A stretch of 64,000 nt of DNA from assembly GCA_937930175.1 (NCBI GenBank), contig CALGLP010000012.1, forward strand, positions 1,130 through 65,129. Reading direction: 5' to 3'. The stretch comes from an uncultured bacterium (lineage in GTDB: Bacteria; Omnitrophota; Gorgyraeia; Zapsychrales; Aceulaceae). The position numbers and the translations under genes were made by a program. Within the stretch, counting starts at the first letter, position 1. Each line of letters opens with the position of its first letter. The notes under the pieces are model-generated. The model was not told the DNA's origin. It was given only the letters and a program-made list of their open reading frames with translations, and did not search any database. Of the stretch, positions 1 to 64,000 are shown piece by piece.

Positions 1-449
1 AGGGCTGCTGCGGTATCCGTTGTAAAATAAGGATTCCCTGTGCCTGCCACAAAGATCACAACACGCCTCTTTTCCAAATGACGCATGGCGCGTCTTCGAA
101 TATAAGGCTCGGCCACGGCGTGCATGTCAATAGCGGTCATCACACGTGTTTCTACGCTAACTTGCTCTAAGGCATTCTGAAGGGCCAGCCCATTGAGAAC
201 TGTGGCCAACATGCCCATATAATCCGCAACGGAACGATCTAAACCAAAGCGGGCAGATTCAAGCTGTCCACGAAAGATATTGCCGCCGCCAACAACCAAG
301 GCAACATCCACCCCTGCTTCCCAAACTTCTTTCACCTGTAGCGCAATGGAAGCACAGACCTCCGCATCAATGCCATGACCCTGCTTGCCCTGCATGGCTT
401 CTCCGCTTAATTTCAAAAGAATACGCTTGTAAACAGGTTTCTTATTCAA
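1..449 (-). CDS. pyrH: UMP kinase (PyrH), partial; C-terminus lies beyond the left window edge
   Basis: Minus-strand translation from a TTG at about 449 gives [21 protein letters not shown]...[10 protein letters not shown], the UMP kinase N-terminal signature. It sits in the conserved rpsB-tsf-pyrH order and is absent from the ORF track because it uses a non-ATG start and runs off the window. Confidence 0.7.
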
Positions 450-972
450 CGTCACCAACCTTGAATCTCTTGAAACGCCCAATAAACATATTTTCACCAA
501 TCTTGGCAACCAAGGTATTCAAATAATCCTGGATGGTCAATTTTGGGTCTTTTACATAGGACTGCTCCATCAAGCACTTCTCCTTAAAAAAGGCTTCTCG
601 ATCAGGATAACCAACAAGGACATCCTCAGGAACATCTTCTCTGCGCACATACAAAGGCGCCATCGCTGCAATATGCATAGCGACATCTTTTGCAAATTGG
701 CAAAAATCACTATTTTTAGCAACAAAATCTGTTTCGGAATTGACTTCAACCAAGACCCCGATCTTCGATCCCAGATGAACATAGGCTTCCACGCGGCCTT
801 CCTTAGCTGCGCGACTTCCCTTCTTGGCCGCGAGCTCAAGTCCACGCTTTCTTAAGATTTCCTTAGCCTTGTCAAGATTACCACCTGTTTCTTCTAAAGC
901 CTTCTTACATTCAATAACTCCACAGGATGTCATATCGCGGAGTTCTTTAATAGCGTCGACACTAGCTCCCAT
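442..972 (-). CDS. tsf: Elongation factor Ts (short form, 176 aa)
   Basis: The N-terminal UBA-like motif [37 protein letters not shown] is typical of EF-Ts. Position downstream of rpsB supports the call. Confidence 0.85.
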
Positions 973-1042
973 AATAAATCCTTTCCCTCAAAATAACTAA
1001 GATTTCTTAAACAATAAATGATTTTTTAAATGTCTCTTAAAA

Positions 1043-1783
1043 CTACTTGGCGAGCTCAACAACCTCTTTATCTTTTTTCTCAGCCATAACGCTTGTCATA
1101 TACCCCTTGCGACCTTCTACAATGCTATCGGTAATAATCGAAAGGATCAAACGAATGGACTTGAGCGCGTCATCATTGCCAGGAATAGGATAATCGATCT
1201 TATCGGGGTCACAGTTCGTATCGATAATGCCCACGATGGGAATACCAAGCTTGCGCGCCTCTTGAACAGCAATCTCTTCTTTTTTAGGATCGATGACAAA
1301 AACAGCTTGAGGCAATTCTTTCATCAAACGGATACCGCTAAGACTACGATCAAGCTTGACGCGTTCTTTTTGTAGTAACGAGATCTCCTTCTTGGTGAGT
1401 TTGGAGGCCACTCCATTATCAAGAATACGCTCGATATTAAATAACTTCTCCAGGGATTTTCGCGATGTTTCGAAATTGGTTAACAAGCCCCCTGGCCATC
1501 GAAAGTTCATATAGAACATATCTGACCGCTGGGCTTCCTGGGCAATCACTTCTTGAGCTTGCTTTTTTGTTCCGACAAACAAGATGCGGCCACCCTTGGC
1601 TGCGATCGTATGAAGAAAATCACGAGCTTGGTTCAGGCATTCCGCTGTCTTTTCAAGATCAATAATATAAATATTGCTTCTTGCTCCAAAAATGAATTTC
1701 TTCATTTTAGGGTTCCAGCGCTTAGTTTGATGTCCGAAGTGAACGCCTGCTTCTAACAGTTTCTTGATTAATTCATTTGTCAT
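1043..1783 (-). CDS. rpsB: 30S ribosomal protein S2
   Basis: The 246-aa product starts MTNELIKKLLEAGVHFGHQTKRWNPKM, the canonical S2 N-terminus. Confidence 0.9.
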   Translation of the reverse strand: MTNELIKKLLEAGVHFGHQTKRWNPKMKKFIFGARSNIYIIDLEKTAECLNQARDFLHTIAAKGGRILFVGTKKQAQEVIAQEAQRSDMFYMNFRWPGGLLTNFETSRKSLEKLFNIERILDNGVASKLTKKEISLLQKERVKLDRSLSGIRLMKELPQAVFVIDPKKEEIAVQEARKLGIPIVGIIDTNCDPDKIDYPIPGNDDALKSIRLILSIITDSIVEGRKGYMTSVMAEKKDKEVVELAK

Positions 1784-1849
1784 TCTTTCTCCTTTAACCT
1801 CCCTTTGGATTTATTGATAAAAACACCATTTTTTAAAATATAGTGAGTT

Positions 1850-1878
1850 AGTATACATAATTATTTATTGATATGCAA
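1850..1878 (-). promoter_or_regulatory. Candidate sigma70 promoter for rpsB-tsf-pyrH
   Basis: On the minus strand: TTGCAT (revcomp of 1873-1878), 17-nt spacer, TATACT (revcomp of 1850-1855), about 65 nt upstream of the rpsB start. Confidence 0.4.
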
Positions 1879-1919
1879 TATTTAATTTTTGAGCGATTTG
1901 ACAACAAAATCTATCAAAA

Positions 1920-3713
1920 CTAGGCCTGAAACTGCGTTTCATAAAGTGTCTTGTAAAGCGAACAGGACTTAATAAGCTCTTCATGAGAGCCTGCCCCAAC
2001 GATCTGGCCGGCTTGTAAAACAACAATTTTATTAGACTTTTTAATCGTCGAAAGCCTATGCGCGATACAAATAACTGTGCGATCCTTCATTAAGCCATCA
2101 ATCGCGTCTTGAACATATTTTTCTGATTGCGAATCGAGCTGAGACGTTGCCTCATCTAAAATAAGAATCGGGGCATTTTTTAGGATAGCCCGCGCAAGCG
2201 CAATCCTCTGCCGCTCGCCCCCAGAAAGCCTAAACCCGCGATCACCAATAACCGTATCATACCCTTGAGGCATCTTCATGATAAAATCATGAGCAAAAGC
2301 CTTTTGCGCAGCCTGGTGAACACGCTCATCAGAGGCTTCCAAATGTCCATAGGCAATATTATTACGCACCGTATCATTAAACAAAATCGTTTCCTGCGTA
2401 ACGATCCCAATCTGCCCTCGCAGGGACTTAAACGTCACATTCTTTAAATCAATACCATCAATTTCCACCGATCCTCGAATCGGATCGTAAAAGCGAGGGA
2501 TCAAATTGACCAAAGACGACTTCCCAGCGCCTGTCGGGCCAACAATCGCCACAATATCACCTACCCCTATTTCAAGATTAATATGATGTAAAATTATCAT
2601 ATTCTCATCATCATAATAAAAATCAACATCTTTAATACTAATTTTCTGGCTCACGGGTGCTAAGTCTTGTGCATCAAGCTTTTCCACAACGGTAGGCTTT
2701 GTATTCAAAACCGCATAAACCCTTTCATTAGCCGCTAAGGCTTGCTGAATAAGGGCGTTAACATTGCTTAACTTTTTTATAGGATTGAGCATGGACAAAA
2801 GAGATCCTAAAAACAGGCCAAAAACCCCAAAAGAAACCTGGCCTGAAATAACTTGTCGCCCAATCCATAATAAAATACCAACCCCAAAAAGGGCTCCAAT
2901 AAACTCAGTAATCGGGTTAATCCACAACATCCGACGCACAGCCTTCATTCTAAGCTTATAAATATCTTGATTTTGAACCTTAAAACGATTGGTCTCATAC
3001 TCTTCCATGTTAAAGGCCTTAACAACACGGACGCCAGAGATTGTTTCAAACAATAACGAATTAATATCTGCCATCTTATCTTGCGATTTATGAGAAAGGA
3101 TTTTAAGTTTTCGTCCAATCTGACGCATGGGGATCAAGAGCAAGGCAGCCAAAACAAGAGTAATAATAAAAACTTTCGGATAAATAAATAGAATAATAAT
3201 ACTAAAAACAAGCAAGCGAAATGATTGGTAAAAAAGATCTGTAACGCCATAAGAGACAGCATTTTCAACAACTGCAACATCATTGGTAATGCGTGAAATA
3301 AGCTCTCCTGTGCGCTTATTGCTAAAATAGTCAAGGGATAAGTTCTGGATGCTTTGATAAAGACGAAAACGCATATCCCGCATAACTCTCTGAGAAACAT
3401 CGTTCATCAAAAATCCTTGCAAAAAGGCAAAAATACCCTTCAAGAGGAAGATAACCAAACATCCAATGGCGACGATCGTTAAGAGTCGTTCAGAGGGGAT
3501 CGCATTAATACTGCTGACAAAATCTTCAAGCCAATGCGGAGCTTGACCAGGCAAAGTAACCTGCCCCTTCCCTAAGATCTTGTCCGCCATGGGGATAATA
3601 AGCGAAAGCTGAAATCCATCAAAAATAGCAGAAACCAGCATACAAACTGTAGCCCAAACAAGGACTTTGACGTGACCTTTAAGAAACTTGAGGAGTTTAA
3701 AATAATTCTTCAT
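1920..3713 (-). CDS. msbA: ABC transporter ATP-binding/permease protein, MsbA-like lipid A/lipid exporter
   Basis: 597 aa with six N-terminal TM helices. C-terminal ABC domain has Walker A GPTGAGKSS, signature LSGGERQR and Walker B ILILDEATS. It lies next to an lpxB-containing locus. Confidence 0.8.
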   Translation of the reverse strand: MKNYFKLLKFLKGHVKVLVWATVCMLVSAIFDGFQLSLIIPMADKILGKGQVTLPGQAPHWLEDFVSSINAIPSERLLTIVAIGCLVIFLLKGIFAFLQGFLMNDVSQRVMRDMRFRLYQSIQNLSLDYFSNKRTGELISRITNDVAVVENAVSYGVTDLFYQSFRLLVFSIIILFIYPKVFIITLVLAALLLIPMRQIGRKLKILSHKSQDKMADINSLLFETISGVRVVKAFNMEEYETNRFKVQNQDIYKLRMKAVRRMLWINPITEFIGALFGVGILLWIGRQVISGQVSFGVFGLFLGSLLSMLNPIKKLSNVNALIQQALAANERVYAVLNTKPTVVEKLDAQDLAPVSQKISIKDVDFYYDDENMIILHHINLEIGVGDIVAIVGPTGAGKSSLVNLIPRFYDPIRGSVEIDGIDLKNVTFKSLRGQIGIVTQETILFNDTVRNNIAYGHLEASDERVHQAAQKAFAHDFIMKMPQGYDTVIGDRGFRLSGGERQRIALARAILKNAPILILDEATSQLDSQSEKYVQDAIDGLMKDRTVICIAHRLSTIKKSNKIVVLQAGQIVGAGSHEELIKSCSLYKTLYETQFQA

Positions 3714-3768
3714 AATGAATTATCAGCGATATTTGTTCATTTAGGAAAGCCAAATCGTAGCATACGGT

Positions 3769-3797
3769 TTGACTTTTGTCGAGCGATTTGTTATAGT
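3769..3797 (+). promoter_or_regulatory. Candidate sigma70 promoter for the oxidoreductase-lpxB unit
   Basis: TTGACT (3769-3774), 17-nt spacer, TATAGT (3792-3797), about 50 nt upstream of the ATG at 3850. Confidence 0.45.
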
Positions 3798-3849
3798 GCT
3801 GCCATACTCTTTTCCTTCAAAATTCTTTCTAAAGAAGACCTGGCTAAAA

Positions 3850-4785
3850 ATGAAAAATAAGCTCAACATCGGCATCATTGGCATTGGGCATCTCGGTTCC
3901 CGCCACCTCAAAGTTTACAGCGAACTCCCCGACCACGTCAATCTTGTCGGCATTTCCGACCTACAAGAAGAGCGCACGCGCAAACTTGCCGACCATTACC
4001 ATGTTCCCTATTTTAAAGATCATGCTGATCTTATAGAAAAAGTTGACGCGGTTAATATTTGTACGCCAACCGCATCACACTTTGATGTTGCCTCGGCATT
4101 CCTTAACAAAGGAATTCATACCTTTATTGAAAAGCCTATCACAACAACCCTGGCGCAAGCCCAAAAGCTTATTGCCTTGGCCCAGAAAAACAAATGCCTG
4201 ATCCAGGTTGGACATATCGAACGCTTTAACTCAGCCTTTGAGGGTATTCATCATTTTGCCAAAAATCCTCGTTTTATTGAATGTCACCGGCTCAACCATT
4301 TTCCCAACAGATCTCTTGATATCGGCGTTGTCATGGACCTCATGATCCACGACATTGATATTGTCTTAGGCCTCACCGAGTCTAAGGTCACGCGCATTGA
4401 TGCCGTCGGCGTCCAAGTCCTCACACCGCTAGAAGATATCGCCAATGCCCGGATCACCTTTGCCAATGGCTGTGTCTGCAACCTAACCGCAAGCCGCGTA
4501 TCTGATGAAGTCACGCGTAAGATCCGCATTTTTCTTAACGACGCTTACATTTCTCTTGACTATGTCAAACAGGAAGCCTTTATTTACAAAAAGCACGGCA
4601 ATCTTATCAGCAAGCACGCGCTCCCCATTGAAAAAGAAGAGCCCCTTAAAAAAGAACTCCTTTCCTTTATTGATTGTGTCCAAAACAAGAAAAAGCCTCT
4701 TGTCTCAGGTGTTGAAGGCCGCGATGCGCTCAAGCTCGCGCTTACCATCACTCAAAAAATATGGAAAACCCCAAAAAGCACTTAA
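3850..4785 (+). CDS. Gfo/Idh/MocA family NAD(P)-dependent oxidoreductase
   Basis: The Rossmann N-terminus NIGIIGIGHLGSRHL and the EKP motif (TFIEKPITT) support the family. The start was trimmed from the ORF-track 3769 to the ATG at 3850, downstream of the predicted promoter. Such oxidoreductases commonly sit in lpx clusters. Confidence 0.7.
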   Translation: MKNKLNIGIIGIGHLGSRHLKVYSELPDHVNLVGISDLQEERTRKLADHYHVPYFKDHADLIEKVDAVNICTPTASHFDVASAFLNKGIHTFIEKPITTTLAQAQKLIALAQKNKCLIQVGHIERFNSAFEGIHHFAKNPRFIECHRLNHFPNRSLDIGVVMDLMIHDIDIVLGLTESKVTRIDAVGVQVLTPLEDIANARITFANGCVCNLTASRVSDEVTRKIRIFLNDAYISLDYVKQEAFIYKKHGNLISKHALPIEKEEPLKKELLSFIDCVQNKKKPLVSGVEGRDALKLALTITQKIWKTPKST

Positions 4786-5903
4786 TCATCGTTGCCGGCG
4801 AAGCTTCTGGTGATGACCGCGCGGCCGAACTTATCGCGGAGATGAAAAAGCAGGACCCTCATATCACTTTTTCAGGACTTGGCGGGAAGAAAATGGCAGA
4901 ACAAGGCGTTGAGATCTATTTTGACCTTGCCAGCATTGCTGTGGTTGGCTTTACGGAAGTCTTCAAGCATTTCCAAACGATCAAAAATGCCTTTAATTTA
5001 ATTCTTAAGAAAATTGATGAACGCAAACCTGCTGCAGTCATCTTGGTTGATTACCCGGGATTCAATTTACGCCTCGCCAAGGAACTCAAAAAACGAAATG
5101 TTCCGGTGATTTACTATGTCAGCCCTCAAGTCTGGGCGTGGAATGCCAAGCGTATCGAATTGATTAAAAAGGTGGTCGACAAAATGCTTGTTTTCTTCTC
5201 ATTTGAAGAAGCGCTTTACGCACGGCATGATTACAAAGTTGATTTTATTGGGCACCCCTTAATCGACCGCGTTAAAATAAACCTTGAAAAAGATGCGTTC
5301 CTAAAAGAAATTGGCTTTCTGGGCAACTTTCGCACCATCGGTTTGCTGCCTGGCTCACGAGAAAAAGAAGTTCAGAACATCTTCCCTATCATGCTTAAGG
5401 CGGCTCAATATCTTTACCAGAAAAACCCTGAATTTCAATTTCTTGTTTTTAAAGCGTCAACCATTGACACCAAAATCCTTCACCACTACCTAAAGAACAC
5501 TTCCCTTCCTATCCAAATCATCAGTGAAAAAACATACGATGGGATCAATGCCTGTGATTTCTGCCTTGTGGCCTCGGGCACCGCAACCCTTGAAACAGCC
5601 ATTTTGCAAAAACCGATGATCGTGGTTTACAAAACATCCCTCGTAACCTGGGCCTTGGCCAAGCTTTTGATCAAAATACCCAATATCGGGCTTGTCAATA
5701 TTGTTGCAGGAAAAAGAATCGTGCCTGAATGCGTGCAATTTAACGCAACAGCAAAAACAATTGCCTATCAAGCCATTAGCTTGCTCAGCCATGAGGAAAA
5801 ACTAGACCAGATCAAAAAAGCCTTACGTGAAGTGAAATCCGCCCTCGGTGCTCCTGAGGCAAGCGCTCGCGCGGCGCAAGCCATCCTAAACTTTCTTAAA
5901 TAA
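4761..5903 (+). CDS. lpxB: Lipid-A-disaccharide synthase
   Basis: 380 aa with HLIIVAGEASGD...VDYPGFNLRLAKELKK...PQVWAWN, the LpxB GT19 hallmarks. Confidence 0.85.
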   Translation: MENPKKHLIIVAGEASGDDRAAELIAEMKKQDPHITFSGLGGKKMAEQGVEIYFDLASIAVVGFTEVFKHFQTIKNAFNLILKKIDERKPAAVILVDYPGFNLRLAKELKKRNVPVIYYVSPQVWAWNAKRIELIKKVVDKMLVFFSFEEALYARHDYKVDFIGHPLIDRVKINLEKDAFLKEIGFLGNFRTIGLLPGSREKEVQNIFPIMLKAAQYLYQKNPEFQFLVFKASTIDTKILHHYLKNTSLPIQIISEKTYDGINACDFCLVASGTATLETAILQKPMIVVYKTSLVTWALAKLLIKIPNIGLVNIVAGKRIVPECVQFNATAKTIAYQAISLLSHEEKLDQIKKALREVKSALGAPEASARAAQAILNFLK

Positions 5904-5916
5904 TACATTTTCTTTT

Positions 5917-8900
5917 CTAACTTCCAACTTCTAATTTCTCTTCTTCTCCAAGCCCAAGCAACCCCATAAAATCTGTGACCGGAACAATGTTAATAATTAC
6001 TGGAATCAGACCTTTAATCTCTTGAAGATTCTCAAAACTCATATTTTGTGGCATCGCAAAATCGATTGCCTGACCTTGCGTTACAAGATTGATATTATCA
6101 GATTTAAAGTCGATGCCGCCGGGTCCGCTTGTAGCTTGCGAACCTTTTCCGCTCCCTGAGGGAGAGATCGTATCCGCAAGAGCGTTCCTTCTTTTTGTTG
6201 TCAAATATCGGCCAAAAAAATCTAACACCTGGTCAGAAATATCAGAAGGAAGCATTGTGTTTTTTATTACCTTGCCAACTTCTTTCGAAGCTTTCACCGC
6301 CATCTCTTCATCCCCCACAGTGCGAGAGTTGAATTTCCCATCCTCTGCAACCTTGGCCTGTCCATCGTCCTTCTTTTTAAACATATTCGATACGATCCCT
6401 TTGCCTTTCACAAACAACCCCCTGCCGCGATCCTTAAGACTTACGGTAAAATCTTGTTTTTCGATTTGATCCCATTTTCCCTCTGAAGCCAAACGCAAAG
6501 CAGTCATCTGTTCATTCGTTTTGTCAGGAAATTTATACCCCAACTTAGAAAATATTAATCCAGGAATCTCCATCTGGTCAACAGCCCGTATAATATAACC
6601 TACTTTCTTAAAGAATGTAGCCTCAAGAATTCTACCATCTGGGATTTGTGGCAACTGTCCAGGATGCAAAGCCATATAGCATAACCACTGCGCCAATTCA
6701 TGCATCCGCTTGCTTTTCCCAGCCAGGCCTTTTTCCCAAAGAGCCTTAAGTGTCAATGAAAATTCATCTGCTCCAAAATCCTCAGCTGACAACTCAGGAT
6801 TTAACACAAAATCATCCTGATCGATCGTTTCTTCTTCTAGAACAAACATCTTCTCATTGACCACGGCGTCCCGCCCCCCTGCAACAGACTCAAGGTCAGC
6901 ACGCGTCACCACCGCATCATTACGCCCCATGGAACCCAAGTCTAAAAAGACCAGCTCCAGCGAACCATCGTCACGTTTGTTGATCCAAATATTTCCGCCA
7001 TGCGGGTCCGCATGAAAGAACCCATCGACAAACATCTCTTCCATCAATTCGCCAAAGATCTTTTTCTTAAGCTGTCTGATCTCGTCCTTGGTCAACCCCA
7101 GCTCATCTTCAAGACGGCTATCTTCGTTTAACGGGACACCATGCATTTCTTCCTCAAAGATCGCCTGCCCGCGTAATGACTCAGGAAGCAGCTCATCGAG
7201 CTCCGTATAATTTTCTGCAGACCTCAAGAAAATCCGATGTGAACCGACAAAGAGCTCTTCAGTCCTGTTTGCCAAAATTTCCCTGTAACGCTTCTGATTG
7301 GCTCTTTCCACATAAAAATCGACCTCTTCCCTGAGATAAGAAGCCACCTGCTTTCCCATGTTTTTCGGGATATTCAAGCCCGACCGGCCAAGCGCATCCA
7401 AGATTTTCTCAAGAGTTTCTAGCTCCACATCAAGCACCTTGTCAATATGGGGCCGCTTAATCTTCATGACCACTCTTTTTCCGTCTGCCAGAACAACTCT
7501 ATAAACCAGCTTAATAGACGCACTGCCTAAACTGCTGCCCACATAAGCAAAATGTTTTCCAAAATCATCCCCTAACGCCAGACGCAAAAGCTGAAAAACA
7601 AACCGTTTGCCAAACGGATCTGCAGACGAAGATAGCTCCTGCAAAGCCTTCTTGACCAGAGAGTCAAGCCGGATGTCCGAATGACTGATGATCTGCGCCA
7701 GCTTGATGCCCACTAGGCCCATGGACTCAAAGAACGTCTTGATCAATTCAGGCACAGAGGATGTTCCATCGCTTTTCATCTTACCGGCCAAAGCACTGAT
7801 CACCTCAAGCGTCTTGTCCTCATCCAAATGTTGAAAAACAGTCCTGAAAATCTTCTTAAGACTTTTACGGTCGGCCATGCCTGCCGGCACACTTTTTTCA
7901 AACACAACATTTAGGAAGTGCGCCATACGCTCCGGATCACGCATGAGACCCTTCTTGCCGCCAAACAAAGATTCCATCAGGTCTTTTTTAGCGTTGGTGC
8001 CTATCGAGGAATACTTCGTCGAACCAAGCTCGGAGAAAATCTCTTTAAGATAACCCAAATCCGTGTGAGAAAAGAACTCGATCTCCATAACGGCAACGGG
8101 TTTTTCTTTTCTCAAGCCCATGATCCACAACGCAAACTCTTCCTTATCTAGGTTACTGGCTTTCTGAATGGTCTCGCGGATTTTGTTCTCAGCCGTGATC
8201 TTATTCTTAACCTTATCCTTAATCGCGTTTTCTTGTAAAAGCAACAAATGCTCTCGAACATCCTTATCTTCCTCTGGGATTCCCGCGCGCTCCATGATCT
8301 CCAGAAGAATATCATCCCGCGTAAAACTAAAGTCTGTAAAATATTGAAAAACTAGATCCATCTCCTGTTCAAAGGTCAACGACTGGCCCTCCTCCTTCTC
8401 CTTGATGCCCAGGGCAAGTTCCAGAGCTCGCAGACGAAACTTATCCCTGAAAAAATCCCGATACATAAGCGCCGAAAGCTGTTCCATCGCGCGTAATTTA
8501 TCGGATGCAGAAAGGCTAGCTTCCTGAAACGCCGATTCAGCCGCAGCGACCAAGAATTCATCCCGCACATAAGATGGCCGGGCAAAATATTCCTGCGTCT
8601 CACGCGCCAAGGCTTCCCAAGCCCTGCCTGCGCTCTGGGCTTTCTTCAAAATCATGTCCCGATATGGATATGCGGTCACAAGGTCGATCTGGGAATGAAT
8701 ATTCCCCTCCTCATTGAACTCGGCCTTGATACGTCCCCTGCTAAGACGGCCTGCCAGGGAGAGAAAAACAAAAAGCAAAGACCGGAAGGTCTGACTTAAA
8801 CGAAGAGGAGCGTATAATTCTTTCATTAATCTGAATTTCGTGCTGATGTCCATAAGCCGTTCCAACTCCTTGACCGGCAGGTCTGGCAAATGAAAAGGAC

Positions 8901-11900
8901 TTCCATACTTAGTTAAAGGAGACTCAGCAAACACGCTTCCTCCAAGTACCGATAGAAAAGGCAATATTTTCATAGCTCCCGGAATCTTTTCCAAATGCAG
9001 GATCGAATAGATTCTCAACCAGAATTTGTTCAGCAAATAAAATGAGCCGAACAAACAAGTAAAAAGAATCGGATCAAACATAACCTTAAATCTAGCCAAC
9101 CTGTTCCTTGCTTTATGACTTAGTCTCTTGGAAAAAGAGCTGAACAGAGTATACTCTTCAATCATCTCTTTTTCTTGGTGATTCACGGCCGCATTGCTAT
9201 CCGCGATCCATGCTGATATCAAGCCTGAAGTCACTCCGTTGATCTGCTTCATAAATCTGTCTTCTATCATCAAAGGCGCAATACTGCGCACAGCCGCCTG
9301 AAGCTCTTGATTATTGGCCAATTGTTTATTACTAAAACCACTCAAAACACGATCGAGATCATAAAATCGAGTCCACTTCTTCTGCCCCCGGATCCCCAGC
9401 GCAGAAGCAAGATGCTTGTCCCACAGAACATAATAAAGAAAAAGATCCCGAAAAGCAGATGACGGCATATAGTCTTTGGCAAAGGCTACCCAATGATCAA
9501 AGTCATACTGCGGGTTATCCTGGACAAAACTAAAGATCTTGAGCAGTCGTTTACGTTCAACGCTCGAAAAATGCAGGCGGTCCGTAGAATTTGTGCCTGA
9601 AATCAACCCCGCAAGAACAGCATGAACAGGAACGTTGCCCCTCCTTCTTAACAAGTCTTGAATCCACATTGTCCACAAAGTAAAATCAGGAACACGCGGA
9701 GGAGGGCGATAAAGCTTACTTGGAAATTCTCCGATTAATATCTGATAAGGATTATCCAGATCAGCTTGAACCGAAGAAACTGAAGAATTTTCTTCTGAAT
9801 AGAACCATGTGTTTTTATTCGAGTTTTTATTATGGGGGTGTTTGTATTTTTCCTGGGGATTTTGGGATCGGATCAGAAATGAAGCATTTTGACCCAGTGA
9901 TAGGTCAAAGTTAAATTTTTTATGGATCACATAATAACTTAACGGCACCAGATATTCCGACCATGTCATGGGGGTCAGAAAATACTTCTGAGCAAATCGC
10001 CGCTTTGTCTGAAGGGGCGTAAGAGCGTTAAGATAGGTAAACAAACCTTCAAGATCTTCAGCTGACAATCCAGAAATGGCATCGTCCAGCTGATCATAAA
10101 ATGTATCCATGGAAACAAACCCTCCCAGCCCAAAAAGATACATCCACTGCCTGATCTGCTGATTAAGATGGGAGACGCCTACAATAAAATCCTCACCCAG
10201 TCCCAGTTCCAGAGCCTGCGCCACAATAAACTTATTCGCATGCTCCATAATCTCCGCTGTTGCCGCTTCCTCCAGGATGCGTTCAGTATACTGAAAAAAT
10301 AAATTACTCAGAGTAGCAGGGTCATTATACGGATCCGTGATCGTAAACTCTTGTTGTCGTTCAGGCCTCTCATTCAATGCCTTGAACAGCGATTCGCTGT
10401 ACTTTAATTTCTCAACAGGTGTTGTAAAACCAAAATGCCCTTCAATGAACCCCAAGATATTCGGATCCTTTTGCAGAAGGACATAAAATTCAAAAAAGAC
10501 CTTTCCGGGATCATTGCCCCAGCGATCAAGAGAAAAATACTCGTTTTGGTCCAGCTTACCACGGGCAAAACCTGAAAGGATCGCCCCCGCGACAGACCGA
10601 CTAACAGCGCCTCTATCCTTTGAGAAAATAAGCATAATATCCTGACGATATCTTGCGTAATTGCTAGGATTAAAGATCAAGAGATCCAAGAAGAAATTCT
10701 GGCAGGACTGACTTTCAGATATCAATTCCGGAAAATTCTTGAACGTCTCAAGCAAAGTTTCCACCAGATCATCCGTAATCAGCTCAGTCTTTGCCTGCAA
10801 TCTGTCAATAATCTGCTCAACCGCAATCACGCCAATGCTATGATACATGACTACATATTTCTGCCAACCAACCTCCTTAGCCAAAAGGATCCTGTTCAAC
10901 AAATGGATGAGTTCCCTGACACTGAACTCATCAGCCCGGGCCTTAATGACGCCTTCGAGATCAAGTAAAAAATCGCTTGTCATCCAGCCTGCGCCCTTAC
11001 GCTGAACATCATGAGGAAATCTTTCGCGTTGCATCATAATGCCCTGACGTCTGCGACCTTCCTCGTCCTGGTGGATCAGGTCAAAGCGCCAGACAGATCC
11101 CAAGAGAGGATGATCAAAAACCCGGGCAAGATCTTCCTTAGGAAGCTTTTTGATTGAATCTATCAAAAACTTCTTCTCCGCCCCATGATCCAAGCCCTGC
11201 ACCTGCACAGGCATTGATTCCACTTCCCCGAAGAATGCGCGCATAGCGACCTTGCTGTAAAACGTTTGAATGCCATCTTCTGCCCGCGTCTCTTCTGCTT
11301 TGAGCGCCTCTAAGCGCTCTGCGGCCGCTTGGCCCAATTGTTTCAATTCTCGGTTCAATCCCATGTCTTGATATATCTGTTCAAAAACCTTTTTAATCTG
11401 AGGCGCAAAGGGTGCAATTTCTTTTTCAAGCTGAGGTAAAAGATCTTCTGTTAAAGGCTTTAATATGGTGCGAACCTCATCACTGCCTCTTTCTAAATAA
11501 GAACTGTTTGAAACAACGGGTTTGCTATAAGAAATTATGTTATCAACTTCGGTTAAACCCCAAGATATTCTATCCCTGACAATCGGGACAGGTCGCCAAT
11601 CCCTGTTATTAAGCAAATATTCAAGGAACCACATCAACAAACGATTATCCACATCAAATCGTTGATCTTGGTCTGCAGTCATATCCCTACTTTCTATAAT
11701 ACTCTGCCCTATCCTTAAGGAGTGATCCTTCTTGTACCCCATCGATAAAACAAAGCCATATTCCTGACTAGAAATACTCATGGGAAATAAGCCACGATTT
11801 AGTTTCTTAGACGCCATAGCATTTCTTAATCGCCACCAATTCCTTTTTTGAGGACGACCTCTTGAGTCTGGACGATCCAATCCCTGGCGCAATATTTCAG

Positions 11901-14900
11901 ACCGCGCAATCTCCATATAGCGGGTCAAGATCTGACGCAACTCTTCATGCAAACGGGTAAACTCTTTAAGCGCCGCGGAGTCCTTATTTAAATTCTGGTA
12001 TTCACTAACCTGAAATAACAATAGAGAATAAACCCCGTAGGTTGAGGCCATCTCTAGCTCTTTGGGAGTTTTGGCATCACGGATAAGCTCAAGGAGTTGG
12101 GCCGTGGTCCTGACGTTCATAAGCCGTGCGTGATACGTGCGCACCCGTGTACGTTCAAACTGATACGCCTGACCTTCCCAGCGCGTAAATTCCAAAGAAA
12201 AACCTTCAGAGAAAGGCTGGCTGGGCGCACGGTAATGCTTGAAATAATTGGGCTTTACAGCCTTAAGTATATTCCTGATCCTCTCTCCCAACAATGGATG
12301 ATTACCAAAAAAATTCTCCTTACGACCGTCCAGGTCCATGGCTTTTCTCAGCATTTCAAACGGCCTCTGGGCCTTCCCTACGGAATAACCCGCGCCGTCC
12401 ATGATCTCCAAGGCACGGCGATCGGCATCGATCTCATGAACGTAGACATCCACCTCTCCTTGAACATAACCCACGCTCCAATCATAACGGCCCCGCTCCA
12501 TCTTTCGTTTCATCTCGTCCAGCGTTTCGGGTTTGGGCGCTTCTCCCTTGTTGACTTTATCGCGGTCCTGAGTAATATGAGATATTTCATGCGCAAGGAT
12601 AAGCGCTATATGTTCTTTAAAAAACATAAAGAATTTCTCAGGATCCCCCTGACTGCGGCTTTCCTGGATAGCGTAAAAAAACTCCCACAGAAGCCCGATA
12701 TTAAGAACAATATGATTCGAGAAAGAAACGACAAAAGCATTGGCATCGGAATAATCTGCCAGATGAAAATGAAAGCTCCCCGGATCGTAGCCGGCACTCA
12801 CAAGAAGATTGTCGAATATTTCACGTAGTTCGCTGTAAACAGTCCTAAGCTCATCATCCCCATGACTGATGAGGCGGTATTCTTCTCTCGCATATTCAAT
12901 AAAAACATCCGCCGAATGCTGACTCACGTTATAACGCGCAGTCTCAGCGCGACGCTTCCATGTTTTAAGGGCGCTTTGGACATCTCCTTCGCCGCCCATG
13001 ACCTGAAAAACCGTATCCACCGGCGTTTCCCCGGATCTGTCCGCCGCATGAAGAAGGGTATCAAAAAACAGGGCCGCAAACAGCGAGGGGTCCATCCTGA
13101 CTGACAGAACATATTCGTTGATCCCGAAATATCCAGAACCACTTTCATAATTCATCATATACTTGGACGACCACTTGTCTTCTTCTCTCGGGACTACGCC
13201 GATCACAAGCCCGCCTTTGTCACCGGCCGCCTTGATCTGGCGGTGAAAAATCTCTTGATCTGCTGGAGAAAGCCGCTGATACCACTCTCCCAGAAGGGAC
13301 TGCCATTGATCCCGCGTCACACCACTATCGATCAAGTGGTGATCAATGGTGATGATTGTGCCGTCAAGCTCAAGCTGAACATTCCCCGTGCGACCAAGGG
13401 TCTCTCCCCGATAACGATCGACCTTTTTTGCTTCAAAATCCCTAGAATACCGCATGGCCTCAAATGTCGGCAGGCTTTGCCAGGACGTATTCTGCGCCTG
13501 ATCAGGTTCCCGCGCCTTCACGGGCGTGGAATTTCCTGTCTCAAGCGCTATTGGCGCTGATTGCTGTTCAAAGATTTCATTGCTGGAACTGGCTCTCGTC
13601 TCTATAGATTGATCAGTGACCGGAATATCCGACGACGCTACCCGCGGATTTTGGAAAAAGGGTGCCTCTGTTGATGTGCTTGTCCATTCTGGCGCTCTAG
13701 CTTGAACGGAGATTTCGTAGACTGTTTTCTGAGCTCCAGATTTTCTTATATAATTAATAAAAATATGACTTGGCTCTTGGCTTTCATGAAATGACGTATT
13801 TAGGTTCATGACCGTTACCCCTCCCGCAAAGTATTTCCGGGGGATGTTCTTTTTGGTGTAAGGATCATACTCCACCTTCATCATATTGCAGACGCCTTTT
13901 TTAAAGGTTTGGAGGTATTGTTGGTAAATGATTTGAACAGTATCTGGTGAAGAGTGAATAGTATCTAGAGAAGAATTATTCTGAGTTTGTGAAGGGTATC
14001 TGGTATCTAGTATCCGGTGCTTTTCTTCGCCATTTTCTAACGACTCTTCATTGCTTTTTTGGCTAGATACTAGATACTTTTCACTATTCACGACTTCTAG
14101 TCCTTTAACCTTTCTCTTATCCGCATACACCTTATTCAGTATTGAGTTCTTGAGATTCGTCTTATACCAGTAGCTTAAGATAATGCTGTTGTAGATCTGC
14201 CTTAGCTGGGCAAAGTTCTTGCCTTCATTGACTTCTTTTTCCAGGACAGGGATGAAGACCTCACGCACAATACTAGAAGAGATATCAGAAGATGGAGAAT
14301 GGACAATGGAAGATGGAAAAGTCTTAGAATCTAGGGAATCAGGACTTTTATTCGCTGTTGTCTTGTCGTTGTTTTTTCCATCTTCTATCTTCTCCCTTCT
14401 ATCTTCTTTACTTTTCTCTCTTGCTAAATAATCACTTTCCAGCATCACTTTTAATCGCGATTCAACGACAAAGGCCTTATCCTCTTGAACGTAGACTTCA
14501 GCCTTATCGGGCATGATCCAGACCTTGTTAAAGGTGTCGACAGGAACGTTCGTTGTCCCGAATTTCTCATAGGATTGCTTGTAAATCTTTTGCCAGAATT
14601 CTTTACCAAGATCACTATCAGGATTGGTTAAAGAGGCAGTTATTTGCTTTAAGAGATAGTCTTGGGCAAGCATATCAATACCCATCTCGGTAGTCCCAAG
14701 CTCTGCTGGAACGATGCGGTCTTTTTCATAGGGAGAAAGGTTGACCCAGAGATCATTCTCTGGAAGAGTAAGACTTGCCAGGAAGTAGCGGATAAGCTTT
14801 TCGCTTTCGCTCTTTAACTCATCCCCTTGAAGCCCGGAATCACCAGAATCGACAATAAAGTCGAACTTCAGGGGATTGTCAGGGTAGACACGTATTCCAC

Positions 14901-15081
14901 GAACCAGGGTAGGTGTGAAAGCCGGGCTTAAGGGGATGAGGGTATTACTAATAGCTGGTGCCAGGGTTTGAGACAAGGCTTCTTGAGGGGCGACACTCAT
15001 CAGCCCAAAAGAGAGTAAAAGACATAAAACAACCACCTTGTATAAAATAGAATTCTTATAAGTTCTTATATCATTTATCAT
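5917..15081 (-). CDS. Giant secreted multidomain protein A (3054 aa): signal peptide, family-specific N-domain, M48-type Zn-peptidase domain, UbiB/ABC1-type kinase domain, conserved C-terminal motif
   Basis: Single 9165-nt ORF. The N-terminus is hydrophobic (ILYKVVVLCLLLSFGLMSVA). The first roughly 420 aa are paralogous to the N-termini of the ORFs at 36386-42052 and 56961-62225 (shared FDFIVDSGD, YFLASLT, WVNLSPYEKDRI, VDTFNKVWIMP, LKVMLE, LEKEVNEGK, CNMMKVEYDPY). An M48 signature is present (ILAHEISHITQ ... EIDADRRALEIMDGAGY). UbiB kinase motifs are present (GIKLAQIISHSD..., VVMKIKRP, FHADPHGGNIW). The C-terminus GGIDF...IPVIINIVPVTDFMGLLGLGEEEKLEVGS is shared with the other giant ORFs. Confidence 0.8.
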   Translation of the reverse strand: MINDIRTYKNSILYKVVVLCLLLSFGLMSVAPQEALSQTLAPAISNTLIPLSPAFTPTLVRGIRVYPDNPLKFDFIVDSGDSGLQGDELKSESEKLIRYFLASLTLPENDLWVNLSPYEKDRIVPAELGTTEMGIDMLAQDYLLKQITASLTNPDSDLGKEFWQKIYKQSYEKFGTTNVPVDTFNKVWIMPDKAEVYVQEDKAFVVESRLKVMLESDYLAREKSKEDRREKIEDGKNNDKTTANKSPDSLDSKTFPSSIVHSPSSDISSSIVREVFIPVLEKEVNEGKNFAQLRQIYNSIILSYWYKTNLKNSILNKVYADKRKVKGLEVVNSEKYLVSSQKSNEESLENGEEKHRILDTRYPSQTQNNSSLDTIHSSPDTVQIIYQQYLQTFKKGVCNMMKVEYDPYTKKNIPRKYFAGGVTVMNLNTSFHESQEPSHIFINYIRKSGAQKTVYEISVQARAPEWTSTSTEAPFFQNPRVASSDIPVTDQSIETRASSSNEIFEQQSAPIALETGNSTPVKAREPDQAQNTSWQSLPTFEAMRYSRDFEAKKVDRYRGETLGRTGNVQLELDGTIITIDHHLIDSGVTRDQWQSLLGEWYQRLSPADQEIFHRQIKAAGDKGGLVIGVVPREEDKWSSKYMMNYESGSGYFGINEYVLSVRMDPSLFAALFFDTLLHAADRSGETPVDTVFQVMGGEGDVQSALKTWKRRAETARYNVSQHSADVFIEYAREEYRLISHGDDELRTVYSELREIFDNLLVSAGYDPGSFHFHLADYSDANAFVVSFSNHIVLNIGLLWEFFYAIQESRSQGDPEKFFMFFKEHIALILAHEISHITQDRDKVNKGEAPKPETLDEMKRKMERGRYDWSVGYVQGEVDVYVHEIDADRRALEIMDGAGYSVGKAQRPFEMLRKAMDLDGRKENFFGNHPLLGERIRNILKAVKPNYFKHYRAPSQPFSEGFSLEFTRWEGQAYQFERTRVRTYHARLMNVRTTAQLLELIRDAKTPKELEMASTYGVYSLLLFQVSEYQNLNKDSAALKEFTRLHEELRQILTRYMEIARSEILRQGLDRPDSRGRPQKRNWWRLRNAMASKKLNRGLFPMSISSQEYGFVLSMGYKKDHSLRIGQSIIESRDMTADQDQRFDVDNRLLMWFLEYLLNNRDWRPVPIVRDRISWGLTEVDNIISYSKPVVSNSSYLERGSDEVRTILKPLTEDLLPQLEKEIAPFAPQIKKVFEQIYQDMGLNRELKQLGQAAAERLEALKAEETRAEDGIQTFYSKVAMRAFFGEVESMPVQVQGLDHGAEKKFLIDSIKKLPKEDLARVFDHPLLGSVWRFDLIHQDEEGRRRQGIMMQRERFPHDVQRKGAGWMTSDFLLDLEGVIKARADEFSVRELIHLLNRILLAKEVGWQKYVVMYHSIGVIAVEQIIDRLQAKTELITDDLVETLLETFKNFPELISESQSCQNFFLDLLIFNPSNYARYRQDIMLIFSKDRGAVSRSVAGAILSGFARGKLDQNEYFSLDRWGNDPGKVFFEFYVLLQKDPNILGFIEGHFGFTTPVEKLKYSESLFKALNERPERQQEFTITDPYNDPATLSNLFFQYTERILEEAATAEIMEHANKFIVAQALELGLGEDFIVGVSHLNQQIRQWMYLFGLGGFVSMDTFYDQLDDAISGLSAEDLEGLFTYLNALTPLQTKRRFAQKYFLTPMTWSEYLVPLSYYVIHKKFNFDLSLGQNASFLIRSQNPQEKYKHPHNKNSNKNTWFYSEENSSVSSVQADLDNPYQILIGEFPSKLYRPPPRVPDFTLWTMWIQDLLRRRGNVPVHAVLAGLISGTNSTDRLHFSSVERKRLLKIFSFVQDNPQYDFDHWVAFAKDYMPSSAFRDLFLYYVLWDKHLASALGIRGQKKWTRFYDLDRVLSGFSNKQLANNQELQAAVRSIAPLMIEDRFMKQINGVTSGLISAWIADSNAAVNHQEKEMIEEYTLFSSFSKRLSHKARNRLARFKVMFDPILFTCLFGSFYLLNKFWLRIYSILHLEKIPGAMKILPFLSVLGGSVFAESPLTKYGSPFHLPDLPVKELERLMDISTKFRLMKELYAPLRLSQTFRSLLFVFLSLAGRLSRGRIKAEFNEEGNIHSQIDLVTAYPYRDMILKKAQSAGRAWEALARETQEYFARPSYVRDEFLVAAAESAFQEASLSASDKLRAMEQLSALMYRDFFRDKFRLRALELALGIKEKEEGQSLTFEQEMDLVFQYFTDFSFTRDDILLEIMERAGIPEEDKDVREHLLLLQENAIKDKVKNKITAENKIRETIQKASNLDKEEFALWIMGLRKEKPVAVMEIEFFSHTDLGYLKEIFSELGSTKYSSIGTNAKKDLMESLFGGKKGLMRDPERMAHFLNVVFEKSVPAGMADRKSLKKIFRTVFQHLDEDKTLEVISALAGKMKSDGTSSVPELIKTFFESMGLVGIKLAQIISHSDIRLDSLVKKALQELSSSADPFGKRFVFQLLRLALGDDFGKHFAYVGSSLGSASIKLVYRVVLADGKRVVMKIKRPHIDKVLDVELETLEKILDALGRSGLNIPKNMGKQVASYLREEVDFYVERANQKRYREILANRTEELFVGSHRIFLRSAENYTELDELLPESLRGQAIFEEEMHGVPLNEDSRLEDELGLTKDEIRQLKKKIFGELMEEMFVDGFFHADPHGGNIWINKRDDGSLELVFLDLGSMGRNDAVVTRADLESVAGGRDAVVNEKMFVLEEETIDQDDFVLNPELSAEDFGADEFSLTLKALWEKGLAGKSKRMHELAQWLCYMALHPGQLPQIPDGRILEATFFKKVGYIIRAVDQMEIPGLIFSKLGYKFPDKTNEQMTALRLASEGKWDQIEKQDFTVSLKDRGRGLFVKGKGIVSNMFKKKDDGQAKVAEDGKFNSRTVGDEEMAVKASKEVGKVIKNTMLPSDISDQVLDFFGRYLTTKRRNALADTISPSGSGKGSQATSGPGGIDFKSDNINLVTQGQAIDFAMPQNMSFENLQEIKGLIPVIINIVPVTDFMGLLGLGEEEKLEVGS
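13949..14093. repeat. In-frame palindromic insertion (hairpin-forming) within giant gene A, insertion 2
   Basis: The arms gtgaatagtatctag ... ctagatacttttcactattcac form an imperfect inverted repeat. The segment encodes a low-complexity stretch (NSEESLENGEEKH...SSLDTIHSSPD) that is absent from paralog B at the equivalent position. Confidence 0.45.
14273..14425. repeat. In-frame palindromic insertion within giant gene A, insertion 1 (tagaag-type)
   Basis: The arms agaagatggagaatggacaatggaagatggaaaag ... cttttttccatcttctatcttctcccttctatcttc form an inverted repeat. It encodes EDRREKIEDGKNN...SSIVHSPSSDISSS between the conserved LKVMLESDYLA and IVREVFIP blocks, and paralog B has only a short linker there. 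Confidence 0.5.
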
Positions 15082-15352
15082 ATGCCCTACCCTGCTTCTT
15101 GCTCTACTACTTCTTATACTTAAAGTATGTAATATAGATGCGAGAAAACAAGGGGGTTTGGGGCATTTGGGGAAAGCGCTTTCATCGACGGTGGAAACGC
15201 ATGAAATAGAAAACGAAAGGATAAATATGCTAGAAAATTAAAAAAATGAAACCTTACGATTAAAGTCGTAGCACCTTTCTGTATGTGACCATCGCAGCTG
15301 GCAAAACAATCGCATTGACTTTAAAGGGCTTCGTAAATAAACTTGTAAAGAT

Positions 15353-15757
15353 TTAAATGCGGGCTAGTAAAAGATCCTTCATATGATTAACGAGCATCTT
15401 AGGGTCAACGGGCTTTGTAATAAAATCATCCCAACCCATATTATATTTTTCCATCAAGGAATCCCGATAAGCCGTAATCATGATCACAAGGCTATCTTGC
15501 TTAAGATCCTTGGCCTTTTCTTCGTAGGAACGAATGGCTTTTAAGACCTGAAAGCCATCCAGTTCAGGCATGGTGACATCAAGCAAAACAAAATCAAATG
15601 GGGTTTTTGTTTGAATAGCTTTTTGATGCAGATCAAGGGCTTCGCGACCGGTTTTGGCAATGGAACACTGGGCAAGATTCTTAAGGCCATCCGAGAGAAT
15701 CGCTCGATTCTCTGCATCATCTTCAGCAACAAGAACTTTCCACATAATACCCTCCAA
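15353..15757 (-). CDS. Response regulator receiver domain protein (single-domain, CheY-like)
   Basis: 134 aa with VLVAEDDAENRAIL...LDVTMPELDGFQVLKAIR, showing the REC domain acidic pocket and the phospho-acceptor Asp context. Confidence 0.7.
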   Translation of the reverse strand: MEGIMWKVLVAEDDAENRAILSDGLKNLAQCSIAKTGREALDLHQKAIQTKTPFDFVLLDVTMPELDGFQVLKAIRSYEEKAKDLKQDSLVIMITAYRDSLMEKYNMGWDDFITKPVDPKMLVNHMKDLLLARI

Positions 15758-15825
15758 GCCCTTGTACTTACGTTAGCTTTATTATAAACCTATCGCGCCA
15801 AAATAAGGAATATTTTTTGTAAAAA

Positions 15826-16479
15826 TTATTTAGGGTAGCCGACGGGTTGAGTCAGGATAATCCGCTGATGGGACGCAAGTTTCATGGCCTTGACCAAAGC
15901 CTCTTTATCAATCCAGCCTAGCACGACCGTGGCCAAGCCTTCTGCCGCGCAGAAAAGATAAACATTTTGACTAATATAACCTGTATCAACAGCCGCATAT
16001 AACGCCTTGGCATCTTCAGCGCCATCCATGCGTTTTAAATCTGCCACAAAGATAAGGCTTAAAGGCGCATCTTTCACAAAGCCTTGAATACCGACAATAG
16101 GGCGAATATCTTGCGCCAAGATCGGATCAAGTGCCTGCGTTTTTGCATTAAAAAGGTAGAGGCCACTTTTCATCGCCACATAAATATCAATCTCTTGCGC
16201 ATTTTTTGCTGAAGGCGCTGTGCGCATACCTGTTTCTGGACGGTTGATGCCATTGGCTGCCCAAAGAAGATTAGAAATCGTCTGCAGAGACAATTCATCT
16301 GTTTTAAATGCGCGACTTGATTTTCGTTTCTCTAACGCCATCATCAATGTTGTAGACGATGAAAACTTTGGAGCTAAAAGTTCAATCGCCGCCAACTCCT
16401 TCTTTTCCTGAGCCTGCGCGAATAACGAAAATTGACACAAAAGAAAAGTAAAAATAACAAAGACTTTTAATGGTCTCAT
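15826..16479 (-). CDS. Nitroreductase-family / SagB-type dehydrogenase-like protein with N-terminal signal peptide
   Basis: 217 aa with an N-terminal hydrophobic leader (VFVIFTFLLCQFSLFAQAQ). The remainder resembles the nitroreductase fold (...LSLQTISNLLWAANGINR...). Its start overlaps the upstream TPR gene stop by 4 nt. Confidence 0.5.
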   Translation of the reverse strand: MRPLKVFVIFTFLLCQFSLFAQAQEKKELAAIELLAPKFSSSTTLMMALEKRKSSRAFKTDELSLQTISNLLWAANGINRPETGMRTAPSAKNAQEIDIYVAMKSGLYLFNAKTQALDPILAQDIRPIVGIQGFVKDAPLSLIFVADLKRMDGAEDAKALYAAVDTGYISQNVYLFCAAEGLATVVLGWIDKEALVKAMKLASHQRIILTQPVGYPK

Positions 16480-17288
16480 TGCAACTCCTGTTCTTTACCA
16501 AATCTTAAAATTTTCTCAAAGCTTGATGCCTGGACCCAGCCAAGCTTTCCGTCTAAACGCTCAATCTTAGCCCACGCACCTTCTATTTTCACAACAAAAA
16601 TTTTTTCTCCAGCAAAAAGATAAAAATGTTGCGTTGCCTGATCGCTAGGCTCAAATCGCGCCTGCGCGTCTTCAAGGATAACAGCGGCCTTCAACGTATC
16701 CTTAGACTTACTCACCCACATGACCCCTTGCCCAAGAGCAAGGAATGCAAGAATACCGATCACGACCCATTGCTTCCATTGAGAAAGCGAAACCATTTCA
16801 GCGCCGATCACCGCGATGCCAAGCAATAGACAAAAAAACGCCGCAAGCCACATCATTTCGCGCGCGGTGAACATATCTTGATAATAATGAGAAATTCTTT
16901 TTAACAATGAAATCTCTGAGATGGGAGATGATGCCTTAGAAAGCGACACCGCATAATCCAAGTTTGACTGCAAATCAGAGTCGCGGGGAATAAAAATTTT
17001 AGCACGCTCATAGCTAAGGATCGCTTTCCCCATTTTTTGCGTCTTCAAATAACTATTGCCCAAATTATAATACAGAGCCCCGCTCGCTACGCCCTGGTTT
17101 AGAACCTCTTCATAAAGGGTCATCGCCTGCGCATAATTGTTTTGCTTGTACGCCAAGTTGCCTTCATAAAATTTAACAGCAGGATTTTGCAAATCCCCTT
17201 GTGCAACAGCCCAGGAGCATACAAGCGATAGAATAACCATGCCGCCCATCATCAGTTTTCTCATATTATAGCCTCTCAAAAAAATCAA
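16476..17288 (-). CDS. TPR-repeat and SH3b-like domain protein (BatE-like)
   Basis: Signal peptide, TPR motifs (YYNLGNSYLKTQKMGKAILSYERA), a TM segment and a C-terminal SH3-like region (WAKIERLDGKLGWV). It is the last gene of the Bat operon. Confidence 0.5.
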   Translation of the reverse strand: MIFLRGYNMRKLMMGGMVILSLVCSWAVAQGDLQNPAVKFYEGNLAYKQNNYAQAMTLYEEVLNQGVASGALYYNLGNSYLKTQKMGKAILSYERAKIFIPRDSDLQSNLDYAVSLSKASSPISEISLLKRISHYYQDMFTAREMMWLAAFFCLLLGIAVIGAEMVSLSQWKQWVVIGILAFLALGQGVMWVSKSKDTLKAAVILEDAQARFEPSDQATQHFYLFAGEKIFVVKIEGAWAKIERLDGKLGWVQASSFEKILRFGKEQELQ

Positions 17289-19065
17289 GGATCTCCTTTA
17301 ATGCTTGATAATTCTTTTGCATCGCAGCCGTATCCGAGGAAATTGCACCATAGCGGATCAGCTCACAGGCCGAAAACAATTCTTGAACCTTTCCGATCAT
17401 AGCTAAAGAGATACTTCGTTTTAACAAAATCTCATGAAGATCATGCGCCGTGACCATCCCCTCAGGGATAGAAAACTTTTCAGCAAAATATTTCTGCAAA
17501 ACTTTATACGCAGCATCGTAAAACTCTTTAGGTTTATGCACTTTAAGGAAATGTTCTGCCGCGCGCAAGCCTTGTCTCGCCTTTTGGGGGGCGCGCAAAC
17601 GCTTTGCGTATCCAACATCGGTTTTCATGCGCACCTTTCTTCGATAGACGACAAGAATCGCAATGATTCCAAACATATACAAAAGAAGGAATAGCAGAAA
17701 AACATTCCTATCCCCGAGCACCACACCCATAGGATAAAAAACACCAGGATTCTCTTTAATAAAAATGACATCCCGGCCCAAGGTTTCCGCAACCGCGGCT
17801 TTTTCTTGTTTGCCCTCAACGACTTGAGGCATTGCTCCTTGCGGCGATGGATGAACAGTCAGGGCAAAAGGGCCCTGGCGTATAGTTTCAAAGGTTTGTT
17901 TTTGCGGATCAAAATACACAAACGCAACCGCTGGCACTTGATTTACTTTCTCCGCTTTCGGAATCAAAACCTGCTCGAGTGTTTTGACATTACCTTGTTG
18001 CTTGATCTGCGGGTCATAGACCTTAAAATTTTCAGAATCCTTATACGCCGGCATATCGATCGTCTTTAAATCTCCCCTGCCAGAAATCGTCATCTTAACA
18101 GTGATTGGATCTCCGACGTTCACCTCCAGAGGGCTTGCGGATAATTGAAAATCAAATTGGCCAACCGCCGCACCAAAACCCTGCGGCGCGCCTTGCGGGA
18201 GTGGGAGCACTTCCACATTACGTACTTCTGATTTTAACGCAATGGGATATTTTTCATAATTGCTAAAGAAATCACTAAAGAAGTCATCAGGAAACCCACC
18301 GAAGCCTGATCCACGGCTTGAAGACCTTTTATAAACAACATTGCAATCCAATTGCGCTGGCCCCAACGTAAAAATACCATCCTTGGCGGGATAGGCAACT
18401 GTGTTAAATTCTACAACATCATAAGAAACGCCATTGAGAACATCTTGATATTGCACAGGCTTTCCAAAGTCTTCAAAAACAAAATCGTTTTGTGCGAGCG
18501 CTGGAAACTGAATATCCGTTAATGAAATACTGCTGGCATAAAGCTTGATGGTAACCGGCAAGCGTTCGTGGACATAAACTTTTTCCTTAGGAATTTCAAG
18601 ACGAAGCAAGGCCTTGTCTTCAAGGTTCGTTGGTCGATTAACAGCGTCAGATGAAGAAAGTTGGCTTTCCGCAGGAGCTGATTCTAAAATCTCCACATCA
18701 ATGGGTTGCGTTTCATATTGTTTGCCGTCAATCGTGGATGCAAATGCAGGAATGGTCAGCGACCCTGTCTTTTGCGGATAAAGAATATATTTCTGGGATA
18801 CTGAAGAAGAATACTGGCCATTGACAATAGAAATGCTCGTGGAAGGACCGATATAGCGTGACTTAAATCCATCAATCTCAGGCAATTCGATCGGGGAAGC
18901 ATTCTGAACTCCGGTGACCGTTAAATCCAGCACGATCGTTGAGTCTAGACCAGCTCTTTTCTTGTCCACGCTCGCCTGAAAACTGATATCCTGACTAAAC
19001 GCATTAAGCGCTATACTCAGGAAAAGAATCAAAAATAAAAAAACTCTATTCCATGATTGTTTCAT
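17266..19065 (-). CDS. batD: BatD-like protein (Bat operon)
   Basis: 599 aa with a signal peptide, a large extracytoplasmic region, one TM near the C-terminus (VFLLFLLLYMFGIIAILVV) and a cytoplasmic tail, which is the BatD topology. It lies downstream of batA/B/C. Confidence 0.6.
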   Translation of the reverse strand: MKQSWNRVFLFLILFLSIALNAFSQDISFQASVDKKRAGLDSTIVLDLTVTGVQNASPIELPEIDGFKSRYIGPSTSISIVNGQYSSSVSQKYILYPQKTGSLTIPAFASTIDGKQYETQPIDVEILESAPAESQLSSSDAVNRPTNLEDKALLRLEIPKEKVYVHERLPVTIKLYASSISLTDIQFPALAQNDFVFEDFGKPVQYQDVLNGVSYDVVEFNTVAYPAKDGIFTLGPAQLDCNVVYKRSSSRGSGFGGFPDDFFSDFFSNYEKYPIALKSEVRNVEVLPLPQGAPQGFGAAVGQFDFQLSASPLEVNVGDPITVKMTISGRGDLKTIDMPAYKDSENFKVYDPQIKQQGNVKTLEQVLIPKAEKVNQVPAVAFVYFDPQKQTFETIRQGPFALTVHPSPQGAMPQVVEGKQEKAAVAETLGRDVIFIKENPGVFYPMGVVLGDRNVFLLFLLLYMFGIIAILVVYRRKVRMKTDVGYAKRLRAPQKARQGLRAAEHFLKVHKPKEFYDAAYKVLQKYFAEKFSIPEGMVTAHDLHEILLKRSISLAMIGKVQELFSACELIRYGAISSDTAAMQKNYQALKEILDFFERL

Positions 19066-19073
19066 AAAACTAT

Positions 19074-19976
19074 TTACCAGTCTTTGTCTACAGTGTTATC
19101 CCCTGCAGGTTTTTTCAAAAGATACAAAAGACCTTTAGGTTCTTCATTTTGCTGATAATTGCCAAGTGCGGCTTCTGCCTGCTCTTTGGTCATCGATGCT
19201 TTTCCTTCTGATGATGATTGCGATTTCTTTTCAGCATTGTTTTCTGCCTTATCCTCGGATGAAGACTGAGGGCTCTGGCGATCTTGGGAGTCCTCCTTTT
19301 TCTCTTGATCCTGATCTCCTTGAGAGCTCTGCTCTTGGGAATCCTTTTGCTCTTGCGGCTGTTGCTCTTGCTGCTGATTCTGCTGTTGTGGCTGATTTTG
19401 TTGTTGATTTTGAGATTGTTGCTTACCTTGATTATCTTTTGATGAATCTTCCTTTTTCGGTAACGGACAATTCTTATTTTGTTGTTCTTGCTGTTGCTTC
19501 TCTAACTTCGCAAGTTCCTTTTTTACAAACTCATAGTTATGCTGGGCATCTTTGTCCGCCTGATCAAGATCGATAGCCTTTTGGAAGCTCGCCAGGCTTT
19601 TTTCTAAGGAGGCAACAGCCCCTGCCATATCTTGTTTTTCCTTAGCTTTTCCTTGCTGATAAAAAGCATTGCCTAAATTATATACAGCCTGCTGCCGCAA
19701 ACGCGCGTCCTCCGTAAGCAATGTTTTCTCAAGATGCTCCAAAGCCTGCACATAATCCCCTTGCTGATAAAAAGCTGTGCCCACATTGAAGTTGATGATA
19801 TCAGAATTAGGTTCTCTATCCAAAGCTTTCTTGTAGCTTTTAAGGGCAGCCGCGTAGTCGCCCTTCTTGTACTGCTGGTTCCCTTTTTTCACAGCTCCTG
19901 ATTGTGACGCATGACAAAAAGCTGGCATCATGAAAAAAAGAAAGAAGGCTAAGGCGAAACGCAAACTCTTTGTCAT
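19074..19976 (-). CDS. TPR-repeat protein (BatC-like) with Q/E-rich low-complexity C-terminus
   Basis: Signal peptide, TPR motifs (YKKGDYAAALKSYKKALD; FNVGTAFYQQGDYVQALEHLEK), then a QQNQPQQQNQQQEQQPQEQ-rich tail. Confidence 0.55.
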   Translation of the reverse strand: MTKSLRFALAFFLFFMMPAFCHASQSGAVKKGNQQYKKGDYAAALKSYKKALDREPNSDIINFNVGTAFYQQGDYVQALEHLEKTLLTEDARLRQQAVYNLGNAFYQQGKAKEKQDMAGAVASLEKSLASFQKAIDLDQADKDAQHNYEFVKKELAKLEKQQQEQQNKNCPLPKKEDSSKDNQGKQQSQNQQQNQPQQQNQQQEQQPQEQKDSQEQSSQGDQDQEKKEDSQDRQSPQSSSEDKAENNAEKKSQSSSEGKASMTKEQAEAALGNYQQNEEPKGLLYLLKKPAGDNTVDKDW

Positions 19977-20995
19977 TGTATCCTCGCAAAAATCATTTCT
20001 ATGATCAGGGCCAACGTCGCTAAGGCCAAGGGAATCTGAAAACGATCAATATACTGCTTCTTCATCTTAGCCTCAATCTCACGCTTTTCCATCGTGGCTA
20101 GGCGTGTTTGATAAAGATAATCTAAGCCAAAGTCTGCGCCACTGGCACGGACATAAGCCCCACCGGTTTCAAGGGCAATATTCTTGAGCATGTTTTCATC
20201 AAGTCGCGATTTAACAAAATTGCCGCTTTTATCTTTAAGAAATTCTTTTTCCCCATGCTCATTTGTCACACGAATCAGTTCGCCATCCTCAGTTCCAATC
20301 CCAATGCAAAAAATCTTAATATTTTTCTCTTTGGCCTGCCGTGCCGCTTGCAGAGGATTTCCCTGTAAATTCTCACCGTCGGTAATCAACACAATGCTTT
20401 TATATTGGCTAGGAATCTTTTGATACCCCTTCATGGCTTCCTCAATAGCACGCGCCAAGTTCGTTCCACCCTGAGAAATACTCTGAGGCCCAATATCTTC
20501 GAGGGCTAATAAAAATCCACCATAATCGCTCGTTAACGGACAGGCCAAGAAAGCTGTGCTCGAAAACGCCACAAGACCAAGGCGATCCCCTTGAAGCTTC
20601 TTGATCAAATCCTTCACCGCAAGCTTGGCGCGCTCCAAACGATTTGGCTTGACGTCCTCGGTGAGCATACTTTTAGAAACATCCAGCGCAATGACAATAT
20701 CAAGTCCTTGACGCTTGACCTCAAACCATTGAAACCCCCACTGCGGCCTGGCAAGTGCGACGATGCTCAAGATGAAAACACTGATGAGCAAAATACATCG
20801 AACGGGCTTTAGCATAAAACGTGCCAACGGAAGGATCTCGCTTAGCAAATGCTTGGCAGCAAATTTCTCTCGCAAGGCGTTTTTATACGTAGCCGCCCAC
20901 CACAAAAAAATACCTAGCGGTATCACAAGCCATAAAAGATTTAATAATTGAGGTTCAGCCCATTGCATAGATTTTAAGGAATCTTGACAAGCCAC
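19973..20995 (-). CDS. batB: vWA domain protein BatB-like
   Basis: Two N-terminal TM helices, then a vWA domain with the MIDAS motif LDVSKSM...DRLGLVAFS...ITDGEN. Confidence 0.7.
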   Translation of the reverse strand: MACQDSLKSMQWAEPQLLNLLWLVIPLGIFLWWAATYKNALREKFAAKHLLSEILPLARFMLKPVRCILLISVFILSIVALARPQWGFQWFEVKRQGLDIVIALDVSKSMLTEDVKPNRLERAKLAVKDLIKKLQGDRLGLVAFSSTAFLACPLTSDYGGFLLALEDIGPQSISQGGTNLARAIEEAMKGYQKIPSQYKSIVLITDGENLQGNPLQAARQAKEKNIKIFCIGIGTEDGELIRVTNEHGEKEFLKDKSGNFVKSRLDENMLKNIALETGGAYVRASGADFGLDYLYQTRLATMEKREIEAKMKKQYIDRFQIPLALATLALIIEMIFARIQ

Positions 20996-21993
20996 GTGTT
21001 AGACAAAACAACTTCACTTAATAATAGCACCAACGCAATAACAAGAAACCATGGAAAAAGTTGGCGATACTCCCGATAACCCGCTTGCTCAATGTCACTT
21101 TTTTCCATCTGGTCAATTTCCCCATAAATAGCTTTCAAGGACTCGGTGTCCATGGCCCAGAAATATTTTCCGTTGGTCGTGGCCGCGATTTCTTTGAGCG
21201 TCGCATCATCAAGATTAATCTCAACATTTTGATACGCCCGACGCCCCCAGAAATCCTGAATGGGAAACGGCACGGGCCCCTTGGAGCCAGCACCAATAGT
21301 ATAAACGCGCACATGCATCGCCTGCGCGATCTTGGCTGCCGCCAGAGGGTCCATTTTGCCTGCATTATTAATGCCATCTGTTAACAAAATAATAATTTTA
21401 CTTTTAGCATGACTTGTCTTTAGGCGCGCCACCGAAGACGCTAGCGCCGACCCGACGGCTGTTCCATCTTCCATCATCCCTAAATTAATGCGACTCAAGT
21501 TGTCCAACAACCACTCCTTGTCAAAGGTCAAAGGACAAACGGTATACGCAAATTGCGAAAACGCCACAAGACCAATACGGTCATTGCCACGCTTCTCAAT
21601 AAAATCACTCACAACACGCTTCACCGCCGTCAAACGATTTGCACGCTGACCATCAATCTTAAAATCCTCGGCCGCCATGCTCCCTGAGGCATCAATGGCC
21701 AAGACAATATCGATCCCTTGCGCCTTATAAGGCGTGGCATCAAGTACTTGCTGGGGGCCTGCCAACGCAACTAAAAAGAAAACAAGCGCTAAGAGCCGCA
21801 ACAGGTAAAGATGATCAGACAACCATACCTTAAAACCGCCCGCAACAGATGTTAACAATAACGAAGTTGAAAATTGCAATGCCGCCTCTTTTCTCTGCCG
21901 ATACCACCAGAGAAAAAAGCCTATCGCCAATGGAATCAAAAATAAGATCCAAAAACTCTTAAACGTGAGATTCACCGGGGCACGTCTCCTCAA
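20974..21993 (-). CDS. batA: vWA domain protein BatA-like
   Basis: N-terminal TM helices, a vWA domain with MIDAS motif (IDASGSMAAEDF...DRIGLVAFSQ...LLTDGINN) and a C-terminal TM. Confidence 0.7.
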   Translation of the reverse strand: MRRRAPVNLTFKSFWILFLIPLAIGFFLWWYRQRKEAALQFSTSLLLTSVAGGFKVWLSDHLYLLRLLALVFFLVALAGPQQVLDATPYKAQGIDIVLAIDASGSMAAEDFKIDGQRANRLTAVKRVVSDFIEKRGNDRIGLVAFSQFAYTVCPLTFDKEWLLDNLSRINLGMMEDGTAVGSALASSVARLKTSHAKSKIIILLTDGINNAGKMDPLAAAKIAQAMHVRVYTIGAGSKGPVPFPIQDFWGRRAYQNVEINLDDATLKEIAATTNGKYFWAMDTESLKAIYGEIDQMEKSDIEQAGYREYRQLFPWFLVIALVLLLSEVVLSNTWLVKIP

Positions 21994-22501
21994 TAAGCTT
22001 TTTGGCTAGACAAAAACTATGTTCCATTTCTTCAGCGCTTGAATGATATTTTGCAAATTTAACCAAGTCGCATGACTCAAGGAAATCCTTAAGACTCCCC
22101 TTGTGCGCTGAGGTAAGCGCTGTCGAATACCGCAACGAAAATAAAAACTCTTCCGTGGTCATTTCTGGAGCGCGCAACAACAAGCTATCTTCAAGATAGC
22201 GACGTACAATATCCGAAAGAATCGAATAATATTCTTTGACTTTTCCAGCAGCTGGCAGATTTTGCGCACGCAAGGCTTCTAGCCGCTGCAATGCCATCAC
22301 ATGCGGTGGAAGCACAGGCGCTACAGGAGCTAACTTTTTGCGATTCTTAAGAAATTTAAAAAGAATATACACAAGCGCGATTGCTACAAGCAGCCCTAAG
22401 GCCACCCACAAGATCATAAAGCTCGATGGCAAAGCCACCGGGGGCTTGACCCCGCGTAACCCTTCCCCCTCTTGAGCAAAACACGCTGTTGGAAATAACA
22501 T
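21959..22501 (-). CDS. Small membrane protein of the Bat operon (DUF4381-like); start trimmed to the ATG at 22501
   Basis: The ORF track extends to 22801, but that N-terminal part overlaps the DUF58 gene in another frame. A start at MLFPTACFAQ... gives a roughly 180-aa protein with one TM (ILWVALGLLVAIALVYILF) and a 4-nt gap to the DUF58 stop. Confidence 0.45.
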   Translation of the reverse strand: MLFPTACFAQEGEGLRGVKPPVALPSSFMILWVALGLLVAIALVYILFKFLKNRKKLAPVAPVLPPHVMALQRLEALRAQNLPAAGKVKEYYSILSDIVRRYLEDSLLLRAPEMTTEEFLFSLRYSTALTSAHKGSLKDFLESCDLVKFAKYHSSAEEMEHSFCLAKKLIEETCPGESHV

Positions 22502-22505
22502 AAGC

Positions 22506-23396
22506 TTAACGAAAACGTTTCTTGCGTTTAATAAAAAACTTAACCAACTCATGCGAAAAAGGCTGATCAGTCGAAATATTGATCGCATCCACGCCGACAC
22601 TCTTAAAAAGATCTTCCCTTGCTCGCGCTCGCTTAAGCGCATGCTCATGATAACGCTCACGCACAAGGCGATTGCTGGAATCCACCTTAAAACGGCTACC
22701 CGTCTCAGCATCTTGAAGTTCCAGCAATCCACAATTAGGCAAATCAATCTCTTTAGGATCATTGAGGGTGATCGCAATGACGTCGTGGCGCTTATTCGCA
22801 ATCGTAAAATCTTTTTTCAATTCTTTTTCCATATTCGCTTCAAAGAAATCAGAAATGATAAAGGCAACACTGCGCCGACGCGTAACCTTACTTAAAAATT
22901 CCAAAGCTTTTTTGATATTGGTCGTGCGGCCTTGAGGTTTAAAATAGAGAACTTCGCGAATGACACGCAAAACATGGCGCAACCCCTTGCGCGGTGGGAT
23001 AAATTTTTCAATATCGTTAGTAAAAATCGCCAGACCAACCTTGTCATTATTTTTAATGGCCGAAAAAGCCAAAACCGCAGCGATCTCGGCGGCAAGCTTG
23101 CTCTTAAGCTCTTGGATAGTGGCAAAATGGCAGGAACGCGACGCGTCCACAACCAGCATCACGGTCATCTCACGCTCTTCCACAAACTTTTTAATATGCG
23201 GACGACCGGTGCGCGCGGTGACATTCCAATCGATCATGCGGATATCATCGCCGGGCTGATACTCACGCACTTCCTCAAACTCAACGCCCTGGCCTTTAAA
23301 AACACTATGGTAGGCACCAGCAAAAACATCCGTGGCCAATCGCTTGGTTGAGATCTCAATACGTCGAATTTTGGTGAAAATGTCTTTGGGATTCAT
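22506..23396 (-). CDS. DUF58 family protein (vWA-like, MoxR partner)
   Basis: 296 aa with GQGVEFEEVREYQPGDDIRMIDWNVTAR, the DUF58 hallmark. It lies directly downstream of the MoxR ATPase. Confidence 0.75.
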   Translation of the reverse strand: MNPKDIFTKIRRIEISTKRLATDVFAGAYHSVFKGQGVEFEEVREYQPGDDIRMIDWNVTARTGRPHIKKFVEEREMTVMLVVDASRSCHFATIQELKSKLAAEIAAVLAFSAIKNNDKVGLAIFTNDIEKFIPPRKGLRHVLRVIREVLYFKPQGRTTNIKKALEFLSKVTRRRSVAFIISDFFEANMEKELKKDFTIANKRHDVIAITLNDPKEIDLPNCGLLELQDAETGSRFKVDSSNRLVRERYHEHALKRARAREDLFKSVGVDAINISTDQPFSHELVKFFIKRKKRFR

Positions 23397-23418
23397 ACAA
23401 CACGCTTAAGCAAAAAAA

Positions 23419-24417
23419 TTAAGGAACTTCAACAGCTTCAAAGATACGCTTGATCATATCTTCGGGTGTTTTCTCTTCTGCTTCAGCTTCATAAGTCGGG
23501 ATGATCCGATGCCGCAAAACATCCATGCCGATCGACTTAACATCTTGGGGCGTGACATAACCACGGCCTTGCAAAAAGGCATAGGCCTTAGACGCCACAG
23601 TTAAATAAATCGTTGCCCTTGGCGATGCCCCATATTGGATGAGGCCTTTGAGGTCTGCTAATTGATAATCCATAGGCTTGCGTGTTGCTTCCACGATATC
23701 GACAATATAACGCTCAATCTTTTCGTCCATATAAATCTCATCAACCACACGGCGCAAGCGAATGATATCTTGAGGCGTCATAACCTTTTTAACATCAAAA
23801 TGCTTTTCCGTGTAGGACATACGCTTGAGGATTTTGAGCTCTTCCTCTTTGGAGGGATATTGGATCTTAACCTTGAGCATAAAACGATCAACCTGGGCTT
23901 CAGGCAAAGGATAGGTGCCCTCCTGCTCAATCGGATTTTGCGTAGCGAGCACGAGAAAGGGATCATCCAGCTTTAACGTTTCTTCCCCAATGGTCACCTG
24001 GCGCTCCTGCATGGCTTCGAGCAAAGCACTTTGTGCTTTCGCAGGAGCACGATTAATTTCATCGGCTAAAATAATATTAGCAAAGATAGGACCTTTTTTA
24101 ATAGAAAACGTCGCAGTTTTTGGTTCATAAATAACAGTCCCAATCAAATCCGCGGGCAACATATCAGGTGTAAATTGAATGCGATGAAACTTTGTCTGGA
24201 GGATATCCGCAAGGGTTTTGACAGCGGTGGTCTTGGCTAGCCCCGGAACCCCTTCGATCAAGATATGCCCATTGGCAAGCAGGCCAACAAGCAAACGGTC
24301 TAATAAATACCGCTGACCGACAATAACCTTTTGTATTTCAAAGATAACGCCTTCAATAAAGGCACCTTCTTTTTTGGCTCTTTCGTTGAGAAGAGTAATA
24401 TCATTATGCTCGATCAT
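23419..24417 (-). CDS. moxR: MoxR-family AAA+ ATPase
   Basis: 332 aa with Walker A GVPGLAKTT, Walker B ILADEINRA, and sensor motifs. This is the classic first gene of the bat locus. Confidence 0.9.
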   Translation of the reverse strand: MIEHNDITLLNERAKKEGAFIEGVIFEIQKVIVGQRYLLDRLLVGLLANGHILIEGVPGLAKTTAVKTLADILQTKFHRIQFTPDMLPADLIGTVIYEPKTATFSIKKGPIFANIILADEINRAPAKAQSALLEAMQERQVTIGEETLKLDDPFLVLATQNPIEQEGTYPLPEAQVDRFMLKVKIQYPSKEEELKILKRMSYTEKHFDVKKVMTPQDIIRLRRVVDEIYMDEKIERYIVDIVEATRKPMDYQLADLKGLIQYGASPRATIYLTVASKAYAFLQGRGYVTPQDVKSIGMDVLRHRIIPTYEAEAEEKTPEDMIKRIFEAVEVP

Positions 24418-24487
24418 GATTTCCTCCCGTTTTTATTTTTCAATATACAAAAAAATAATTTTTTTTCAAGATTTTTTTAAAGAAATT

Positions 24488-27400
24488 CTAGAAAAAAACA
24501 TCCATCTGCTTAACGCACCCGCTTCGCACATCCTGCGCGTGAGGACTTGAGATCACCCCGCCCACAATCTCCTTCTTTTTGCCCCCATAATACGTGCAAA
24601 GAATCTTTTGGATCTTTGCCTGGCTGTCAAACGTATTGATCCGCTTTGGATTATGATAAACAACCAATGTTGATGCCATAAAATTAAAGGCATAGGTGTT
24701 TTCCGCAAGCGTCACATCTTCCCAGTGATTATTCTTTGTTAGAAAACGGATCACAGTTGGTTTTGTCGCGAATAATTTTTTAGACAAAATCGGTTTTAGG
24801 GCAAAGACAAGCTTGCCTTGACAATCGAGATAAAACGGCTTAAGGCCCATATTCATCACAAGCCAGATATGCAAAAATTCTGCGGTTGACCCGCTTAAAC
24901 GTGCCACATAACCTCGGCCATGAATATTGGGATTCTCATGCGCGCTACTCACAATAAAAGATGAGTTCTCAAGAATACTGCGCCCATACTTTTGAGGATT
25001 TAAAAATGGGACAAGGGTATTTGGCAAATCCTGATAAAATTCTTTATAAAGACCGCAACGAAGAAGCTCAAGCAGAAATTTATATTCCATATGGATCCAG
25101 ATGGATTGATTCTCAAGCCATCCGGCTGGAAAAATACGCGCTCGTCCGATCTCTGAAGACTCCTTGGACAAATCAGCATTGACACGATACATCTTGAGTT
25201 TCTTATCAAAAAGCGCGCTGCCCTTAACCTTAGCATAAATTTTCTTTGCCTTAACAAGGTCGCTCTCAACCCGAAAGGCATGCACAAAACCTTCAAGAAA
25301 TAACGGAAGCGCACGCCGTTTAAATCCTAGCGGCGCAATAAAGGGTAATCCTTGCTCATTGACCTCGCGTAATTTCTTATACTGTGTGATCTCATGACTA
25401 AAGTATGTCAATAAAAATCCCTTCTTGTCTGTCGCAAGCTTAATAGCTTTATCTGTTCGCGCGATGACAAGAGTTAAAAATTTCTTAATCCGCTCAACAG
25501 AAACTTTCTTTTCCTGTCCGCTAACCCCTTTAAGCGTTGCAAGGCGATAGCTTTCCTTGGCCTGGTTGGATTTCTCCCAAAAGCCCAGCGAATAAGGTTC
25601 ATCTCGCAAAATATCAATGAGCTTAATAATAAAACCGAAAAGCTCTTCAAAGATCTCAATGGTTTTACTATCCGAAAGATCCATGGCCTCAAAAGACTCA
25701 AGCAAGAATAAACAAAGTCTTTTCAATTCAATGGTTTCGCAGATCGAAGAGCCCAATAGGCCTGGCAATCCGTTTAAGGCATCATACCAGCTAGGCTTAT
25801 CCGCCTCCATCTCGATTCCAATACCTGAAGGATCCAAAGAAGACACCTTGTTCGCAACAAGGCAAAGACACTTAGCCAATAAATGCGTTGTATAAATATC
25901 ACCGCGTCCATTTTTTGTGCGCACGGTATTGTCGATCTTATCATGCGCAACATCTTTAGACATCTTACCTACCGAATGATACTGACGAGGCCCACGATCT
26001 GTCAAAACATAGCGACTGCGTCTTGGCAAGACATAATGCGTATTCTGATAAAAAGTGAAAACGTTCTGACCCAAAAGAAGGCTCTGAAGCTTTTCGGGAA
26101 ACACATGCAAATAACTTTCGATCAAATCCAAATTGTACGCCCAGTGATCGATCCAGAAGCCCTCCCCATGATCAGCCAGCTCCCCTGCAGTACAAAATGA
26201 TAAAACCTTGAGCAGAAAATCCCTAGGCGTTGTTTTTAATTTAATATCTTTTTCGAAAATAACCTTCAAAACCGATCCCGGGAAAAACTCTTTCCTAAGA
26301 AGATCACGCACAAGCGCACGATCTTTCCCATCGACATATTGATCAACAAGGGCCTCGATCTTGCGCGGATCCGCAAAATGAAACGCAGTCCCCTTAACGA
26401 TCAAAGGATTATAGCCATCGGTCTGAACAAGATTGAGGAAATTAATAATACTGCCTTCGTTCAAGTCACGGTTAAACCAAATATCATTGCGTCGATTCTG
26501 GTTAACATCGCGAAAATTACCATTCCCCTGAGATAAAAAAGTCGGATTAAAGACAAAATAATTATAATCGCGCTCAGGATCTCCATGCTTACGGCTAAAG
26601 ACATTAAAGACTACCGGTCCTTTTTCTGTTTTGAGCGATATGGGCAACCCCCCGCGCAAGGCATTATCCACAAAGGTTTGCTTGGTATAAAGATCAAATT
26701 CGCGCGAAGCACTATGGGTCAAGACATTATTTTGAACTTCTTCTAAAATCTCCTGATTGCGTGTTCGTTTATCTTTAACATATTGGCTGCACAGGCTTCG
26801 ATTGACGATACGGTTGAGCTGCGCCTTGCTATGAATGTGCCCGATCAACGAAGTCACCATTCTTTTTTCTTGAGGAACAAGCAAGAAATCTGCGTATGCC
26901 ATAGCTGAAGGCGTCTGGTTACGGGTCTTTTGATCGCGTGGAACCTGAAAAGTCTTAGCCGCAAGAAAAGCCTTGGGATAACTAAAATCAGTTGCCCTAC
27001 TAAAGATGCACGATGGCTGAACAATGGGCTTAAGAAGCCTTGGCTTTCCCCCATCTTGATCAAAACAAAAATAAAAATTTCCTTCATTAATATTTTCAAC
27101 ATACGGCTTATCCGAAACGATCACTTCAAGATTATAAAAAGGAGCCTTTTGCTTAAGATTACGAACCTGGATCCACGCCTCTACAGTCCTCGAAATATCC
27201 TTTAAAAGCCTGTCATTAAATCCATAAGGAATAATCGCCGGCATCCCATCAATAAGCTCGATAGCATAGGCCTTTTTTGACGTGTTTGTGATCGTCACCT
27301 GACGGATCAGCGCCGCATACGGCTCCTCTGGAAGGGTTGAATAATTGACTTCAACAGAAATCCCAAGAGTCGCATTAAATTCTTCAATCGTCAAATCATA

Positions 27401-27787
27401 GGAAGAAATTGCCATCTTTTGAGAAATCTTGTATTGCTTGTTCTGTAAATTATCCTGAAAAGGCTCATAATAAACAACATCTTGCCCAGTAGCGATCTTA
27501 AGAAAAGTCCGGAATCCGCCAAGCGATGTATAACGATAAGCCTTGTTGGCTGCCTGAAACTCCATGATCGCCTTGTCCTTGCTTTCAATGCCAAAACTTG
27601 AAATACACTGGCCACGATTCACATAAAAAACCCACATCGGAATACCCCAGACCCCACCAATCCCTGAAAAGAAATTAGTAAAAATCTTCGCATTATTGTA
27701 CTCTTCAACAACAAAACGATTTTGATCATCAAGATAATATTTAACAGGATGCCCACTGCTTTGAGTTATTTTCATAGCTGACCTCAT
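24488..27787 (-). CDS. Large (1099 aa) hypothetical protein, possibly (alpha/alpha)6-barrel glycoside phosphorylase/hydrolase-like
   Basis: Continuous 3.3-kb ORF. The stretch GNGNFRDVNQNRRNDIWFN resembles the RDxxQ(D/N) region of GH94-type phosphorylases. No other clear catalytic signature is visible by eye. Confidence 0.35.
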   Translation of the reverse strand: MRSAMKITQSSGHPVKYYLDDQNRFVVEEYNNAKIFTNFFSGIGGVWGIPMWVFYVNRGQCISSFGIESKDKAIMEFQAANKAYRYTSLGGFRTFLKIATGQDVVYYEPFQDNLQNKQYKISQKMAISSYDLTIEEFNATLGISVEVNYSTLPEEPYAALIRQVTITNTSKKAYAIELIDGMPAIIPYGFNDRLLKDISRTVEAWIQVRNLKQKAPFYNLEVIVSDKPYVENINEGNFYFCFDQDGGKPRLLKPIVQPSCIFSRATDFSYPKAFLAAKTFQVPRDQKTRNQTPSAMAYADFLLVPQEKRMVTSLIGHIHSKAQLNRIVNRSLCSQYVKDKRTRNQEILEEVQNNVLTHSASREFDLYTKQTFVDNALRGGLPISLKTEKGPVVFNVFSRKHGDPERDYNYFVFNPTFLSQGNGNFRDVNQNRRNDIWFNRDLNEGSIINFLNLVQTDGYNPLIVKGTAFHFADPRKIEALVDQYVDGKDRALVRDLLRKEFFPGSVLKVIFEKDIKLKTTPRDFLLKVLSFCTAGELADHGEGFWIDHWAYNLDLIESYLHVFPEKLQSLLLGQNVFTFYQNTHYVLPRRSRYVLTDRGPRQYHSVGKMSKDVAHDKIDNTVRTKNGRGDIYTTHLLAKCLCLVANKVSSLDPSGIGIEMEADKPSWYDALNGLPGLLGSSICETIELKRLCLFLLESFEAMDLSDSKTIEIFEELFGFIIKLIDILRDEPYSLGFWEKSNQAKESYRLATLKGVSGQEKKVSVERIKKFLTLVIARTDKAIKLATDKKGFLLTYFSHEITQYKKLREVNEQGLPFIAPLGFKRRALPLFLEGFVHAFRVESDLVKAKKIYAKVKGSALFDKKLKMYRVNADLSKESSEIGRARIFPAGWLENQSIWIHMEYKFLLELLRCGLYKEFYQDLPNTLVPFLNPQKYGRSILENSSFIVSSAHENPNIHGRGYVARLSGSTAEFLHIWLVMNMGLKPFYLDCQGKLVFALKPILSKKLFATKPTVIRFLTKNNHWEDVTLAENTYAFNFMASTLVVYHNPKRINTFDSQAKIQKILCTYYGGKKKEIVGGVISSPHAQDVRSGCVKQMDVFF

Positions 27788-27792
27788 AATTG

Positions 27793-28623
27793 TTAGTTAG
27801 GAGAAACTGGCTTTTCAAAAAAATGATAATACCCTGACAGCTTAAGCCAGAGTAGAAATGGTATTGTGTTTTTATTAGCAAAATGTAAACGTTTTAACGC
27901 ATACACATCTCGATTGAAACGGTTGTATCCCCGATTTGCTGTGCATGCGGAGGCATAGCCAGCATCTTTCACAAAGCCCTTAATCGCATCCGTAAAACCA
28001 CCTAAAGGATAACAAAAATGGTGGATCGCGTGCCCTAGATGGCGCTCGATCGCTTTTTTACTGACAGAAATCTGATGTTTTTGTTTATTTTTGGAAAGAC
28101 CCGGGAGATAAACGTGGTTCAGCGTGTGACTGCCAAAAACAATCCCAGCTTTCTCCATGTCTTTGATCTGCTCCCAGGTTAAATAACCTTTTTTACCCAC
28201 TAACCACGGAGAAATAAAAATCGTCGCAGGAAAACCATACTTCTTTAAGATCGGAAAAACGTATTGATAATGATTCGCTTTACCATCATCAAACGTCAAA
28301 ACAACACTATGACGAGGCAAAGTTTTTTTAGTCGTAATCGAGGAAACCAGCTCATCTAAACTGATCACACGATACTTATATTTTCGTAAAAACGCCATCT
28401 GGCTTTCAAAGTGATTGAGCGCAACATTCCTGGGATCACTGGTAGGACTACCTAGCCTCACATCAGAATACGCCACAATGGGAACAACATACTGATCGCG
28501 AAGCTTAAGGCTGTAAATAACAACCGCCAAGCTTAAAAAAATCACCACAATCATAAGACGCTGGAACTTTTTCATAGAAATTCTTAAACTACAAAGATGA
28601 CAGGCATTTTCTGACCAGATCAC
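27793..28623 (-). CDS. Polysaccharide deacetylase (NodB homology domain), membrane-anchored
   Basis: N-terminal TM anchor. NodB motifs VVLTFDDG and HTLNHVYL are present. Confidence 0.7.
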   Translation of the reverse strand: MIWSENACHLCSLRISMKKFQRLMIVVIFLSLAVVIYSLKLRDQYVVPIVAYSDVRLGSPTSDPRNVALNHFESQMAFLRKYKYRVISLDELVSSITTKKTLPRHSVVLTFDDGKANHYQYVFPILKKYGFPATIFISPWLVGKKGYLTWEQIKDMEKAGIVFGSHTLNHVYLPGLSKNKQKHQISVSKKAIERHLGHAIHHFCYPLGGFTDAIKGFVKDAGYASACTANRGYNRFNRDVYALKRLHFANKNTIPFLLWLKLSGYYHFFEKPVSPN

Positions 28624-29038
28624 TGATCATTTTATTATCTGCCCGTCCTTCAAACTTTGCGACCACAAGCTTCATCACCTGCCCCATATCCTTCATGCTA
28701 GAGGCCTTAGTTTCCACAATCGCCTCTCGCACAGCGGCTTCCGTCTCTTCTAAAGAAGCTTGTTGAGGTAAATAGCCTTGCAAAATCGCCATCTCATTTT
28801 TTTCTTTTTCAACTAAATCACTACGACCGCCTTGCTCAAACTGGACAATCGATTCCTGGCGCTGTTTAACCTGCTTCTTGATAACCGCAATAACATCGGC
28901 ATCTGAAAGCTGTTCGACCTTACTGTCAATGCGCACATTCTTGATTTGCGCACGCAAAAAACTCAAAACAGAGCTTTTCAACGTGTTGTGTTCTTTCATG
29001 GCCTGGATATAATCACTGGTAATTTGTTGTTCGAGCAT
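28589..29038 (-). CDS. GatB/YqeY domain protein
   Basis: 149 aa starting MLEQQITSDYIQAMKEHNTLKSSVLSFLRAQIKN ... LQGYLPQQASLEE, matching the YqeY family pattern. Confidence 0.7.
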   Translation of the reverse strand: MLEQQITSDYIQAMKEHNTLKSSVLSFLRAQIKNVRIDSKVEQLSDADVIAVIKKQVKQRQESIVQFEQGGRSDLVEKEKNEMAILQGYLPQQASLEETEAAVREAIVETKASSMKDMGQVMKLVVAKFEGRADNKMISDLVRKCLSSL

Positions 29039-29059
29039 ATAACCTCCCTTTGAAAATCG

Positions 29060-29281
29060 TTAAAGTCTTTCTATGGTAATCGTTTTATAGCGGGATTTCA
29101 ATCCTTTTATAATACGTATACTACTTTTAGTAATTTTATAATATCCTGCTAAAAAATCAATTAAAGCCTTGTTGGCTTTCCCATCAACCGCTGGAGCCAC
29201 CAAATAAACTTTGACCGGAGTCACGTCAAAACGGATCACATTCTTTTTAGCTGAAGGAATAACTTTAACTTCAAGACGCAT
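29060..29281 (-). CDS. DUF167 (YggU-like) protein
   Basis: 73 aa, MRLEVKVIPSAKKNVI...VAPAVDGKANKALIDFLAGYYK, the typical YggU pattern. Confidence 0.55.
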   Translation of the reverse strand: MRLEVKVIPSAKKNVIRFDVTPVKVYLVAPAVDGKANKALIDFLAGYYKITKSSIRIIKGLKSRYKTITIERL

Positions 29282-29296
29282 GCATTCTTCCCCCTT

Positions 29297-30052
29297 TTAA
29301 GTCAAACGGGTCATAGCTTCATATTCCTTAAGCCACTGTTCAGAAACCTTATAATGGGGGTCGATACTCCGAACTTTATCCCAAAACCGTTTGGAATGAT
29401 TAGCAACATAAAAATGACACAATTCATGAATCAAAATATAATCAACAACCTTAAGAGGCATCATCACGATCTTCCAGTTAATGTTAATACGCTTTAAACG
29501 ATAATAACAGCTGCCCCAAATTCTCTTTTGCGTACGAACCACAACCCTTTCAATCTTGAGGTCTAACTTTTTGGTCCACACTGGCAAGCGCTCTTCCACA
29601 GTACGCTTTGCTTCTACTTTATACCAGACAACAAGTGCTTTCTTAATGCTCTCCTCGATCTTCTCCCAGGACATAGAAATAGGTACAAGCGCTTCAAAAC
29701 GAGAACCGTTAAAGCTCATCTTTATGCGCTTGGCATCGGAAGGAACATAGCAAAGCCGATAGCTTTGGCCAAGGAATAGAAATTCTTCACCATCCCTGAA
29801 AGAATGCTGATACGTTTTGGGAAAACGCGCCGCGAGTCTTTCCAAGCTCCGAACAATCCAATGAGCCTTTTTTTGAATAAAGCGTTCAATATGCTTATTG
29901 CCTAACAACAACGGCGCCAAAACACGGACATGACGATCTTCTTTGACATAAATCGTGAGGTTTTTTCTTCTTGGCGATCGGGATAACGAATAAGAGATCA
30001 AACCTGCTGCGGTTTGAGCTTCGCAGCTTTGAGCTTTGAGGCGCACGAACAC
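29297..30052 (-). CDS. YgjP-like (DUF45 / M48-related) metal-dependent hydrolase
   Basis: 251 aa with a C-terminal ILIHELCHFYVANHSKRFW (HExxH) motif. The architecture is typical of SprT/YgjP-like proteins. Confidence 0.65.
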   Translation of the reverse strand: MFVRLKAQSCEAQTAAGLISYSLSRSPRRKNLTIYVKEDRHVRVLAPLLLGNKHIERFIQKKAHWIVRSLERLAARFPKTYQHSFRDGEEFLFLGQSYRLCYVPSDAKRIKMSFNGSRFEALVPISMSWEKIEESIKKALVVWYKVEAKRTVEERLPVWTKKLDLKIERVVVRTQKRIWGSCYYRLKRININWKIVMMPLKVVDYILIHELCHFYVANHSKRFWDKVRSIDPHYKVSEQWLKEYEAMTRLT

Positions 30053-30068
30053 TTTTAAATAAACGGTC

Positions 30069-31244
30069 TTAAAAAAAGGAAACGTTGATATTAATCTTTT
30101 TCGCTGGCAATCCAGTGGCTTCTGGACTAGGATCTACTTTTGAAAAATTCCTTGAATCCGAAGGCTTTCCATCGCGAATAACAAATCCACGATTGCCCTG
30201 ACTTAAGGCCAGGGCATCTTTTTTGCGTTGTGTTTCACGCTTGGCCAAGGCAGCCTCTTGTTTTAACTCTGAAACTCTACTACGGGCTAGCTGAATTTGC
30301 TTCTGGTGATCACTAATCTTCGCCAACAATGTTTCATACTTAAGATTTTCCATCCGAAGATCAAGGGCATCCATCTTGCTTACATATTGGTCCGATTGAA
30401 CTCTCAAGGATTCCGCATCCCCTGCAGACATAGCATTAATCTCTGTTTCCAAAGCCTTAAGATCATCGCGAAGACTGTCTCTTTGAGCAACAAGAACTTT
30501 AACATTGTCACCTAAGGTTTCTACTTTTGCCTGGCTCAAGGCACTACGTAAAATACTTATTTCGCTTTGTGCCTGGGCATATTGCCGCTTGGTCTCAGCA
30601 AGAAGATTTTCCGTCTGCACAAGAAGTGCTTTTGTGGAAACATACTCCAGCTCTAGTTGCGCATACACATTCTGTAAAACTTTATGCTGTGCTAATAAAT
30701 CACTATATAATTTAGCCTGCTGACCAGCCACGCTCAAAACCAAGGTGTTGGAGCGTTCTATGGTTTGAGAAATGGATGAACGCTGCGACAAAACAAGGCC
30801 CCCTAAAGAAAGCATAACAATAATCAGGAAAATCGTAATAGCGCTCATTACTTTATCTCCAAGCTCCAGCTCGCCAATACGATCCTGAATTCTTTTCTTA
30901 AGCCGGTCATTAACATCCGCAGGCAGATGCGTAAATTCAACTCCGCAAAGTGTCTTTTTCTTTAAGAATCCTATAGACTTAGACCAAACAACGCGGCCTT
31001 CGGGTGGCAAAAATCCCTCTAATGGCTCGGCCCCCTGATTAAGAGCCATCACGGTTCCATCGCCAATCGGCCGTGTGGCATGTGCCTCAATCAATGCACC
31101 TGTCGAGCTTAAGTCACAAACGCGTCCTGAACCGCTTCCCAAGCCTCCGATCGTCCATGTAATCGGCAAAGCTTCCTTGACACGAAAATTTCTTCGAGTT
31201 TCTTCGTAAAGCCTCTTAGGAAAACCAAACATATTTCTTGTCAT
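30069..31244 (-). CDS. PilZ-domain protein with TM segment and long coiled-coil
   Basis: The N-terminus has a PilZ-like RxxxR...DLSSTG(A/G)LIE pattern, followed by one TM (ITIFLIIVMLSLGGLVL) and an extended heptad-rich coiled-coil region. Confidence 0.5.
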   Translation of the reverse strand: MTRNMFGFPKRLYEETRRNFRVKEALPITWTIGGLGSGSGRVCDLSSTGALIEAHATRPIGDGTVMALNQGAEPLEGFLPPEGRVVWSKSIGFLKKKTLCGVEFTHLPADVNDRLKKRIQDRIGELELGDKVMSAITIFLIIVMLSLGGLVLSQRSSISQTIERSNTLVLSVAGQQAKLYSDLLAQHKVLQNVYAQLELEYVSTKALLVQTENLLAETKRQYAQAQSEISILRSALSQAKVETLGDNVKVLVAQRDSLRDDLKALETEINAMSAGDAESLRVQSDQYVSKMDALDLRMENLKYETLLAKISDHQKQIQLARSRVSELKQEAALAKRETQRKKDALALSQGNRGFVIRDGKPSDSRNFSKVDPSPEATGLPAKKININVSFF

Positions 31245-31263
31245 AAACCCTCCTCACATGTCT

Positions 31264-31298
31264 TAAAAAAGCAAAAAGGCAACCCTTATGGTTGCCTT
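31264..31298 (-). terminator. Rho-independent terminator (minus strand)
   Basis: Stem aaggcaacc / ggttgcctt (9 bp, 5-nt loop), followed on the minus strand by UUUUUGCUUUUUU. It lies downstream of the nuclease and small-lipoprotein pair. Confidence 0.45.
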
Positions 31299-31401
31299 GT
31301 CAGAATCATTGATATGGCATTATTGGCATATGTTTCATTGGCTTTACTGTGTTAAGTATAGCACATTTCTACGCCAAAAAACAACACCTATCAGCATTAA
31401 T

Positions 31402-31566
31402 TTACCACTTGATATAGACGGATTCCTTGGCGTTTTGCTCTTGCGCTTGACGATCACGCTCGTATTTTCTCTCTTGGCGATCATAATCTTCCTGCGTAAA
31501 CCTCATGCACCCCAAGAGTGTCATCACATAACAAAAGAAAACAACTTTAAGCATGATATTTTTCAT
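31402..31566 (-). CDS. Small lipoprotein (54 aa), translationally coupled to the upstream nuclease gene
   Basis: Not in the ORF track because it is under 60 aa. Translation: MKNIMLKVVFFCYVMTLLGCMRFTQEDYDRQERKYERDRQAQEQNAKESVYIKW. It has a signal peptide with lipobox LLGC. Its ATG overlaps the nuclease stop as TAATG. Confidence 0.45.
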   Translation of the reverse strand: MKNIMLKVVFFCYVMTLLGCMRFTQEDYDRQERKYERDRQAQEQNAKESVYIKW

Positions 31567-32375
31567 TAAAATAAAAACTCCCCTTGTTTTTCCGGTAGGA
31601 CAAGATGATCCTCCCCTGCTTTCTCAATGGCCTGATAATACTGGCAGTATTCGCATTCTTTGGTATAGTCAGGAATGCACTCTAAGCACAAGCACTCTCG
31701 CGCCTTGGCAACCATTCCATCAATCCAGCTATCATCACCCTGATAGCTAATAATCTCTAAATCAAAAATCAAATGCCCGTCAAAGGCATCTTTATCCTTA
31801 TTAGCATTACAATAAACAAAATATCCTATCGATGAGACCTTAAACCCTTCATGGCGCAAGAGCCATTGATAAATTTCCATCTGCCGCTTGTAACTTATTT
31901 TATATTCGGAATCGAGATCAATAATTTCGCGGGTACTCGTAGATTTATAATCAACAACGAAAAGTTCCTGCGAGCTCGCCTGCCAGAGATCATCAATAGC
32001 TCCGGTAATAATAAAATTTGTTTCCTTGTGATGATGCTGAACCCCTTTAAAGTTCTCCTGCCATTCTTTAAGCAAGGGATGCGCAAAGGGAATCGCGTCA
32101 ATACCAAAGCGCTCCATCAAAGGATGCGGTTTGCGTAGGGCACGATAACGATCAAATTCTTTCTTTAAAAGCTCATCCACGGCGGTGTTTAACGTAAATG
32201 CCGGCATGCTCGGCTGTCCAATACCTAAGCGTCGATCAAGATAAAAACACCGTGGACATTTGATAAAATTCTCGATTTTCGAACGGCTCAACCGAAAAGG
32301 AGTTTTCGACTCAGGATCAAAAAGATTGCGCTTACGCGTATACGCATTATTTTTCACAAAAGACATTTTGCTCAC
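31566..32375 (-). CDS. PD-(D/E)XK nuclease superfamily protein (Cas4/RecB-like, Cys-cluster)
   Basis: 269 aa with an N-terminal CPRCFYLDRR and C-terminal CLCLEC...CEYC cysteines, as in Cas4/AddB-type Fe-S nucleases, plus a D...E.K-like core. No cas genes are nearby. Confidence 0.5.
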   Translation of the reverse strand: MSKMSFVKNNAYTRKRNLFDPESKTPFRLSRSKIENFIKCPRCFYLDRRLGIGQPSMPAFTLNTAVDELLKKEFDRYRALRKPHPLMERFGIDAIPFAHPLLKEWQENFKGVQHHHKETNFIITGAIDDLWQASSQELFVVDYKSTSTREIIDLDSEYKISYKRQMEIYQWLLRHEGFKVSSIGYFVYCNANKDKDAFDGHLIFDLEIISYQGDDSWIDGMVAKARECLCLECIPDYTKECEYCQYYQAIEKAGEDHLVLPEKQGEFLF

Positions 32376-32398
32376 CCTTAATATTCAACCATAACTAT

Positions 32399-34297
32399 TT
32401 ATTTCTTAAAAATCGCATCCAAAACACTATTAACGATCGCTTCTCCCTGGCTCGCCTTAGCAGAGGAATCAGCTTGGCCCTCAGTTCCCCTTGCACCAGG
32501 TCCGTTATCTTGTTTTAAAACCTTATCCAAAAGTCTGCCAAGCTCTTGCCGGCCTTGTGTTTCAAAAAGCTGACGCCCCAAATAATCAAGATCAGGAAGA
32601 TATTTAAGCCGGTCAGGAATTTTACCTTCGATCGTAAGTGGGATCACAATCTGGCCATCATTGTTGGCAAGAAATTTCAACTCTTCAACGGCTCCCATCA
32701 TACTTTTAGACAAATCTTGGGGGATCGCAATCCGCGCTTCCATCTGCGTGTTCAAATGAAAATCCATGCTGCCCTTGCCCGTCAATGTAAAGACATCCGT
32801 CTGGGCTTTAGCCGAGCGGATATTCATTTGCCCGGACTGGATATCCATATCCAGATCAACGGCGCTGATCGTTGTATCATTTTGTTCCAATTGAGCTTTA
32901 TAATTTTCAGGTAAAGTCTGCAATAATTTTGCAGTAAGATCTGGCAGCATGCTCATTTTATCCAATACAACCCGCAGCACATTAATATTACGCAGCTTGC
33001 CATCTTTAAAACGAAACGTCACGTTACCGCTATCAAAATCGAGCGCGGCCAACTTCTCAAGAATTTTCCCTTGAATGATGGATTGCGCAGACACCAGGCC
33101 TTCCAATGAAATATCCTGATTTCCCTGATGGACAACTTCGGCCACGCTGATGTTATCCGCGCTGACAATAAAATGATAGTCCTGCGTCGCTAAATAATCC
33201 TTAATCGTCCCCTTAAAATGAACCTCACCTTGACCTAACTTGCCTAAAACCGAGTCAATGGTCAAGTCACTACCAACGATCTGCATCTTCCCTTCAATAT
33301 TTGCCAGAGGAACTTTTAAATAAGATGTTTTAAGCTCGCCTGCAGTCAATTGTCCGTCGAGTTTCTTGATTGCTGCACCTTGTGCGCTTAAGGTTATCTC
33401 ATCCGCATCACACGCAAACGATCCTTTCAGAGGATTTTGCAGTTTAGCTTGGGCCATGGATGGGAGAATACCGCTTACGGCCTTGACATCCATCGTGCTT
33501 AAATCAATATCGGCGTGTAGATTTTTCAAAATACCGGCCGCATGCAAAACATCGATGGTCGCAAAGCTCGTAACTTTCACATTTTGTGCATCGCTTAAAA
33601 CAGCCGCTCTTAACTGCACCTTAAAAGGATTGAGAAGCGAAAAATCCGCAATAGAAAGATCGGCCTTGGTGATCTGCAAGATCTTGTCCTCATCCAGATG
33701 GTCTTCAAAATGCAATACACCATCGCGAAGGGCAATATTTTTTACAAGCAACACAGCAACGCCTGCCGTTACTGCCGACGACGATGCGGAAGCCGAAGAA
33801 GCCGGCGTAGCGCCCTTGGTCAGGACAGCCAAACTTTGAAAATTAAAAACACCCTCTTCATTACGAATAAGAGAAATGTGAGGACTTTTAATTTCAATAC
33901 CAGAGATACTTACCTGGCGCTTGACGATCATGCCCACAAGATCCAATCCAAGGCTGAGTTTTGCCACGGAGACAAAGGGTTTCGTGGAAAAAGCGGCATC
34001 ATCGGCGATGCTCACATCGCTTACGCTTACTGATAATCCTTGCGCGAGCGATATACCGACGTCAAGATCGCCAATCTTCGTTGCGCGGCCTAAGGCCTCT
34101 TCGATCTGGCTTGTAATCTGCGGCCTAAGCTTGTTGGCATCAATATTCTTCACCACAAAAAATAACACAACCCCTGCCAGGACGCAGAGCCCAACCACGA
34201 TCAACGCGATGACAAGAATAATCTTCAGAATCTTTTTCATATAAACTCCTTGGTGATGGCAAGGCAAGATCTTTTTCCCTTGCATAGCTTTCTTCAC
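32399..34297 (-). CDS. AsmA-family outer-membrane biogenesis protein
   Basis: 632 aa with an N-terminal TM anchor, then a long beta-rich periplasmic region, which is the AsmA-like architecture. Confidence 0.55.
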   Translation of the reverse strand: MKKAMQGKKILPCHHQGVYMKKILKIILVIALIVVGLCVLAGVVLFFVVKNIDANKLRPQITSQIEEALGRATKIGDLDVGISLAQGLSVSVSDVSIADDAAFSTKPFVSVAKLSLGLDLVGMIVKRQVSISGIEIKSPHISLIRNEEGVFNFQSLAVLTKGATPASSASASSSAVTAGVAVLLVKNIALRDGVLHFEDHLDEDKILQITKADLSIADFSLLNPFKVQLRAAVLSDAQNVKVTSFATIDVLHAAGILKNLHADIDLSTMDVKAVSGILPSMAQAKLQNPLKGSFACDADEITLSAQGAAIKKLDGQLTAGELKTSYLKVPLANIEGKMQIVGSDLTIDSVLGKLGQGEVHFKGTIKDYLATQDYHFIVSADNISVAEVVHQGNQDISLEGLVSAQSIIQGKILEKLAALDFDSGNVTFRFKDGKLRNINVLRVVLDKMSMLPDLTAKLLQTLPENYKAQLEQNDTTISAVDLDMDIQSGQMNIRSAKAQTDVFTLTGKGSMDFHLNTQMEARIAIPQDLSKSMMGAVEELKFLANNDGQIVIPLTIEGKIPDRLKYLPDLDYLGRQLFETQGRQELGRLLDKVLKQDNGPGARGTEGQADSSAKASQGEAIVNSVLDAIFKK

Positions 34298-34308
34298 ACG
34301 GATATACG

Positions 34309-35784
34309 CTAAAAATCTTTCTCAGAAAAAACTTGTGCAGTAAATATTTCGATAATTACCGATGGGTCCTTCCAAGCATCTGCGGGTAATCCAGCCTTTT
34401 CGGAACACAAATAGGATAAAAACTGCTCGCGATTCCAGCCTTGTTCCGTCGCAACCTGTGGCAAAAACAATCCCTTATGAAAAGGGCCGCGGCTAATAAT
34501 CACGCCATGGGTTCCGAGTTTAATCTCCTGAGGATCTGTGATACGCCAAGGCTTGGACAAAACAGAGATCTCAAGCTCCAATTGCGAAAGCTCTTCAGGC
34601 CGAACAGGTTGAAAACGAGGATCTTGTGTCGCGGAAGCGATCGCCATATCACGCACCGTTAGAAACAACGGCCCGGACCCAAAGATATTGCCAATACAGC
34701 CCCTGAGCTGGCCCTGTTTATGCAAGGTCACAAACGCTCCCTCTTCCCACAAAAGACGCGGATCGTTTTCCTTCACTTCAAAGGTTTTTCCTTCCTTGAC
34801 ATACAGATAAACTGTTTTACGGGCCACTTCTAAAAGCTTCTTTTTCTGTGCTGAAGATAGCTCACCTTTTGTTTCTTGAACGCCAGAAGCTCCTACAGGC
34901 TTTGTAAATACCGCTGAAAAATACCCCACCACAGCTTTTTTATCACCTGTGACATCGCCAGAATCCGCGTAGTTCAAAATCTTAGCGCTTAACTTTCTTT
35001 CTTTTGCATAAAAAAGAGCTGTGGTCACTGGCGCAAAACCGCAAAGCTCTACTTTTCCGCTCTGACAATGTTGCCAAAATCCAGCTATGTCAAGGGTTCT
35101 CACCAGATCGATCGCCTGTTGATCCATGGCCTTAGCGTCTTTGCTGCTATGATAATGCGACATATCTGTACTGATCACAATCAACACATCCTCGCGATTA
35201 CCAATCACCTCACGCAAAGCCTTGGCCAGGCGCTCACATCCATCGATACCAGGCTGGCCCATGATAATCGGAACAATTTTAAAATTCTGGAACGTTTTTT
35301 GTAGGAATGGCAGCTGAACCTCAAGCGCATGTTCTTTGGCAAAGGCCTCTGGCACAAACGCAAATTCCTTTTGTTGAGATACAAGCTTAGCGGCAAAATC
35401 TTGATCAACCGTGATCGAACCCAAAGGAGTTTCAAAGCTCCCCTGTGGCCAAACCGAGGCGCCAGCAAACCCCACATGATGGCTTGGCGCAATGACGACA
35501 ATCGTTGTGTAGGAAAATTTGCTCGCCGCCTTATATCCGTAGGCCGCCACCGGCCCTGAATACACATAACCGGCATGCGGCGCAATCACAATCTCGACTC
35601 TTGCATCTAAGGGTTGACAATCTGCTTTTTTTAAAAAGGAATCGATTTGATCAGAAAGCTCTTTGCGGTCTCCAGAATAGAATTGCCCGCTGACATTGGG
35701 CTTCTTGACAAAATCTTGACTATGCGCCATGGTCGTCACCAAAAGGAAGAAAAAAATACTTTGGACAATTTTTATATTATTCAC
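34309..35784 (-). CDS. Fusion protein: MEMO1-like (AmmeMemoRadiSam system protein B) N-domain plus AMMECR1 C-domain
   Basis: The N-half has IVIAPHAGYVYSGPVAAYGY and DMSHYH (MEMO signatures). The C-half has LRGCIGNIFG and THGVIISRG (AMMECR1 signatures). The N-terminus is hydrophobic and leader-like. Confidence 0.7.
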   Translation of the reverse strand: MNNIKIVQSIFFFLLVTTMAHSQDFVKKPNVSGQFYSGDRKELSDQIDSFLKKADCQPLDARVEIVIAPHAGYVYSGPVAAYGYKAASKFSYTTIVVIAPSHHVGFAGASVWPQGSFETPLGSITVDQDFAAKLVSQQKEFAFVPEAFAKEHALEVQLPFLQKTFQNFKIVPIIMGQPGIDGCERLAKALREVIGNREDVLIVISTDMSHYHSSKDAKAMDQQAIDLVRTLDIAGFWQHCQSGKVELCGFAPVTTALFYAKERKLSAKILNYADSGDVTGDKKAVVGYFSAVFTKPVGASGVQETKGELSSAQKKKLLEVARKTVYLYVKEGKTFEVKENDPRLLWEEGAFVTLHKQGQLRGCIGNIFGSGPLFLTVRDMAIASATQDPRFQPVRPEELSQLELEISVLSKPWRITDPQEIKLGTHGVIISRGPFHKGLFLPQVATEQGWNREQFLSYLCSEKAGLPADAWKDPSVIIEIFTAQVFSEKDF

Positions 35785-35814
35785 AACTGTGGACGCCGTT
35801 TCATAAGCCTTGGG

Positions 35815-36234
35815 TCAGGCAACGATATCGCCTTGATCTTTGTTAGACGCGACAAAACCTGCAAGCTGCTGAGAATAAAAATCCATAAAGGCTTTTCCGT
35901 CGTTTGATTTTGTATCCGCGAGCCTGACGCCGATCTCAAAATCTTCCCGATCAGCTTCTTGGCACCACACAACCATGGCCGCAAGCATGATCGGCTTACC
36001 ATCAGGCAATTGAATAAGCAGATGGATCTCCTCATTCATGGAAGGCTTATCTTTCACGCGCAAGCGTAATCCGCTGGCGCTGACATCCAAGGTTGACGCC
36101 TTGGTCAAACCATCTTGAAATGCCGCCAATTTATATTGAATAGGGAGTGCGATCTTAAAGCGGCGATAAACTCTTCGTTCTTCCATGTCAAGACTCCTTT
36201 CAAGGTAACTATAGATTATCTTTATGAATACCAC
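35815..36234 (-). CDS. PilZ domain protein
   Basis: 139 aa with RRVYRRFKIALPIQYK...DVSASGLRLRV, the PilZ c-di-GMP-binding motifs RxxxR and D/NxSxxG. Confidence 0.6.
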   Translation of the reverse strand: MVFIKIIYSYLERSLDMEERRVYRRFKIALPIQYKLAAFQDGLTKASTLDVSASGLRLRVKDKPSMNEEIHLLIQLPDGKPIMLAAMVVWCQEADREDFEIGVRLADTKSNDGKAFMDFYSQQLAGFVASNKDQGDIVA

Positions 36235-36312
36235 TAAAAAACCCCTCTGTCAAACGACAAAGGACAAAAGTCGCCAAACAAAATAAAAGTCGCATCGTAA
36301 AGATCAAGATAG

Positions 36313-36353
36313 CAAAAAGGGGGCTGCGATCTGATCAGATCGCAGCCCCCTTT
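36313..36353 (-). terminator. Rho-independent terminator of giant gene B
   Basis: Perfect palindrome gggggctgcgatctga/tcagatcgcagccccc, followed on the minus strand by UUUUUGCU. It lies 35 nt downstream of the stop at 36386. Confidence 0.55.
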
Positions 36354-36385
36354 GAAAAAATTAACCCCTCACCGCTTATTATCCG

Positions 36386-39300
36386 TCACCCCTTGACCAC
36401 CTCAGCCACCGCAGGCTCCTGTGGTATGTCAAATCCAAGTTGCAACGGCAGATTAATGGGCGTCATCTCAAGGATGATAGGCCTCAAGATATCAATATAA
36501 ATGCTCTCCATATCCTGAAATGGCACCGCGAGCGGCACGCCCTGATCATCGGTCTTGATATTTAACTCTTTATACAATTGAGTCAAGTCCACGCCACCGG
36601 TAGGAGCCGAAGAAACTGAAAAATCAAAAAGTCCTAAAGAAGTAACAAGATCCCACATAAACTGAGAATCTTCAGAGCTTTCGTTCTTAACCATTCCTGC
36701 AAAAATCCTATAATCTTTATCAACGGAAAGGATTAACGCAAACCTTATATTAGTAAACTGTTGCGTATATGCTCTTAAATTATTCCCAAAAGTTTTATGA
36801 CTCTCCGTTGATATATTGCCTTTGACAATAACAGGAACAATAATCTTTGCCTTATTCCCGTCCCTGGCACCTTGGCTGATCTTCCGAAGCTTAGCTTCAA
36901 CCTCCTTTTGCCAAGCCCGCATCTGCCAGTCATCTTTAAAAACTTCCGGATCAATGGTAATGGCTTCTTCAAATAAATCACCATGTTCTTCTTTAAGAGT
37001 TTCTGCAAAACGTGAAGGATCAGGATGCAGAACACAAGCGCTCTGCAAAGAATTTGGATCCTTTACAAGCAAATCATATACTTGCTGAGCAGCCTGTTTT
37101 CTGGCTTTAGTCTTTTTATCATCAACAGCTGTTTCGCGAAGATTGATCAAGGAACGGATAAATTCAGCCGGTACTCCGCCTAAGGCCATAAACTCGCTGG
37201 CCAGAACAACAAAGCGGTCAAAAGAAAACTCCTTTGTGCTATAACGACTATCTTTCTTGTTTAAATCCCTATAAAAATTAACAGTAAAAGAATTTTCCGA
37301 AGGCTTCGCTAAAGCCCAGGACAAGAGATCTTGAATAACTGTCCTTTTGTCACGCAGCAAATCACCATGCATCTCTTTGTCAACGTCCATCATTTTATCC
37401 TTAAGCTCATTAAGCCTGGGGATCAGTTCATCCGTTAGACCTAAGCCTTGTAGCTGCGCTTTGGCAAATCTGACAAAATCGTCCTCGCCAATACCGGAAT
37501 GAGTGCTTTCTGCCAAATCCCGCACCAAGGCTCTGGCCGCAAAGGCATCCAGACGAAGAAGAGCATCCATAAAGTATAAAAAGTTGTCTTCAGTGAATCG
37601 ATACCGATCAACCCCCCCGTTATTAGGACTAAAAATAATATCCTTTGATGTCAGGGCATCTTCAGGCGGCAGATCTCTCGAAAGCACTTCCTTGGCATAT
37701 CTTGCTAAAATCGGCAAAAGACGCTTATCCGTCTTGATCAGGCTGATCAACCTAGTATCAACTATGAACTTCTTATACCGACCGTCTTCATCCTTATTCC
37801 CGCGAAGAATGAGATCCAGATTGGGCCACGTTACCAAAGCATCACCCTGCTCATTAATCGACTTACGCGCATTTGTAGCTGATGAACTGGCCGTGAACTT
37901 GACAACCCAGTCACCACGCATGCTAGATGGCTTAGTCAACGTAACCTTGCCTTCAGAATACTGATAGGTGATGGTGAAAATGTCAGTACAACTCCCGCGA
38001 AAGCTAGGGCCTTCAAAAGTACCCCCTAATTTTGTTATAATAATTGGATTTCCTATATACCTGCCAATCTTATTTAAAACCTGTGTATTGATTACATCGG
38101 GAGTTTCAAACGATCCCGGAAGCTTAAAACTCTCAGCTTTTTCTTTAATACTCGAACTAACAACAGTCGTAACCTTCCAATCCCCTGATTTCTGCGCTGT
38201 AATCGTTCTCTGAGCGTTTTTTAAACCTCGCTGATAAACGACGACCTTGCCCACTAAAATATCGGTCTTTATTGTTTTCCAGCCATTATAGGCATACTCT
38301 TCTGAAATCAGGCGCGCTACCTTTTCCTCGGATAGAACTCTCGAATAGGTCTTAAGCCCAGAGCTGATCTTTTCTGGCGCTGAAACGGCAACAGCAGGAG
38401 CAAATCCATTTTTTGCTAATTCTTTGAGTATGACTTGCCTGATCCATGACGGTTCATCCAGGCCGCGATACTCTGGCGATGACTCAAGAGCGCGATTGAC
38501 GTTTTCGGCGATCTTAAAAGCCATGTCAAAACTGCCTAGAGATTCTTTCGCCTTGCCGTAGAGGTCCTGAAAAGTCACCTCGCGGCCAAAAAGATCTGAA
38601 AGGATCTTCAAGGCATCCTCACCGTTATACGCTTTGGTCATTGACTCAGAAGAAAATCGGTTGACAGAAAATTTTCTTGATCTGACAAGCGACAGGATGC
38701 CTAAGATCGACCAGATTTGACCATCAGCCTCAGGGTCTAAATCCTTGCCCATCAACACCAGAAGCTCATCTCGTGTAAGGGAAAAACCAGGACGAATAAA
38801 TTTAGGATTTGAATCCTTAGAAGCACGATTACGCAAACTCAATCCCAGAGAATCCCTAATCCACTCCTCATAAGACTCTTTATATACTTTTCCATCCGGT
38901 CTAATGTAGACATGCAGGGATTTTAATTCTTGCATCTTGCCTGTGCGATCAACATAGAACCAGGGAGCTGCTTGCTCGCGAAAACGAAACTCGCCAGGAT
39001 AATCACTTTCGATCACAACATTCTCGCCAATTTCAACCCCGCTAAGGTCGACACGGCCACGGATCACGCCAGAAAAAGAGGTTTCACGAAAAGTGATAGA
39101 ACTCTTACTCCTTATGAAATCTATGCTAGGAATCGACACCCTTGGACCCCTTTGCTTCCTTGCTTTTTCTTTTTTCTTATCCGCATTGGTTGAGGTGCCA
39201 AATTCTTCAGATGAATTATCCAAGGTGGTGGTCAACAAATACCACTCCTCATGCTCCCGGAACACAAGATAGGTCAATTGACCGTCCTGAACACCGATCC

Positions 39301-41917
39301 GTGTTTGATCGCTAGAGATCCGGATTTGCGCAGGAAGAATCTTAAATTTTCTCGAAAGAAATACGACCACGGCGAAAACATCTTTTCCCGATAACTCAGA
39401 AACCTCAAATGGTCCCGAAATCACCTGCGCTTTCGGCTCTGTATCGCGCAGCACAGAGGGAACGCTCGGAGACGCCTTGGCCTGCTGAAACGGAATCGGA
39501 GCTCCAAAAGAATCCTTATAAGAAACGACAACAAATCGTGGACCTGCCATCTCCACACCCATAACGGAACTATCTTGGAACGTGATCCATAATCCAGGGA
39601 TCTCGACAGGAAGAGGTTTATTTTCAGAGAAAATTTCCAAGACTTTATAAGGCGAAAGACTCATAGGAAAAATACCCTTAGGTCTTTTATTTACTGCCTC
39701 TGCAATAATCGCCGCCACTTTTTCAGGCGTGAGAGTAAGCGATAAATAAGGAATCTTTGCCGACTCTGTCGGCAGAACAGGCGTTGTTTGATTCGTGGGA
39801 CTTGGTGACTGGGTAAAATCAACATCCTGATTATTCTTGTCGACAACGCCTGAGATCTTCCAACTATTCTTAGAAAAATCCCTTGTAATCAAAATCTTCA
39901 AATCACCATACATCAAGGTAATGGAAACAATTTCTTCCAGCTTGTGAGCACGAGGATCATACTCTTCCAAGAAGAAATTTCCATGAGGAACGTTACGCAC
40001 CACAAACGTCTTTTCAGGGTTTCCATACCCTAAAGCTTCATTTATCTGCGCGGTAATCTCTTCAACAGAAAGCTTGGCGTCTAAATGCGGGATCTTGATA
40101 TTGGAAGATGTCTTGACGACTACTGCTGGACGGGCTGGTCGCTGTGGTAAATGATTAATTTCTACAACTTTCCATTGCGTATTGTCTTCATTTAAACTTT
40201 TTACTTTAACATAACTCGATCCGCCAAAATGGATCTCAACATAAATAATGTCATCGCTGCCATCAACCTCCATCCACATGCTTTCTATTGATTTCCATTC
40301 AGCCCACTCAAGATCCCTTTGTTCACCATCTGAAAAATACACAACTACTTTATCAATCATGCGTCCAGCGTATGTCTTCCACACATCATTTAGCATGGTC
40401 TCGCCAGACCCATTAATAATTTGATTGATCGCTAAACCAGACGATATACGTTTTTTACTCTTAAACGTATACACAACCCACTGGTCGGTGAGATTCTTTA
40501 ACTCTTTATAAGATCCACGCGGGGCAACGGCAACAACGCGGAAGTTACCGGAAATTATTTCGACTGGGCTTAGCGGCGCATTACCGGTCGTAATTTTAGC
40601 TTTTTTGCGATCAATGCTTTGATTATACTTTTTTAGAAGATACTTCCTAATTCGGTCTTGCTTCCATACTTTCGCGCCTTTCTCATCAATAAAATACCGC
40701 TTCTTTCTTTCCCATGGCGAGGTCGATCTTTGGCGAGGCTTAATCCGAGACTTTTTGTTAGACAGGACTGAGCTTATTTTAATATTGCCGCCTCCCTTGC
40801 CAACAATCGTTTCTATTTGACCAGACGTTGGAAAATTGGTCTGCGTTAAATTAATCTCAACCAATGGAATACCCCCGGAGAAATATTTTCGGGCAACATT
40901 ACGCTTGGCTTGAGCGTCGTACTCTGCACGGATCAAATTATACGCCCCTTGTTTGTAAGCAGTTAAATACGAATCATAAATCTTTTGCTTCACAGCCTTA
41001 TCCGTCAAATCAATACCGTTTATTTTGGATTTGTTGACATAGGCTTGACCTAAAAGACTATCTTTTAAATTCTTCTTAAACCATGTTCCTAAGATAAGGG
41101 CATTATAGGCCTGACGCAAGGCGGCAAAATGTTTTCCATTATTCACTTCTTTTTCAAGTTCGGGGATCACAATGTCGCGGACGATTTGGGAGGCAAGTTC
41201 TTGGCTCTTGGCTCTTGGCTCATTGGTTTTGCTATCAGCTATGAGCGATGAGCTCTGAGCTTTTTGCAGCGCGAGGTAATCCTCTTCCAGCATCACCTTT
41301 AAGGACGCCTCGGCCACAAAGGCCATGTTGCCATAGCGATACACAACCGCCTTGTCCGGCATGATCCATACCTTATTAAAAGTATCAACCGGGATCTGCG
41401 TGGTTTGATAGGTTTCATAGGCCTTTTTGTAAACCTTATCCCAAAACTTTTTTCCAAGATCGTTTTCAGGATGGATCATCGATGCGGTAAATTGTTTTAA
41501 GACATAGTCCTGCGCGAGCAAATCGCGGCCCAAATCCGTTTGTGCCAAGGCATCAGGAATGATCCGGTCTTTTTCATACGGAGAGAGATTGACCCACAAG
41601 TCTTTTTCAGGGATCGTCAGAGACGCCAAGAAATATTTGATCATCTTCTCCGATTCCTTCTTTAAAGCCTCGCCTTGAAGATTATCATCGCCATCATTCA
41701 CAATAAAATCAAACTGAAACGGGCTATCCGAGTGGACCTCAACACCTGTCATCATGGCCGGATGAAAGACTGGAGTTGGCGCAAGCAGAGTGCCAGGTGC
41801 GGGCAAGTTGAGCGCTTGAGCAAATCCAGAGGATGGCAAAATAAGATTGACAACAAAACAAACACAGACAAGGCAACGAATCGCCTTTGAGGACCAGTTT
41901 TTTCTAAATGTAAACAT
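36386..41917 (-). CDS. Giant secreted protein B (about 1843 aa from internal Met; ORF-track version 1888 aa to 42052) with family N-domain and C-terminal motif
   Basis: The internal Met at 41917 gives a good signal peptide (MFTFRKNWSSKAIRCLVCVCFVVNLILPSSGFAQA). Conserved N-domain blocks are present (FDFIVNDGDD, YFLASLT, WVNLSPYEKDRI, VDTFNKVWIMPDKA, LKVMLEEDYLA, LEKEVNNGK). The C-terminus is GGVDL...PIILEMTPINLPLQLG. No enzyme motif was recognised in the central 1400 aa. Confidence 0.7.
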   Translation of the reverse strand: MFTFRKNWSSKAIRCLVCVCFVVNLILPSSGFAQALNLPAPGTLLAPTPVFHPAMMTGVEVHSDSPFQFDFIVNDGDDNLQGEALKKESEKMIKYFLASLTIPEKDLWVNLSPYEKDRIIPDALAQTDLGRDLLAQDYVLKQFTASMIHPENDLGKKFWDKVYKKAYETYQTTQIPVDTFNKVWIMPDKAVVYRYGNMAFVAEASLKVMLEEDYLALQKAQSSSLIADSKTNEPRAKSQELASQIVRDIVIPELEKEVNNGKHFAALRQAYNALILGTWFKKNLKDSLLGQAYVNKSKINGIDLTDKAVKQKIYDSYLTAYKQGAYNLIRAEYDAQAKRNVARKYFSGGIPLVEINLTQTNFPTSGQIETIVGKGGGNIKISSVLSNKKSRIKPRQRSTSPWERKKRYFIDEKGAKVWKQDRIRKYLLKKYNQSIDRKKAKITTGNAPLSPVEIISGNFRVVAVAPRGSYKELKNLTDQWVVYTFKSKKRISSGLAINQIINGSGETMLNDVWKTYAGRMIDKVVVYFSDGEQRDLEWAEWKSIESMWMEVDGSDDIIYVEIHFGGSSYVKVKSLNEDNTQWKVVEINHLPQRPARPAVVVKTSSNIKIPHLDAKLSVEEITAQINEALGYGNPEKTFVVRNVPHGNFFLEEYDPRAHKLEEIVSITLMYGDLKILITRDFSKNSWKISGVVDKNNQDVDFTQSPSPTNQTTPVLPTESAKIPYLSLTLTPEKVAAIIAEAVNKRPKGIFPMSLSPYKVLEIFSENKPLPVEIPGLWITFQDSSVMGVEMAGPRFVVVSYKDSFGAPIPFQQAKASPSVPSVLRDTEPKAQVISGPFEVSELSGKDVFAVVVFLSRKFKILPAQIRISSDQTRIGVQDGQLTYLVFREHEEWYLLTTTLDNSSEEFGTSTNADKKKEKARKQRGPRVSIPSIDFIRSKSSITFRETSFSGVIRGRVDLSGVEIGENVVIESDYPGEFRFREQAAPWFYVDRTGKMQELKSLHVYIRPDGKVYKESYEEWIRDSLGLSLRNRASKDSNPKFIRPGFSLTRDELLVLMGKDLDPEADGQIWSILGILSLVRSRKFSVNRFSSESMTKAYNGEDALKILSDLFGREVTFQDLYGKAKESLGSFDMAFKIAENVNRALESSPEYRGLDEPSWIRQVILKELAKNGFAPAVAVSAPEKISSGLKTYSRVLSEEKVARLISEEYAYNGWKTIKTDILVGKVVVYQRGLKNAQRTITAQKSGDWKVTTVVSSSIKEKAESFKLPGSFETPDVINTQVLNKIGRYIGNPIIITKLGGTFEGPSFRGSCTDIFTITYQYSEGKVTLTKPSSMRGDWVVKFTASSSATNARKSINEQGDALVTWPNLDLILRGNKDEDGRYKKFIVDTRLISLIKTDKRLLPILARYAKEVLSRDLPPEDALTSKDIIFSPNNGGVDRYRFTEDNFLYFMDALLRLDAFAARALVRDLAESTHSGIGEDDFVRFAKAQLQGLGLTDELIPRLNELKDKMMDVDKEMHGDLLRDKRTVIQDLLSWALAKPSENSFTVNFYRDLNKKDSRYSTKEFSFDRFVVLASEFMALGGVPAEFIRSLINLRETAVDDKKTKARKQAAQQVYDLLVKDPNSLQSACVLHPDPSRFAETLKEEHGDLFEEAITIDPEVFKDDWQMRAWQKEVEAKLRKISQGARDGNKAKIIVPVIVKGNISTESHKTFGNNLRAYTQQFTNIRFALILSVDKDYRIFAGMVKNESSEDSQFMWDLVTSLGLFDFSVSSAPTGGVDLTQLYKELNIKTDDQGVPLAVPFQDMESIYIDILRPIILEMTPINLPLQLGFDIPQEPAVAEVVKG

Positions 41918-42182
41918 TATGTGGTATTTCCGTTTCTCCGTGGCGTGAGAAAAAGGTGGAGCCCAACAACTAAAGTCATCCGCCCTTCTAAGAAAAGGGC
42001 GAACATCCGCCGAAGCACCAATTACACCATTTTCGTATTCCTCCACGGACAAGCCCGTGGTATCCTGCGTAGGCGGATGGAGCTAAGATTTTAGCTTCAG
42101 GTTTTTTAAAAATATATTTTTTGTTGACTTTGTAAAAGGATAGCACTGGATTAAAGCTTTGACAAGGGCGCGAGGGACAATG

Positions 42183-42227
42183 ACTAAGGGCATAACCCAT
42201 TGTTTATCAATGGGTTATGCCCTTAGT
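42183..42227. repeat. Perfect 20-bp-stem palindrome (hairpin, 5-nt loop)
   Basis: actaagggcataacccattg tttat caatgggttatgcccttagt. There is no adjacent U-tract on either strand. It lies between the glycine-zipper lipoprotein gene and giant gene B. Confidence 0.6.
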
Positions 42228-42289
42228 AATAAAAAATTCTTTGTATTCTTAATAATTATATCAGACTTTTTAAAATAAGCCTCTAAAAA

Positions 42290-42751
42290 CTACTTTTTGG
42301 TTGACACCATGAAGCCAATCACTTTGTCGCTGACCTTATTATCTTTCAGATATTGCACGGTCTGCTCATCCATATCAAAAACAGAGCCCGTCTTTTGGAT
42401 CTCATCGATCACCACATCATCGGGCATGCCTTGCTTAACCATATCCACAACTTTTAAGATCGTAAGCTGAGTTGATGCAGCACTCGTAGCAAGTATTGTT
42501 TGAGGCGCAACCTTAGCCTCGTCATCAATGCCACTTCCAATCAAGGCCCCTGCGCCTGCGCCAACCGCGCCACCGATCAAAGCACCTTCAACACCATGAC
42601 CTCCTGTGTTATGACCCACAACACCTCCAGCCACAGCACCCAGGACACCGCCAATCCCAACCCCTTTTTTGGTATTTGATCCCATATTTTCACAACCAGC
42701 AAAAGCCAAGCTAACTAAGGCAACGGCAACAACAAAGACTTTGACGCTCAT
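42290..42751 (-). CDS. Glycine-zipper lipoprotein
   Basis: Signal peptide with lipobox-like LAFAGC, then a Gly-rich GxxxG zipper (GVGIGGVLGAVAGGVVGHNTGGHGVEGALIGGAVGAGAGALIG), then a roughly 70-aa C-terminal domain of unknown function. Confidence 0.5.
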   Translation of the reverse strand: MSVKVFVVAVALVSLAFAGCENMGSNTKKGVGIGGVLGAVAGGVVGHNTGGHGVEGALIGGAVGAGAGALIGSGIDDEAKVAPQTILATSAASTQLTILKVVDMVKQGMPDDVVIDEIQKTGSVFDMDEQTVQYLKDNKVSDKVIGFMVSTKK

Positions 42752-42793
42752 CTCTTCCCTCTCCCTTGTTAAATAATGTTAAAACAAAAACTA

Positions 42794-43507
42794 TTAAAAC
42801 GTCTTAAAACAGCATGGCACACCAACAGAAAAAACTCCAAACAGCGAAAGAGCTTTAAAAAGAAAATACATCGCAGCTAAAAACAAAATCGCAGCAGATA
42901 CCTGCTTGATGCACAAAAGCCATTTCCCGGATTTTGGCAAACGCGCTAATAATCCGCTAAAGGTTCCCACAAGAATAAGAGAAAATCCTACACCATAGGA
43001 AAAAACGAATAACAAGCTTAAGGCATGGATCCAATTTTGTTTTGACGAAATATAAAGTAAAAGAGTTCCCAAGATCGGCGCTGTACACGGGCCCACCACA
43101 AGCCCTGAGACCGCGCCAAATAAAAATACCGTCCATAAATTGCGGGGCCTGATTTTATTTTGCAGCTGAGTTCCTAGGGCCGGAAACGAAACGACGCCCA
43201 TCATGACAAGGCCGAAAAAAGTCAACACGCAGGCAACAAAGAGAAAAAGAAAAGGATTAGATTGAAGATGGCCAAAAAGACGGCCTGTCAGAACAGCAAA
43301 AAGGCCTAGCGCCGAATACGTAACCGCTAAACCCAAAACATAGACAAGAGAAATCACAAGTCCCATGAGTCGTGTCCCGCGGATATTAACGCCGGCGATA
43401 AAGCCTACGGTAATCGGCATCAAAGGATAGACGCACGGACTGAAGCTAACAAGAACGCCTGCGCCAAAAACAATAAAGTAATCAAAAAAGTTTCCGGATA
43501 ATTGCAT
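42794..43507 (-). CDS. ccdA: Cytochrome c biogenesis / thiol:disulfide interchange transmembrane protein CcdA (DsbD family)
   Basis: 237 aa polytopic membrane protein with SFSPCVYPLMP and GPCTAPILG cysteine motifs in TM helices, the DsbD/CcdA hallmarks. Confidence 0.7.
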   Translation of the reverse strand: MQLSGNFFDYFIVFGAGVLVSFSPCVYPLMPITVGFIAGVNIRGTRLMGLVISLVYVLGLAVTYSALGLFAVLTGRLFGHLQSNPFLFLFVACVLTFFGLVMMGVVSFPALGTQLQNKIRPRNLWTVFLFGAVSGLVVGPCTAPILGTLLLYISSKQNWIHALSLLFVFSYGVGFSLILVGTFSGLLARLPKSGKWLLCIKQVSAAILFLAAMYFLFKALSLFGVFSVGVPCCFKTF

Positions 43508-43565
43508 GGTGTTATTTTAGCATTTTTTCAGAAAAGAAAAAGGATTAAGGAAGGAAAATAATCAA

Positions 43566-43590
43566 GGGCGGCTCTTGACAAGAGCCGCCC
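43566..43590 (-). terminator. Candidate terminator of the PFOR gene
   Basis: Stem gggcggctctt / aagagccgccc (11 bp, 3-nt loop), 30 nt downstream of the PFOR stop. The minus-strand tail is UUGAUUAUUUU, a weak U-tract. Confidence 0.4.
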
Positions 43591-43619
43591 TTTGTTGTTT
43601 CTCAATTTCCTAAAACCTC

Positions 43620-46600
43620 TCACACTTTTTTCTTAGGCGCAAAGGCCTCTGACGCTAAGGCCTCATAGGCTGCCCAACGCTCATCCACATCCTTTTGCGC
43701 TTCAAGCAAAAGCTTCTTAGAGCGCTCAGGATCACTTGTCATCAAAGATTTAAAACGTGTTTCTTTAAGCGCGTACTCCTCAAAACTGATCTTGGGAGCC
43801 TGCGAATCTAGGATAAGCGGATTCTTGCCTTCATCTTTAAGCAAAGGATTATATCTAAAAAGCGGCCAATAGCCAGAAGCCACAGCTTCTTTCTGATAAT
43901 CCAATCCACGACCCATATTGATCCCATGGGCGATACAATGCGAATAGGCAATGATCAGTGATGGCCCAGGATAATGTTCCGCTTCTAAAAGTGCCTTCAC
44001 CGTATGCTCATCACGCGCGCCAAGCGCAACATTGGCAACATACACATTGCCATAGGTCATGATCATGCGCGCCAAATCTTTCTTGGGCGCAGGCTTGCCT
44101 GATGCGGCAAATTTGGCCACAGCACCGCGCGGGGTTGCCTTAGACATCTGTCCGCCGGTATTAGAATAAACTTCTGTATCCAAAACTAAGACATTGACAT
44201 CAAATCCTGATGCTAGCACATGGTCAAGCCCGCCGTAACCAATGTCATAGGCCCATCCATCCCCACCCATGATCCACACGCTCTTCTTAACAAGCGTATC
44301 GGCAAGGCTTAGCAGCTGTTTAGCATCGGATGAAGCATCGCTTTTCAGCTTTTCTTTTAAAATATCAACGCGCTTTCGCTGTTCATAAATATCAGGCTCT
44401 TCAATTTGCTTGGCCTCGATAATCGCTTTCGCGAGTTCCGTGCCAATCTTGCCTTCTAATCGCTTAACCAATTCACACGCATATTCCTGCTGCTTGTTCA
44501 AGGCGAGGCGAAAGCCGAGCCCAAATTCGGCATTATCTTCAAACAAAGAATTCGACCATGCAGGGCCGCGGCCATCCGTATTTTGAGCCCATGGCGTTGT
44601 CGGAAGATTCCCTCCGTAGATCGAGGTGCATCCGGTGGCGTTGGCCACAACCATGCGGTCACCAAAAAGCTGACTCACCATCCTGATATAAGGCGTTTCC
44701 CCGCAACCTGCGCAGGCACCCGAAAATTCAAACAAGGGCTGCAAAAACTGCGTACTGCGAATTGTTGATTTTGCCTTGGAACGATCAAGTAAAGGAATCT
44801 TATTAAAGAAAAACCAATTCTTTGACTCCTCAACTCGAAGCGGAGGCTGAGGATGCATATTGATCGCCTTCTTATTAGGATCAGCCTTATCTTTCACCGG
44901 ACATGTGGTCACGCAAAGACCGCAACCTGTACAATCTTCGGCCGCAACCTGAAGCGTAAATTCAAGGCCCGCCAGATCTTTATCTTTAGCGGGAACATGT
45001 TTAAACGTGCTTGGGGCTCCCGCCAGGGCCTTGGCGTCATAGGCCTTGGCGCGGATAACCGCGTGAGGACAGACAGCGCTACATTTACCGCACTGAATAC
45101 AAATATCTTTTTCCCAAACAGGAATCTGCAGAGCGATATTGCGTTTTTCCCATTGTGTGGTGGCTGTTGGAAACGTCCCATCGCAAGGAAAGGCACTTGT
45201 CGGCAACTCATCACCGCAATTGGCCATGATCTTGGCCAAAACCTTACGCACAAACTCTGGGGCCTCAGCAGAGACAACCGGAGGCATGTCAATCGTACTT
45301 GTGACTTGATTAGGATATTCAATCTTATGGAGATTTTCCAGGGTCTTATCAACCGCGGCAAAATTCATCTTGACAACATCGGCACCTTTCTTTCCATACG
45401 CATGCTCGATCGACTTCTTAATTTCTGCAATCGCCTGCTCACGCGGAAGAACACCTGAGATCGCAAAAAAACACGTTTGCATAATGGTATTGACACGTCC
45501 ACCCATGCCACTGGCCTCGGCGACCTTGTAACCGTCAATAACGTAAAACTGCAATTTCTTGTCGATCATCTGCTTTTGGACTTGCTTGGGCAACTGATTC
45601 CAAACCTCATCCTTGCTATAATAACTATTTAAAAGAAAGACGCCGCCCTCGTCCACATGGCGCAAGATATCATATTTCTCCAAGAAAACAAATTGATGGC
45701 ACGCCAAAAAGCTCGCGCGCGTGATCAAATACGGCGCATGGATCGGCTCGGGACCAAAGCGTAAATGCGATACCGTCATACTACCGGACTTTTTCGAATC
45801 GTATACGAAATAGCCTTGGGCATAATTAGGCGTATTCTCGCCAATAATTTTAATCGAATTGTGATTAGCACCCACAGTTCCATCGGAGCCAAGGCCGTAA
45901 AACACCGCACGCACGCTCTTGGGATTTTCCGTTGAAAACGAAGCGTCATAGACTAACGACGTGTGCGTGACGTCTTCATTGATACCAAGCGTAAAATGAT
46001 TTTTTAGCTCCTTCTTGGCCATCTCATCAAAAAGGCCTTTGGCCATAGCTGGAGTAAATTCTTTTGAGGAAAGGCCGTAGCGGCCGCCGATGATCTTGGG
46101 AAGCACGGCGAATTTCGTAGCACCCTTTTGCGCTAGCGCGTACACAACATCTAAGTAAAGCGGTTCCCCACCAGCGCCTGGTTCTTTGGCTCGGTCTAAA
46201 ACAGCAATGGTTTTCGTGGTCTTCGGTAAGGCCTCGATAAAAGCATTCACGGCAAAAGGACGATAAAGACGGACATTGAGAACGCCGACCTTTTCCCCTT
46301 TCTTCATTAAATACTGCACTGTATCGCGGCAAACTTCAGTTCCTGATCCCATGACAATAACAACGCGTTCCGCATCCGGCGCGCCAACATATTCAAAAAG
46401 TTGATATTGTCGTCCTGTAAGCTTGGCAAACTTGTCCATAGTCTTTTGAACAATCTCAGGACATTTATCGTAATAGCCATTCACAATTTCTCGCGCCTGG
46501 AAAAAGACATCAGGATTCTGCGCGGTTCCGCGAAGAACAGGCTTGTCGGGTGAAAGAGCGCGGGCGCGATGCGCGAAGACTTGGTCCTCACTAATCATAG

Positions 46601-47177
46601 ATTTGATATCATCATCACCTAAAAGTTCAATTTTCGCAAGCTCGTGGGAAGTTCTAAACCCATCAAAAAAATGCACAAAAGGAATCCTTGCTTCAAGGGT
46701 TGCGGCATGAGAAATAAGAGCCAAATCCATAACCTCTTGGACAGAGTTTGAGGACAAAAGCGCAAAACCTGTGGAACGCGCCGCCACGACATCAGAATGA
46801 TCACCAAAAATTGAAAGCGCGTGCGCAGCCACCGTACGGGCGGCGATGTGAAAAACCGTAGGTGTTAACTCTCCGGCAATTTTGAACATGTTGGGGATCA
46901 TCAGAAGCAACCCTTGCGAAGCGGTAAAGGTTGTCGCCAGCGCTCCACGCTGCAACGCACCGTGAATGGCCCCAGCAGCGCCGCCTTCACTTTGCATCTC
47001 TTGAACTAAAGGCGTTGTGCCCCAGACATTCTTGTGATTCTTGGCTGACCAGGCATCGGCCCATTCCCCCATGTTTGACGAAGGGGTGATTGGATAAATC
47101 GCGATAACTTCACTCACCTTAAACGCAACATGTGCCGCTGCTTCATTTCCGTCCATCATAATTTGTTTTCGTGCCAT
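43620..47177 (-). CDS. nifJ: Pyruvate:ferredoxin (flavodoxin) oxidoreductase, single-polypeptide form
   Basis: 1185 aa with 2x[4Fe-4S] ferredoxin motifs (CIQCGKCSAVCP; CTGCGLCVTTCP) and the TPP-binding region GGDGWAYDIGYGGLDHV. It is collinear with PFOR. Confidence 0.95.
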   Translation of the reverse strand: MARKQIMMDGNEAAAHVAFKVSEVIAIYPITPSSNMGEWADAWSAKNHKNVWGTTPLVQEMQSEGGAAGAIHGALQRGALATTFTASQGLLLMIPNMFKIAGELTPTVFHIAARTVAAHALSIFGDHSDVVAARSTGFALLSSNSVQEVMDLALISHAATLEARIPFVHFFDGFRTSHELAKIELLGDDDIKSMISEDQVFAHRARALSPDKPVLRGTAQNPDVFFQAREIVNGYYDKCPEIVQKTMDKFAKLTGRQYQLFEYVGAPDAERVVIVMGSGTEVCRDTVQYLMKKGEKVGVLNVRLYRPFAVNAFIEALPKTTKTIAVLDRAKEPGAGGEPLYLDVVYALAQKGATKFAVLPKIIGGRYGLSSKEFTPAMAKGLFDEMAKKELKNHFTLGINEDVTHTSLVYDASFSTENPKSVRAVFYGLGSDGTVGANHNSIKIIGENTPNYAQGYFVYDSKKSGSMTVSHLRFGPEPIHAPYLITRASFLACHQFVFLEKYDILRHVDEGGVFLLNSYYSKDEVWNQLPKQVQKQMIDKKLQFYVIDGYKVAEASGMGGRVNTIMQTCFFAISGVLPREQAIAEIKKSIEHAYGKKGADVVKMNFAAVDKTLENLHKIEYPNQVTSTIDMPPVVSAEAPEFVRKVLAKIMANCGDELPTSAFPCDGTFPTATTQWEKRNIALQIPVWEKDICIQCGKCSAVCPHAVIRAKAYDAKALAGAPSTFKHVPAKDKDLAGLEFTLQVAAEDCTGCGLCVTTCPVKDKADPNKKAINMHPQPPLRVEESKNWFFFNKIPLLDRSKAKSTIRSTQFLQPLFEFSGACAGCGETPYIRMVSQLFGDRMVVANATGCTSIYGGNLPTTPWAQNTDGRGPAWSNSLFEDNAEFGLGFRLALNKQQEYACELVKRLEGKIGTELAKAIIEAKQIEEPDIYEQRKRVDILKEKLKSDASSDAKQLLSLADTLVKKSVWIMGGDGWAYDIGYGGLDHVLASGFDVNVLVLDTEVYSNTGGQMSKATPRGAVAKFAASGKPAPKKDLARMIMTYGNVYVANVALGARDEHTVKALLEAEHYPGPSLIIAYSHCIAHGINMGRGLDYQKEAVASGYWPLFRYNPLLKDEGKNPLILDSQAPKISFEEYALKETRFKSLMTSDPERSKKLLLEAQKDVDERWAAYEALASEAFAPKKKV

Positions 47178-47405
47178 GTGTTCCTACCCTTTCTATACTA
47201 CTGAGCCCAGCTGAAGGTTGCCTTCCGGGCATTGGTACATATAAGTTAAATACTGAATGGTTGTCGTCAAAATGCAGGAATCTTTAAGAATTCTGAAATT
47301 ATAGCACTATTTAAATAAATGAAAAGGGAATAATTGGAAAAACTTAGGCTGGTTTTAAAGCCCCAAAGATAGCCAAAAAGATTCCTTTGCTGGAATCCGG
47401 ATGAC

Positions 47406-48077
47406 CTAATTCTTTTCCCAGTCTTTTTGGATCGCCTTAAACTCCTCTTCGCTGTACACGCGCTCATCCTTGAGGGCCTTATCTAGAATCGATTGGTCAG
47501 CAACAAACTCTTGCAAAAGATATCTCTTGGCTGAGGCTAATAGTGCAGATATTTCTTTCAACTCTTTGCTTGATATAAACTTATGAACAACTGTTGTGCG
47601 GAAATGATAATCGATACCAGAGTCAATAATGGCCTTGATACTTTCTTGGATATGCTGAGCATCAACCTTTACCCCGGCTGCCTCATCATATCGACCCAAA
47701 GAGGTTTTAATATCCATAGCAATATAATCAACAAGGCTTTCTTGAATGAGCTTTTTCAAGGCTTGCGGATTATTGCCATTGGTGTCGAGCTTAACGCAAT
47801 AGCCTAGAGCTTTGATTCTCTTGAGGAAATCTGGTAAATCACTATGGATGGTTGGCTCGCCCCCCGTGACAACAACACCGGTCAGTTGGCCTTGACGCTT
47901 GGCAAGAAACTGAAAGATACCTTCCTCGTCCATGGGAGGCAAAAACTTTTCCGGAATGACAAGATCGGCATTATGACAAAAAGGGCAGCGGAAGTCACAC
48001 CCTTGGGTGAAAATAACCGCTGCCACTTTTTTTGGATAATCGATCAGAGAAAACTTTTGAAACCCGCCTATTCGCAT
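47406..48077 (-). CDS. nrdG: Anaerobic ribonucleoside-triphosphate reductase activating protein
   Basis: 223 aa with the radical-SAM motif CDFRCPFCHN and a glycine-rich SAM motif (VVVTGGEP). It is directly downstream of, and overlapping, nrdD. Confidence 0.85.
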   Translation of the reverse strand: MRIGGFQKFSLIDYPKKVAAVIFTQGCDFRCPFCHNADLVIPEKFLPPMDEEGIFQFLAKRQGQLTGVVVTGGEPTIHSDLPDFLKRIKALGYCVKLDTNGNNPQALKKLIQESLVDYIAMDIKTSLGRYDEAAGVKVDAQHIQESIKAIIDSGIDYHFRTTVVHKFISSKELKEISALLASAKRYLLQEFVADQSILDKALKDERVYSEEEFKAIQKDWEKN

Positions 48078-50188
48078 GTCCTACAAATGCGGTAGGTTTT
48101 TCTCTGCGCAAATTCTTGTTTTTTACCTTTATTCCACTGCTGAACCGGCCTTAAGTAGCCAACAACGCGTGAATAAATCTCACATTCAGCCTGGCATTTG
48201 GGGCAATACTCCTGCTCGCCAGCTAAATACCCGCAGCTAGGACACACACTAAAGGTAGGCGTAATCGTAAAATACGGCAACTTATACTTGTGACAAACTG
48301 TCTTAATCAGTGCCTTAAGGCTTTCGGTATCATCGATCTTCTCGCCGACAAATCCATGCAAGACTGTTCCTCCGGTATAGCGTGATTGAAGATCATCTTG
48401 AAGATCAAGCACTTCAAAGATATCATCCGAATACCCCACGGGAAGATGCGTCGAATTAGTATAAAAAGGTTCCTTGCCTTTTTGATATTCCTCTTCATTA
48501 GCACAAATGATATCCGCAAGATTGTCCTTGTCAAGACGCGCAAGCCGATAAGAAACGCCCTCCGCTGGCGTGGCTTCCAAGTTATAATTATTTCCGGTTT
48601 CTTCCTGGAATTCTTTCATACGACTGCGCATATGGTCAAGCACCTTACAGGCAAAGGCACGCCCTTTTTCAGAAACAATATTCTCGCCTAAAAGATTTAA
48701 ACACCCTTCGTTCATCCCCACAAGACCGATCGTAGAAAAATGATTCTTCCAATATTCACCTAGGCGGCCTTTAACATCACGCAAATAAAACTTGATGTAG
48801 GGATAAAGATTATTATCCGTAAACTTCTCAAGGACTTTGCGCTTGATCTCAAGGCTTTCCTTGGCCAAGAGCATCAATTCATCGAGTCCTTTGAAAAAGT
48901 CCTGTTCATTCTCCGAAGTATACGCTAAGCGCGGCATATTAATGGTCACTACACCGATAGAGCCAGTCAAAGGTGATGAACCAAAAAGCCCTCCGCCACG
49001 CTTGCGGAGCTCACGATTATCCAAGCGAAGACGGCAGCACATACTGCGCGCATCGTCGGGACTCATGTCAGAATTAACAAAATTCGCAAAATACGGTATT
49101 CCATACTTCGCTGTCACTTCCCATAAGGGCTTCAAGTTAGGATTATCCCAATCAAAATCCTTAGAGATATTATAGGTCGGAATAGGAAACGTAAAGACTC
49201 TTCCCTTGGCATCACCCTCGATCAAGACCTCCAAGAAGGCCTTGTTAAACATATCCATTTCGGCTTGAAATTCCTTGTAGGTCTCGGGCTTCAATTCCCC
49301 ACCGATCACAACATTTTGATCGCGAAAATGAAATGGTGGATGCAAGTCGCAGGTCACATTGGTAAACGGTGTTTGAAACCCAACGCGAGTAGGCACATTG
49401 ACATTAAAAACAAATTCTTGAAGAACTTGCTTGACATCTTTGTAGGCTAAATTGTCATAGCGAATAAAGGGAGCTAACAGTGTATCAAAATTGGAAAAGG
49501 CCTGAGCCCCTGATGCTTCGCCTTGAAGCGTATAAAAGAAATTGACCAGCTGGCCTAAAGCACTGCGCAAATGCTTAGCGGGCTTGGACTCCATCTTTCC
49601 TGAAGCACCTTTAAAACCAACCGTAAGTAAGTCTTGCAAATCCCATCCGACGCAATAAACGCTTAAGAGTCCTAAGTCATGAACATGAAAATCACCGCTG
49701 GTGTGCGCATCCTTGACTTCCGACGGATACAATTTATTGAGCCAATAAACTTTGCTAATCTCCGACGAGACATAGTTGTTTAACCCTTGCAGGGAAAAAC
49801 CCATATTGCTATTTTCATTGACCTTCCAATCAGCCTGGGTCAAGTATTGATCGACTAAGCTCACATTGCTCGCCGAGGTGATTTCTCGGATCTTGGCATG
49901 TTGGTCGCGATAAATAATGTAGGCCTTGGCGGTCTTGCGATACGGCGAGGAAATCAGCACTTCTTCGACGATATCCTGGATCTCTTCCACCGTCGGTGAT
50001 GATTCAGGGCTCATCAGCTGCTGCGCAATATTGATCACGCGCATCGAAAGCTTCAGGGCAACATCACGACCAAACTCGCCAGTCGCTTCTCCTGCTTTCT
50101 GAATCGCGATCGTGATTTTCTCTGCATCAAAAGACTCGAGACTACCATTACGTTTGAGAATTTTAGTCAAAACTTCTGTTGACTGCAT
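48068..50188 (-). CDS. nrdD: Anaerobic ribonucleoside-triphosphate reductase (class III)
   Basis: 706 aa with an N-terminal ATP-cone, a C-terminal Zn-ribbon (CPSCGY...CPKCQ) and the glycyl-radical region RVVGYLRPV. Confidence 0.9.
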   Translation of the reverse strand: MQSTEVLTKILKRNGSLESFDAEKITIAIQKAGEATGEFGRDVALKLSMRVINIAQQLMSPESSPTVEEIQDIVEEVLISSPYRKTAKAYIIYRDQHAKIREITSASNVSLVDQYLTQADWKVNENSNMGFSLQGLNNYVSSEISKVYWLNKLYPSEVKDAHTSGDFHVHDLGLLSVYCVGWDLQDLLTVGFKGASGKMESKPAKHLRSALGQLVNFFYTLQGEASGAQAFSNFDTLLAPFIRYDNLAYKDVKQVLQEFVFNVNVPTRVGFQTPFTNVTCDLHPPFHFRDQNVVIGGELKPETYKEFQAEMDMFNKAFLEVLIEGDAKGRVFTFPIPTYNISKDFDWDNPNLKPLWEVTAKYGIPYFANFVNSDMSPDDARSMCCRLRLDNRELRKRGGGLFGSSPLTGSIGVVTINMPRLAYTSENEQDFFKGLDELMLLAKESLEIKRKVLEKFTDNNLYPYIKFYLRDVKGRLGEYWKNHFSTIGLVGMNEGCLNLLGENIVSEKGRAFACKVLDHMRSRMKEFQEETGNNYNLEATPAEGVSYRLARLDKDNLADIICANEEEYQKGKEPFYTNSTHLPVGYSDDIFEVLDLQDDLQSRYTGGTVLHGFVGEKIDDTESLKALIKTVCHKYKLPYFTITPTFSVCPSCGYLAGEQEYCPKCQAECEIYSRVVGYLRPVQQWNKGKKQEFAQRKTYRICRTCE

Positions 50189-50257
50189 TTACGCCTCCCC
50201 CCTCGATAAATGATGAGAATAATAACGATTAAAAGGATTTTCAGATATTATGCTACA

Positions 50258-50304
50258 CCACAAGATATGGTGTGTCAATATTTTTATTTCACAAGATATG
50301 GTGG
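50258..50304. promoter_or_regulatory. Two tandem NrdR-box-like palindromes upstream of nrdD
   Basis: ccACAAGATATGGTGt (50258-50273) and tcACAAGATATGGTGg (50289-50304). Both resemble the NrdR consensus acaCwAtATaTwGtgt (12-13 of 16). Centres are 31 bp apart, the typical two-box spacing. They lie 70-115 bp upstream of the nrdD start. Confidence 0.5.
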
Positions 50305-50319
50305 AAAACACTGGAACCT

Positions 50320-51102
50320 CTAGGATCTATAGTGACCGTGACGAGCAACTGTTTTTTCCTCGTCCAGCGGATCGAAAGGCTTCACAATAACATCATAAAC
50401 AGACACCGTTTTAAAATCAAGGAACGCTCTTTTAATAACATCCATTTGTTTCTTTGTCAATGGTTTTATCGCACAAGGGCGAAGCGGTGTGTTGATCTGC
50501 ACTTCATCAGGATCGATTTTTTTCGCGATCTCGGCGATATCCTTGGCATGCATAATATTCTCCTGCATAAACATAATCTGAAGAGCCAATTTTCCTGAAA
50601 ACTTTTTACGAAAAGCGCATAGGCCCTTAACCAATTCACCAAACAAAACCGTGTCCACACCCTTGTTGATCGCGGCAAAACTTTCTTGCGAAAAAGCATC
50701 AAGCTTCGCCAAAACAAAATCAGCTTTGGCAAGATCATCTTGTACATCACGAAGGTGAATCAATGACGAATTGGTAATGACCGCAATCTTCTCTGGACGC
50801 ACGCGCTTAATGGCGCGGATCAGGGTGCCTAAATTTTTTGCAAGGGTAGGCTCGCCACACCCTGAAAATGTAATATAGTCAATATCCGTCAATGAAATCG
50901 TTTTGATTTCATCCACAATCGCTTGCGCCGAAATAAAACTTTTTCGCTCGGATTGAAATAAACACGTTTCTCCAAGCTGGCAATAAAGACAATTGAAATT
51001 ACAGATTTTTTGAGGACAAGAGATGGGGTCAACCCCTAACGACATGCCTAGGCGCCAAGAATACACCGGACCGTAAATATACTGAAAAGTTTTTTGATGC
51101 AT
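50320..51102 (-). CDS. Radical SAM domain protein
   Basis: 260 aa with an N-terminal CNFNCLYCQ (CxxxCxxC) cluster 30 aa from the start, preceded by GPVYSWRLGMSLGVD, and a glycine-rich SAM site (ITFSGCGEPT). Confidence 0.7.
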   Translation of the reverse strand: MHQKTFQYIYGPVYSWRLGMSLGVDPISCPQKICNFNCLYCQLGETCLFQSERKSFISAQAIVDEIKTISLTDIDYITFSGCGEPTLAKNLGTLIRAIKRVRPEKIAVITNSSLIHLRDVQDDLAKADFVLAKLDAFSQESFAAINKGVDTVLFGELVKGLCAFRKKFSGKLALQIMFMQENIMHAKDIAEIAKKIDPDEVQINTPLRPCAIKPLTKKQMDVIKRAFLDFKTVSVYDVIVKPFDPLDEEKTVARHGHYRS

Positions 51103-51130
51103 CAGAAATGCCTAGCAGAACAAGCGTGGA

Positions 51131-51517
51131 TTATATAGCCTTTATTTTCTTCTGAATCTTGGATAAAAGGTCCGCCTTATCATAAGGCTTGGCCACGGTT
51201 TCATACCAATCTTCGCCAACATTGATCGAAAGGGCTTCCCCTTTGTCCTCCGAAGGCGTGACCATCGCGGTTAAAAAAAGAACTGGTTTATCTTTTAATT
51301 CGGGATATCCCTTAATGATCTTGACAGCATCGGCCCCACCCATATCGGGCAAAAGAAGGTCCATGAGAATAAGATCCGGCAGCGTCTCTTGCGCCTTTTG
51401 GATGCCTTCCTTGGCTGTTGTCGCCGTGACAACCTTGTAGCCGGCAGCTGTCAATTCTTTAGCCAAGACTTTCAAAACATCGGCTTCATCATCCACAACT
51501 AAAATGCTTAACATCAA
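51131..51517 (-). CDS. Response regulator receiver protein (stand-alone CheY-like)
   Basis: 128 aa with ILVVDDEADVLKVL...LILMDLLLPDMGG...PVLFLTA. Confidence 0.7.
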   Translation of the reverse strand: MMLSILVVDDEADVLKVLAKELTAAGYKVVTATTAKEGIQKAQETLPDLILMDLLLPDMGGADAVKIIKGYPELKDKPVLFLTAMVTPSEDKGEALSINVGEDWYETVAKPYDKADLLSKIQKKIKAI

Positions 51518-51535
51518 CTCTTCTCCTTAAACATT

Positions 51536-51964
51536 TTAAGAAAGCGCGAGCGCGACATTGATCAAATCGTGGCGACCCACCACGCCTGCAAGCTTTTCAC
51601 CATCATAGACTGGAATCGTATGCACGTTTTTGCGATGCATCATGGCAATGGCCTTGACGACCTTATCATCTTGCTGCAGGGTCACGATATCCTTGCTGGC
51701 CAGCTCACCAACCGAACGCTGGGCTACCTTTTGTAACTCAGCAATGCTATGAACACCCTTCGAAATCGCATCATCCATCAAGCGCAGCAAATCTGTTGTG
51801 GTAAAAATACCAAGGAGCTTATCCTCATCCTGATCACTCACCACCAAGATCCCATTGATCTGATAACGAAAAAGAAGGTGGGCAACATTGCCCACCGAAA
51901 CACTTTCTTTAACCTTGATAGGATGATCACACATCACATCTTTAAGCGCTATCTTTAACATCAA
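51536..51964 (-). CDS. CBS-domain pair protein
   Basis: 142 aa with two CBS-like repeats (VKDVMCDHPIKV...GILVV; VASKDIVTLQQDD...HTIPV). Confidence 0.65.
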   Translation of the reverse strand: MMLKIALKDVMCDHPIKVKESVSVGNVAHLLFRYQINGILVVSDQDEDKLLGIFTTTDLLRLMDDAISKGVHSIAELQKVAQRSVGELASKDIVTLQQDDKVVKAIAMMHRKNVHTIPVYDGEKLAGVVGRHDLINVALALS

Positions 51965-51988
51965 TGTCCTTGTTTTCGATCATCTTGT

Positions 51989-52534
51989 CTATGCCGTAGC
52001 GGCTGGCGTTCCTGACGGCGTCAAGACAGGCATGAGCCTCAAGCTCAATTCTTTGTCCAGCATCAAAATGCCTTCACCCCGATCACCAGTATACTTGAGC
52101 TTACCAATAATTTCACTGGCATTCTTCTCTTCTTCCACTTGTTCGGTCACAAACCATTCTAAGAAAATCACCGTCGCATTATCATTTTCTTTTTTCGCTA
52201 AAGCATAAAGCGTATTAATACTTTTTGTAATGTACTTCTCGTGCTGAAGAGCTTGCTCAAAGACATCTTTAACCGATGATATCTTCACCGCAGGCTTTTC
52301 AATAGTTTCGAGAACGATCTTGCCTGCGCGCTCGCTGACGTAGTTAAAAAACTTCATCGCGTGCGTCATCTCCTCTAAGGCCTGGATACGCATCCAATGG
52401 GCAAAACCATTTAAGTTTTCCGCTTCCAAATAAGCCACCATGGCCAAATACAAATAGGCCGAAAAAAGTTCACGATTGATCTGGGCGTTCATTTCTTGCT
52501 GAAGAATCTTTTCCATAAGCCTGCTCCTTGTCAA
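51989..52534 (-). CDS. ftn: Non-heme ferritin (Ftn-like)
   Basis: 181 aa with ferroxidase-centre residues in LNAQINRELFSAYLYLAM...ALEEMTHAMKFFNYV...EQVEEE. Confidence 0.8.
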   Translation of the reverse strand: MTRSRLMEKILQQEMNAQINRELFSAYLYLAMVAYLEAENLNGFAHWMRIQALEEMTHAMKFFNYVSERAGKIVLETIEKPAVKISSVKDVFEQALQHEKYITKSINTLYALAKKENDNATVIFLEWFVTEQVEEEKNASEIIGKLKYTGDRGEGILMLDKELSLRLMPVLTPSGTPAATA

Positions 52535-52601
52535 AATTATTTCTATACCAAAGGACTTCTTGAGTATACTACGTTTTCATTATTTGAAAATCTTTTTTAT
52601 C

Positions 52602-52639
52602 TGAAAAAAGGGCGGCCAGGGGATTCCCCCTGGCCGCCC
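52602..52639 (-). terminator. Rho-independent terminator of rubrerythrin
   Basis: 13-bp GC stem gggcggccagggg / cccctggccgccc with loop attc. The minus strand follows with UUUUUUCAG. It lies 15 nt after the stop at 52654. Confidence 0.65.
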
Positions 52640-52653
52640 CGTCAAACCCTTCC

Positions 52654-53193
52654 CTATCCCCTCATCAGATCAAGCGGCTCATAATATTCCCTGGGATGCT
52701 TACATGCCGGACATTTGATGGGCGGCTCTGTGCCTTCATGAATAAATCCGCACTTGCTGCATTTCCATTGGATCGGCTTTTCACGCTTAAACACCGTGCC
52801 CTCTTCAACCATTTTGAGCAAATTCTTATAACGCTCTTCATGCTTCTTCTCCACCTTGGCAATCTGCTCAAAAAGCCTGGCGGCATCCTCAAAGCCTTCG
52901 TCTTTAGCGTCTTTTGCGAAATCAGGATACATCTGCGTTGTTTCATAGTGCTCGCCGCCAATCGCCTCTTTTAAATTGGCCTTGGTATCGCCAATCCCAT
53001 TTAAGAGCTTAAATTCATCCTTGGCATGCTGCATCTCATTATCCGCGGTCTCTAAAAAGATCTTTCCGATGTAAAGATAGCCTTCCTTCTCCGCGATCTT
53101 GGCAAAATACGTATACTTATTTCTTGCCTGTGATTCTCCGGCAAAAGCAGCCATGAGATTCTTCTCCGTTTTTGTCCCTTTAAGTTCTGCCAT
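52654..53193 (-). CDS. rbr: Rubrerythrin
   Basis: 179 aa with a diiron four-helix-bundle N-domain (ExxH motifs: [10 protein letters not shown]; EKKHEERY) and a C-terminal rubredoxin-like CSKCG...CPACKHP. Confidence 0.85.
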
Positions 53194-53386
53194 TTTAACC
53201 TCCGTTTTTTTATGAGTTATAGAACATGATCACTGACGAAATTAATCAAAAATAAAATCCCAATGACGAATGAAATCTCAAGCTTCAATGCCCAAATGGA
53301 GAAACTAAGTCATGATGGTTTCATTTTGCATTGTTTCATTGAACATTGTGTCATTTATTCTTTGTTGATTCAAATTCATCTTACTT

Positions 53387-54097
53387 CTAGTATCCTAAAA
53401 AATTCTCCGCCTTAACCTTGCTCATAGCACACCCGATCTCTTGGCAAATCGCCTTCATTGCGTTCACCATCGCCGGCGGGCCAAAAAGATAAAAAGCTCG
53501 ATCTTGATAATCCGGCACCTGCGAAATGACAAAATCCTTGGTGATCATCCCCACAAAGCACGGGCAGTTGTTCGCCACACGATTGACAACCGTATAAACA
53601 ACCTTGATATTCTCGTTGTCCTTTGCCCACGCATCAAGATGTTCCTTAAACGCCATGTCCTCGTCCGTCATGTTCGAATATAAAAGCCGCGCATCTACTT
53701 TGATCTTCTTATCTGCCACATGCTCAAGGATCGAAATGACCGGCGTGATGCCAATGCCCCCAATCAAAAAAGCTGCCTTTTGAGAAGATTGGTCTAAGAC
53801 ACAATGCCCCATGGGGCCTTTAAACAAAATGCTATCTCCTTTTTTAAGAGCCAAAAGACGACTGGAGAATGCGCTTGCGGAAAGCCGCTTGGTCACCTCA
53901 AGATACGCCTTGCCAGGACGACAGGAAAAAGATAAATATTTATTAAGCTGTTTATTGGCCCTATCTTTTTCATCAAAAAAAATCTGCACAAATTGTCCTG
54001 GAATAAAATCAATCAACCCCTGGGGTTTAAAGCGAAAACTGCTGACACTTTTTGTTCGCTCAATCCGTTCAATAAATTCTACGCGAAACTCGCTCAT
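53387..54097 (-). CDS. FAD/NAD(P)-binding oxidoreductase (ferredoxin-NADP reductase-like, no Fe-S domain)
   Basis: 236 aa with an FAD-binding barrel (GQFVQIFF), then GGIGITPVISIL and FGPPAMV, which are FNR-family NAD-binding motifs. It lies between rbr and a Fur-family regulator. Confidence 0.6.
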   Translation of the reverse strand: MSEFRVEFIERIERTKSVSSFRFKPQGLIDFIPGQFVQIFFDEKDRANKQLNKYLSFSCRPGKAYLEVTKRLSASAFSSRLLALKKGDSILFKGPMGHCVLDQSSQKAAFLIGGIGITPVISILEHVADKKIKVDARLLYSNMTDEDMAFKEHLDAWAKDNENIKVVYTVVNRVANNCPCFVGMITKDFVISQVPDYQDRAFYLFGPPAMVNAMKAICQEIGCAMSKVKAENFLGY

Positions 54098-54103
54098 ATC
54101 TTC

Positions 54104-54565
54104 CTAGCGCTTCTTTTTAGCCTGACACTCTTTGCACGTTCCGTAAAAATACCCTTGAAAGTTGTCAATTGCGTGTCCCTCAACGCTTTTGCATTTAAGC
54201 GTAGCACAGGCTGGCATATCCAGATCCAAGATCGTTTTGCAACTTTGACAAAAAAAATGGTGATGATCTTTGTCCGCCAGCTCATACAAAGATCTCTCAA
54301 AATCTATCTTGATCTCCTGGATCAAATTCTTAGCGGTAAAATTCTCTAAAATCGCATATACCGTGCCCAAGGAAATCGCAGGAACCTTGAGCCTGACAGC
54401 TTGATAAATCTCATCAACGCTAAAATGCCCTTTCGCCGTCCCAAAGGCGCCGTACACGGCAATGCGTTGAGGCGTTACCTTGATATGACAACTGCGTAAT
54501 GTTTGCTCAATATGCTTCACAGGAAACCTTTTTTGAACCCTTGGCCTTCGGCGGAGCAAGGTCAA
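54104..54565 (-). CDS. Fur-family transcriptional regulator, probably PerR-like
   Basis: 153 aa with a DNA-binding helix region (KVTPQRIAVYGAF), HHHFFCQSCKTI...CKECQ (Fur metal sites plus the structural Zn CxxC pair). Its context in the peroxide-stress cluster suggests PerR. The true start may be a downstream GTG near 54520, since it overlaps the upstream gene by 59 nt. Confidence 0.7.
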   Translation of the reverse strand: MTLLRRRPRVQKRFPVKHIEQTLRSCHIKVTPQRIAVYGAFGTAKGHFSVDEIYQAVRLKVPAISLGTVYAILENFTAKNLIQEIKIDFERSLYELADKDHHHFFCQSCKTILDLDMPACATLKCKSVEGHAIDNFQGYFYGTCKECQAKKKR

Positions 54566-54998
54566 TAATATGGTTCACCGTGATTTCGATCAGATAGCGT
54601 GGTTGAAGAGGCAGATACGCTTCATGATGAGTCTGAGATTTTAAACCTGCCTTAACGCTATTGGCAACCCGCTTCGAAATACGCTTCACCACGCGACTCT
54701 CCCATTCCTGAAAAATCTTTTCATGCATTTTGTCACGATCTATGATCTTAGCTTGGCCCTGAAGCGTGTACCCCTTAAACAGATGCTCATCCACTGCCGT
54801 GATACTGATCTTGGGGTTTTTCTTCAAATTCCTAAAAGTGTGATAGCAATAAAGGTCCACCAAAAAGATCTTGGCACTTTTCTTAATACCAAGAACACCT
54901 TTGATCGAGCAATGGATCCGCCCCACAGGATCAATCGTCGAAACAATGACCGTGTCTTGTTTTTCAAAAAAATCAATAATCGCTTGATCAACACGCAT
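54507..54998 (-). CDS. Pyridoxamine 5'-phosphate oxidase-like FMN-binding protein
   Basis: 163 aa with VIVSTIDPVGRIHCSIKG...ITAVDEHLFKGYTLQGQAKII, a split-barrel flavin-binding pattern. Confidence 0.5.
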   Translation of the reverse strand: MRVDQAIIDFFEKQDTVIVSTIDPVGRIHCSIKGVLGIKKSAKIFLVDLYCYHTFRNLKKNPKISITAVDEHLFKGYTLQGQAKIIDRDKMHEKIFQEWESRVVKRISKRVANSVKAGLKSQTHHEAYLPLQPRYLIEITVNHIIDLAPPKAKGSKKVSCEAY

Positions 54999-55001
54999 AA
55001 A

Positions 55002-56180
55002 TTATTTCTCCAAAATTTCTCTAACTTTCACCACAACATGATCTAACTCGCCTAAATCCTGCTCGTCCGGAACAAACGGGATATATTTACCTTCAGCTAA
55101 AAGTTCAAAACCAGCATCCGCAATGGACGTTTCTAGCTCTTTAAACCCAATCGTGGACCACCCATAAGAGCCAAACGTCCAGGCATGTTTATTTTTGGTC
55201 TTCAACCCCTTGAGGTACATCAAAAGCCCTGCCATGGTCGGCAACATACGATTATTGAGGATCGGTGTTCCAAAAAGAACAACTTTAGAAAGCATCACAT
55301 CCGTGACAATGTCCGACATATGCGCGGCTTGCAAATTGACAAGCTTGGTTTGGATGCCTTCCTTGTCTAAGCGATCATAGAGCCTTAGGGCCATTTCTTT
55401 AGTTGAATTCCACATGGTGTCATAAATGATCAAAACTTTCTTATCCGCTTCATAACGCGCCCACTTGCCATAGGCTTTTAAAATCGTTGCCAAATCTTTT
55501 GGGGTGCGCCAGATCAGTCCATGCGAGGGACAAATCATCTTAATCGACAGCTTTTCAGCTGCCTCCAACGCCCTTAAAACTTGTGCCCCGTAAGGCATCA
55601 CAATATTGGCATAATATTTAGCCGCATCTTCAAAAACAATATCCATGCCCAATTCATCGGCGTAGCGCTCCACCGATGCCCGATGCTGACCAAAAGCATC
55701 ATTGGAAAATAAAATGTTGTCCTGCGGTGAATAAGTGGCCATGGAATCCGGCCAATGCACCATGGGCATGAGCAAAAATTTTAATGTCCGCTTGCCAATG
55801 TTAAGCTCGTCCCCGGTTTGCACGACCTTAAAATTCCAATCCTTCTTGAAATGACGCTTCAAGCCCTCTGCCCCTTTGGGTGAACACACCACCTGCGCCT
55901 TAGGGCAAATCGCGAGCAGCTTGTCAATCGACCCCGAATGGTCCATTTCTGTATGGTTGGAAATAATATATTCGATCTTAGCAGGATCAATGACGTCCCG
56001 AATGTGGGCAAGCATTTCATCAACGCCGTAATATTTCACGGTATCAATGAGTGTGGGCTTCTCGTCTACAATAAGGTAGGCATTGTACGTGGAGCCTGCA
56101 GGCGTGTCATAGCCATGGAAATTACGCAGATCCCAGTCAATGTAGCCAGTCCAATAAATATCAGGGGCAATGGTATGCAT
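55002..56180 (-). CDS. Flavodiiron protein (rubredoxin:oxygen/NO oxidoreductase, FprA/ROO type)
   Basis: 392 aa with a metallo-beta-lactamase-like diiron domain (HTEMDHSG) and a C-terminal flavodoxin domain (KVLIIYDTMWNSTKEMA). Confidence 0.85.
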   Translation of the reverse strand: MHTIAPDIYWTGYIDWDLRNFHGYDTPAGSTYNAYLIVDEKPTLIDTVKYYGVDEMLAHIRDVIDPAKIEYIISNHTEMDHSGSIDKLLAICPKAQVVCSPKGAEGLKRHFKKDWNFKVVQTGDELNIGKRTLKFLLMPMVHWPDSMATYSPQDNILFSNDAFGQHRASVERYADELGMDIVFEDAAKYYANIVMPYGAQVLRALEAAEKLSIKMICPSHGLIWRTPKDLATILKAYGKWARYEADKKVLIIYDTMWNSTKEMALRLYDRLDKEGIQTKLVNLQAAHMSDIVTDVMLSKVVLFGTPILNNRMLPTMAGLLMYLKGLKTKNKHAWTFGSYGWSTIGFKELETSIADAGFELLAEGKYIPFVPDEQDLGELDHVVVKVREILEK

Positions 56181-56198
56181 AAATTTTAAATTCTTTAA

Positions 56199-56346
56199 AG
56201 AAAATAGAAATTAGAAGATGGAAGATAGAAAATGATCTTAGAACGCGGTAGCTACTTCGTGTTAAAATCAAAGAAGATCAAGGATGCTTTTCTATTTTTT
56301 CTTTTTCTAACTTCTAATTTCCAACTTCTATCTTCTAATTTCTTTA
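56199..56346. repeat. Intergenic palindromic 'tagaag' element between the rubredoxin and flavodiiron genes
   Basis: The arms agaaaatagaaattagaagatggaagatagaaaa (56199-56232) and ttttctattttttctttttctaacttctaatttccaacttctatcttctaatttct (56290-56345) are mutually complementary. An inner gatctt...aagatc hairpin is nested inside. The element is non-coding here. Confidence 0.55.
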
Positions 56347-56348
56347 TT

Positions 56349-56510
56349 TTACTCTACTACCTCAAAATCCTCTTTCCCTACCCCGCACTCTGGACAAACC
56401 CAGGTGCTGGGAATGGCCTCAAAAGCTGTGCCAGGGGCAATACCGCCATCTGGATCTCCTTTAGCCGGGTCATAAACATAACCGCAAACGGTACATTTGT
56501 ATTTTTTCAT
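56349..56510 (-). CDS. rub: Rubredoxin (53 aa; missed by the ORF track)
   Basis: Translation [53 protein letters not shown], with two CxxCG knuckles. A strong GGAGG RBS lies 8 nt upstream. It is immediately upstream of the flavodiiron gene. Confidence 0.85.
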
Positions 56511-56960
56511 AAACAGCCTCCTTTAAATGAGTCCGCCATTGCTTCAGTGGCGGACGAATTTATCCAGGTTTAACTGCGTTTAAGCGGTTAAATCTGGACT
56601 TCCTTACATTTTTTAAATCTTCCCCACAATTTAATTGGCGTGGGGGCCAGTCAGGAATCGTTATTATATAGGAATAAAGGAATGGGTCAAGGAATTTCTT
56701 GCAGAGCATTGCCTCACATTAAATGTTAACGAGTCCTCCGAGATCGTCTTCTTTGGCAACAGTCTTGAAAGATCACCAAGGGTTGGAAGGCGTGCTGGCG
56801 TTTTCCTCTCGTGAGTTTCCGAAGTCGTCTGTTCTCATTCATTTTGCACTGGGGAAAACAGATGACGAAGGAATGTTTGAGCGAAGGATAATGCCAGTAC
56901 GCCTCATATAAACAAGGACTTGTTCAGTAACCTTTATTAATAAGTTAACGGCCGGAGGAT

Positions 56961-59900
56961 TTACAACTTGCTCAGCTCCAGACCTTCTGCCTCCTCTTCG
57001 AATACACCTAAAAGAAGGGGCAGGTTCGTCACCGGTGCGACATTGATGATGACAGGATAGAGTCCGTCGACCTGAAGATCCTCAAAATCTTGATTGTTGA
57101 GATCAAATGGGATCGCACTACTCCCCTCTCCCTTGCGCTCAATATTTAGATTCGCCAGATTAAAATCCACACCGCCCTTGATCTTAACTGAAGAAAGTGC
57201 CTCATCTGTGATGGTGCCTTGCTCTAGCCCTGTGGTGACACCCTTAAGATTTTCTTCTAAATCACTATATGAGGTGAACCCCAAAGCATTCGCCATCATT
57301 ACCTTCTTGAATCCTGATAGCTCTTCGCCAGTAAGCTCAAGATAATTCAGAATGACATCCCAAACCGCTTTTTTTGATTTCACCGTCAAATATTTAAGAG
57401 GAATATCCTGCGAAAATGTTACCTCGCCAGGAGATTCATCCTTGCGAAAGCCCGCCTCTTCAAGTTCTTTCTTAGCAAAAATAAGATTAATGCCGCCAAA
57501 ACTGTTGAGAAGGCGCACCCGCGCCATCTGTCCCTGACCCCCAGAGTTAACAAAAATCTTGTCTTTTGACCCTAAAAGCTTTCCTTGGCTTTCAAAAATG
57601 ATCTTATATAAAGCTTCCGACGTTGTAACATGGCCCCAAGCCTCTTCAATACCCGAATAATTCTCAGCCATCCATCCATTAACATCAAAAAACGTCCTAT
57701 AATTTCTTTGTGCAATCTTCTTAAGCGCTACATCTTTTTCTATACCTGGCTGAAGCCTGTCCATTTTATCAATAGCTAATTCTACGGATAACGACTTCTC
57801 AGAAGGAATGTGGGAAGCATTAGCAACAATCCAAGCTCTTGCCGAAACGATGAATTTAAGGGCCTCTTCTGCGCCCATTTGCTTAACAAGACTATTTTCA
57901 ATTTCATATCGAATATCATCCCAAGTAGCATTTGCAAATACATCATCCACTCCCTCCACCCCAAAATCTTTTTTAACTGCCTCGGGTAGGTCGCCTTCTG
58001 CCAGCTCCTCTTTTTCCTTTCCAGCGCTTGCGCCATCATAGCGCAAATATTTCACAGCCCCTGATTTATCAAGAAGCATGACATAAAGTTTTTTCTCAAA
58101 AACTGTAAAATTTACTACGCCGACAAGAAGATAGGGTTTTCGTCCATCAGATAAGGACAGCGTCCCTGGAGCGTCTTCGCGGCCAGCAGGAAAGATCTGA
58201 ATCCCAGGTAAAATAGCGGGATTTGAATCGATATACTCCATTTTTTCTTCGATGGAAAGATACTCTGCCCTGGTAATATTCGCGCGAGGAGCATTAGTAA
58301 AGATTTGCAGAATCCGTGCGTTGATCTGATACCACTCCATCGGCACAAGAGGCGAATTGGCTTTGGCCGCGCCAGATGATGGCAAAGGCTTCTTGGTATC
58401 AACAGGCTTAGAGGGACTTTCCTTCTTTATTTCCCCGCCATATCCAAGCATATGTATGGCATAATAGGCTTCTGGAAAAACATAGTTCATGGCTTCAAAC
58501 CCTACGGGAGGCACAAATTTATTATTTCGCTGAAATTGTGGCCAATGGGTATCAACAATATACGGCATGCCAGCGCCACCCACGTCCACGTAAACCTTCA
58601 AAACTGCATGGGGCACAGCTTGTTTATTGCCGGAATCTTGAAAATCAAAGGGAACGGAAAAATCTTTCTTCTCAAGATCCCAATTGCCGCGGTTTCCGCC
58701 GAGGATATCAAAAAGATCATTGCGAGCAATCTGGCAATTCCTGTCCAAATCATTGCGATGTTTTCTGGCAAGGCCCATAGCCATATCACGCAAAACCGGC
58801 AAGGTCAAGGTAGAACTGACGACCTTCTGCTTCAGTAGTTCATTCTTAAAATTTAAAGTATAAAAAAGAAAATCACGCTTGGCCTCCTGCTTCTCACGAA
58901 TGAGCGGCATGCCATTCTTGAATCCGCCTGAGAACTCAACGGGATAGGCCCCCAGAAACTCAACGGCGCGAATCATGTTCATGTCATCTGTCTCTACCGG
59001 TAAAGCGCTCAACCCTTGAGAAAGCTTACTGTAAAACATAAAACCTTCAACCTTGTTCAAAATATTTTCTTTTTTAAATCCTGCCTTCTCCATTTGCTGG
59101 AGAATAAGAGCCTTCATGAATAAAACATACGAACCTGTCTCAGTCGTGTCGATAAAGCGGATCCCTTTATCTTCGATTTCCTGCCAAGAAATATTAAGCG
59201 TCTCAAAATATTTTGAGAATCCTTCTGCTGCCTTCTGAATACCTGCTTGGTGCTCATTAATCAATTTCGTACGCGGTGATTCGAGGATGCGGCCTTCCGT
59301 GAATGCATTAAAGATAGCAAAGAATTCTTCCTCAAACTTCGCAAATCTATCCTCGGGAACACGGTCCCTCTCCTTCAGATCCATCCGCAGTTTTGCCTCA
59401 GTAATCAGGTAATGAATCGCGCTGGGAAGGGTGTTGGTTTTTTGTCCTCCGGCAAGACTCTCAAAAACCTTGTTGGAGGCAAAAAAACCTTTTTTCTCTT
59501 TTTCCCCTGCCAAATACAGCAAAGCCTCATCTCGAAAGAAATAAATATTATACGCATCGGTGTTTGCAGATTTTCTCTGAATAAAGCGGGTAAAGTTAGA
59601 AGCCGTCTTTGCGGTGTCCCTTATAGTTTCCAAATCATGCCACGCTGGAATCTTCGAAATCCCCATGGCATCCGCAATTTCTTTCATTTCAGCGTCGGTT
59701 ACTGGCCTGTCAATGGTGGCAGAAATGGCATCAACCCATGCGACAAAATCAGAAAACTGATCTCCGATAGGATCTTGATAAAGCTTTCTTATTTTTTCAA
59801 CAAGCGTCGAGGCGGAGGAATTGGTTGTGCCAGGCTGGTCTGCGGGCGCAGCTTGCGCTTGTTCTTCTTCGATGAATTCCTTCACATTCTCTAAAACGAC

Positions 59901-62225
59901 AGTGCGCATCATTTCATAAGTTGGAGCGCTTTGGCCATTTTTCGCTCTTAAGTCCTTATACTGATCAAATGTCAGTCCATACTGACGCATAAAAGAACCT
60001 TCATATCCCTCAAACTCTGAAATCTTGTCGAAACCTTCAGCAAGTCCATCGGCAATATCACTCTTGATGCGATCCATTATGCTTTTGAGAGGTTCAATAT
60101 CTTGCGAACCAAATTCTTTCCCCACCTTTCTATAAAAAATATCATAAATCGACTGCAAAGATTGCCTTAGCTCAAGATTGCTTTCGCTTGCGATATAATC
60201 TCGCAATTCGTCACCGTTTAAGACAAATTGCCTAAAAAATTCCGCTAAAAACTGGTTTGGCCCATACTCTCTAAGATAGGTATTGCGAATAAGGCTTTTT
60301 GTGCTGAAATCCAAGATATTTTCTTCATCACTTGGAAGCAACACGCGATACTCCTTGACGGCCTTGATCTTGTTGTAAAATTCAACAGCGCTTGCGCGAT
60401 CCTCAGAAGAAAAATGGCTCTCAATGCTATGACCAATTTCATGCAAAATCAAACGTGCCAATCCAAACAAATCCCAATACGCAATGCCCAGAGAATCAAT
60501 CGTTACCATTTTCTCTTCGATGTCATAATTCCCAACATCTGGCCGAGCCATTCGAGGAACAGGCATGCCGAACAAAAACTTAGTAATAATTTGCCGGCCT
60601 CTTTCTCCCTCCTTCAAATCTTTCTTATCGCCATAGTCTAAAACCTCTCCAGGGACCAGGGACAACAAGAAAGCAATAAAATTTCTTAAATCTGTCTTGC
60701 CTGCAGGAAACACTTTATAGAAAAACTCAATATTGTGCTCTCTGAACACATCGGGTATTTCTTGATTTACTGCTTTGCTTGGACTACCTTCAGGTGGTTC
60801 TTTGCCTTTAGAATCTTGAAACTTAAATTTAACGTTTTTAAAAACAGCTTTAATTTTTCTTACAAATGCTCCATCTCTTATTCGCTGGATAGCTACCTTG
60901 ATATTGCTCGAGTTAAAACCCCCTGAAAAATACTTACGCGGGATGGCCTTTTTGGCATAGGGGTCATACTCGACCTTCATCATGTTGCAGACACCTTTTT
61001 TGTACGCAGCGAGGTATTGCTGGTAAATAAAATTGACATCAGAAATTAGAGGTTGGAGGTTAGAAGCTAGAAAAAGAACTGAAGATTGAGAATCGATGTT
61101 GGAAGTTAGATTTTTTTCGTTGTTTTTTCTATCTTCTCCCTTCTCCCTTCTATCTTCTATCCTCAATCCTTCCACCTTTCTCTTATCGCTATACACTTTA
61201 TTCAAAATAGAATCCTTGAGCGTTTCCTTAAACCACGTAGCCAAAATCAGCGAATGATAGATCTGGCGCAAATTCGCGAAATTCTTGCCCTCATTGACTT
61301 CCTTTTCCAGGGCCGGGATAAAGACTTCACGAACGATACTAGAAGAGATATCAGAAGTTAGAGGTTGGAGATTAGAAGTTAGAAGAGGCGAAGAAGAATC
61401 TTTTGTGTTGTTTGGATTTGCCTCTTCTCCCTTCTCCCCTCTATCTTCTAACTTCTTTTCTGAATTCTTCTGCTCTGCTAAATAATCACTTTCCAGCATG
61501 ACTTTCAATCGTGATTCCACAATAAACGCCTTGTCGCCATTTTCATAAACAACCGCCTTTTGCGGCATGATCCACACCTTATTAAAGGTATCCACCGGAA
61601 CATTGGTTGTGCCGTATTGTTCAAAGGCTTTTTTGTAAACCTTGGCCCAGAATTCTTTGCCCAAATCAGAATCGGGGTTGATCAAGGATGCGGTGATCTG
61701 CTTTAAAAGATAATCTTGCGCCAACAGATCGCGGCCCATCTCCGTCTGGCCAAAGCCTTCGGGCACGATGCGGTCTTTTTCATAGGGCGAGAGATTGACC
61801 CATAGGTCGTCTTCGGGCATGGTCAAGGACGCGAGAAAATATTTCACAAGCCTTTCTGTTTCTTTGTTAAACGCTTCGCCCTCGAGCTTCGCGTCACCCA
61901 CATCAACAATAAAATCAAATTCAAAAGGATTCGCGGCATTGGTCCTGATCCCGCGCAAGATCGTCGGAACAAAGCCTAGGCTCAACGCCACAGCTGTACC
62001 TGGCGCTGGCAGCCCTAAGGAACTTTGGGCATAGCTTAGGGATGGCAAAAGGGTTTGGGTGAGAAAAATGAGGCAGACAGAAATGGAAATAATCTTTTTG
62101 GAATGAGTAGAAAGTAGAGAGTAGAAAGTAGAGAGTAGAAAACGAAAAGAACGACAAAAAAGAAGGCAAAATTCCTTTTGCGATCTTTGCGTCAGTTGTT
62201 TTATAATATCTTTTTCTCTGTTCAT
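56961..62225 (-). CDS. Giant secreted protein C (1754 aa) with family N-domain, HEIGH zincin-like domain and C-terminal motif
   Basis: Conserved N-domain blocks are present (FEFDFIVDVGD, YFLASLTMPEDDLWVNLSPYEKDRI, VDTFNKVWIMPQKA, LKVMLESDYLA, LEKEVNEGKNF, CNMMKVEYDPY). A HExxH motif sits in LARLILHEIGHSIESH. The C-terminus is GGVDFNLANLN...YPVIINVAPVTNLPLLLGVFEEE. The first 45 codons lie inside an intergenic-looking palindrome, so the exact start is uncertain. Confidence 0.7.
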   Translation of the reverse strand: MNREKDIIKQLTQRSQKEFCLLFCRSFRFLLSTFYSLLSTHSKKIISISVCLIFLTQTLLPSLSYAQSSLGLPAPGTAVALSLGFVPTILRGIRTNAANPFEFDFIVDVGDAKLEGEAFNKETERLVKYFLASLTMPEDDLWVNLSPYEKDRIVPEGFGQTEMGRDLLAQDYLLKQITASLINPDSDLGKEFWAKVYKKAFEQYGTTNVPVDTFNKVWIMPQKAVVYENGDKAFIVESRLKVMLESDYLAEQKNSEKKLEDRGEKGEEANPNNTKDSSSPLLTSNLQPLTSDISSSIVREVFIPALEKEVNEGKNFANLRQIYHSLILATWFKETLKDSILNKVYSDKRKVEGLRIEDRREKGEDRKNNEKNLTSNIDSQSSVLFLASNLQPLISDVNFIYQQYLAAYKKGVCNMMKVEYDPYAKKAIPRKYFSGGFNSSNIKVAIQRIRDGAFVRKIKAVFKNVKFKFQDSKGKEPPEGSPSKAVNQEIPDVFREHNIEFFYKVFPAGKTDLRNFIAFLLSLVPGEVLDYGDKKDLKEGERGRQIITKFLFGMPVPRMARPDVGNYDIEEKMVTIDSLGIAYWDLFGLARLILHEIGHSIESHFSSEDRASAVEFYNKIKAVKEYRVLLPSDEENILDFSTKSLIRNTYLREYGPNQFLAEFFRQFVLNGDELRDYIASESNLELRQSLQSIYDIFYRKVGKEFGSQDIEPLKSIMDRIKSDIADGLAEGFDKISEFEGYEGSFMRQYGLTFDQYKDLRAKNGQSAPTYEMMRTVVLENVKEFIEEEQAQAAPADQPGTTNSSASTLVEKIRKLYQDPIGDQFSDFVAWVDAISATIDRPVTDAEMKEIADAMGISKIPAWHDLETIRDTAKTASNFTRFIQRKSANTDAYNIYFFRDEALLYLAGEKEKKGFFASNKVFESLAGGQKTNTLPSAIHYLITEAKLRMDLKERDRVPEDRFAKFEEEFFAIFNAFTEGRILESPRTKLINEHQAGIQKAAEGFSKYFETLNISWQEIEDKGIRFIDTTETGSYVLFMKALILQQMEKAGFKKENILNKVEGFMFYSKLSQGLSALPVETDDMNMIRAVEFLGAYPVEFSGGFKNGMPLIREKQEAKRDFLFYTLNFKNELLKQKVVSSTLTLPVLRDMAMGLARKHRNDLDRNCQIARNDLFDILGGNRGNWDLEKKDFSVPFDFQDSGNKQAVPHAVLKVYVDVGGAGMPYIVDTHWPQFQRNNKFVPPVGFEAMNYVFPEAYYAIHMLGYGGEIKKESPSKPVDTKKPLPSSGAAKANSPLVPMEWYQINARILQIFTNAPRANITRAEYLSIEEKMEYIDSNPAILPGIQIFPAGREDAPGTLSLSDGRKPYLLVGVVNFTVFEKKLYVMLLDKSGAVKYLRYDGASAGKEKEELAEGDLPEAVKKDFGVEGVDDVFANATWDDIRYEIENSLVKQMGAEEALKFIVSARAWIVANASHIPSEKSLSVELAIDKMDRLQPGIEKDVALKKIAQRNYRTFFDVNGWMAENYSGIEEAWGHVTTSEALYKIIFESQGKLLGSKDKIFVNSGGQGQMARVRLLNSFGGINLIFAKKELEEAGFRKDESPGEVTFSQDIPLKYLTVKSKKAVWDVILNYLELTGEELSGFKKVMMANALGFTSYSDLEENLKGVTTGLEQGTITDEALSSVKIKGGVDFNLANLNIERKGEGSSAIPFDLNNQDFEDLQVDGLYPVIINVAPVTNLPLLLGVFEEEAEGLELSKL
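61041..61180. repeat. In-frame palindromic 'tagaag/ggagg' insertion within giant gene C (insertion 2)
   Basis: agaaattagaggttggaggttagaagctag ... ttctatcttctcccttctcccttctatcttctatcc. It encodes EDRREKGEDRKNNEKNLTSNIDSQSS...ASNLQPLISD between the conserved KRKVEGL and IYQQYL blocks, and is absent in paralog B. Confidence 0.5.
61338..61462. repeat. In-frame palindromic 'tagaag' insertion within giant gene C (insertion 1)
   Basis: agaagttagaggttggagattagaagttagaagaggcgaagaag ... cctcttctcccttctcccctctatcttctaacttct. It encodes EDRGEKGEEANPNN...LLTSNLQPLTSDISSS, the same site as A insertion 1. Confidence 0.5.
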
Positions 62226-62290
62226 CTCTTTCTCTCTATCTACTCTATCTACTCTACCTACTCTATTTACTTTCTACTTTTTCTTTTCCC
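62098..62290. repeat. Large imperfect inverted repeat (gagtagaaagtaga units) between giant genes D and C
   Basis: The left arm (62104-62140) is gagtagaaagtagagagtagaaagtagagagtagaaaa. The right arm (62226-62275) is tctctctatctactctatctactctacctactctatttactttctac, complementary to the left. The 85-nt loop contains TTGCGA-17-TTATAAT on the plus strand. Confidence 0.55.
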
Positions 62291-62292
62291 TT

Positions 62293-64000
62293 CTAACTTC
62301 CAACTTCTAACTTCTCTTTTTCTCCAAGCCCCAGCAGCCCCATAAAGTCGGTCACAGGCGTTACATTAATGATGATCGGCACGAGGCCTTCAAAATGGTC
62401 AGAAAAAATAGGGCTAGAGGAATTAAGGATGAAAAGATTTGGGTGATCAGATTGTGTCATGTTTAACGTGTTAGGTGTTAGGTTGTTTTGGCCTTCCGTG
62501 ACACTTGACTCTTGAAACTTTTCACTATCCTTTATCCCTTGACCCCTTTGCCCCTCTACTCCTTTTACTTTTACATTCATATTCTTAGCGTTAAAATCGA
62601 TTCCTCCTTTGGTGCCACTTGTATTCGCTGACGATGTAAGAAGCTTATCAATATGAATAATAAATTCCGTAAGAACTAAGCCATTATCGGTTCTTGTTTT
62701 TTGAATAGCGCACGGAGCCTTATCCATCAAGGTCGTCACACTCTCAGGGATCTGATCGCCACCCGTATCCGGGGACAATACCGTAGACTTTAAAAAAACG
62801 ATTTTCTTCCCATCAGCAGAAAGGGATCCCTCCCGAAGATCGATCTTGTAACGAACAGGCCCTGCAACACCCCCAGCCTGCTCGTAAAGATCCTGAATGG
62901 CCCCAGCCAACAAGACAGCATCTTTTTCCTCAAAATGCTTGCCATCTAAAAGAGCCGGCATCTCCTGCGCAACAAGACCATTCACAGATCTTATGGATAA
63001 ACTGCTAAATAACGTATTGGTCAGATTATTTTCTTCAACTACATTCATTACCTCTGGACTTAGATTACTATCGATAACTTTTTTATCAAGATTAGTCCTC
63101 ACCTCAATTAACCCAAAAATAGAGCTTAGTGGGTCCTCGCGAACGGAGAATTTAATCGCATCCTCCATTGCCTGCGGAAGCATCGCATGAATAAAAACAC
63201 CAGTTTGATTGATGCCTAAGGTCTTAGCGTCAAAATCCTCCTGATCGCCTTCTGAGCTCAGAGGAGATTTTAAATTAACAGTACGAACAATACCATCCTT
63301 TGCGACAGATATAAAGATCGCAGGAAAAGCCGTATCACCTAAAACAGCAGTACCCCTGCCTTCTTTACCCATATTGTCGGAATTAAGCGTGTCGTCTTTC
63401 TGCACTTTTCCTTTTCGGTATGACCCATCAGAAAAAATATCCTTTAAGTTTGTAACAATTTCGCCTTGTTCATCAAAAACACCCGGACCATAATCAAAAG
63501 CAAAAATCTCTATTCCCCCTGGCACCTCTTTTAAAAGCACAAGGCCTTGGCCTCTTGCATGTTGAATCATGTTTTCCGTGATACCATCAACAACCGCTCT
63601 CTGGTCTGGGGACATGCTTATTAGAGCATCGTCATCTAATATAATTTCACGATTTTCAACAACAACAAGCATAAATCCGCTGTCACGCGCAAATTGCTTG
63701 GCGCTCTCAAATGATTCTGGCCCCTTTTTCCACAAATCAGCCATTTGCTGGACAACGGACGACGAAACAGGAGTCTTTTCTTGTTCACGTACAACATTGT
63801 TCGACGAAACCTTCTGCCTCCTCCACTTCCCGCCATCTTCACTTCGCTCAAAAACCATTTCCTGTTTGCTAGGGGCACCAAGGCCCTCCACGTCATCATA
63901 AAATTGGAAACGGATCTCCTCAATTCGCCCATTTCTCACTTTTCGCGTGAGTCGAACAGACTGAAACCCTTTTGTAGGCATAAGCTTTGTCCCTGTCCAG
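62293..64000 (-). CDS. Giant-protein family member D, 3' portion (reading frame stays open to the window edge; N-terminus not in window)
   Basis: The C-terminus GGIDFNAKNMNV...LVPIIINVTPVTDFMGLLGLGEKEKLEVGS is nearly identical to protein A's. The last roughly 60 nt are about 85-90% identical to the 3' end of gene A. There is no stop upstream of the listed Met, so the gene probably extends beyond 64000. Confidence 0.7.
   Translation of the reverse strand, partial: WTGTKLMPTKGFQSVRLTRKVRNGRIEEIRFQFYDDVEGLGAPSKQEMVFERSEDGGKWRRQKVSSNNVVREQEKTPVSSSVVQQMADLWKKGPESFESAKQFARDSGFMLVVVENREIILDDDALISMSPDQRAVVDGITENMIQHARGQGLVLLKEVPGGIEIFAFDYGPGVFDEQGEIVTNLKDIFSDGSYRKGKVQKDDTLNSDNMGKEGRGTAVLGDTAFPAIFISVAKDGIVRTVNLKSPLSSEGDQEDFDAKTLGINQTGVFIHAMLPQAMEDAIKFSVREDPLSSIFGLIEVRTNLDKKVIDSNLSPEVMNVVEENNLTNTLFSSLSIRSVNGLVAQEMPALLDGKHFEEKDAVLLAGAIQDLYEQAGGVAGPVRYKIDLREGSLSADGKKIVFLKSTVLSPDTGGDQIPESVTTLMDKAPCAIQKTRTDNGLVLTEFIIHIDKLLTSSANTSGTKGGIDFNAKNMNVKVKGVEGQRGQGIKDSEKFQESSVTEGQNNLTPNTLNMTQSDHPNLFILNSSSPIFSDHFEGLVPIIINVTPVTDFMGLLGLGEKEKLEVGS

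Follow-up and report, generated by a model that had tools for sequence, protein, structure and literature searches.

Sequence comparisons indicate that four large genes, designated A to D, in the window (the whole stretch of 64,000 nucleotides that was analysed) belong to a very large protein family, thousands strong, that is specific to Omnitrophota and apparently undescribed. Its members share a layout of Sec signal peptide (…AxA↓Q; the arrow marks cleavage), conserved N-terminal module (N-module), hypervariable cargo of 0.3–3 kAA and conserved C-terminal module (C-module), and the cargo consists mostly of housekeeping-type cytoplasmic enzymes, not of classical toxins. Fixed ends around swappable cytoplasmic enzymes suggest a hitherto unrecognized sorting route for exported enzymes.

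Four paralogous genes in the window

The window derives from a MAG of Candidatus Omnitrophota. Genes A to D, and all the features located below, are on the minus strand; the ORF coordinates proposed in a previous, sequence-only reading of this DNA were confirmed, and the four genes together span ~21.8 kb (34% of the window), in agreement with the ~35% claimed. Pairwise BLAST produced matches at the ends only, supporting the proposal of a single family with unrelated middles: the N-modules of the paralogs are 42–54% identical in amino acids (~70% in nucleotides) and the C-modules 40–48%, and no similarity was found among the middles. The motifs LSPYEKD, FNKVWI and EKEVN occur in single copy in each of A, B and C and are absent from the rest of the window in all six frames, and GG[IV]D[FL] plus P[VI]I[IL][NE]xxP[VI][TN] occur once apiece in A, B, C and D. 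HMMs built from homologs matched the N-modules of the window with 579–599 bits and the C-modules with 51–73 bits.

Gene A (5917–15081; 3054 aa, as defined by its ORF, translation and Pfam matches) codes for a signal peptide, N-module, cargo and C-module. The predicted Sec signal peptide (14971–15081; aa 1–37, …QEALS↓QT), with a hydrophobic 19-mer at aa 12–30, is followed by the N-module (13819–14970; aa 38–421, last residues KYFAGG), which was located by motif positions and an HMM match of 579 bits and contains two low-complexity loop inserts. Two enzymes had been proposed in its cargo. The ABC1/UbiB atypical kinase domain (6916–7635; aa 2483–2722) is solid, with matches to PF03109 (E 2e-28), TIGR01982 and ABC1/COQ8 chains from PDB; the M48-like metallopeptidase segment (12568–12831; aa 751–838, with HEISH at 831) exceeds the Pfam cutoff (PF01435, E 1.8e-6; 28.3 vs. 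20.3 bits), although the match is weak. The C-module (5953–6120; aa 2988–3043, GGIDF…PVIINIVPVT…GLLG) precedes an acidic tail of 11 aa at the C-terminus. A distant ortholog of A, P0454 (2969 aa), is colinear with it, retaining the M48 segment and the order N-module, M48, UbiB and C-module.

Gene B had been placed at 36386–42052. The ORF exists, but its listed TTG start at 42052 is probably wrong, and the gene would start instead at the Met codon at 41920, because this Met directly precedes the signal peptide; so delimited, B (36386–41920) codes for 1844 aa. It comprises a signal peptide, an N-module (40871–41821; aa 34–350, HMM match), a cargo of ~1400 aa that, as claimed, has no recognizable domain in Pfam or NCBIfam, and a divergent C-module (36434–36598; GGVDL…PIILEMTPIN…LQLG; HMM, 56 bits). 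Besides this C-terminal sequence, B has FDFIVNDGD and lacks CNMMKVEYDPY, deviating in several of the conserved blocks previously quoted.

Gene C (56961–62225; 1754 aa) has a long extension N-terminal of the signal peptide, with cleavage at ~A66↓Q, followed by the N-module (60918–62027; aa 67–436; HMM, 592 bits), cargo and C-module (57006–57176; GGVDF…PVIINVAPVT…LLLG; HMM, 72 bits). The zincin proposed in its cargo had a HEIGH motif as its sole basis and obtained no support from Pfam or PDB. The C protein is identical in the ENA and NCBI assemblies.

Gene D (62293–64000+) is cut by the end of the window, which holds its C-terminal 568 aa. When extended with the independent NCBI contig DAIMJH010000048.1 (L084), D reaches at least 1461 aa and begins inside an N-module (QLRQIYNSIILSYWYK…VCNMMKVEYDPY; E 3e-40) positioned past the window end, and is therefore a fourth full member of the family; thus, the N-module, initially noticed in A to C, is present in all four genes. 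In the C-module of D (62329–62607) an insert of ~50 aa separates the GGIDF and PIIINVTPVT blocks, and the last 22 codons of the gene show 88% nucleotide identity to those of A. The C-terminal motif had been estimated at ~35 aa; the C-module is instead ~55 aa long in A, B and C and ~93 aa in D.

The signal peptide and the two modules

A canonical Sec-type signal peptide, as had been claimed, was recognized by sequence rules, which were used for all signal peptide calls instead of SignalP or DeepTMHMM. The consensus of 105 aligned N-termini is KK…, a hydrophobic run of 14–20 aa and PSxAYA↓Q, with a positive n-region (median net charge +3).

The N-module, of ~320–380 aa, lies directly after the signal peptide. 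It has no match in Pfam-A or NCBIfam (up to E=10) or among PDB sequences, and its confident AF2 model, obtained with the sequence from B (pLDDT 81.7, pTM 0.77), shows a mixed alpha/beta fold with no relative among PDB folds. The module does not contain TM-like or obviously membrane-inserting segments. Pore-forming toxins (NheA, MakA/B) were considered as relatives and rejected, their Foldseek matches being insignificant (E 0.5–2, TM ~0.1). Its invariant residues are chiefly aromatic, Pro or Gly, and never His, Ser or Cys, a composition that points to binding or structure, rather than catalysis, as the function of the module.

The C-module, of ~55–110 aa (GGID…PVIINxxP…LLG), stops a few residues short of the C-terminus. 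No family was found at E≤10 in NCBIfam (four C-modules scanned) or Pfam (three scanned), nor any match among PDB sequences; the two modules thus do not correspond to a described family in these collections, as the sequence-only reading had supposed. Modeled alone in AF2, the C-module showed low confidence and almost no secondary structure; in the model of a short member its fold and docking were not confident, and contacts between the N- and C-modules were not readable. Such behavior in a strongly conserved module is what would be anticipated for a peptide that acquires its fold upon binding to a partner. The core of the C-module, moderately hydrophobic (KD 1.7–1.8), includes two prolines and gives way to an acidic or polar tail.

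The family across Omnitrophota

A census with the C-module profile retrieved 6427 representatives (clusters of 50% identity) at E≤1e-3, of which 4179 passed E≤1e-10; without exception, the matches were C-terminal. Among 120 full-length homologs (966–3027 aa), 117 had both modules, with a median of 7 aa between the C-module and the C-terminus, and internal TM-like segments were absent from 104. We found at least 598 N-module stretches in GTDB genomes, and 66 of the 78 complete ORFs with an N-module also had a C-module. Of the 12 exceptions, at least five have a separate ORF with a C-module directly next in line, and these look like frameshift splits. Among apparently complete proteins on long contigs, a minority, such as P0095 and P0054, contain only the N-module. 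Complete members are 759–3535 aa long and eight ORFs leave their loci at >3678 aa, in a sample of loci taken with 10-kb flanks and of protein homologs up to ~1.75 times the query length. Named sources of the N-module are Omnitrophota, except for a handful of records with generic or evidently wrong labels.

Locus tags revealed at least six paralogs in each of two MAGs, and the genes are scattered or, frequently, in tandem arrays. A survey of neighbors found no dedicated secretion or outer-membrane gene next to family members and no linked recurrent small downstream, immunity or chaperone gene; the neighbors that recurred were housekeeping genes and, at 17 of 78 loci, two-component genes of a generic kind. 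NCBI annotations currently name the members by their cargo domain or as hypothetical.

The cargo

The cargo includes enzymes of carbon metabolism (PGK, enolase, PGM/PMM, PGI, PPDK, GH77, starch synthase, and isocitrate lyase with malate synthase), other enzymes (methyltransferases, GNAT, M48, UbiB, and Ser/Thr kinase with PP2C), response-regulator receivers, and HEAT, Ank and NHL repeats. PGK cargo retains the hallmark PGK motifs, and such cytoplasm-type enzymes are apparently intact. Their final destination is problematic because they need ATP, SAM, NAD or acetyl-CoA, which are not expected in the periplasm or on the surface.

A putative sorting route and its alternatives

We favor, with a probability of about 0.55, the reading that A to D encode enzyme carriers exported by Sec, in which the invariant ends serve as signals for sorting or anchoring. 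As predicted from sequence features, Sec would thread the polypeptide across the inner membrane, with cleavage of the signal peptide at AxA↓Q. Conserved components of the Omnitrophota envelope would then recognize both ends as handling signals, with the N-module as a globular, non-catalytic adaptor or anchor and the C-module as an extended docking or sorting peptide, like the type IX C-terminal domain. The middle, whether central carbon or glycogen enzymes, kinases, methyltransferases, peptidases or repeat scaffolds, would end up outside the cytoplasm, whether within the periplasm, on the surface of the cell or where it meets its host or prey, and new members would arise by exchange of the middle with retention of the ends. 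Both the route past the inner membrane and MARTX-like delivery, if any, are inferred. Tentatively, and with clearly less confidence, the two modules could constitute a bipartite address label for a sorting or delivery pathway, specific to Omnitrophota, by which these host-dependent nanobacteria would send whole enzymes (of glycolysis, glycogen and PEP metabolism, kinases and methyltransferases) to the surface or into host or prey cells, and of which the giant proteins of the phylum would be the extreme.

A MARTX-like function, in which the N- and C-modules would cooperate at the membrane of the host or prey to pass the cargo into the target cytoplasm, appears unlikely. It would satisfy the requirement of PGK, PPDK, kinases, methyltransferases, GNAT and dehydrogenases for cytoplasmic cofactors, and these ATP-, SAM- and NAD-dependent enzymes could there redirect host carbon metabolism to the benefit of the epibiont. 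The swapping of central domains between conserved ends, the ankyrin and HEAT repeats in the cargo, typical of host-directed effectors, and the moderately hydrophobic core of the C-module are consistent with it, as are the inference that Omnitrophota are predators or episymbionts and the report of predator RNA inside prey cells (PMC10066038, PMC13153191). The arrangement of swappable cargo between fixed ends, originally compared with MARTX, holds phylum-wide. However, the defining features of MARTX are absent: RTX repeats, cysteine-protease domain and T1SS signal are missing and a Sec signal peptide is present. Additionally, the N-module lacks both TM-like segments and significant similarity to pore-forming toxins, and linked genes for immunity or chaperones were not found.

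Even less probable is that the modules form one unit or bind head-to-tail with the cargo between them, so that the enzymes would be tethered or polymerized in an enlarged periplasm or surface coat with no further secretion step. Members have a signal peptide yet mostly no other membrane segment, genes for outer-membrane translocation are not linked, and a cultured relative is a "coated coccus" (PMC10066038). The modules are also nearly always co-inherited and their divergences correlate (Spearman 0.33; a value reached by 0 of 200 Mantel permutations), but common descent alone predicts such a correlation, complete proteins with only the N-module exist, and AF2 placed the C-module of a short member without confidence. 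The cofactor problem of the ATP- and SAM-dependent cargo would be worst under this scaffold. Finally, it is very improbable that the ends are a divergent known anchor or sorting signal, with Pfam and NCBIfam matches nil even at E=10, or that the ORFs are assembly or gene-fusion chimeras, since the C protein is identical in independent assemblies, the same end-to-end layout recurs in hundreds of independent MAGs, and A has a colinear ortholog.

Implications

The ubiquitous, uncultured and ultra-small bacteria of the phylum Omnitrophota are believed to live on other cells. The multi-enzyme giants with signal peptides of this phylum are an open puzzle, for which the family offers thousands of tractable examples of 1–3 kAA and the opportunity of asking whether cytoplasm-type enzymes such as PGK work outside the cytoplasm. 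The two sharply conserved, unannotated handles allow a census, by sequence, of the exported cargo of any Omnitrophota genome, could be used to seek the machinery that recognizes them (by phylogenetic profiling or pull-downs), and would improve the annotation of these proteins. If the ends are sorting signals, they would define a new class of secretion substrates in the PVC group.

Comparison with known systems

Three types of sorting or toxin systems were considered and rejected. In sortase and exosortase signals (LPXTG, PEP-CTERM, GlyGly-CTERM and others), a short motif leads directly into a TM helix with a basic tail behind it; the C-module had no NCBIfam match at E≤10, and has a core with prolines and an acidic or polar tail. 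The autotransporter (T5SS) translocator is a C-terminal beta-barrel of ~250–300 aa; the conserved C-terminal part of the family is just ~55–110 aa and has no Autotransporter match in Pfam. Polymorphic toxins have a conserved N-terminal trafficking region, a variable C-terminal tip and an immunity gene immediately downstream; in the family it is the center that varies, conservation is highest at the C-terminus and no small gene recurs downstream.

TpsA proteins similarly have a signal peptide, a conserved N-terminal domain of ~300 aa and a long variable body, but the N-module is mixed alpha/beta instead of a beta-helix, without Haemagg_act match, no adjoining TpsB gene was found, and the family has a conserved C-module. 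MARTX proteins, of several kAA, also have conserved N- and C-terminal regions around swappable central enzymatic domains. Their ends contain glycine-rich repeats and a T1SS signal, a Sec signal is lacking, and the CPD is required for the release of effectors. Conversely, the family has a Sec signal peptide and no T1SS signal, RTX and CPD had no Pfam or NCBIfam match in A to D, and the cargo is composed of housekeeping-type enzymes, not toxins.

The cargo proteins of the T9SS of Bacteroidota resemble the family in their N-terminal Sec signal (here, by sequence rules), highly diverse and often very large cargo, enzymatic or adhesive, conserved module at the extreme C-terminus, scattered genes and many paralogs per genome. 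They differ in that the C-module matches no Por_Secre_tail or TIGR04183-type CTD model (E≤10), is shorter and has no predicted folded Ig-like sandwich, and in that the family adds a conserved N-module of 350 aa. To our knowledge, no T9SS is known in Omnitrophota, which belong to the PVC group.

The phylum of Chlamydia is grouped with Omnitrophota in the PVC group (NCBI), and C. trachomatis sends enzymes of glycogen metabolism and its phosphoglucomutase outside the cell (PMC4829429, PMC9251005). Both cases would involve a PVC bacterium placing sugar-metabolism enzymes outside its own cytoplasm, as we infer for the family, although those of Chlamydia are substrates of type III secretion, of ordinary size and without conserved flanking modules.

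We found no description of the N- or C-module in the literature on Omnitrophota giant proteins, neither in West-Roberts 2023 (10.1101/2023.11.21.568195) nor in Nielsen & Lui 2026 (10.64898/2026.06.07.730766). Omnitrophota proteins of ≥10 kAA are reported to combine signal peptides with the domain repertoire of the family (10.64898/2026.06.07.730766). Phylum, frequent signal peptides and tiled cytoplasm-type enzyme domains are common to both, with methyltransferases, HATPase, GNAT, PGM/PMM, starch synthase, receiver domains and HEAT as shared cargo. In contrast to these giants, which mostly have many TM helices, family members are of 0.76–3.5 kAA, with few >3.7 kAA, and mostly lack internal TM-like segments. 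The family appears to be the mid-size (0.8–3.7+ kAA) counterpart of the signal-peptide-bearing "multi-enzyme" giants of Omnitrophota.

Four Genes with Conserved Ends and Unrelated Middles

As the sequence-only reading had described, four ORFs on the minus strand (A, 5917–15081, 3054 aa; B, 36386–42052; C, 56961–62225, 1754 aa; and D, from 62293 and cut by the window end) carry alike ends around unrelated middles: each motif of the N-module, a domain of about 320–380 aa after the signal peptide, occurs once in each of A, B and C, with no other copy in the six frames of the window, the C-terminal motifs are present in one copy in each of A–D, and BLAST between the genes revealed similarity at the two ends only, with nothing in the middles. 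In these comparisons, paralogs were 42–54% identical in the N-module (about 70% at the nucleotide level) and 40–48% in the C-module, a tail of about 55–110 aa. D spans at least 1461 aa on NCBI contig DAIMJH010000048.1, where its sequence opens within an N-module almost the same as A's; because of the N-module found on this extension, D is a fourth complete family member. The start of B is most likely the Met at 41920, not the listed TTG.

The ABC1/UbiB kinase assigned to A is solid by Pfam, and its M48 peptidase corresponds to a Pfam segment that is weak yet above threshold. B, the middle of which was reported as devoid of recognizable motifs, indeed gave no Pfam, NCBIfam or PDB-sequence match, and neither did the C-terminal part of D contained in the window. 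Conversely, the zincin proposed for C was not borne out, since there is a HEIGH motif only, in a protein with no match in Pfam, NCBIfam or PDB sequences. UbiB relatives, for A, were the sole return of PDB sequence searches with A, B and C. The first 66 aa of C (62028–62225) include an extension of about 44 aa, with a second hydrophobic stretch, ahead of a segment resembling a signal peptide; the homolog P0375 has a similar but longer extension. In this subgroup, translation may start at another codon or the topology may differ.

The window has about 43% GC, is transcribed nearly all from the minus strand and contains ordinary genes of an anaerobic diderm, such as those for ribosomal protein S2, EF-Ts, LpxB, an MsbA-like ABC exporter, a BatA-D/MoxR operon, AsmA, PFOR, anaerobic ribonucleotide reductase, rubrerythrin and ferritin. 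Identical copies of S2 and of protein C occur on contigs of ENA, Logan and NCBI assemblies (longest contig, 68 kb), and their close cluster mates are labeled Candidatus Omnitrophota bacterium; the exact products of A and B have no record in the contig index, probably due to different start calls or variants. Between A and B lies a complete "aerotolerance-type" operon (BatA-BatD/MoxR AAA+/DUF58/VWA/TPR-SH3; 16476–24417, minus strand). A further minus-strand ORF (24488–27787, 1099 aa) has no Pfam match and is a clear homolog of GH161 beta-1,3-glucan/oligosaccharide phosphorylases (PDB 9h8v and 9qqk; E about 1e-226); it adjoins a polysaccharide deacetylase gene (27793–28623).

Range and Architecture of the Family

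Using the N-module of A as a query, we found at least 1378 proteins at 90% clustering. The best matches were 44–74% identical, none of the top matches showed a Pfam match on the N-module, and those with a name were Omnitrophica/Omnitrophota or metagenome records, plus one evidently misbinned archaeal label. Among GTDB genomes, searched with one genome per species, the module patterns occur in at least 598 places, 587 of them confirmed, with several in the same MAG; the top matches alone place at least six paralogs in each of two MAGs, and two or three members often stand in tandem in GTDB loci. A C-module profile scored against 1.84 billion representatives matched 6427 clusters at E ≤ 1e-3 and 4179 at E ≤ 1e-10, always at the extreme C-terminus and, among the matches listed, nearly all of those long enough to be complete also have the N-module. 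Full-length C retrieved 3989 matches at E ≤ 1e-10 among 8000 candidates scored; both modules are present in 117 of the 120 best (966–3027 aa), in which a median of 7 residues separates the C-module from the stop, 108 having an N-terminal hydrophobic segment and 104 no internal TM-like segment.

In the GTDB loci, the C-module terminates 66 of 78 complete N-module ORFs (median 1596 aa, range 759–3535 aa), and at least 5 of the other 12 are directly followed by a separate C-module ORF, in what looks like a frameshift split. Eight further N-module ORFs, of more than 3678 aa, run off the ends of their loci (L009, L010, L013, L020, L021, L034, L039, and L042); the family therefore reaches larger sizes than this, and may grade into the giant proteins of Omnitrophota. 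It has a fixed architecture and large size, and is restricted to Omnitrophota. Stand-alone small C-module proteins were discarded as a category, the short matches being contig-end fragments or pieces of frameshifted genes from a noisy long-read contig. In the long-read locus L005 (ENA ERZ1286166 contig_3134), many genes, including a family member, appear as runs of short ORFs, several per gene, apparently through frameshift noise; such split genes lead to false "stand-alone" C-module mini-proteins in protein databases.

Cargo Domains

Pfam scans of 49 middle regions, together with the precomputed Pfam domains of 120 full-length homologs, revealed that the cargo is mostly unannotated sequence and of a cytoplasmic type. 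The recognized domains were class I methyltransferases, GNAT, M48, ABC1/UbiB, Ser/Thr kinase with PP2C, HATPase_c and response-regulator receiver; PGM/PMM, PGI, PGK, enolase, PPDK/PEP-utilizing enzymes, isocitrate lyase with malate synthase, GH77, starch synthase and UDPGP; Glu/Ala dehydrogenases, DeoC, RmlD, acyl-CoA dehydrogenase and NUDIX; and HEAT, ankyrin and NHL repeats. One member contains a full-length PGK (E 3e-107) with its hallmark motifs kept. In an N…C family protein from a Candidatus Aceula lacicola MAG (L011:9845–14560) the enolase is circularly permuted, with the Enolase_C TIM barrel (aa 946–1260) before Enolase_N (aa 1279–1373). A distant ortholog of A is colinear with it (N-M48-UbiB-C), indicating that cargo can be ancient and stay within this frame; this ortholog and the identical C in other assemblies also led us to reject an assembly chimera.

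Anatomy of the Conserved Ends

Family members start with a positive stretch (median net +3), followed by an uncharged run of 14–20 aa and by PSxAYA and then Q, a predicted textbook SPase I signal of the Sec type; about five residues after the Q, an invariant LPxPG opens the N-module. The C-module comprises GGID[LF], a short strand-like block, a variable loop, [GF]xPVIINxxP…L..[LF]LG and a short acidic/polar tail, with two common subtypes (LQIKRDGNGxPLP and LQTQNxGxxIKFHxDP). An AF2 model of the family protein P0068 (564 aa; 77 alignment rows, about 30 with both modules) was built to see whether the C-module might dock on the N-module of its own chain; in this model the C-module has a pLDDT of about 50–70 and almost no secondary structure, as might a peptide needing a partner.

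Both modules are absent from curated libraries, with no Pfam-A or NCBIfam match to either at E ≤ 10 in scans of whole proteins or isolated modules, and the N-module has no fold relative in the PDB. On the strength of these scans and of the PDB sequence searches, we rejected an explanation by known domains. Significant N-C co-divergence was not taken as evidence of physical coupling, because shared ancestry accounts for the correlation. Judged against the general leader consensus, we also rejected the invariant GG as a double-glycine (C39) leader, since conservation is downstream of GG and not upstream.

A low-complexity insert of about 124 nt (…EDRREKIEDGK.NDKT…SPDSLDSKT.PSSI.HSPSS) is 89.5% identical in nucleotides between A and D, and is located in different N-module loops (loop 1 in A, window 14272–14421; loop 2 in D, locus L084:117–240), with the N-module around it only about 70% identical and weaker copies in C, a pattern pointing to an insert that moves in frame or to local gene conversion. 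The final 66 nt of A and D are 88% identical. Family-wide, the density of a short [hydrophobic]-S-S-[S/P] motif (ASSS, SSSP[VIL]) in the 40 residues preceding GGID is about 9 times that elsewhere, with the motif present in this stretch of 29 of 116 proteins, and SSP[VILMAF] has 84 occurrences vs. 14 expected from shuffling. Examples in the window are at aa 497 of A (RASSSNE), aa 1254 and 1344 of B and aa 78 of D; at module boundaries, the motif might serve as a linker or as a site of glycosylation or processing.

Genomic Neighborhood and Possible Role

When the 1120 flanking ORFs of 78 loci were clustered all against all, no recurrent secretion, outer-membrane or immunity gene emerged. Dedicated neighboring machinery was thus rejected, as the clustering returned only two-component proteins (response regulators/histidine kinases, recurrent at 17 of the 78 loci) and housekeeping genes (ABCF, GuaA, trp genes, SerRS, glycosyltransferases), and family members are accordingly scattered, as the substrates of a general pathway would be. 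The two-component genes are no more than 10 kb away from family members, and are sometimes directly adjacent; in the window, a stand-alone response-regulator receiver gene (15356–15772, minus strand) is immediately upstream of A, and another is at 51134–51526. Such genes are common, and their nearness may be due to chance.

We infer that the ends are handling signals and that the cargo works outside the cytoplasm. We favor this because conservation is far stronger in the ends than in anything between them, because the N-module is devoid of catalytic hallmarks and the C-module resembles a docking peptide in its behavior, and because the genes are dispersed. There is a precedent in PVC bacteria for the export of sugar-metabolism enzymes, in Chlamydia (PMC4829429, PMC9251005). 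As to destination, the cofactor dependence of the cargo argues for a compartment with ATP and SAM, namely the cytoplasm of a host or prey, in line with the MARTX-like logic raised by the sequence-only reading. Retention at the surface or in the periplasm is a live alternative, supported by the known surface coat of the cultured relative and by the fact that neither a membrane-inserting feature nor linked machinery was seen. It is rather doubtful that the family marks a genuinely new export pathway.

Comparison with Known Systems

Papers on Omnitrophota describe which Pfam domains the giant proteins contain and what topology they have: of the proteins of at least 10 kAA, 94% have a signal peptide or TM helices, and their published domain repertoire matches the cargo of the present family. 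We found no description of the N- and C-modules in the openly accessible Omnitrophota literature, and members are named in NCBI as "hypothetical" or after their cargo. The layout recalls that of T9SS cargo, which pairs a Sec signal with a C-terminal one, of TpsA proteins, in which a conserved N-domain follows the signal, and of MARTX toxins, with their fixed ends and swapped middle. The family fails the defining features of each of the three; it follows the general scheme of conserved sorting/anchoring modules around variable cargo, built from two apparently undescribed modules.

What the first reader, a model, noticed from the sequence alone, without database searches (positions are those of the whole stretch)
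5917..6100. Conserved C-terminal motif as candidate sorting/secretion signal; near-identical 3' ends of genes A and D
The last roughly 30 residues of A (IPVIINIVPVTDFMGLLGLGEEEKLEVGS) and D (LVPIIINVTPVTDFMGLLGLGEKEKLEVGS) are almost identical. The last roughly 60 nt are about 85-90% identical at nucleotide level (ttctaacttccaacttctaa(t/c)ttctct...ctccaagcc), and divergence begins immediately upstream. C and B carry degenerate versions (YPVIINVAPVTNLPLLLGVF; RPIILEMTPINLPLQLGF). A short, extreme-C-terminal, hydrophobic-Pro/Val/Ile motif preceded by GG[IV]DF, on proteins that also have Sec signals, is what a second-step export or cell-surface sorting signal would look like. The nucleotide-level identity suggests purifying selection or gene conversion between paralog 3' ends. 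Coordinates given are the A copy; the D copy is 62293-62480.
Basis: seen in the sequence. Interest (0 to 1): 0.7.

Follow-up and report, generated by a model that had tools for sequence, protein, structure and literature searches.

The report
Omnitrophota exoprotein C-terminal tag module
The shared tail of these genes is a conserved, undescribed C-terminal peptide of about 60 residues that, with a matching N-terminal domain, brackets thousands of different exported Omnitrophota proteins and probably serves as an address or docking tag, though its function is untested.

Summary
Genes A and D share 54/60 identical final bases. All four large minus-strand genes (A-D) end in the same module: GG[IV]D[FL], about 39 residues, then P[VI]II(N/E)x xP, a short LLG stretch and an acidic tail.

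A profile of it finds 5,904 protein clusters. In all 150 listed hits it lies at the extreme C-terminus, and every informative source name is Omnitrophota. It is almost always paired with a Sec-type signal peptide and a roughly 350-residue N-terminal domain that has no detected structural relative. The cargo between these "bookends" is unrelated between paralogs and carries cytoplasm-type enzyme domains.

The module matches no Pfam, NCBIfam or PDB entry and is not predicted to fold on its own. It lacks the transmembrane-helix-plus-basic-tail layout of sortase or exosortase signals. No cognate machinery is encoded nearby.

The A/D nucleotide identity reflects purifying selection on recent paralogs (dN/dS about 0.04). 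Synonymous divergence equals that of the N-domain, so recent gene conversion is not needed.

Best reading: an extended recognition or docking peptide that works with the N-domain after Sec export. The function is inferred, not shown.

The parts
5920..6120 (-). Gene A C-terminal module (residues 2988-3054): GGIDF, 39-residue spacer, PVIINIVPV, TDFMGLLGLG, acidic tail EEEKLEVGS.
   Evidence: scores 83.9 bits against the module HMM.
5920..5976 (-). Last 19 codons of A (TDFMGLLGLGEEEKLEVGS), the stretch nearly identical to D's 62296-62352.
   Evidence: 54/60 nt identical including the stop. Five synonymous and one non-synonymous difference: pS 0.40, dN 0.023.
62296..62607 (-). Gene D C-terminal module. 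GGIDF lies at 62593-62607 and PIIINVTPV at 62353-62379, separated by an atypical insertion of about 80 residues. The tail is TDFMGLLGLGEKEKLEVGS.
   Evidence: (spacing 119 residues versus the usual 38-40).
56964..57176 (-). Gene C C-terminal module: GGVDF ... GLYPVIINVAPVTNLPLLLGV, tail FEEEAEGLELSKL.
   Evidence: 88.1 bits against the module HMM. The protein is identical to P0251.
36389..36598 (-). Gene B C-terminal module, the most divergent copy: GGVDL ... ILRPIILEMTPINLPLQLGF, tail DIPQEPAVAEVVKG.
   Evidence: 70.7 bits.
13819..15081 (-). Gene A signal peptide plus conserved N-terminal 'bookend' domain, ending PRKYFAGG at residue 421.
40871..41917 (-). Gene B signal peptide plus N-terminal bookend domain, ending RKYFSGG at residue 349.
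60918..62225 (-). Gene C signal peptide plus N-terminal bookend domain, ending RKYFSGG at residue 436. The annotated start may lie too far upstream.
6121..13818 (-). Gene A cargo, about 2,560 residues, including a peptidase M48 motif and an ABC1/UbiB-type kinase domain. It has no similarity to the cargo of B, C or D.
62293..64000 (-). Gene D, truncated at its 5' end by the window edge. A public contig (L001) that is 100% identical over the 8,011-bp overlap shows at least 1,461 residues. These include the end of the same N-domain (QLRQIYNSIILSYWYK ... PRKYFAGGV).

Best explanation
The shared tail is the C-terminal half of a two-part architecture found only in Omnitrophota.

Shown:
- Family members consist of a cleavable Sec-type signal peptide, a roughly 350-residue conserved N-domain ending PRKYFSGG, 150 to more than 2,700 residues of freely exchanged cargo, and this C-module.
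- The C-module is a core of about 57 residues punctuated by Pro and Gly: GGIDLNP..L.LQIKRDG.G.PLP...QP.....I.GF.PVIINI.PV.NLPLLLG.
- An acidic linker of about 10-60 residues follows, often ending [EQ]-[LIV]-S-x-L-N at the free carboxyl end.

Inferred:
- After Sec export the module stays extended.
- A partner then binds it through its two short Pro-flanked hydrophobic strands and its free C-terminus.
- This routes, attaches or docks the cargo in the envelope, at the cell surface, or towards a host cell, in concert with the N-domain.

The partner is unidentified. It could be a dedicated envelope machine or the N-domain itself.
For: Position and abundance:
- A module profile finds 5,904 clusters (2,750 at E<=1e-10).
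- In all 150 listed hits the match lies at the extreme C-terminus of proteins of 72-3,159 residues.
- The same holds in 80/80 loci from species genomes, 9-85 residues from the stop.
- Apparent stand-alone small ORFs are frameshift fragments of large genes.

Conserved geometry:
- The GGID-to-PVIIN spacing is 38-40 residues in about 95 of 105 sequences.
- In the 119 sequences with the modal 39-residue spacing, G1, G2, G37, P40, I42 and P47 are conserved at 99-100%.

Selection:
- For A versus D over the last 19 codons, dN is 0.023 and dS 0.57.

Export:
- A, B, C and all complete relatives have signal peptides with a positive n-region, a hydrophobic core and an A-x-A site, and no lipobox Cys.
- 105 of 123 cargos have no strong transmembrane segment.

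Not an autonomous fold:
- AlphaFold2 with 118-sequence alignments gives pLDDT 46-70 within a full-length protein.
- The module alone gives mean pLDDT 67 and pTM 0.24, with almost no secondary structure.

Pairing with the N-domain:
- 30/33 C-module ORFs with a closed 5' end carry the N-domain.
- 50/64 closed N-domain ORFs end in the module by HMM, and at least 4 more carry visibly degenerate copies.
- C-module identity rises with N-domain identity (42, 54, 70, 76, 94% across bins), while only 8 of 277 pairs with 70-90% N-domain identity share cargo.

Cargo and taxonomy:
- Cargo is unrelated among A-D.
- Cargo carries cytoplasm-type domains: ABC1 kinase, M48 peptidase, SAM methyltransferase, UDPGP, ROK, response-regulator receiver, HEAT and WD40.
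- Informative source names are almost all Omnitrophota. Two fragments are labelled as archaeal bins and one as a vent metagenome. Generic MAG labels make up the rest.
Against: - There is no localisation, processing or genetic evidence of any kind.
- No cognate sortase, secretin or barrel gene lies in the window.
- No neighbour family recurs specifically across 160 loci plus the window. The top clusters are generic histidine kinases, a TPR membrane protein and ABC ATPases.
- The module lacks every architectural hallmark of validated sorting signals.
- Cytoplasm-type, nucleotide-dependent cargo is odd for periplasmic or extracellular proteins.
- Signal-peptide and transmembrane calls rest on inspection and a crude hydropathy scan, not a trained predictor.
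- About 10% of N-domain proteins appear to lack the module.
Confidence: 0.45

Rival explanations
1. The module is not an export signal. It is the ligand of the N-terminal domain. The C-terminal peptide docks onto the N-domain of the same chain, closing the cargo into a loop. Alternatively it docks onto the next chain, giving head-to-tail chains or a surface coat, in the manner of donor-strand or dockerin-cohesin assembly.
For: - The two bookends co-occur almost without exception.
- They co-diverge while the cargo between them is swapped.
- The same rank order (A,D) > C > B holds for both ends within this window.
- The peptide does not fold alone.
- It shows a modest pLDDT rise (58-70) around PVIIN in the full-length model.
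- The N-domain ends in FSGG and the module starts with GGID.
Against: - The AlphaFold2 full-length model did not place the module confidently (pLDDT 46-70), and no PAE or contacts were available.
- Co-divergence can equally arise from shared descent or from matching a common external receptor.
- No cargo-less family member, with the N-domain fused directly to the module, was found; the minimum cargo is 153 residues.
Confidence: 0.25
2. The hydrophobic stretch F-x-PVIINITPVTNLPLLLGL is a C-terminal membrane anchor, acting as a stop-transfer or tail-anchor helix.
For: The segment is about 20 residues long and hydrophobic. The Kyte-Doolittle 19-residue mean exceeds 1.6 in 106 of 277 C-termini.
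Against: - The segment contains three (near-)invariant prolines plus conserved Asn and Thr.
- The tail after it is net acidic in 162 of 253 cases, not basic.
- AlphaFold2 predicts coil, with only a 4-5 residue helix.
- The conserved upstream GGIDL half, at fixed spacing, would be unexplained.
Confidence: 0.07
3. The module is a removable pro-peptide or a tag read by a periplasmic C-terminal-processing protease (Prc/Ctp-like). It would control maturation or turnover rather than location.
For: - The position is at the extreme C-terminus, with a conserved final motif ([LIV]-S-x-L-N in 39 of 270 tails, and related endings in many others).
- The module is intrinsically unstructured.
- [DNES]-x-A-M motifs are enriched just upstream of the module and just after the N-domain in one clade. 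These could be processing sites.
Against: - A 57-residue core with fixed geometry is far more than known C-terminal protease tags require.
- The x-A-M motif is absent from A-D in this window.
- No protease gene is linked.
Confidence: 0.08
4. The module is a type I (ABC/RTX-like) C-terminal secretion signal.
For: - It is C-terminal and about 60 residues long.
- It has an acidic stretch followed by hydrophobic terminal residues and a GG-x-D element.
- The cargo is cytoplasm-type.
- Conserved N- and C-terminal regions flanking variable effectors recall MARTX toxins (own knowledge).
Against: - Every complete member has a cleavable-type Sec signal peptide, which type I substrates lack.
- There is a single GGxD, not nonapeptide repeats.
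- No RTX or haemolysin-type Pfam or NCBIfam hit was found.
- No linked ABC, membrane-fusion or TolC genes were found. The ABC gene at 1920-3713 is MsbA-like and lies beside lpxB.
Confidence: 0.05
5. The A/D identity is only a trace of recent gene conversion or duplication and has no function of its own.
For: A and D are the closest paralog pair at both ends.
Against: - The module is conserved across thousands of clusters in the phylum.
- dN/dS is about 0.04.
- Synonymous divergence in the tail (pS 0.40) is no lower than in the N-domain blocks (0.37-0.50), so no recent conversion tract is visible.
- Identity ends at the stop codon.
Confidence: 0.01

Closest known systems
Type IX secretion C-terminal domain (CTD) of Bacteroidota
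   Same: A conserved C-terminal element of under 100 residues on Sec-exported proteins with very diverse cargo. It occurs many times per genome, is restricted to one phylum, and is not linked to its machinery in the genome.
   Different: The T9SS CTD is a folded beta-sandwich with its own NCBIfam models. This module gives no NCBIfam or Pfam hit and is predicted unstructured. It is always accompanied by a large conserved N-domain, which T9SS cargo lacks.
Tripartite sorting signals (LPXTG/sortase, PEP-CTERM/exosortase, GlyGly-CTERM/rhombosortase, MYXO-CTERM)
   Same: A short signature motif at the extreme C-terminus of signal-peptide-bearing proteins, in many paralogs per genome.
   Different: Those signals are a motif, then a transmembrane helix, then a basic cluster, about 25-35 residues in all. 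Here there is a 57-residue core, a proline-broken hydrophobic stretch and an acidic tail. No model matches.
MARTX toxins and polymorphic toxin systems
   Same: Conserved N- and C-terminal regions bracket interchangeable enzyme cargo. The cargo is of cytoplasmic type, suggesting action inside another cell.
   Different: MARTX toxins use type I secretion, have no Sec signal and have glycine-rich repeat blocks. No sequence or fold relation was detected. The similarity is one of logic only.
TPS domain of two-partner secretion exoproteins (relevant to the N-domain partner)
   Same: A signal peptide followed by a conserved N-terminal domain of about 300 residues on very large, variable exoproteins.
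Dockerin-cohesin assembly (cellulosomes)
   Same: A C-terminal module of about 60-70 residues on many different enzymes that could plug into a common receptor. Asp/Asn/Gly-rich segments are present (GGIDLN, RDGNG).
   Different: There is no duplicated calcium-binding F-hand and no PF00404 hit. A receptor has not been shown.

Membership tests
LPXTG / PEP-CTERM-type tripartite sorting signals | A signature motif followed by a transmembrane helix of about 20 residues | tested here: not met
   The hydrophobic stretch carries three (near-)invariant Pro plus Asn and Thr. AlphaFold2 predicts coil.
LPXTG / PEP-CTERM-type tripartite sorting signals | A cluster of basic residues at the extreme C-terminus | tested here: not met
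   The tail is net negative in 162 of 253 cases, with mean charge -1.8. A and D end EE(E/K)KLEVGS.
LPXTG / PEP-CTERM-type tripartite sorting signals | A match to curated NCBIfam sorting-domain models | tested here: not met
   No NCBIfam hit at E<=10 for seven modules, and none on whole proteins A-D covering the module.
LPXTG / PEP-CTERM-type tripartite sorting signals | A cognate sortase, exosortase or rhombosortase in the genome | not testable with these tools
   None lies in the 64-kb window, and none recurs in 160 loci plus the window. No whole genome was available for profiling.
Type IX secretion CTD | A folded beta-sandwich domain of about 70-100 residues at the C-terminus | tested here: not met
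   Mean pLDDT 67, pTM 0.24 and no strands of three or more residues, with a 118-sequence alignment.
Type IX secretion CTD | A match to Por_Secre_tail-type models | tested here: not met
   No Pfam or NCBIfam hits.
Type I secretion (RTX-like) signal | No N-terminal Sec signal peptide | tested here: not met
   Sec-type signal peptides are present in A, B, C and in complete relatives. They were judged by inspection.
Type I secretion (RTX-like) signal | Tandem GGxGxDxUx repeats upstream of the signal | tested here: not met
   There is one GG[IV]D per protein and no RTX Pfam hit.
Outer-membrane protein beta-signal | A terminal aromatic residue (usually Phe or Trp) closing an amphipathic strand | tested here: not met
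   Terminal residues are mostly N, G, S, L and V. F, Y and W together account for 12 of about 260 tails.
Autotransporter (type V) C-terminal barrel | A C-terminal beta-barrel domain of about 250-300 residues | tested here: not met
   The conserved C-terminal region is only about 60-80 residues, and the cargo upstream is unrelated between members.
Dockerin | A duplicated calcium-binding F-hand and a PF00404 match | tested here: not met
   No Pfam match at E<=10.
Omnitrophota 'bookend' family (defined here) | A C-module at the extreme C-terminus, with GGID-to-PVIIN spacing of about 39 residues | tested here: met
   A, B and C meet it fully. D has the module with an 80-residue insertion.
Omnitrophota 'bookend' family (defined here) | A signal peptide plus a conserved N-domain ending PRKYFSGG | tested here: met
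   A, B and C score 568-584 bits against the N-domain HMM. For D only the end of the domain is visible, on L001.

The most novel reading that the evidence does not exclude
The signal peptide, N-domain and C-peptide together form a previously undescribed two-part protein delivery or display system specific to Omnitrophota. The N-domain would act as carrier, anchor or translocator. The C-peptide would act as its signal or latch. Between them, cytoplasm-type enzyme cassettes (kinases, methyltransferases, sugar-nucleotide enzymes) are swapped by recombination. These cassettes would be delivered from ultra-small epibiotic cells to the surface or interior of host or prey cells.
Probability: 0.2. Interest if true: 0.9.

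Novelty: new variant of a known kind. Interest (0 to 1): 0.72.

Why it matters
Omnitrophota are uncultured, ultra-small and suspected predators or parasites. How their many large, unannotated proteins reach their targets is unknown. This work defines a sequence signature that marks at least 5,900 protein clusters as one architectural class: a signal peptide, an N-domain with no detected structural relative, exchangeable cargo and a C-terminal peptide.

The class has no entry in Pfam, NCBIfam or the PDB, and no description in the Omnitrophota papers I could search.

If the tag is a sorting or docking signal, it provides three things:
- a ready-made catalogue of the phylum's exported or effector proteome;
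- a handle for finding the cognate machinery by phylogenetic profiling;
- a testable explanation for why nucleotide-dependent enzymes carry export signals.

Even if only the architecture holds, it is a clear example of cassette exchange between co-evolving end modules.

Tried and rejected
- A single-sequence search with A's last 80 residues found only one 45-residue fragment. A profile was needed.
A tighter alignment, A4, worked.
- The afdb50 fold library was unavailable.
- Recent gene conversion of the 3' end is rejected, because synonymous divergence there equals that in the N-domain blocks.
- 'Stand-alone small C-module proteins' are rejected. The two examined (P0134, P0193) are pieces of frameshifted large genes in long-read contigs.
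- I searched for a conserved neighbour gene as candidate machinery. Only generic families recur.
- I looked for a cargo-less member, with the N-domain fused directly to the module, to test whether the two ends form one unit. None was found; the minimum cargo is 153 residues.
- Literature searches for the motif strings and for Omnitrophota sorting signals found nothing relevant.
Full report
**1. Checking the observation**

The window holds four large minus-strand genes:
- A, 5917-15081, 3,054 residues;
- B, 36386-41917, 1,843 residues from the first ATG;
- C, 56961-62225, 1,754 residues;
- D, 62293 to beyond 64000, truncated at its 5' end.

The last 60 bases of A and D match at 54 positions, with a chance probability of about 6e-26. 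The preceding 30 bases match at only 16/30, although the peptide is conserved (PVIINIVPV versus PIIINVTPV). Identity stops at the stop codon.

In the six-frame translation, P[IV]I[IL][NE][IVM].P[VI] and GG[IV]D[FL] each occur exactly four times, always paired at the 3' end of A-D. The first pattern occurs in none of 50 shuffles. HMM scans find no further copy in the window.

Two corrections apply. The unit starts at GGIDF, just outside the stated range for A. D carries an insertion of about 80 residues between GGIDF and PIIINV.

**2. What the module is**

I built a profile from 11 copies and searched 1.84 billion representative proteins. It finds 5,904 clusters at E<=1e-3 and 2,750 at E<=1e-10. 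In all 150 listed hits the match lies at the extreme C-terminus of proteins of 72-3,159 residues.

The core consensus is (V/P)GGIDLNPALLDLQIKRDGNGVPLPLPQQPIENMxIxGFxPVIINITPVTNLPLLLG. Several Gly and Pro positions are invariant. The GGID-to-PVIIN spacing is 38-40 residues in about 95 of 105 sequences.

A variable tail follows, with a median of 24 residues after PVIINxxP. It is net acidic in 162 of 253 cases. It ends [EQ][LIV]SxLN in 39 of 270 distinct tails, and many others have related endings such as LELSKL or QLSSIR. The endings KLEVGS in A and D and LELSKL in C are variants of this terminal element.

A scan of one genome per GTDB species with the strict pattern PVIIN[VI][TA]P[VI] gave 181 confirmed sites. 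All 80 retrieved lie 9-85 residues before the stop of a long ORF. They come from Omnitrophota genomes, or from MAGs with generic labels, often several per genome.

Two small 'stand-alone' module ORFs on long contigs turned out to be fragments of frameshifted large genes.

**3. It is half of a pair**

A, B and C share a Sec-type signal peptide and a domain of about 350-400 residues ending PRKYF(S/A)GG. This N-domain alone has 1,415 database relatives. The named ones are almost all Omnitrophica or Omnitrophota.

The public contig L001 is identical to the window over 8,011 bp. It shows that D is at least 1,461 residues long and carries the same N-domain end.

The pairing holds in both directions:
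- In species genomes, 30 of 33 module-bearing ORFs with a closed 5' end start with the N-domain.
- In metagenome loci fetched with the N-domain, 50 of 64 stop-closed ORFs end in the module by HMM.
- At least four more of those ORFs show degenerate copies by eye, and several others are split ORFs.

Between the two ends lies cargo of 153 to more than 2,700 residues, median 1,121. BLASTP among A-D finds similarity only in the two end modules.

Across 111 full-length members, C-module identity rises with N-domain identity: 42, 43, 54, 70, 76 and 94% across successive bins. Only 8 of 277 pairs with 70-90% identical N-domains have homologous cargo. The ends are therefore inherited together and the cargo is replaced.

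**4. Nature of the parts**

The cargo is varied and of cytoplasmic type:
- A carries peptidase M48 and ABC1 kinase domains.
- Relatives carry SAM methyltransferase, UDPGP, ROK, starch synthase, response-regulator receiver, HEAT and WD40 domains.
- By a crude hydropathy scan, 105 of 123 cargos have no strong transmembrane segment.

AlphaFold2 on the smallest complete member (P0062, 564 residues, 118-sequence alignment) models the N-domain at pLDDT above 90. It is a mixed alpha/beta fold. The module reaches only 46-70 and has no strands.

The module of gene A alone, with 118 homologues, gives mean pLDDT 67 and pTM 0.24. I read it as an extended peptide that needs a partner.

**5. Nucleotide identity of A and D**

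Over the last 19 codons there are five synonymous changes and one non-synonymous change (pS 0.40, dS 0.57, dN 0.023). Two fully conserved N-domain blocks of A and D show pS 0.50 and 0.37, with dN 0.

The tail is therefore no more similar at silent sites than the other end of the gene. A and D are simply the closest paralog pair, and both ends are under strong purifying selection. At this modest silent divergence the completely unrelated cargo must have been exchanged rather than diverged in place. This last step is an inference.

**6. Context**

The neighbours are housekeeping genes:
- EF-Ts and ribosomal protein S2;
- an MsbA-like ABC transporter and LpxB;
- a Bat/MoxR operon;
- an AsmA-family protein and a PilZ protein;
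- pyruvate:ferredoxin oxidoreductase, identified from its translation but not scanned against Pfam;
- NrdD;
- rubrerythrin.

LpxB and AsmA indicate a diderm envelope. Clustering all flanking ORFs of 160 related loci plus the window shows no specifically recurrent neighbour.

**7. Mechanism**

Shown:
- the module's position at the extreme C-terminus, its conservation and the selection acting on it;
- its pairing with a signal peptide and the N-domain;
- the lack of an autonomous fold;
- cargo exchange.

Inferred: after Sec export, a partner binds the extended peptide through its Pro-flanked hydrophobic strands and its free C-terminus. Together with the N-domain, this determines where the cargo ends up (confidence 0.45).

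The main rival is that the partner is the N-domain itself, giving cis closure or head-to-tail assembly (0.25). Membrane anchor, protease tag or pro-peptide, and type I signal are less likely, for the reasons listed under rival explanations. A functionless conversion relic is excluded.

The cytoplasm-type cargo fits delivery into another cell. That suits the proposed predatory or epibiotic lifestyle of the phylum (PMC10066038; 10.1101/2023.11.21.568195). This remains speculation.

**8. Comparison with known systems**

In logic, the module resembles the type IX CTD: a phylum-restricted C-terminal tag on diverse Sec-exported cargo, unlinked to its machinery. The whole architecture resembles MARTX and polymorphic toxins, which have conserved ends and exchangeable enzyme cargo.

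It fails every tested defining feature of the following families (see the membership table):
- LPXTG and PEP-CTERM-type signals;
- the T9SS CTD;
- type I signals;
- outer-membrane-protein beta-signals;
- autotransporter barrels;
- dockerins.

The Omnitrophota papers I could read describe giant proteins, their transmembrane and signal-peptide content and nearby type II/IV secretion genes. They do not describe this N-domain and C-module pair. Full-text searches for the motif strings found nothing relevant.

**9. Verdict**

The feature is real and strongly conserved, and it is not described in the Pfam, NCBIfam and PDB libraries or the literature I could search. The gene-conversion idea is unnecessary.

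I rate it a new variant of a known kind (C-terminal recognition tags on exported proteins). There is a substantial chance that the paired architecture represents something more novel.

Noticed in passing
   Followed up: partly
window 14257-14436 (gene A) and L001:117-240 (gene D, outside the window): A low-complexity insert inside A's N-domain (EDRREKIEDGKNNDKT...SPSS) is 89.5% identical in nucleotides over 124 nt to an insert at a different position of D's N-domain. C has related inserts. This suggests in-frame mobile or converted linker segments.
   Followed up: partly
window 62095-62292 (minus strand), D-C intergenic region and start of ORF C: Purine-rich 9-nt repeats (TAGAGTAGA, 5 copies, 62226-62271) pair with complementary pyrimidine repeats (14-nt unit, 2.6 copies, 62105-62141). 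They form a long hairpin enclosing C's annotated ATG at 62225 (MFE -59.7 kcal/mol, z -5.6). This may be a terminator for D or a translational control element. It also casts doubt on C's annotated start.
   Followed up: partly
related proteins (for example P0252, P0328, P0350, P0341), not A-D: [DNES]-x-A-M motifs are strongly enriched at both cargo boundaries. There are about 0.8 per protein in the 80 residues after the N-domain, against 0.095 per 80 residues inside cargo. There are about 0.35 per protein in the 40 residues before GGID, against 0.048 per 40 residues inside cargo. They often occur in tandem. They may be processing or binding sites flanking the cargo in one clade.
   Followed up: partly
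window 62380-62592 (minus strand): Gene D has an insertion of about 80 residues between the GGIDF half and the PIIINV half of the module. This shows that the two halves tolerate separation, which fits linear motifs better than one compact domain.
   Followed up: no
window 6121-13818 (gene A cargo): A signal-peptide-bearing protein carries an ABC1/UbiB-type kinase domain (residues 2483-2722) and a peptidase M48 motif (751-838). These are ATP- and metal-dependent domains normally found inside the cell or on the inner membrane.
   Followed up: no
window 24488-27787 (minus strand): A 1,099-residue ORF with no Pfam match and no signal peptide sits between a polysaccharide deacetylase gene and the MoxR/Bat operon.
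   Followed up: no
window 16476-24417 (minus strand): A complete Bat-type aerotolerance-like operon is present: MoxR AAA ATPase, DUF58, BatA and VWA proteins, TPR proteins and BatD.
   Followed up: no
L162:1-8348 and L163:1-8312: Long-read metagenome contigs break large family genes into many small co-directional ORFs. This creates spurious 'stand-alone' C-module proteins in protein databases.
   Followed up: yes
model ma3c14db4f4e0 (P0062): The best Foldseek PDB hits of the N-domain model are not significant (E 0.08 or higher, TM-score 0.28 or lower). They include ClyA-family pore-forming toxin components (NheA, MakA, MakB) and colicin Ia. This is only a lead for a membrane-active role.
   Followed up: no

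What the first reader, a model, noticed from the sequence alone, without database searches (positions are those of the whole stretch)
5917..15081. Protein A couples an M48 (BepA/HtpX-like) peptidase domain with a UbiB/ABC1 atypical kinase domain in one 3054-aa exported protein
An M48 domain (ILAHEISHITQ with downstream E and ADRRALEIMDGAGY) lies about aa 900-1000. A UbiB domain (GIKLAQIISHSD.., VMKIKRP, FHADPHGGNIW...LDLG) lies about aa 2300-2600. UbiB/ADCK kinases are normally inner-membrane or organellar lipid-metabolism proteins, and finding one embedded in a Sec-exported giant protein alongside a protease is very unusual. It suggests effector-like functions, such as acting on prey or host membranes, or self-processing.
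Basis: partly seen in the sequence, partly recalled or inferred. Interest (0 to 1): 0.65.

Follow-up and report, generated by a model that had tools for sequence, protein, structure and literature searches.

The report
Exported giant protein with protease and UbiB ATPase
A real 3,054-residue protein of an uncultured Omnitrophota bacterium carries a zinc protease and a UbiB-type ATP-using domain behind a standard export signal, a fixed combination seen in many relatives, which raises the question of where an exported enzyme gets its ATP.

Summary
ORF 5917..15081(-) encodes 3,054 aa with a Peptidase_M48 domain (aa 746-958) and an ABC1/UbiB domain (aa 2443-2723). Both pass Pfam thresholds and match solved folds (3C37/BepA; COQ8A/Rv3197). 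All catalytic residues are invariant in 27 aligned proteins.

It is not a one-off. In 28 proteins the order is always M48, 800-1,200 aa spacer, a family-specific helical 'pre-ABC1' domain, then ABC1.

This cassette is one cargo type of a very large family named only from Omnitrophota (7,831 clusters at 50% identity). Its members are built as Sec-type signal peptide, constant N-domain of about 385 aa, variable cargo, and constant C-terminal domain of about 60 aa. The N-domain has no Pfam or PDB relative. The window holds four members.

I found no convincing internal transmembrane helix, so the ATP-dependent domain is predicted to lie outside the producer's cytoplasm. My best reading is a coupled protease and lipid/protein ATPase that works at a membrane in another cell, as an effector. 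This is inferred, not shown. The main rivals are a periplasmic envelope role and a cytoplasmic tether. I rate it a new variant of known kinds, interest 0.6.

The parts
5917..15081 (-). Protein A, a 3,054-aa ORF including its stop codon
   Evidence: The same architecture recurs in 26 aligned orthologs.
14971..15081 (-). Sec-type signal peptide, aa 1-37. R6, K9 and K15 precede the h-region at aa 12-30, and the c-region ends ALS|Q.
   Evidence: The crude insertion energy is 0.1 kcal/mol, against at least 5.3 for any internal segment.
13816..14970 (-). Constant N-domain of the family, aa 38-422, ending at PRKYFAGG. It contains two low-complexity inserts.
   Evidence: Shared with window paralogs C and D at 42-54% identity. 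7,831 clusters at 50% identity match it. No Pfam, NCBIfam or PDB relative. AF2 pLDDT is 75-90.
12208..12846 (-). M48 zinc metalloprotease domain, aa 746-958. Key residues: HEISH 831-835, E883/D887 in HEIDAD, H928/R934 in NHPLLGER.
9223..9546 (-). The only detectably conserved block of the spacer, aa 1846-1953. It contains YMPSSAFRDLFL.
   Evidence: hhalign against an ortholog subgroup gives Prob 79.5%, E=1.5e-5. There is a matching identity bump in the MAFFT profile.
8737..9099 (-). Insertion specific to protein A, aa 1995-2115, with three weakly hydrophobic segments. These are not convincing transmembrane helices.
7768..8628 (-). Family-specific helical 'pre-ABC1' domain, aa 2152-2438. It carries two FPxxSxxRDxxL-type motifs and an LLW...KP motif.
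   Evidence: In the full-length proteins it is found only together with ABC1; the one exception, P0233, is a 763-aa fragment from a 2.4-kb contig with pre-ABC1 and ABC1.
6913..7755 (-). ABC1/UbiB atypical-kinase-like core, aa 2443-2723. Key residues: KLAQ 2460-2463, GSASIK 2519-2524, K2540, E2586/E2592, H2690, D2692, N2697, D2714. C-lobe helices continue to about aa 2870 after an acidic insertion.
5920..6123 (-). Constant C-terminal domain of the family, aa 2987-3054 (GGIDF...GLIPVIINIVPVTDFMGLLGLG...)
   Evidence: Shared with paralogs C, D and E. Present in 183 of 228 N-domain proteins and ends a median of 9 aa before the C-terminus. AF2 confidence is low.
36386..42052 (-). Paralog C (1,888 aa). 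Same N- and C-domains, different cargo with no Pfam hit.
56961..62225 (-). Paralog D (1,754 aa). Same N- and C-domains, different cargo with no Pfam hit.
62293..64000 (-). Paralog E, the C-terminal part of a fourth family member cut by the window end. It lies in tandem with D.

Best explanation
Protein A is a true gene of an Omnitrophota bacterium. It belongs to a very large family, named only from that phylum, of modular exported proteins.

Every member has four parts: a cleavable Sec-type signal peptide, a constant N-domain of about 385 aa, a variable cargo of 190 to about 5,000 aa, and a constant C-domain of about 60 aa placed at the very C-terminus.

Protein A carries one conserved cargo cassette of about 2,000 aa. 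It consists of a soluble BepA/3C37-like M48 zinc protease, a long helical spacer, a family-specific helical pre-ABC1 domain, and a UbiB/COQ8-type ATP-binding domain with a complete catalytic set.

Shown here:
- the architecture;
- its recurrence in fixed order;
- the invariance of both active sites;
- the fold assignments;
- the signal-peptide features;
- the absence of convincing internal transmembrane helices.

Inferred:
- Sec exports the protein.
- The constant N- and C-modules direct a later sorting step, either surface display or secretion.
- The protease and the UbiB domain work together at a membrane surface. The UbiB domain uses ATP to bind, extract or phosphorylate a hydrophobic (isoprenoid-type) lipid or a membrane protein, as proposed for COQ8. 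The M48 domain cuts membrane-associated proteins.
- Because ATP use is conserved, the place of action is most simply the cytoplasmic side of a membrane in another cell. Omnitrophota are thought to be epibiotic predators or parasites, so this would be an effector role.
For: Domain and fold evidence:
- HMM hits for both domains.
- Matches to PDB sequences.
- Confident AF2 models with Foldseek matches to 3C37/BepA and to COQ8A/Rv3197.

Active sites:
- H831, E832, H835, E883, D887, Q2463, E2592, D2692, N2697 and D2714 are invariant in 27 sequences. K2540, E2586 and H2690 are conserved in at least 90%.

Coupling of the two domains:
- They co-occur in fixed order in 28 proteins.
- M48 appears without ABC1 in only 3.

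Family frame:
- The N- and C-domains are shared by four ORFs in the window.
- The N-domain matches 7,831 clusters, always starting about aa 45. The C-domain ends about 9 aa from the C-terminus.
- The boundary is sharp: A and P0001 are identical through PRKYFAGGV and unrelated afterwards.

Export:
- N-termini have on average 3.4 K/R before the h-region and 0.6 after it. An AxA|Q-type motif follows in 95 of 112.
- There is no internal hydrophobic segment comparable to the signal h-region, in A or in its orthologs.

Context:
- Other family members carry cytoplasm-type or eukaryote-flavoured domains behind the same signal. Examples are DOT1, SNF2, mTERF, DnaJ, HTH, response regulators, Ser/Thr kinase with PP2C, and glycolytic enzymes.
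- Giant Omnitrophota proteins with glycolytic and PPDK domains predicted to be extracellular have been noted (10.1101/2023.11.21.568195).
- RNA of the Omnitrophota predator V. archaeovorus is found inside dead prey cells (PMC13153191).
- COQ8 is proposed to use its ATPase activity to extract CoQ intermediates from the membrane (PMC11495197).
- ABC1 kinases and an M48 protease share one lipid-droplet proteome in cyanobacteria and plastids (PMC12223511).
Against: - There is no experimental localisation, and no dedicated predictor (SignalP, DeepTMHMM) was available. The topology rests on simple hydrophobicity and charge rules.
- No secretion system or other partner gene is conserved next to the cassette gene in six loci.
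- The cassette is conserved at only about 27-30% identity across diverse lineages, with fixed order. That looks more like an old housekeeping function than a fast-evolving effector.
- The constant N- and C-domains have no known fold or function. The C-domain model is unreliable.
- Nothing here shows that the two catalytic domains touch the same substrate.
Confidence: 0.42

Rival explanations
1. Own-envelope maintenance factor. After Sec export the protein stays in the producer's periplasm or on its surface. The M48 domain works like BepA in quality control of outer-membrane or LPS-assembly proteins. The UbiB-like domain serves as a lipid-binding or lipid-handing module, either without ATP or with an unknown periplasmic nucleotide source.
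For: - The best fold matches of the protease include periplasmic BepA.
- The cassette is old and keeps a fixed order across divergent lineages.
- Envelope genes sit nearby in three of six loci: lpxB and an MsbA-like ABC transporter in the window, lipid A/Kdo/heptosyltransferase/Lpt genes in L009, and capsule export genes in L010.
Against: - All ATP-binding and catalytic residues of the UbiB domain are invariant or conserved in at least 90% of sequences. That is hard to explain without ATP, and ATP is not known in the periplasm.
- The neighbourhoods are not conserved. L011 is a mobile-element region and L012 a heat-shock locus.
- In the window, lpxB is convergent with protein A and not co-transcribed.
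- The BepA equivalog model scores 17.8 bits against a cut-off of 570, and no TPR domain was found.
Confidence: 0.25
2. Cytoplasmic tether. The N-terminal hydrophobic segment is an uncleaved anchor, or the topology rule fails in this phylum. The cargo then faces the producer's own cytoplasm, and the family is a set of membrane-tethered enzyme scaffolds. The M48-UbiB cassette would act on the inner face of the cytoplasmic membrane, like HtpX and UbiB.
For: - It removes the ATP problem.
- It also explains the SAM-, NAD- and DNA-dependent cargo domains of other family members.
- The authors of the giant-gene study themselves warn that an overlooked transmembrane helix could invert the predicted localisation of glycolytic domains.
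- Canonical UbiB and HtpX act at the cytoplasmic face (established knowledge).
Against: - The positive-inside rule argues the opposite orientation: 3.4 K/R before the h-region against 0.6 in the 25 residues after it.
- A signal-peptidase-type AxA|Q motif follows the h-region in 95 of 112 members.
- No second hydrophobic segment could flip the chain, in A or in 16 orthologs.
Confidence: 0.2
3. Self-processing. The M48 domain cuts its own polypeptide to release the UbiB module or other pieces after export. This would resemble what has been proposed for C39 and S8 peptidase domains in giant Omnitrophota proteins.
For: - The proposal for other giant proteins provides precedent.
- The protease lies N-terminal to a long, poorly conserved spacer.
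- This reading is compatible with any of the localisation models.
Against: - M48 is not a general maturation device of the family. It occurs with ABC1 in 28 of 31 cases and is absent from nearly all other cargo types.
- No conserved cleavage-site motif was found.
- M48 enzymes are not known as cis-acting autoproteases (established knowledge).
Confidence: 0.15
4. Artefact: a chimeric assembly, a fused gene call or a decaying pseudogene.
For: No exact or close full-length ortholog is on record. The best hits cover only 16% of the query.
Against: - The reading frame is uninterrupted over 9.2 kb.
- The same domain order occurs in 27 independent proteins from many samples.
- The active sites are invariant.
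- Base composition matches the neighbours.
Confidence: 0.02

Closest known systems
UbiB family atypical kinases/ATPases: COQ8A/ADCK3, E. coli UbiB, plant and cyanobacterial ABC1K, mycobacterial Rv3197/MABP-1
   Same: - Pfam ABC1 match.
- COQ8A-like fold, including the N-terminal KxGQ helix.
- An Ala/Ser-rich loop in place of the Gly-rich loop.
- The beta3 Lys, the ELDFxxEAxN motif, HxDxHxGN and the DxG Asp are all present.
   Different: - It scores far below the UbiB equivalog cut-offs: 97 against 487.55 bits for TIGR01982 and 78 against 667 for PRK04750.
- The KxGQ motif reads KLAQ.
- There is no C-terminal transmembrane helix.
- The domain is preceded by a 290-aa helical domain not seen in ordinary UbiB proteins.
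- It is embedded in a 3,054-aa protein with a signal peptide.
- It is fused to a protease.
M48 peptidases: E. coli BepA, Geobacter Q74D82 (PDB 3C37), HtpX, Ste24/ZMPSTE24, OMA1
   Same: - HExxH plus a downstream ExxAD glutamate, and the HPxxxxR motif.
- The fold matches 3C37 (TM 0.60) and BepA.
- Like BepA and 3C37, it is a soluble domain without membrane helices.
   Different: - Only the first half of the Pfam profile matches.
- The BepA equivalog model fails, at 17.8 against 570 bits.
- No TPR domain was detected.
- It sits in the middle of a giant chain.
Plastoglobule and cyanoglobule proteome: ABC1K kinases together with the M48 protease PGM48/sll1280
   Same: This is the only documented setting I found where UbiB-family proteins and an M48 protease work on the same lipid-rich surface (PMC12223511).
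   Different: - There they are separate proteins on an intracellular lipid droplet of phototrophs.
- Here they form one polypeptide behind an export signal in an anaerobic, non-photosynthetic lineage.
- No functional link between the two was tested there or here.
Giant Omnitrophota proteins ('Archaeovorins', West-Roberts et al. 2023 preprint; Seymour et al. 2023)
   Same: - The same phylum.
- An N-terminal signal.
- Long regions without annotated domains.
- Cytoplasm-type enzyme domains predicted to be outside the cell.
   Different: - Those proteins are 20,000 to over 80,000 aa with many transmembrane helices. Protein A is 3,054 aa with none.
- Those papers mention neither UbiB, ABC1 nor M48.
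- Whether they share the N- and C-domains described here was not tested.
Modular effector and polymorphic-toxin architectures: CdiA, Rhs, MARTX, and secreted effector kinases of pathogens
   Same: - Constant trafficking ends with swappable cargo.
- Sharp recombination boundaries.
- Several paralogs per genome, often in tandem.
- Cargo that needs cytoplasmic cofactors.
   Different: - There is no sequence or fold relation to any of them.
- No immunity gene or dedicated secretion genes lie nearby.
- The cargo is mostly metabolic or regulatory rather than toxic.
- The comparison is by analogy only.

Membership tests
ABC1/UbiB protein-kinase-like family (Pfam PF03109) | Profile match above the curated cut-off | tested here: met
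   99.5 bits against a cut-off of 22.9, E=2.2e-28, aa 2483-2722
ABC1/UbiB protein-kinase-like family (Pfam PF03109) | COQ8A-type fold, with the N-terminal helical extension folded onto the kinase core | tested here: met
   AF2 pLDDT 75-93 over aa 2170-2720. Foldseek returns COQ8A 7udq at E=2.5e-10 and TM 0.62, plus 4ped, 5yjz and 7cyr.
ABC1/UbiB protein-kinase-like family (Pfam PF03109) | Catalytic set: beta3 Lys, alphaC Glu, HxD catalytic Asp, Asn, and the metal-binding Asp of DxG | tested here: met
   K2540, E2586, D2692, N2697 and D2714 are present. All are invariant or at least 90% conserved in 27 sequences.
ABC1/UbiB protein-kinase-like family (Pfam PF03109) | Invariant KxGQ motif in the N-terminal extension (a feature recalled from the ADCK3 structure paper) | tested here: inconclusive
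   A has K2460-L-A-Q2463. Q is invariant and K is in the majority, but Gly is replaced by Ala in A and in most orthologs, and some have RQLAQ.
UbiB proper (NCBIfam TIGR01982 / PRK04750 equivalogs) | Score above the equivalog cut-off | tested here: not met
   97.1 against 487.55 bits, and 77.7 against 667 bits. It is a family member, not an ortholog of the ubiquinone-pathway UbiB.
UbiB proper (NCBIfam TIGR01982 / PRK04750 equivalogs) | Genomic or functional link to quinone biosynthesis | not tested
   No ubi or men genes were seen among the neighbours scanned in the window. The rest of the genome is not available.
Peptidase family M48 (Pfam PF01435) | Profile match above the curated cut-off | tested here: met
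   28.3 bits against a cut-off of 20.3, E=1.8e-6, but only profile positions 6-78 of 186
Peptidase family M48 (Pfam PF01435) | Zinc site: HExxH plus a third-ligand Glu in an ExxAD motif | tested here: met
   H831, E832, H835, E883 and D887 are invariant in 27 sequences.
Peptidase family M48 (Pfam PF01435) | M48 fold | tested here: met
   pLDDT 80-96. Foldseek returns 3c37 at E=7e-6 and TM 0.60, and BepA 6ait at E=3.5e-5.
BepA (NCBIfam NF052400 equivalog) | Score above the cut-off, and a C-terminal TPR domain | tested here: not met
   17.8 against 570 bits. There is no TPR Pfam hit in protein A.
Sec/SPase I secreted proteins | n-h-c signal peptide with a small-x-small cleavage motif | tested here: met
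   Simple rules only: K/R before the h-region, h-region at aa 12-30, ALS|Q at 35-38. An AxAQ-type motif is present in 95 of 112 family members. No dedicated predictor and no experiment.
Archaeovorin-type giant proteins (West-Roberts et al. 2023 preprint) | Giant size (tens of thousands of aa) with many transmembrane helices | tested here: not met
   3,054 aa with no convincing internal transmembrane helix. Only the phylum and the kind of cargo are shared.
Omnitrophota N-domain/C-domain framed family (defined here) | Signal peptide, N-domain starting about aa 45 and ending at PRKYF(S/A)GG, and C-domain (GGID...PVI..I.P...LG) at the extreme C-terminus | tested here: met
   Local HMMs place the N-domain at aa 46-426 and the C-domain at aa 2987-3049 in A. 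183 of 228 members carry both.

The most novel reading that the evidence does not exclude
The proteins framed by the N- and C-domains are the substrates of an undescribed Omnitrophota delivery route. That route moves cytoplasm-type enzymes out of the tiny predator or parasite and into, or onto, its host cell.

The M48-UbiB cassette would be a conserved effector of that route. It would use host ATP to pull isoprenoid lipids, such as archaeal membrane lipids or quinone-like carriers, out of the host membrane while the protease cuts the host's membrane proteins.
Probability: 0.15. Interest if true: 0.85.

Novelty: new variant of a known kind. Interest (0 to 1): 0.6.

Why it matters
UbiB/COQ8 proteins are among the least understood members of the kinase superfamily. 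Every characterised one works inside the cell that makes it, at a quinone-containing membrane.

A conserved UbiB domain with an intact ATP site, sitting behind an export signal and permanently coupled to an M48 protease, offers two things:
- It is a natural experiment on what these domains do: lipid handling or protein phosphorylation.
- It gives an evolutionary argument that M48 proteases and UbiB proteins act together. So far only their co-occurrence on plastid and cyanobacterial lipid droplets hinted at this.

The surrounding family has at least 7,800 sequence clusters, no Pfam model, constant ends and swappable cargo. It may be a main tool by which Omnitrophota deal with their hosts, and it restates in a tractable size range (2-5 thousand residues) the puzzle already noted for their giant proteins: why are cytoplasmic enzymes predicted to be outside the cell?

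Tried and rejected
- **Exact-sequence look-up of protein A.** Not on record.
- **Two further word-indexed homolog searches.** I queried with the ABC1 region alone and with a 7-sequence profile of pre-ABC1 plus ABC1. They returned only 7-8 ordinary UbiB-like proteins and missed the known orthologs. They therefore say nothing about the cassette's distribution outside Omnitrophota.
- **Genome-collection scan.** It gave only paralogs matching the constant ends, and no cargo ortholog.
- **Conserved gene neighbourhood.** Six loci were compared and no shared partner was found. The apparent LPS/envelope link holds in only three.
- **Relatives of the N-domain.** Pfam, NCBIfam, a profile search against PDB sequences, Foldseek against the PDB and Foldseek against viral models were all negative.
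- **Defence-system models (PADLOC).** No hits.
- **Internal transmembrane helices that would put the UbiB domain in the cytoplasm.** The only candidates (aa 2004-2113) are weakly hydrophobic and specific to protein A. I rejected this as a general explanation.
- **The spacer, aa 959-2151.** BLAST finds no similarity. hhalign finds one block only.
- **Promoter and terminator scan upstream of the gene.** Nothing above the shuffle expectation.
Full report
**Observation**

The minus-strand ORF 5917..15081 is real and encodes 3,054 aa.
- HEISH is at aa 831-835.
- HEIDADRRA is at 882-890.
- KLAQ is at 2460-2463.
- VMKIKRP is at 2538-2544.
- FHADPHGGN is at 2689-2697.
- LDLG is at 2713-2716.

Pfam gives ABC1 (PF03109) at aa 2483-2722, with E=2.2e-28 and 99.5 bits against a cut-off of 22.9. 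It gives Peptidase_M48 (PF01435) at aa 751-838, with E=1.8e-6 and 28.3 bits against a cut-off of 20.3.

NCBIfam places the kinase-like region with UbiB models, but far below their equivalog cut-offs. It places aa 882-955 with BepA at E=0.0012.

PDB sequence searches align the N-lobe with mycobacterial ABC1 proteins and COQ8A/B. They align the second half of the protease with the M48 peptidase 3C37.

**Structure**

I made two AlphaFold models from alignments of protein A with 26 orthologs.
- In the first (aa 31-1080) the N-domain (aa 50-320) has pLDDT 75-90 and the protease (aa 720-970) has 80-96.
- In the second (aa 2101-3054) aa 2170-2720 is confident, with pTM 0.60. The last 70 residues are not.

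Foldseek against the PDB gives:
- for the second model, COQ8A (E=2.5e-10, TM 0.62), then Rv3197 and MSMEG_1954, with RIO kinases far behind.

Both domain assignments are therefore sound.

**Catalytic residues**

In the alignments of 27 proteins the following are invariant or at least 90% conserved:
- For M48: H831, E832, H835, E883 and D887 (invariant), and Q838, H928 and R934 (at least 90%).
- For ABC1: Q2463, E2592, D2692, N2697 and D2714 (invariant), and K2540, E2586 and H2690 (at least 90%).

The UbiB-specific KxGQ motif reads KLAQ in A and in most orthologs. The Gly-rich loop is replaced by GSASIK, as in the family's Ala-rich loop. Both domains look catalytically competent.

**It is a conserved cassette**

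A search with the whole protein returned at least 1,500 hits. All that carry a source name come from Candidatus Omnitrophota. About 25 of the top 120 are annotated with both PF01435 and PF03109, and are named 'AarF/UbiB family protein' or 'M48 family metalloprotease' by NCBI or JGI.

- 228 carry the N-domain.
- 31 carry M48.
- 30 of the N-domain proteins carry ABC1.
- 28 carry both, always in the order N-domain, M48, 800-1,200 aa, pre-ABC1, ABC1, C-domain.

M48 without ABC1 occurs three times. In full-length proteins the 290-aa helical pre-ABC1 domain never occurs without ABC1.

Identity between A and these orthologs is only about 27-33% in the two enzyme regions. It is undetectable by BLAST in the spacer. 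hhalign recovers one conserved spacer block at aa 1846-1953.

This sample is enriched for the cassette by the way it was collected. Among the 150 proteins with the N-domains most similar to A's, none has the canonical cassette. The cassette is therefore probably a small fraction of the family.

**The family**

Protein A shares its first roughly 430 aa (42-54% identity) and its last roughly 60 aa with ORFs 36386..42052 and 56961..62225. It shares its C-terminus with ORF 62293..63981. That last ORF is open to the window end, so it is a truncated fourth member.

A full HMMER scan of 1.84 billion representative proteins with the N-domain alone found 7,831 clusters at E up to 0.001, of which 5,874 are at 1e-30 or better. 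In the 150 best hits listed, the domain always lies at the protein's N-terminus.

In 180 complete members:
- the N-domain starts at a median of residue 45;
- the C-domain ends a median of 9 residues before the C-terminus;
- the cargo between them is 190 to 4,978 aa, median 1,619.

Neither constant domain has a Pfam, NCBIfam or PDB relative.

The cargo domains of other members are strikingly cytoplasmic or regulatory:
- SAM methyltransferases, GNAT and HAD domains;
- response regulators, Ser/Thr kinase with PP2C, and FHA;
- HTH, DnaJ, SNF2 helicase, mTERF and DOT1;
- PPDK, triose-phosphate isomerase, FBPase, PGI, GAPDH, isocitrate lyase and malate synthase.

The module boundary is sharp. A and P0001, which has a different cargo, are identical through PRKYFAGGV and unrelated afterwards. 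A's C-terminal tail is nearly identical to that of its window paralog E. Members often lie in tandem.

Every named source is Omnitrophota. The one exception is a MAG labelled Planctomycetales.

**Topology**

The N-terminus has the three regions of a Sec signal peptide. Across 112 family N-termini:
- the mean is 3.4 K/R before the hydrophobic core;
- the mean is 0.6 K/R in the 25 residues after it;
- an AxA|Q-type motif follows the core in 95.

A crude insertion-energy scan gives 0.1 kcal/mol for aa 12-30 and at least 5.3 for every internal segment. That is the same range as buried strands of the protease core.

Sixteen orthologs checked show no internal hydrophobic helix either. The weakly hydrophobic stretch at aa 1995-2115 is an insertion specific to A.

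So the mature chain, including the ATP-dependent domain, is predicted to lie outside the cytoplasmic membrane. This is a prediction from simple rules, not a measurement.

**Context**

The gene lies in ordinary chromosomal surroundings:
- downstream of its 3' end: tsf, rpsB, an MsbA-like ABC transporter and a convergent lpxB;
- upstream of its start: a response regulator, a nitroreductase, the Bat/MoxR operon and PFOR.

Four ortholog loci have different neighbours: LPS genes, capsule export, a mobile element and heat-shock genes. No partner gene is conserved.

**How it most likely works**

Shown:
- a fixed fusion of a soluble BepA-like zinc protease and a UbiB-type ATP-binding domain, both with intact active sites;
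- the fusion carried as one cargo type of a modular family with signal peptides.

Inferred:
- The strict pairing of the two enzymes, against a background of freely swapped cargo, argues that they act on one target.
- Both parent families work at membrane surfaces on hydrophobic substrates.
  - COQ8 is proposed to use its ATPase to extract quinone intermediates from the membrane (PMC11495197).
  - ABC1K proteins and an M48 protease share the lipid-droplet proteome of cyanobacteria and plastids (PMC12223511).
- Because the ATP site is conserved while the protein is predicted to leave the cytoplasm, the simplest place of action is the cytoplasmic side of another cell's membrane.
- This fits the proposed epibiotic, predatory or parasitic life of Omnitrophota (PMC10066038).
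- It fits the transfer of predator RNA into prey cells (PMC13153191).
- It fits the earlier puzzle of glycolytic domains predicted outside the cell in giant Omnitrophota proteins (10.1101/2023.11.21.568195).

I put this reading at about 0.4.

The main rivals are:
- a periplasmic, BepA-like envelope role (0.25), weakened by the conserved ATP site;
- a cytoplasmic tether with inverted topology (0.2), weakened by the charge distribution and the cleavage motif;
- self-processing by the protease (0.15). This is not exclusive of the others, but it is unlikely as a family-wide device, because M48 hardly occurs with other cargo.

**Comparison and novelty**

The two domains are members of known families, and membership was tested and met. 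They are not orthologs of UbiB or BepA, since the equivalog scores were not met.

The three Omnitrophota papers I could read never mention UbiB, ABC1 or M48. A search for secreted UbiB effectors found nothing relevant.

The architecture exists in databases under automatic names only. I rate it a new variant of known kinds. The enclosing family may deserve more attention than the single protein.

**Limits**
- There was no dedicated signal or topology predictor.
- Two of the three large homolog searches were uninformative because of the word index.
- The spacer at aa 1081-2100 was not modelled.
- There is no experimental data of any kind.

Noticed in passing
window 36386-42052(-), 56961-62225(-), 62293-64000(-): There are three more members of the same family in the window (1,888 aa, 1,754 aa, and one cut by the window end). 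They have the same N- and/or C-terminal modules and cargo without any Pfam hit. The last two lie in tandem.
   Followed up: partly
window 13816-14970(-), and 7,831 database clusters: The N-domain of about 385 aa defines a very large family with no Pfam, NCBIfam or PDB relative. It sits at the N-terminus, right after a signal peptide, in every hit examined. The AF2 model is confident, yet no fold match was found in the PDB.
   Followed up: partly
window 13816-13840(-) (aa 414-422), compared with P0001: There is a sharp recombination-like boundary. Protein A and P0001 are identical through PRKYFAGGV and then unrelated. The closest N-domains belong to proteins with other cargo, so the constant ends track lineage while cargo is exchanged.
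   Followed up: partly
window 5920-6123(-), and the C-termini of paralogs: The C-terminal domain (GGIDF...PVIINIxPVTDFMGLLGLGE.EKLEVGS) is almost identical between protein A and paralog E, although their cargo differs. Its function is unknown and the AF2 confidence is low.
   Followed up: partly
window 8737-9099(-) (aa 1995-2115): This insertion, found only in protein A, has three weakly hydrophobic segments. An odd number of them spanning the membrane would place the UbiB domain in the cytoplasm, but the hydrophobicity is too low to support that.
   Followed up: partly
window aa 1871-1882, 2165-2177, 2247-2259 of protein A; orthologs likewise: A repeated motif of the type [FY](F/M)PxxSxxRDxxL marks the pre-ABC1 domain twice and the conserved spacer block once. 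This suggests an internally repeated helical unit.
   Followed up: partly
L009 6463-7626; L011 16121-17365 and 17658-18818; L012 5225-6391: A gene for an AAA_14 + DUF4143 ATPase lies next to the M48-UbiB cassette gene in three of four ortholog loci. It is not present next to protein A in the window.
   Followed up: no
one search hit list (P0001, P0056, P0101, P0118, P0107, P0109 and others): Other family members carry DOT1, mTERF, DnaJ, SNF2 helicase, HTH, response-regulator and glycolytic enzyme domains behind the same signal peptide. These domains are normally cytoplasmic, and some are typical of eukaryotes.
   Followed up: no
window 17266-24417(-): There is a complete Bat/MoxR-type operon: MoxR AAA ATPase, DUF58, two VWA proteins (one with a BatA N-terminal domain), a TPR protein and BatD. 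A TPR-SH3 protein follows it at 16476-17288.
   Followed up: no
window 24488-27787(-): This 1,099-aa ORF has no Pfam hit and lacks the family's N- and C-domains.
   Followed up: no
L002, L004 (contigs CAZAOD010000063.1 and CAZAOD010000040.1): A MAG labelled 'uncultured Planctomycetales' carries at least three members of this family, two of them in tandem. Either the label is wrong or the family reaches beyond Omnitrophota.
   Followed up: no
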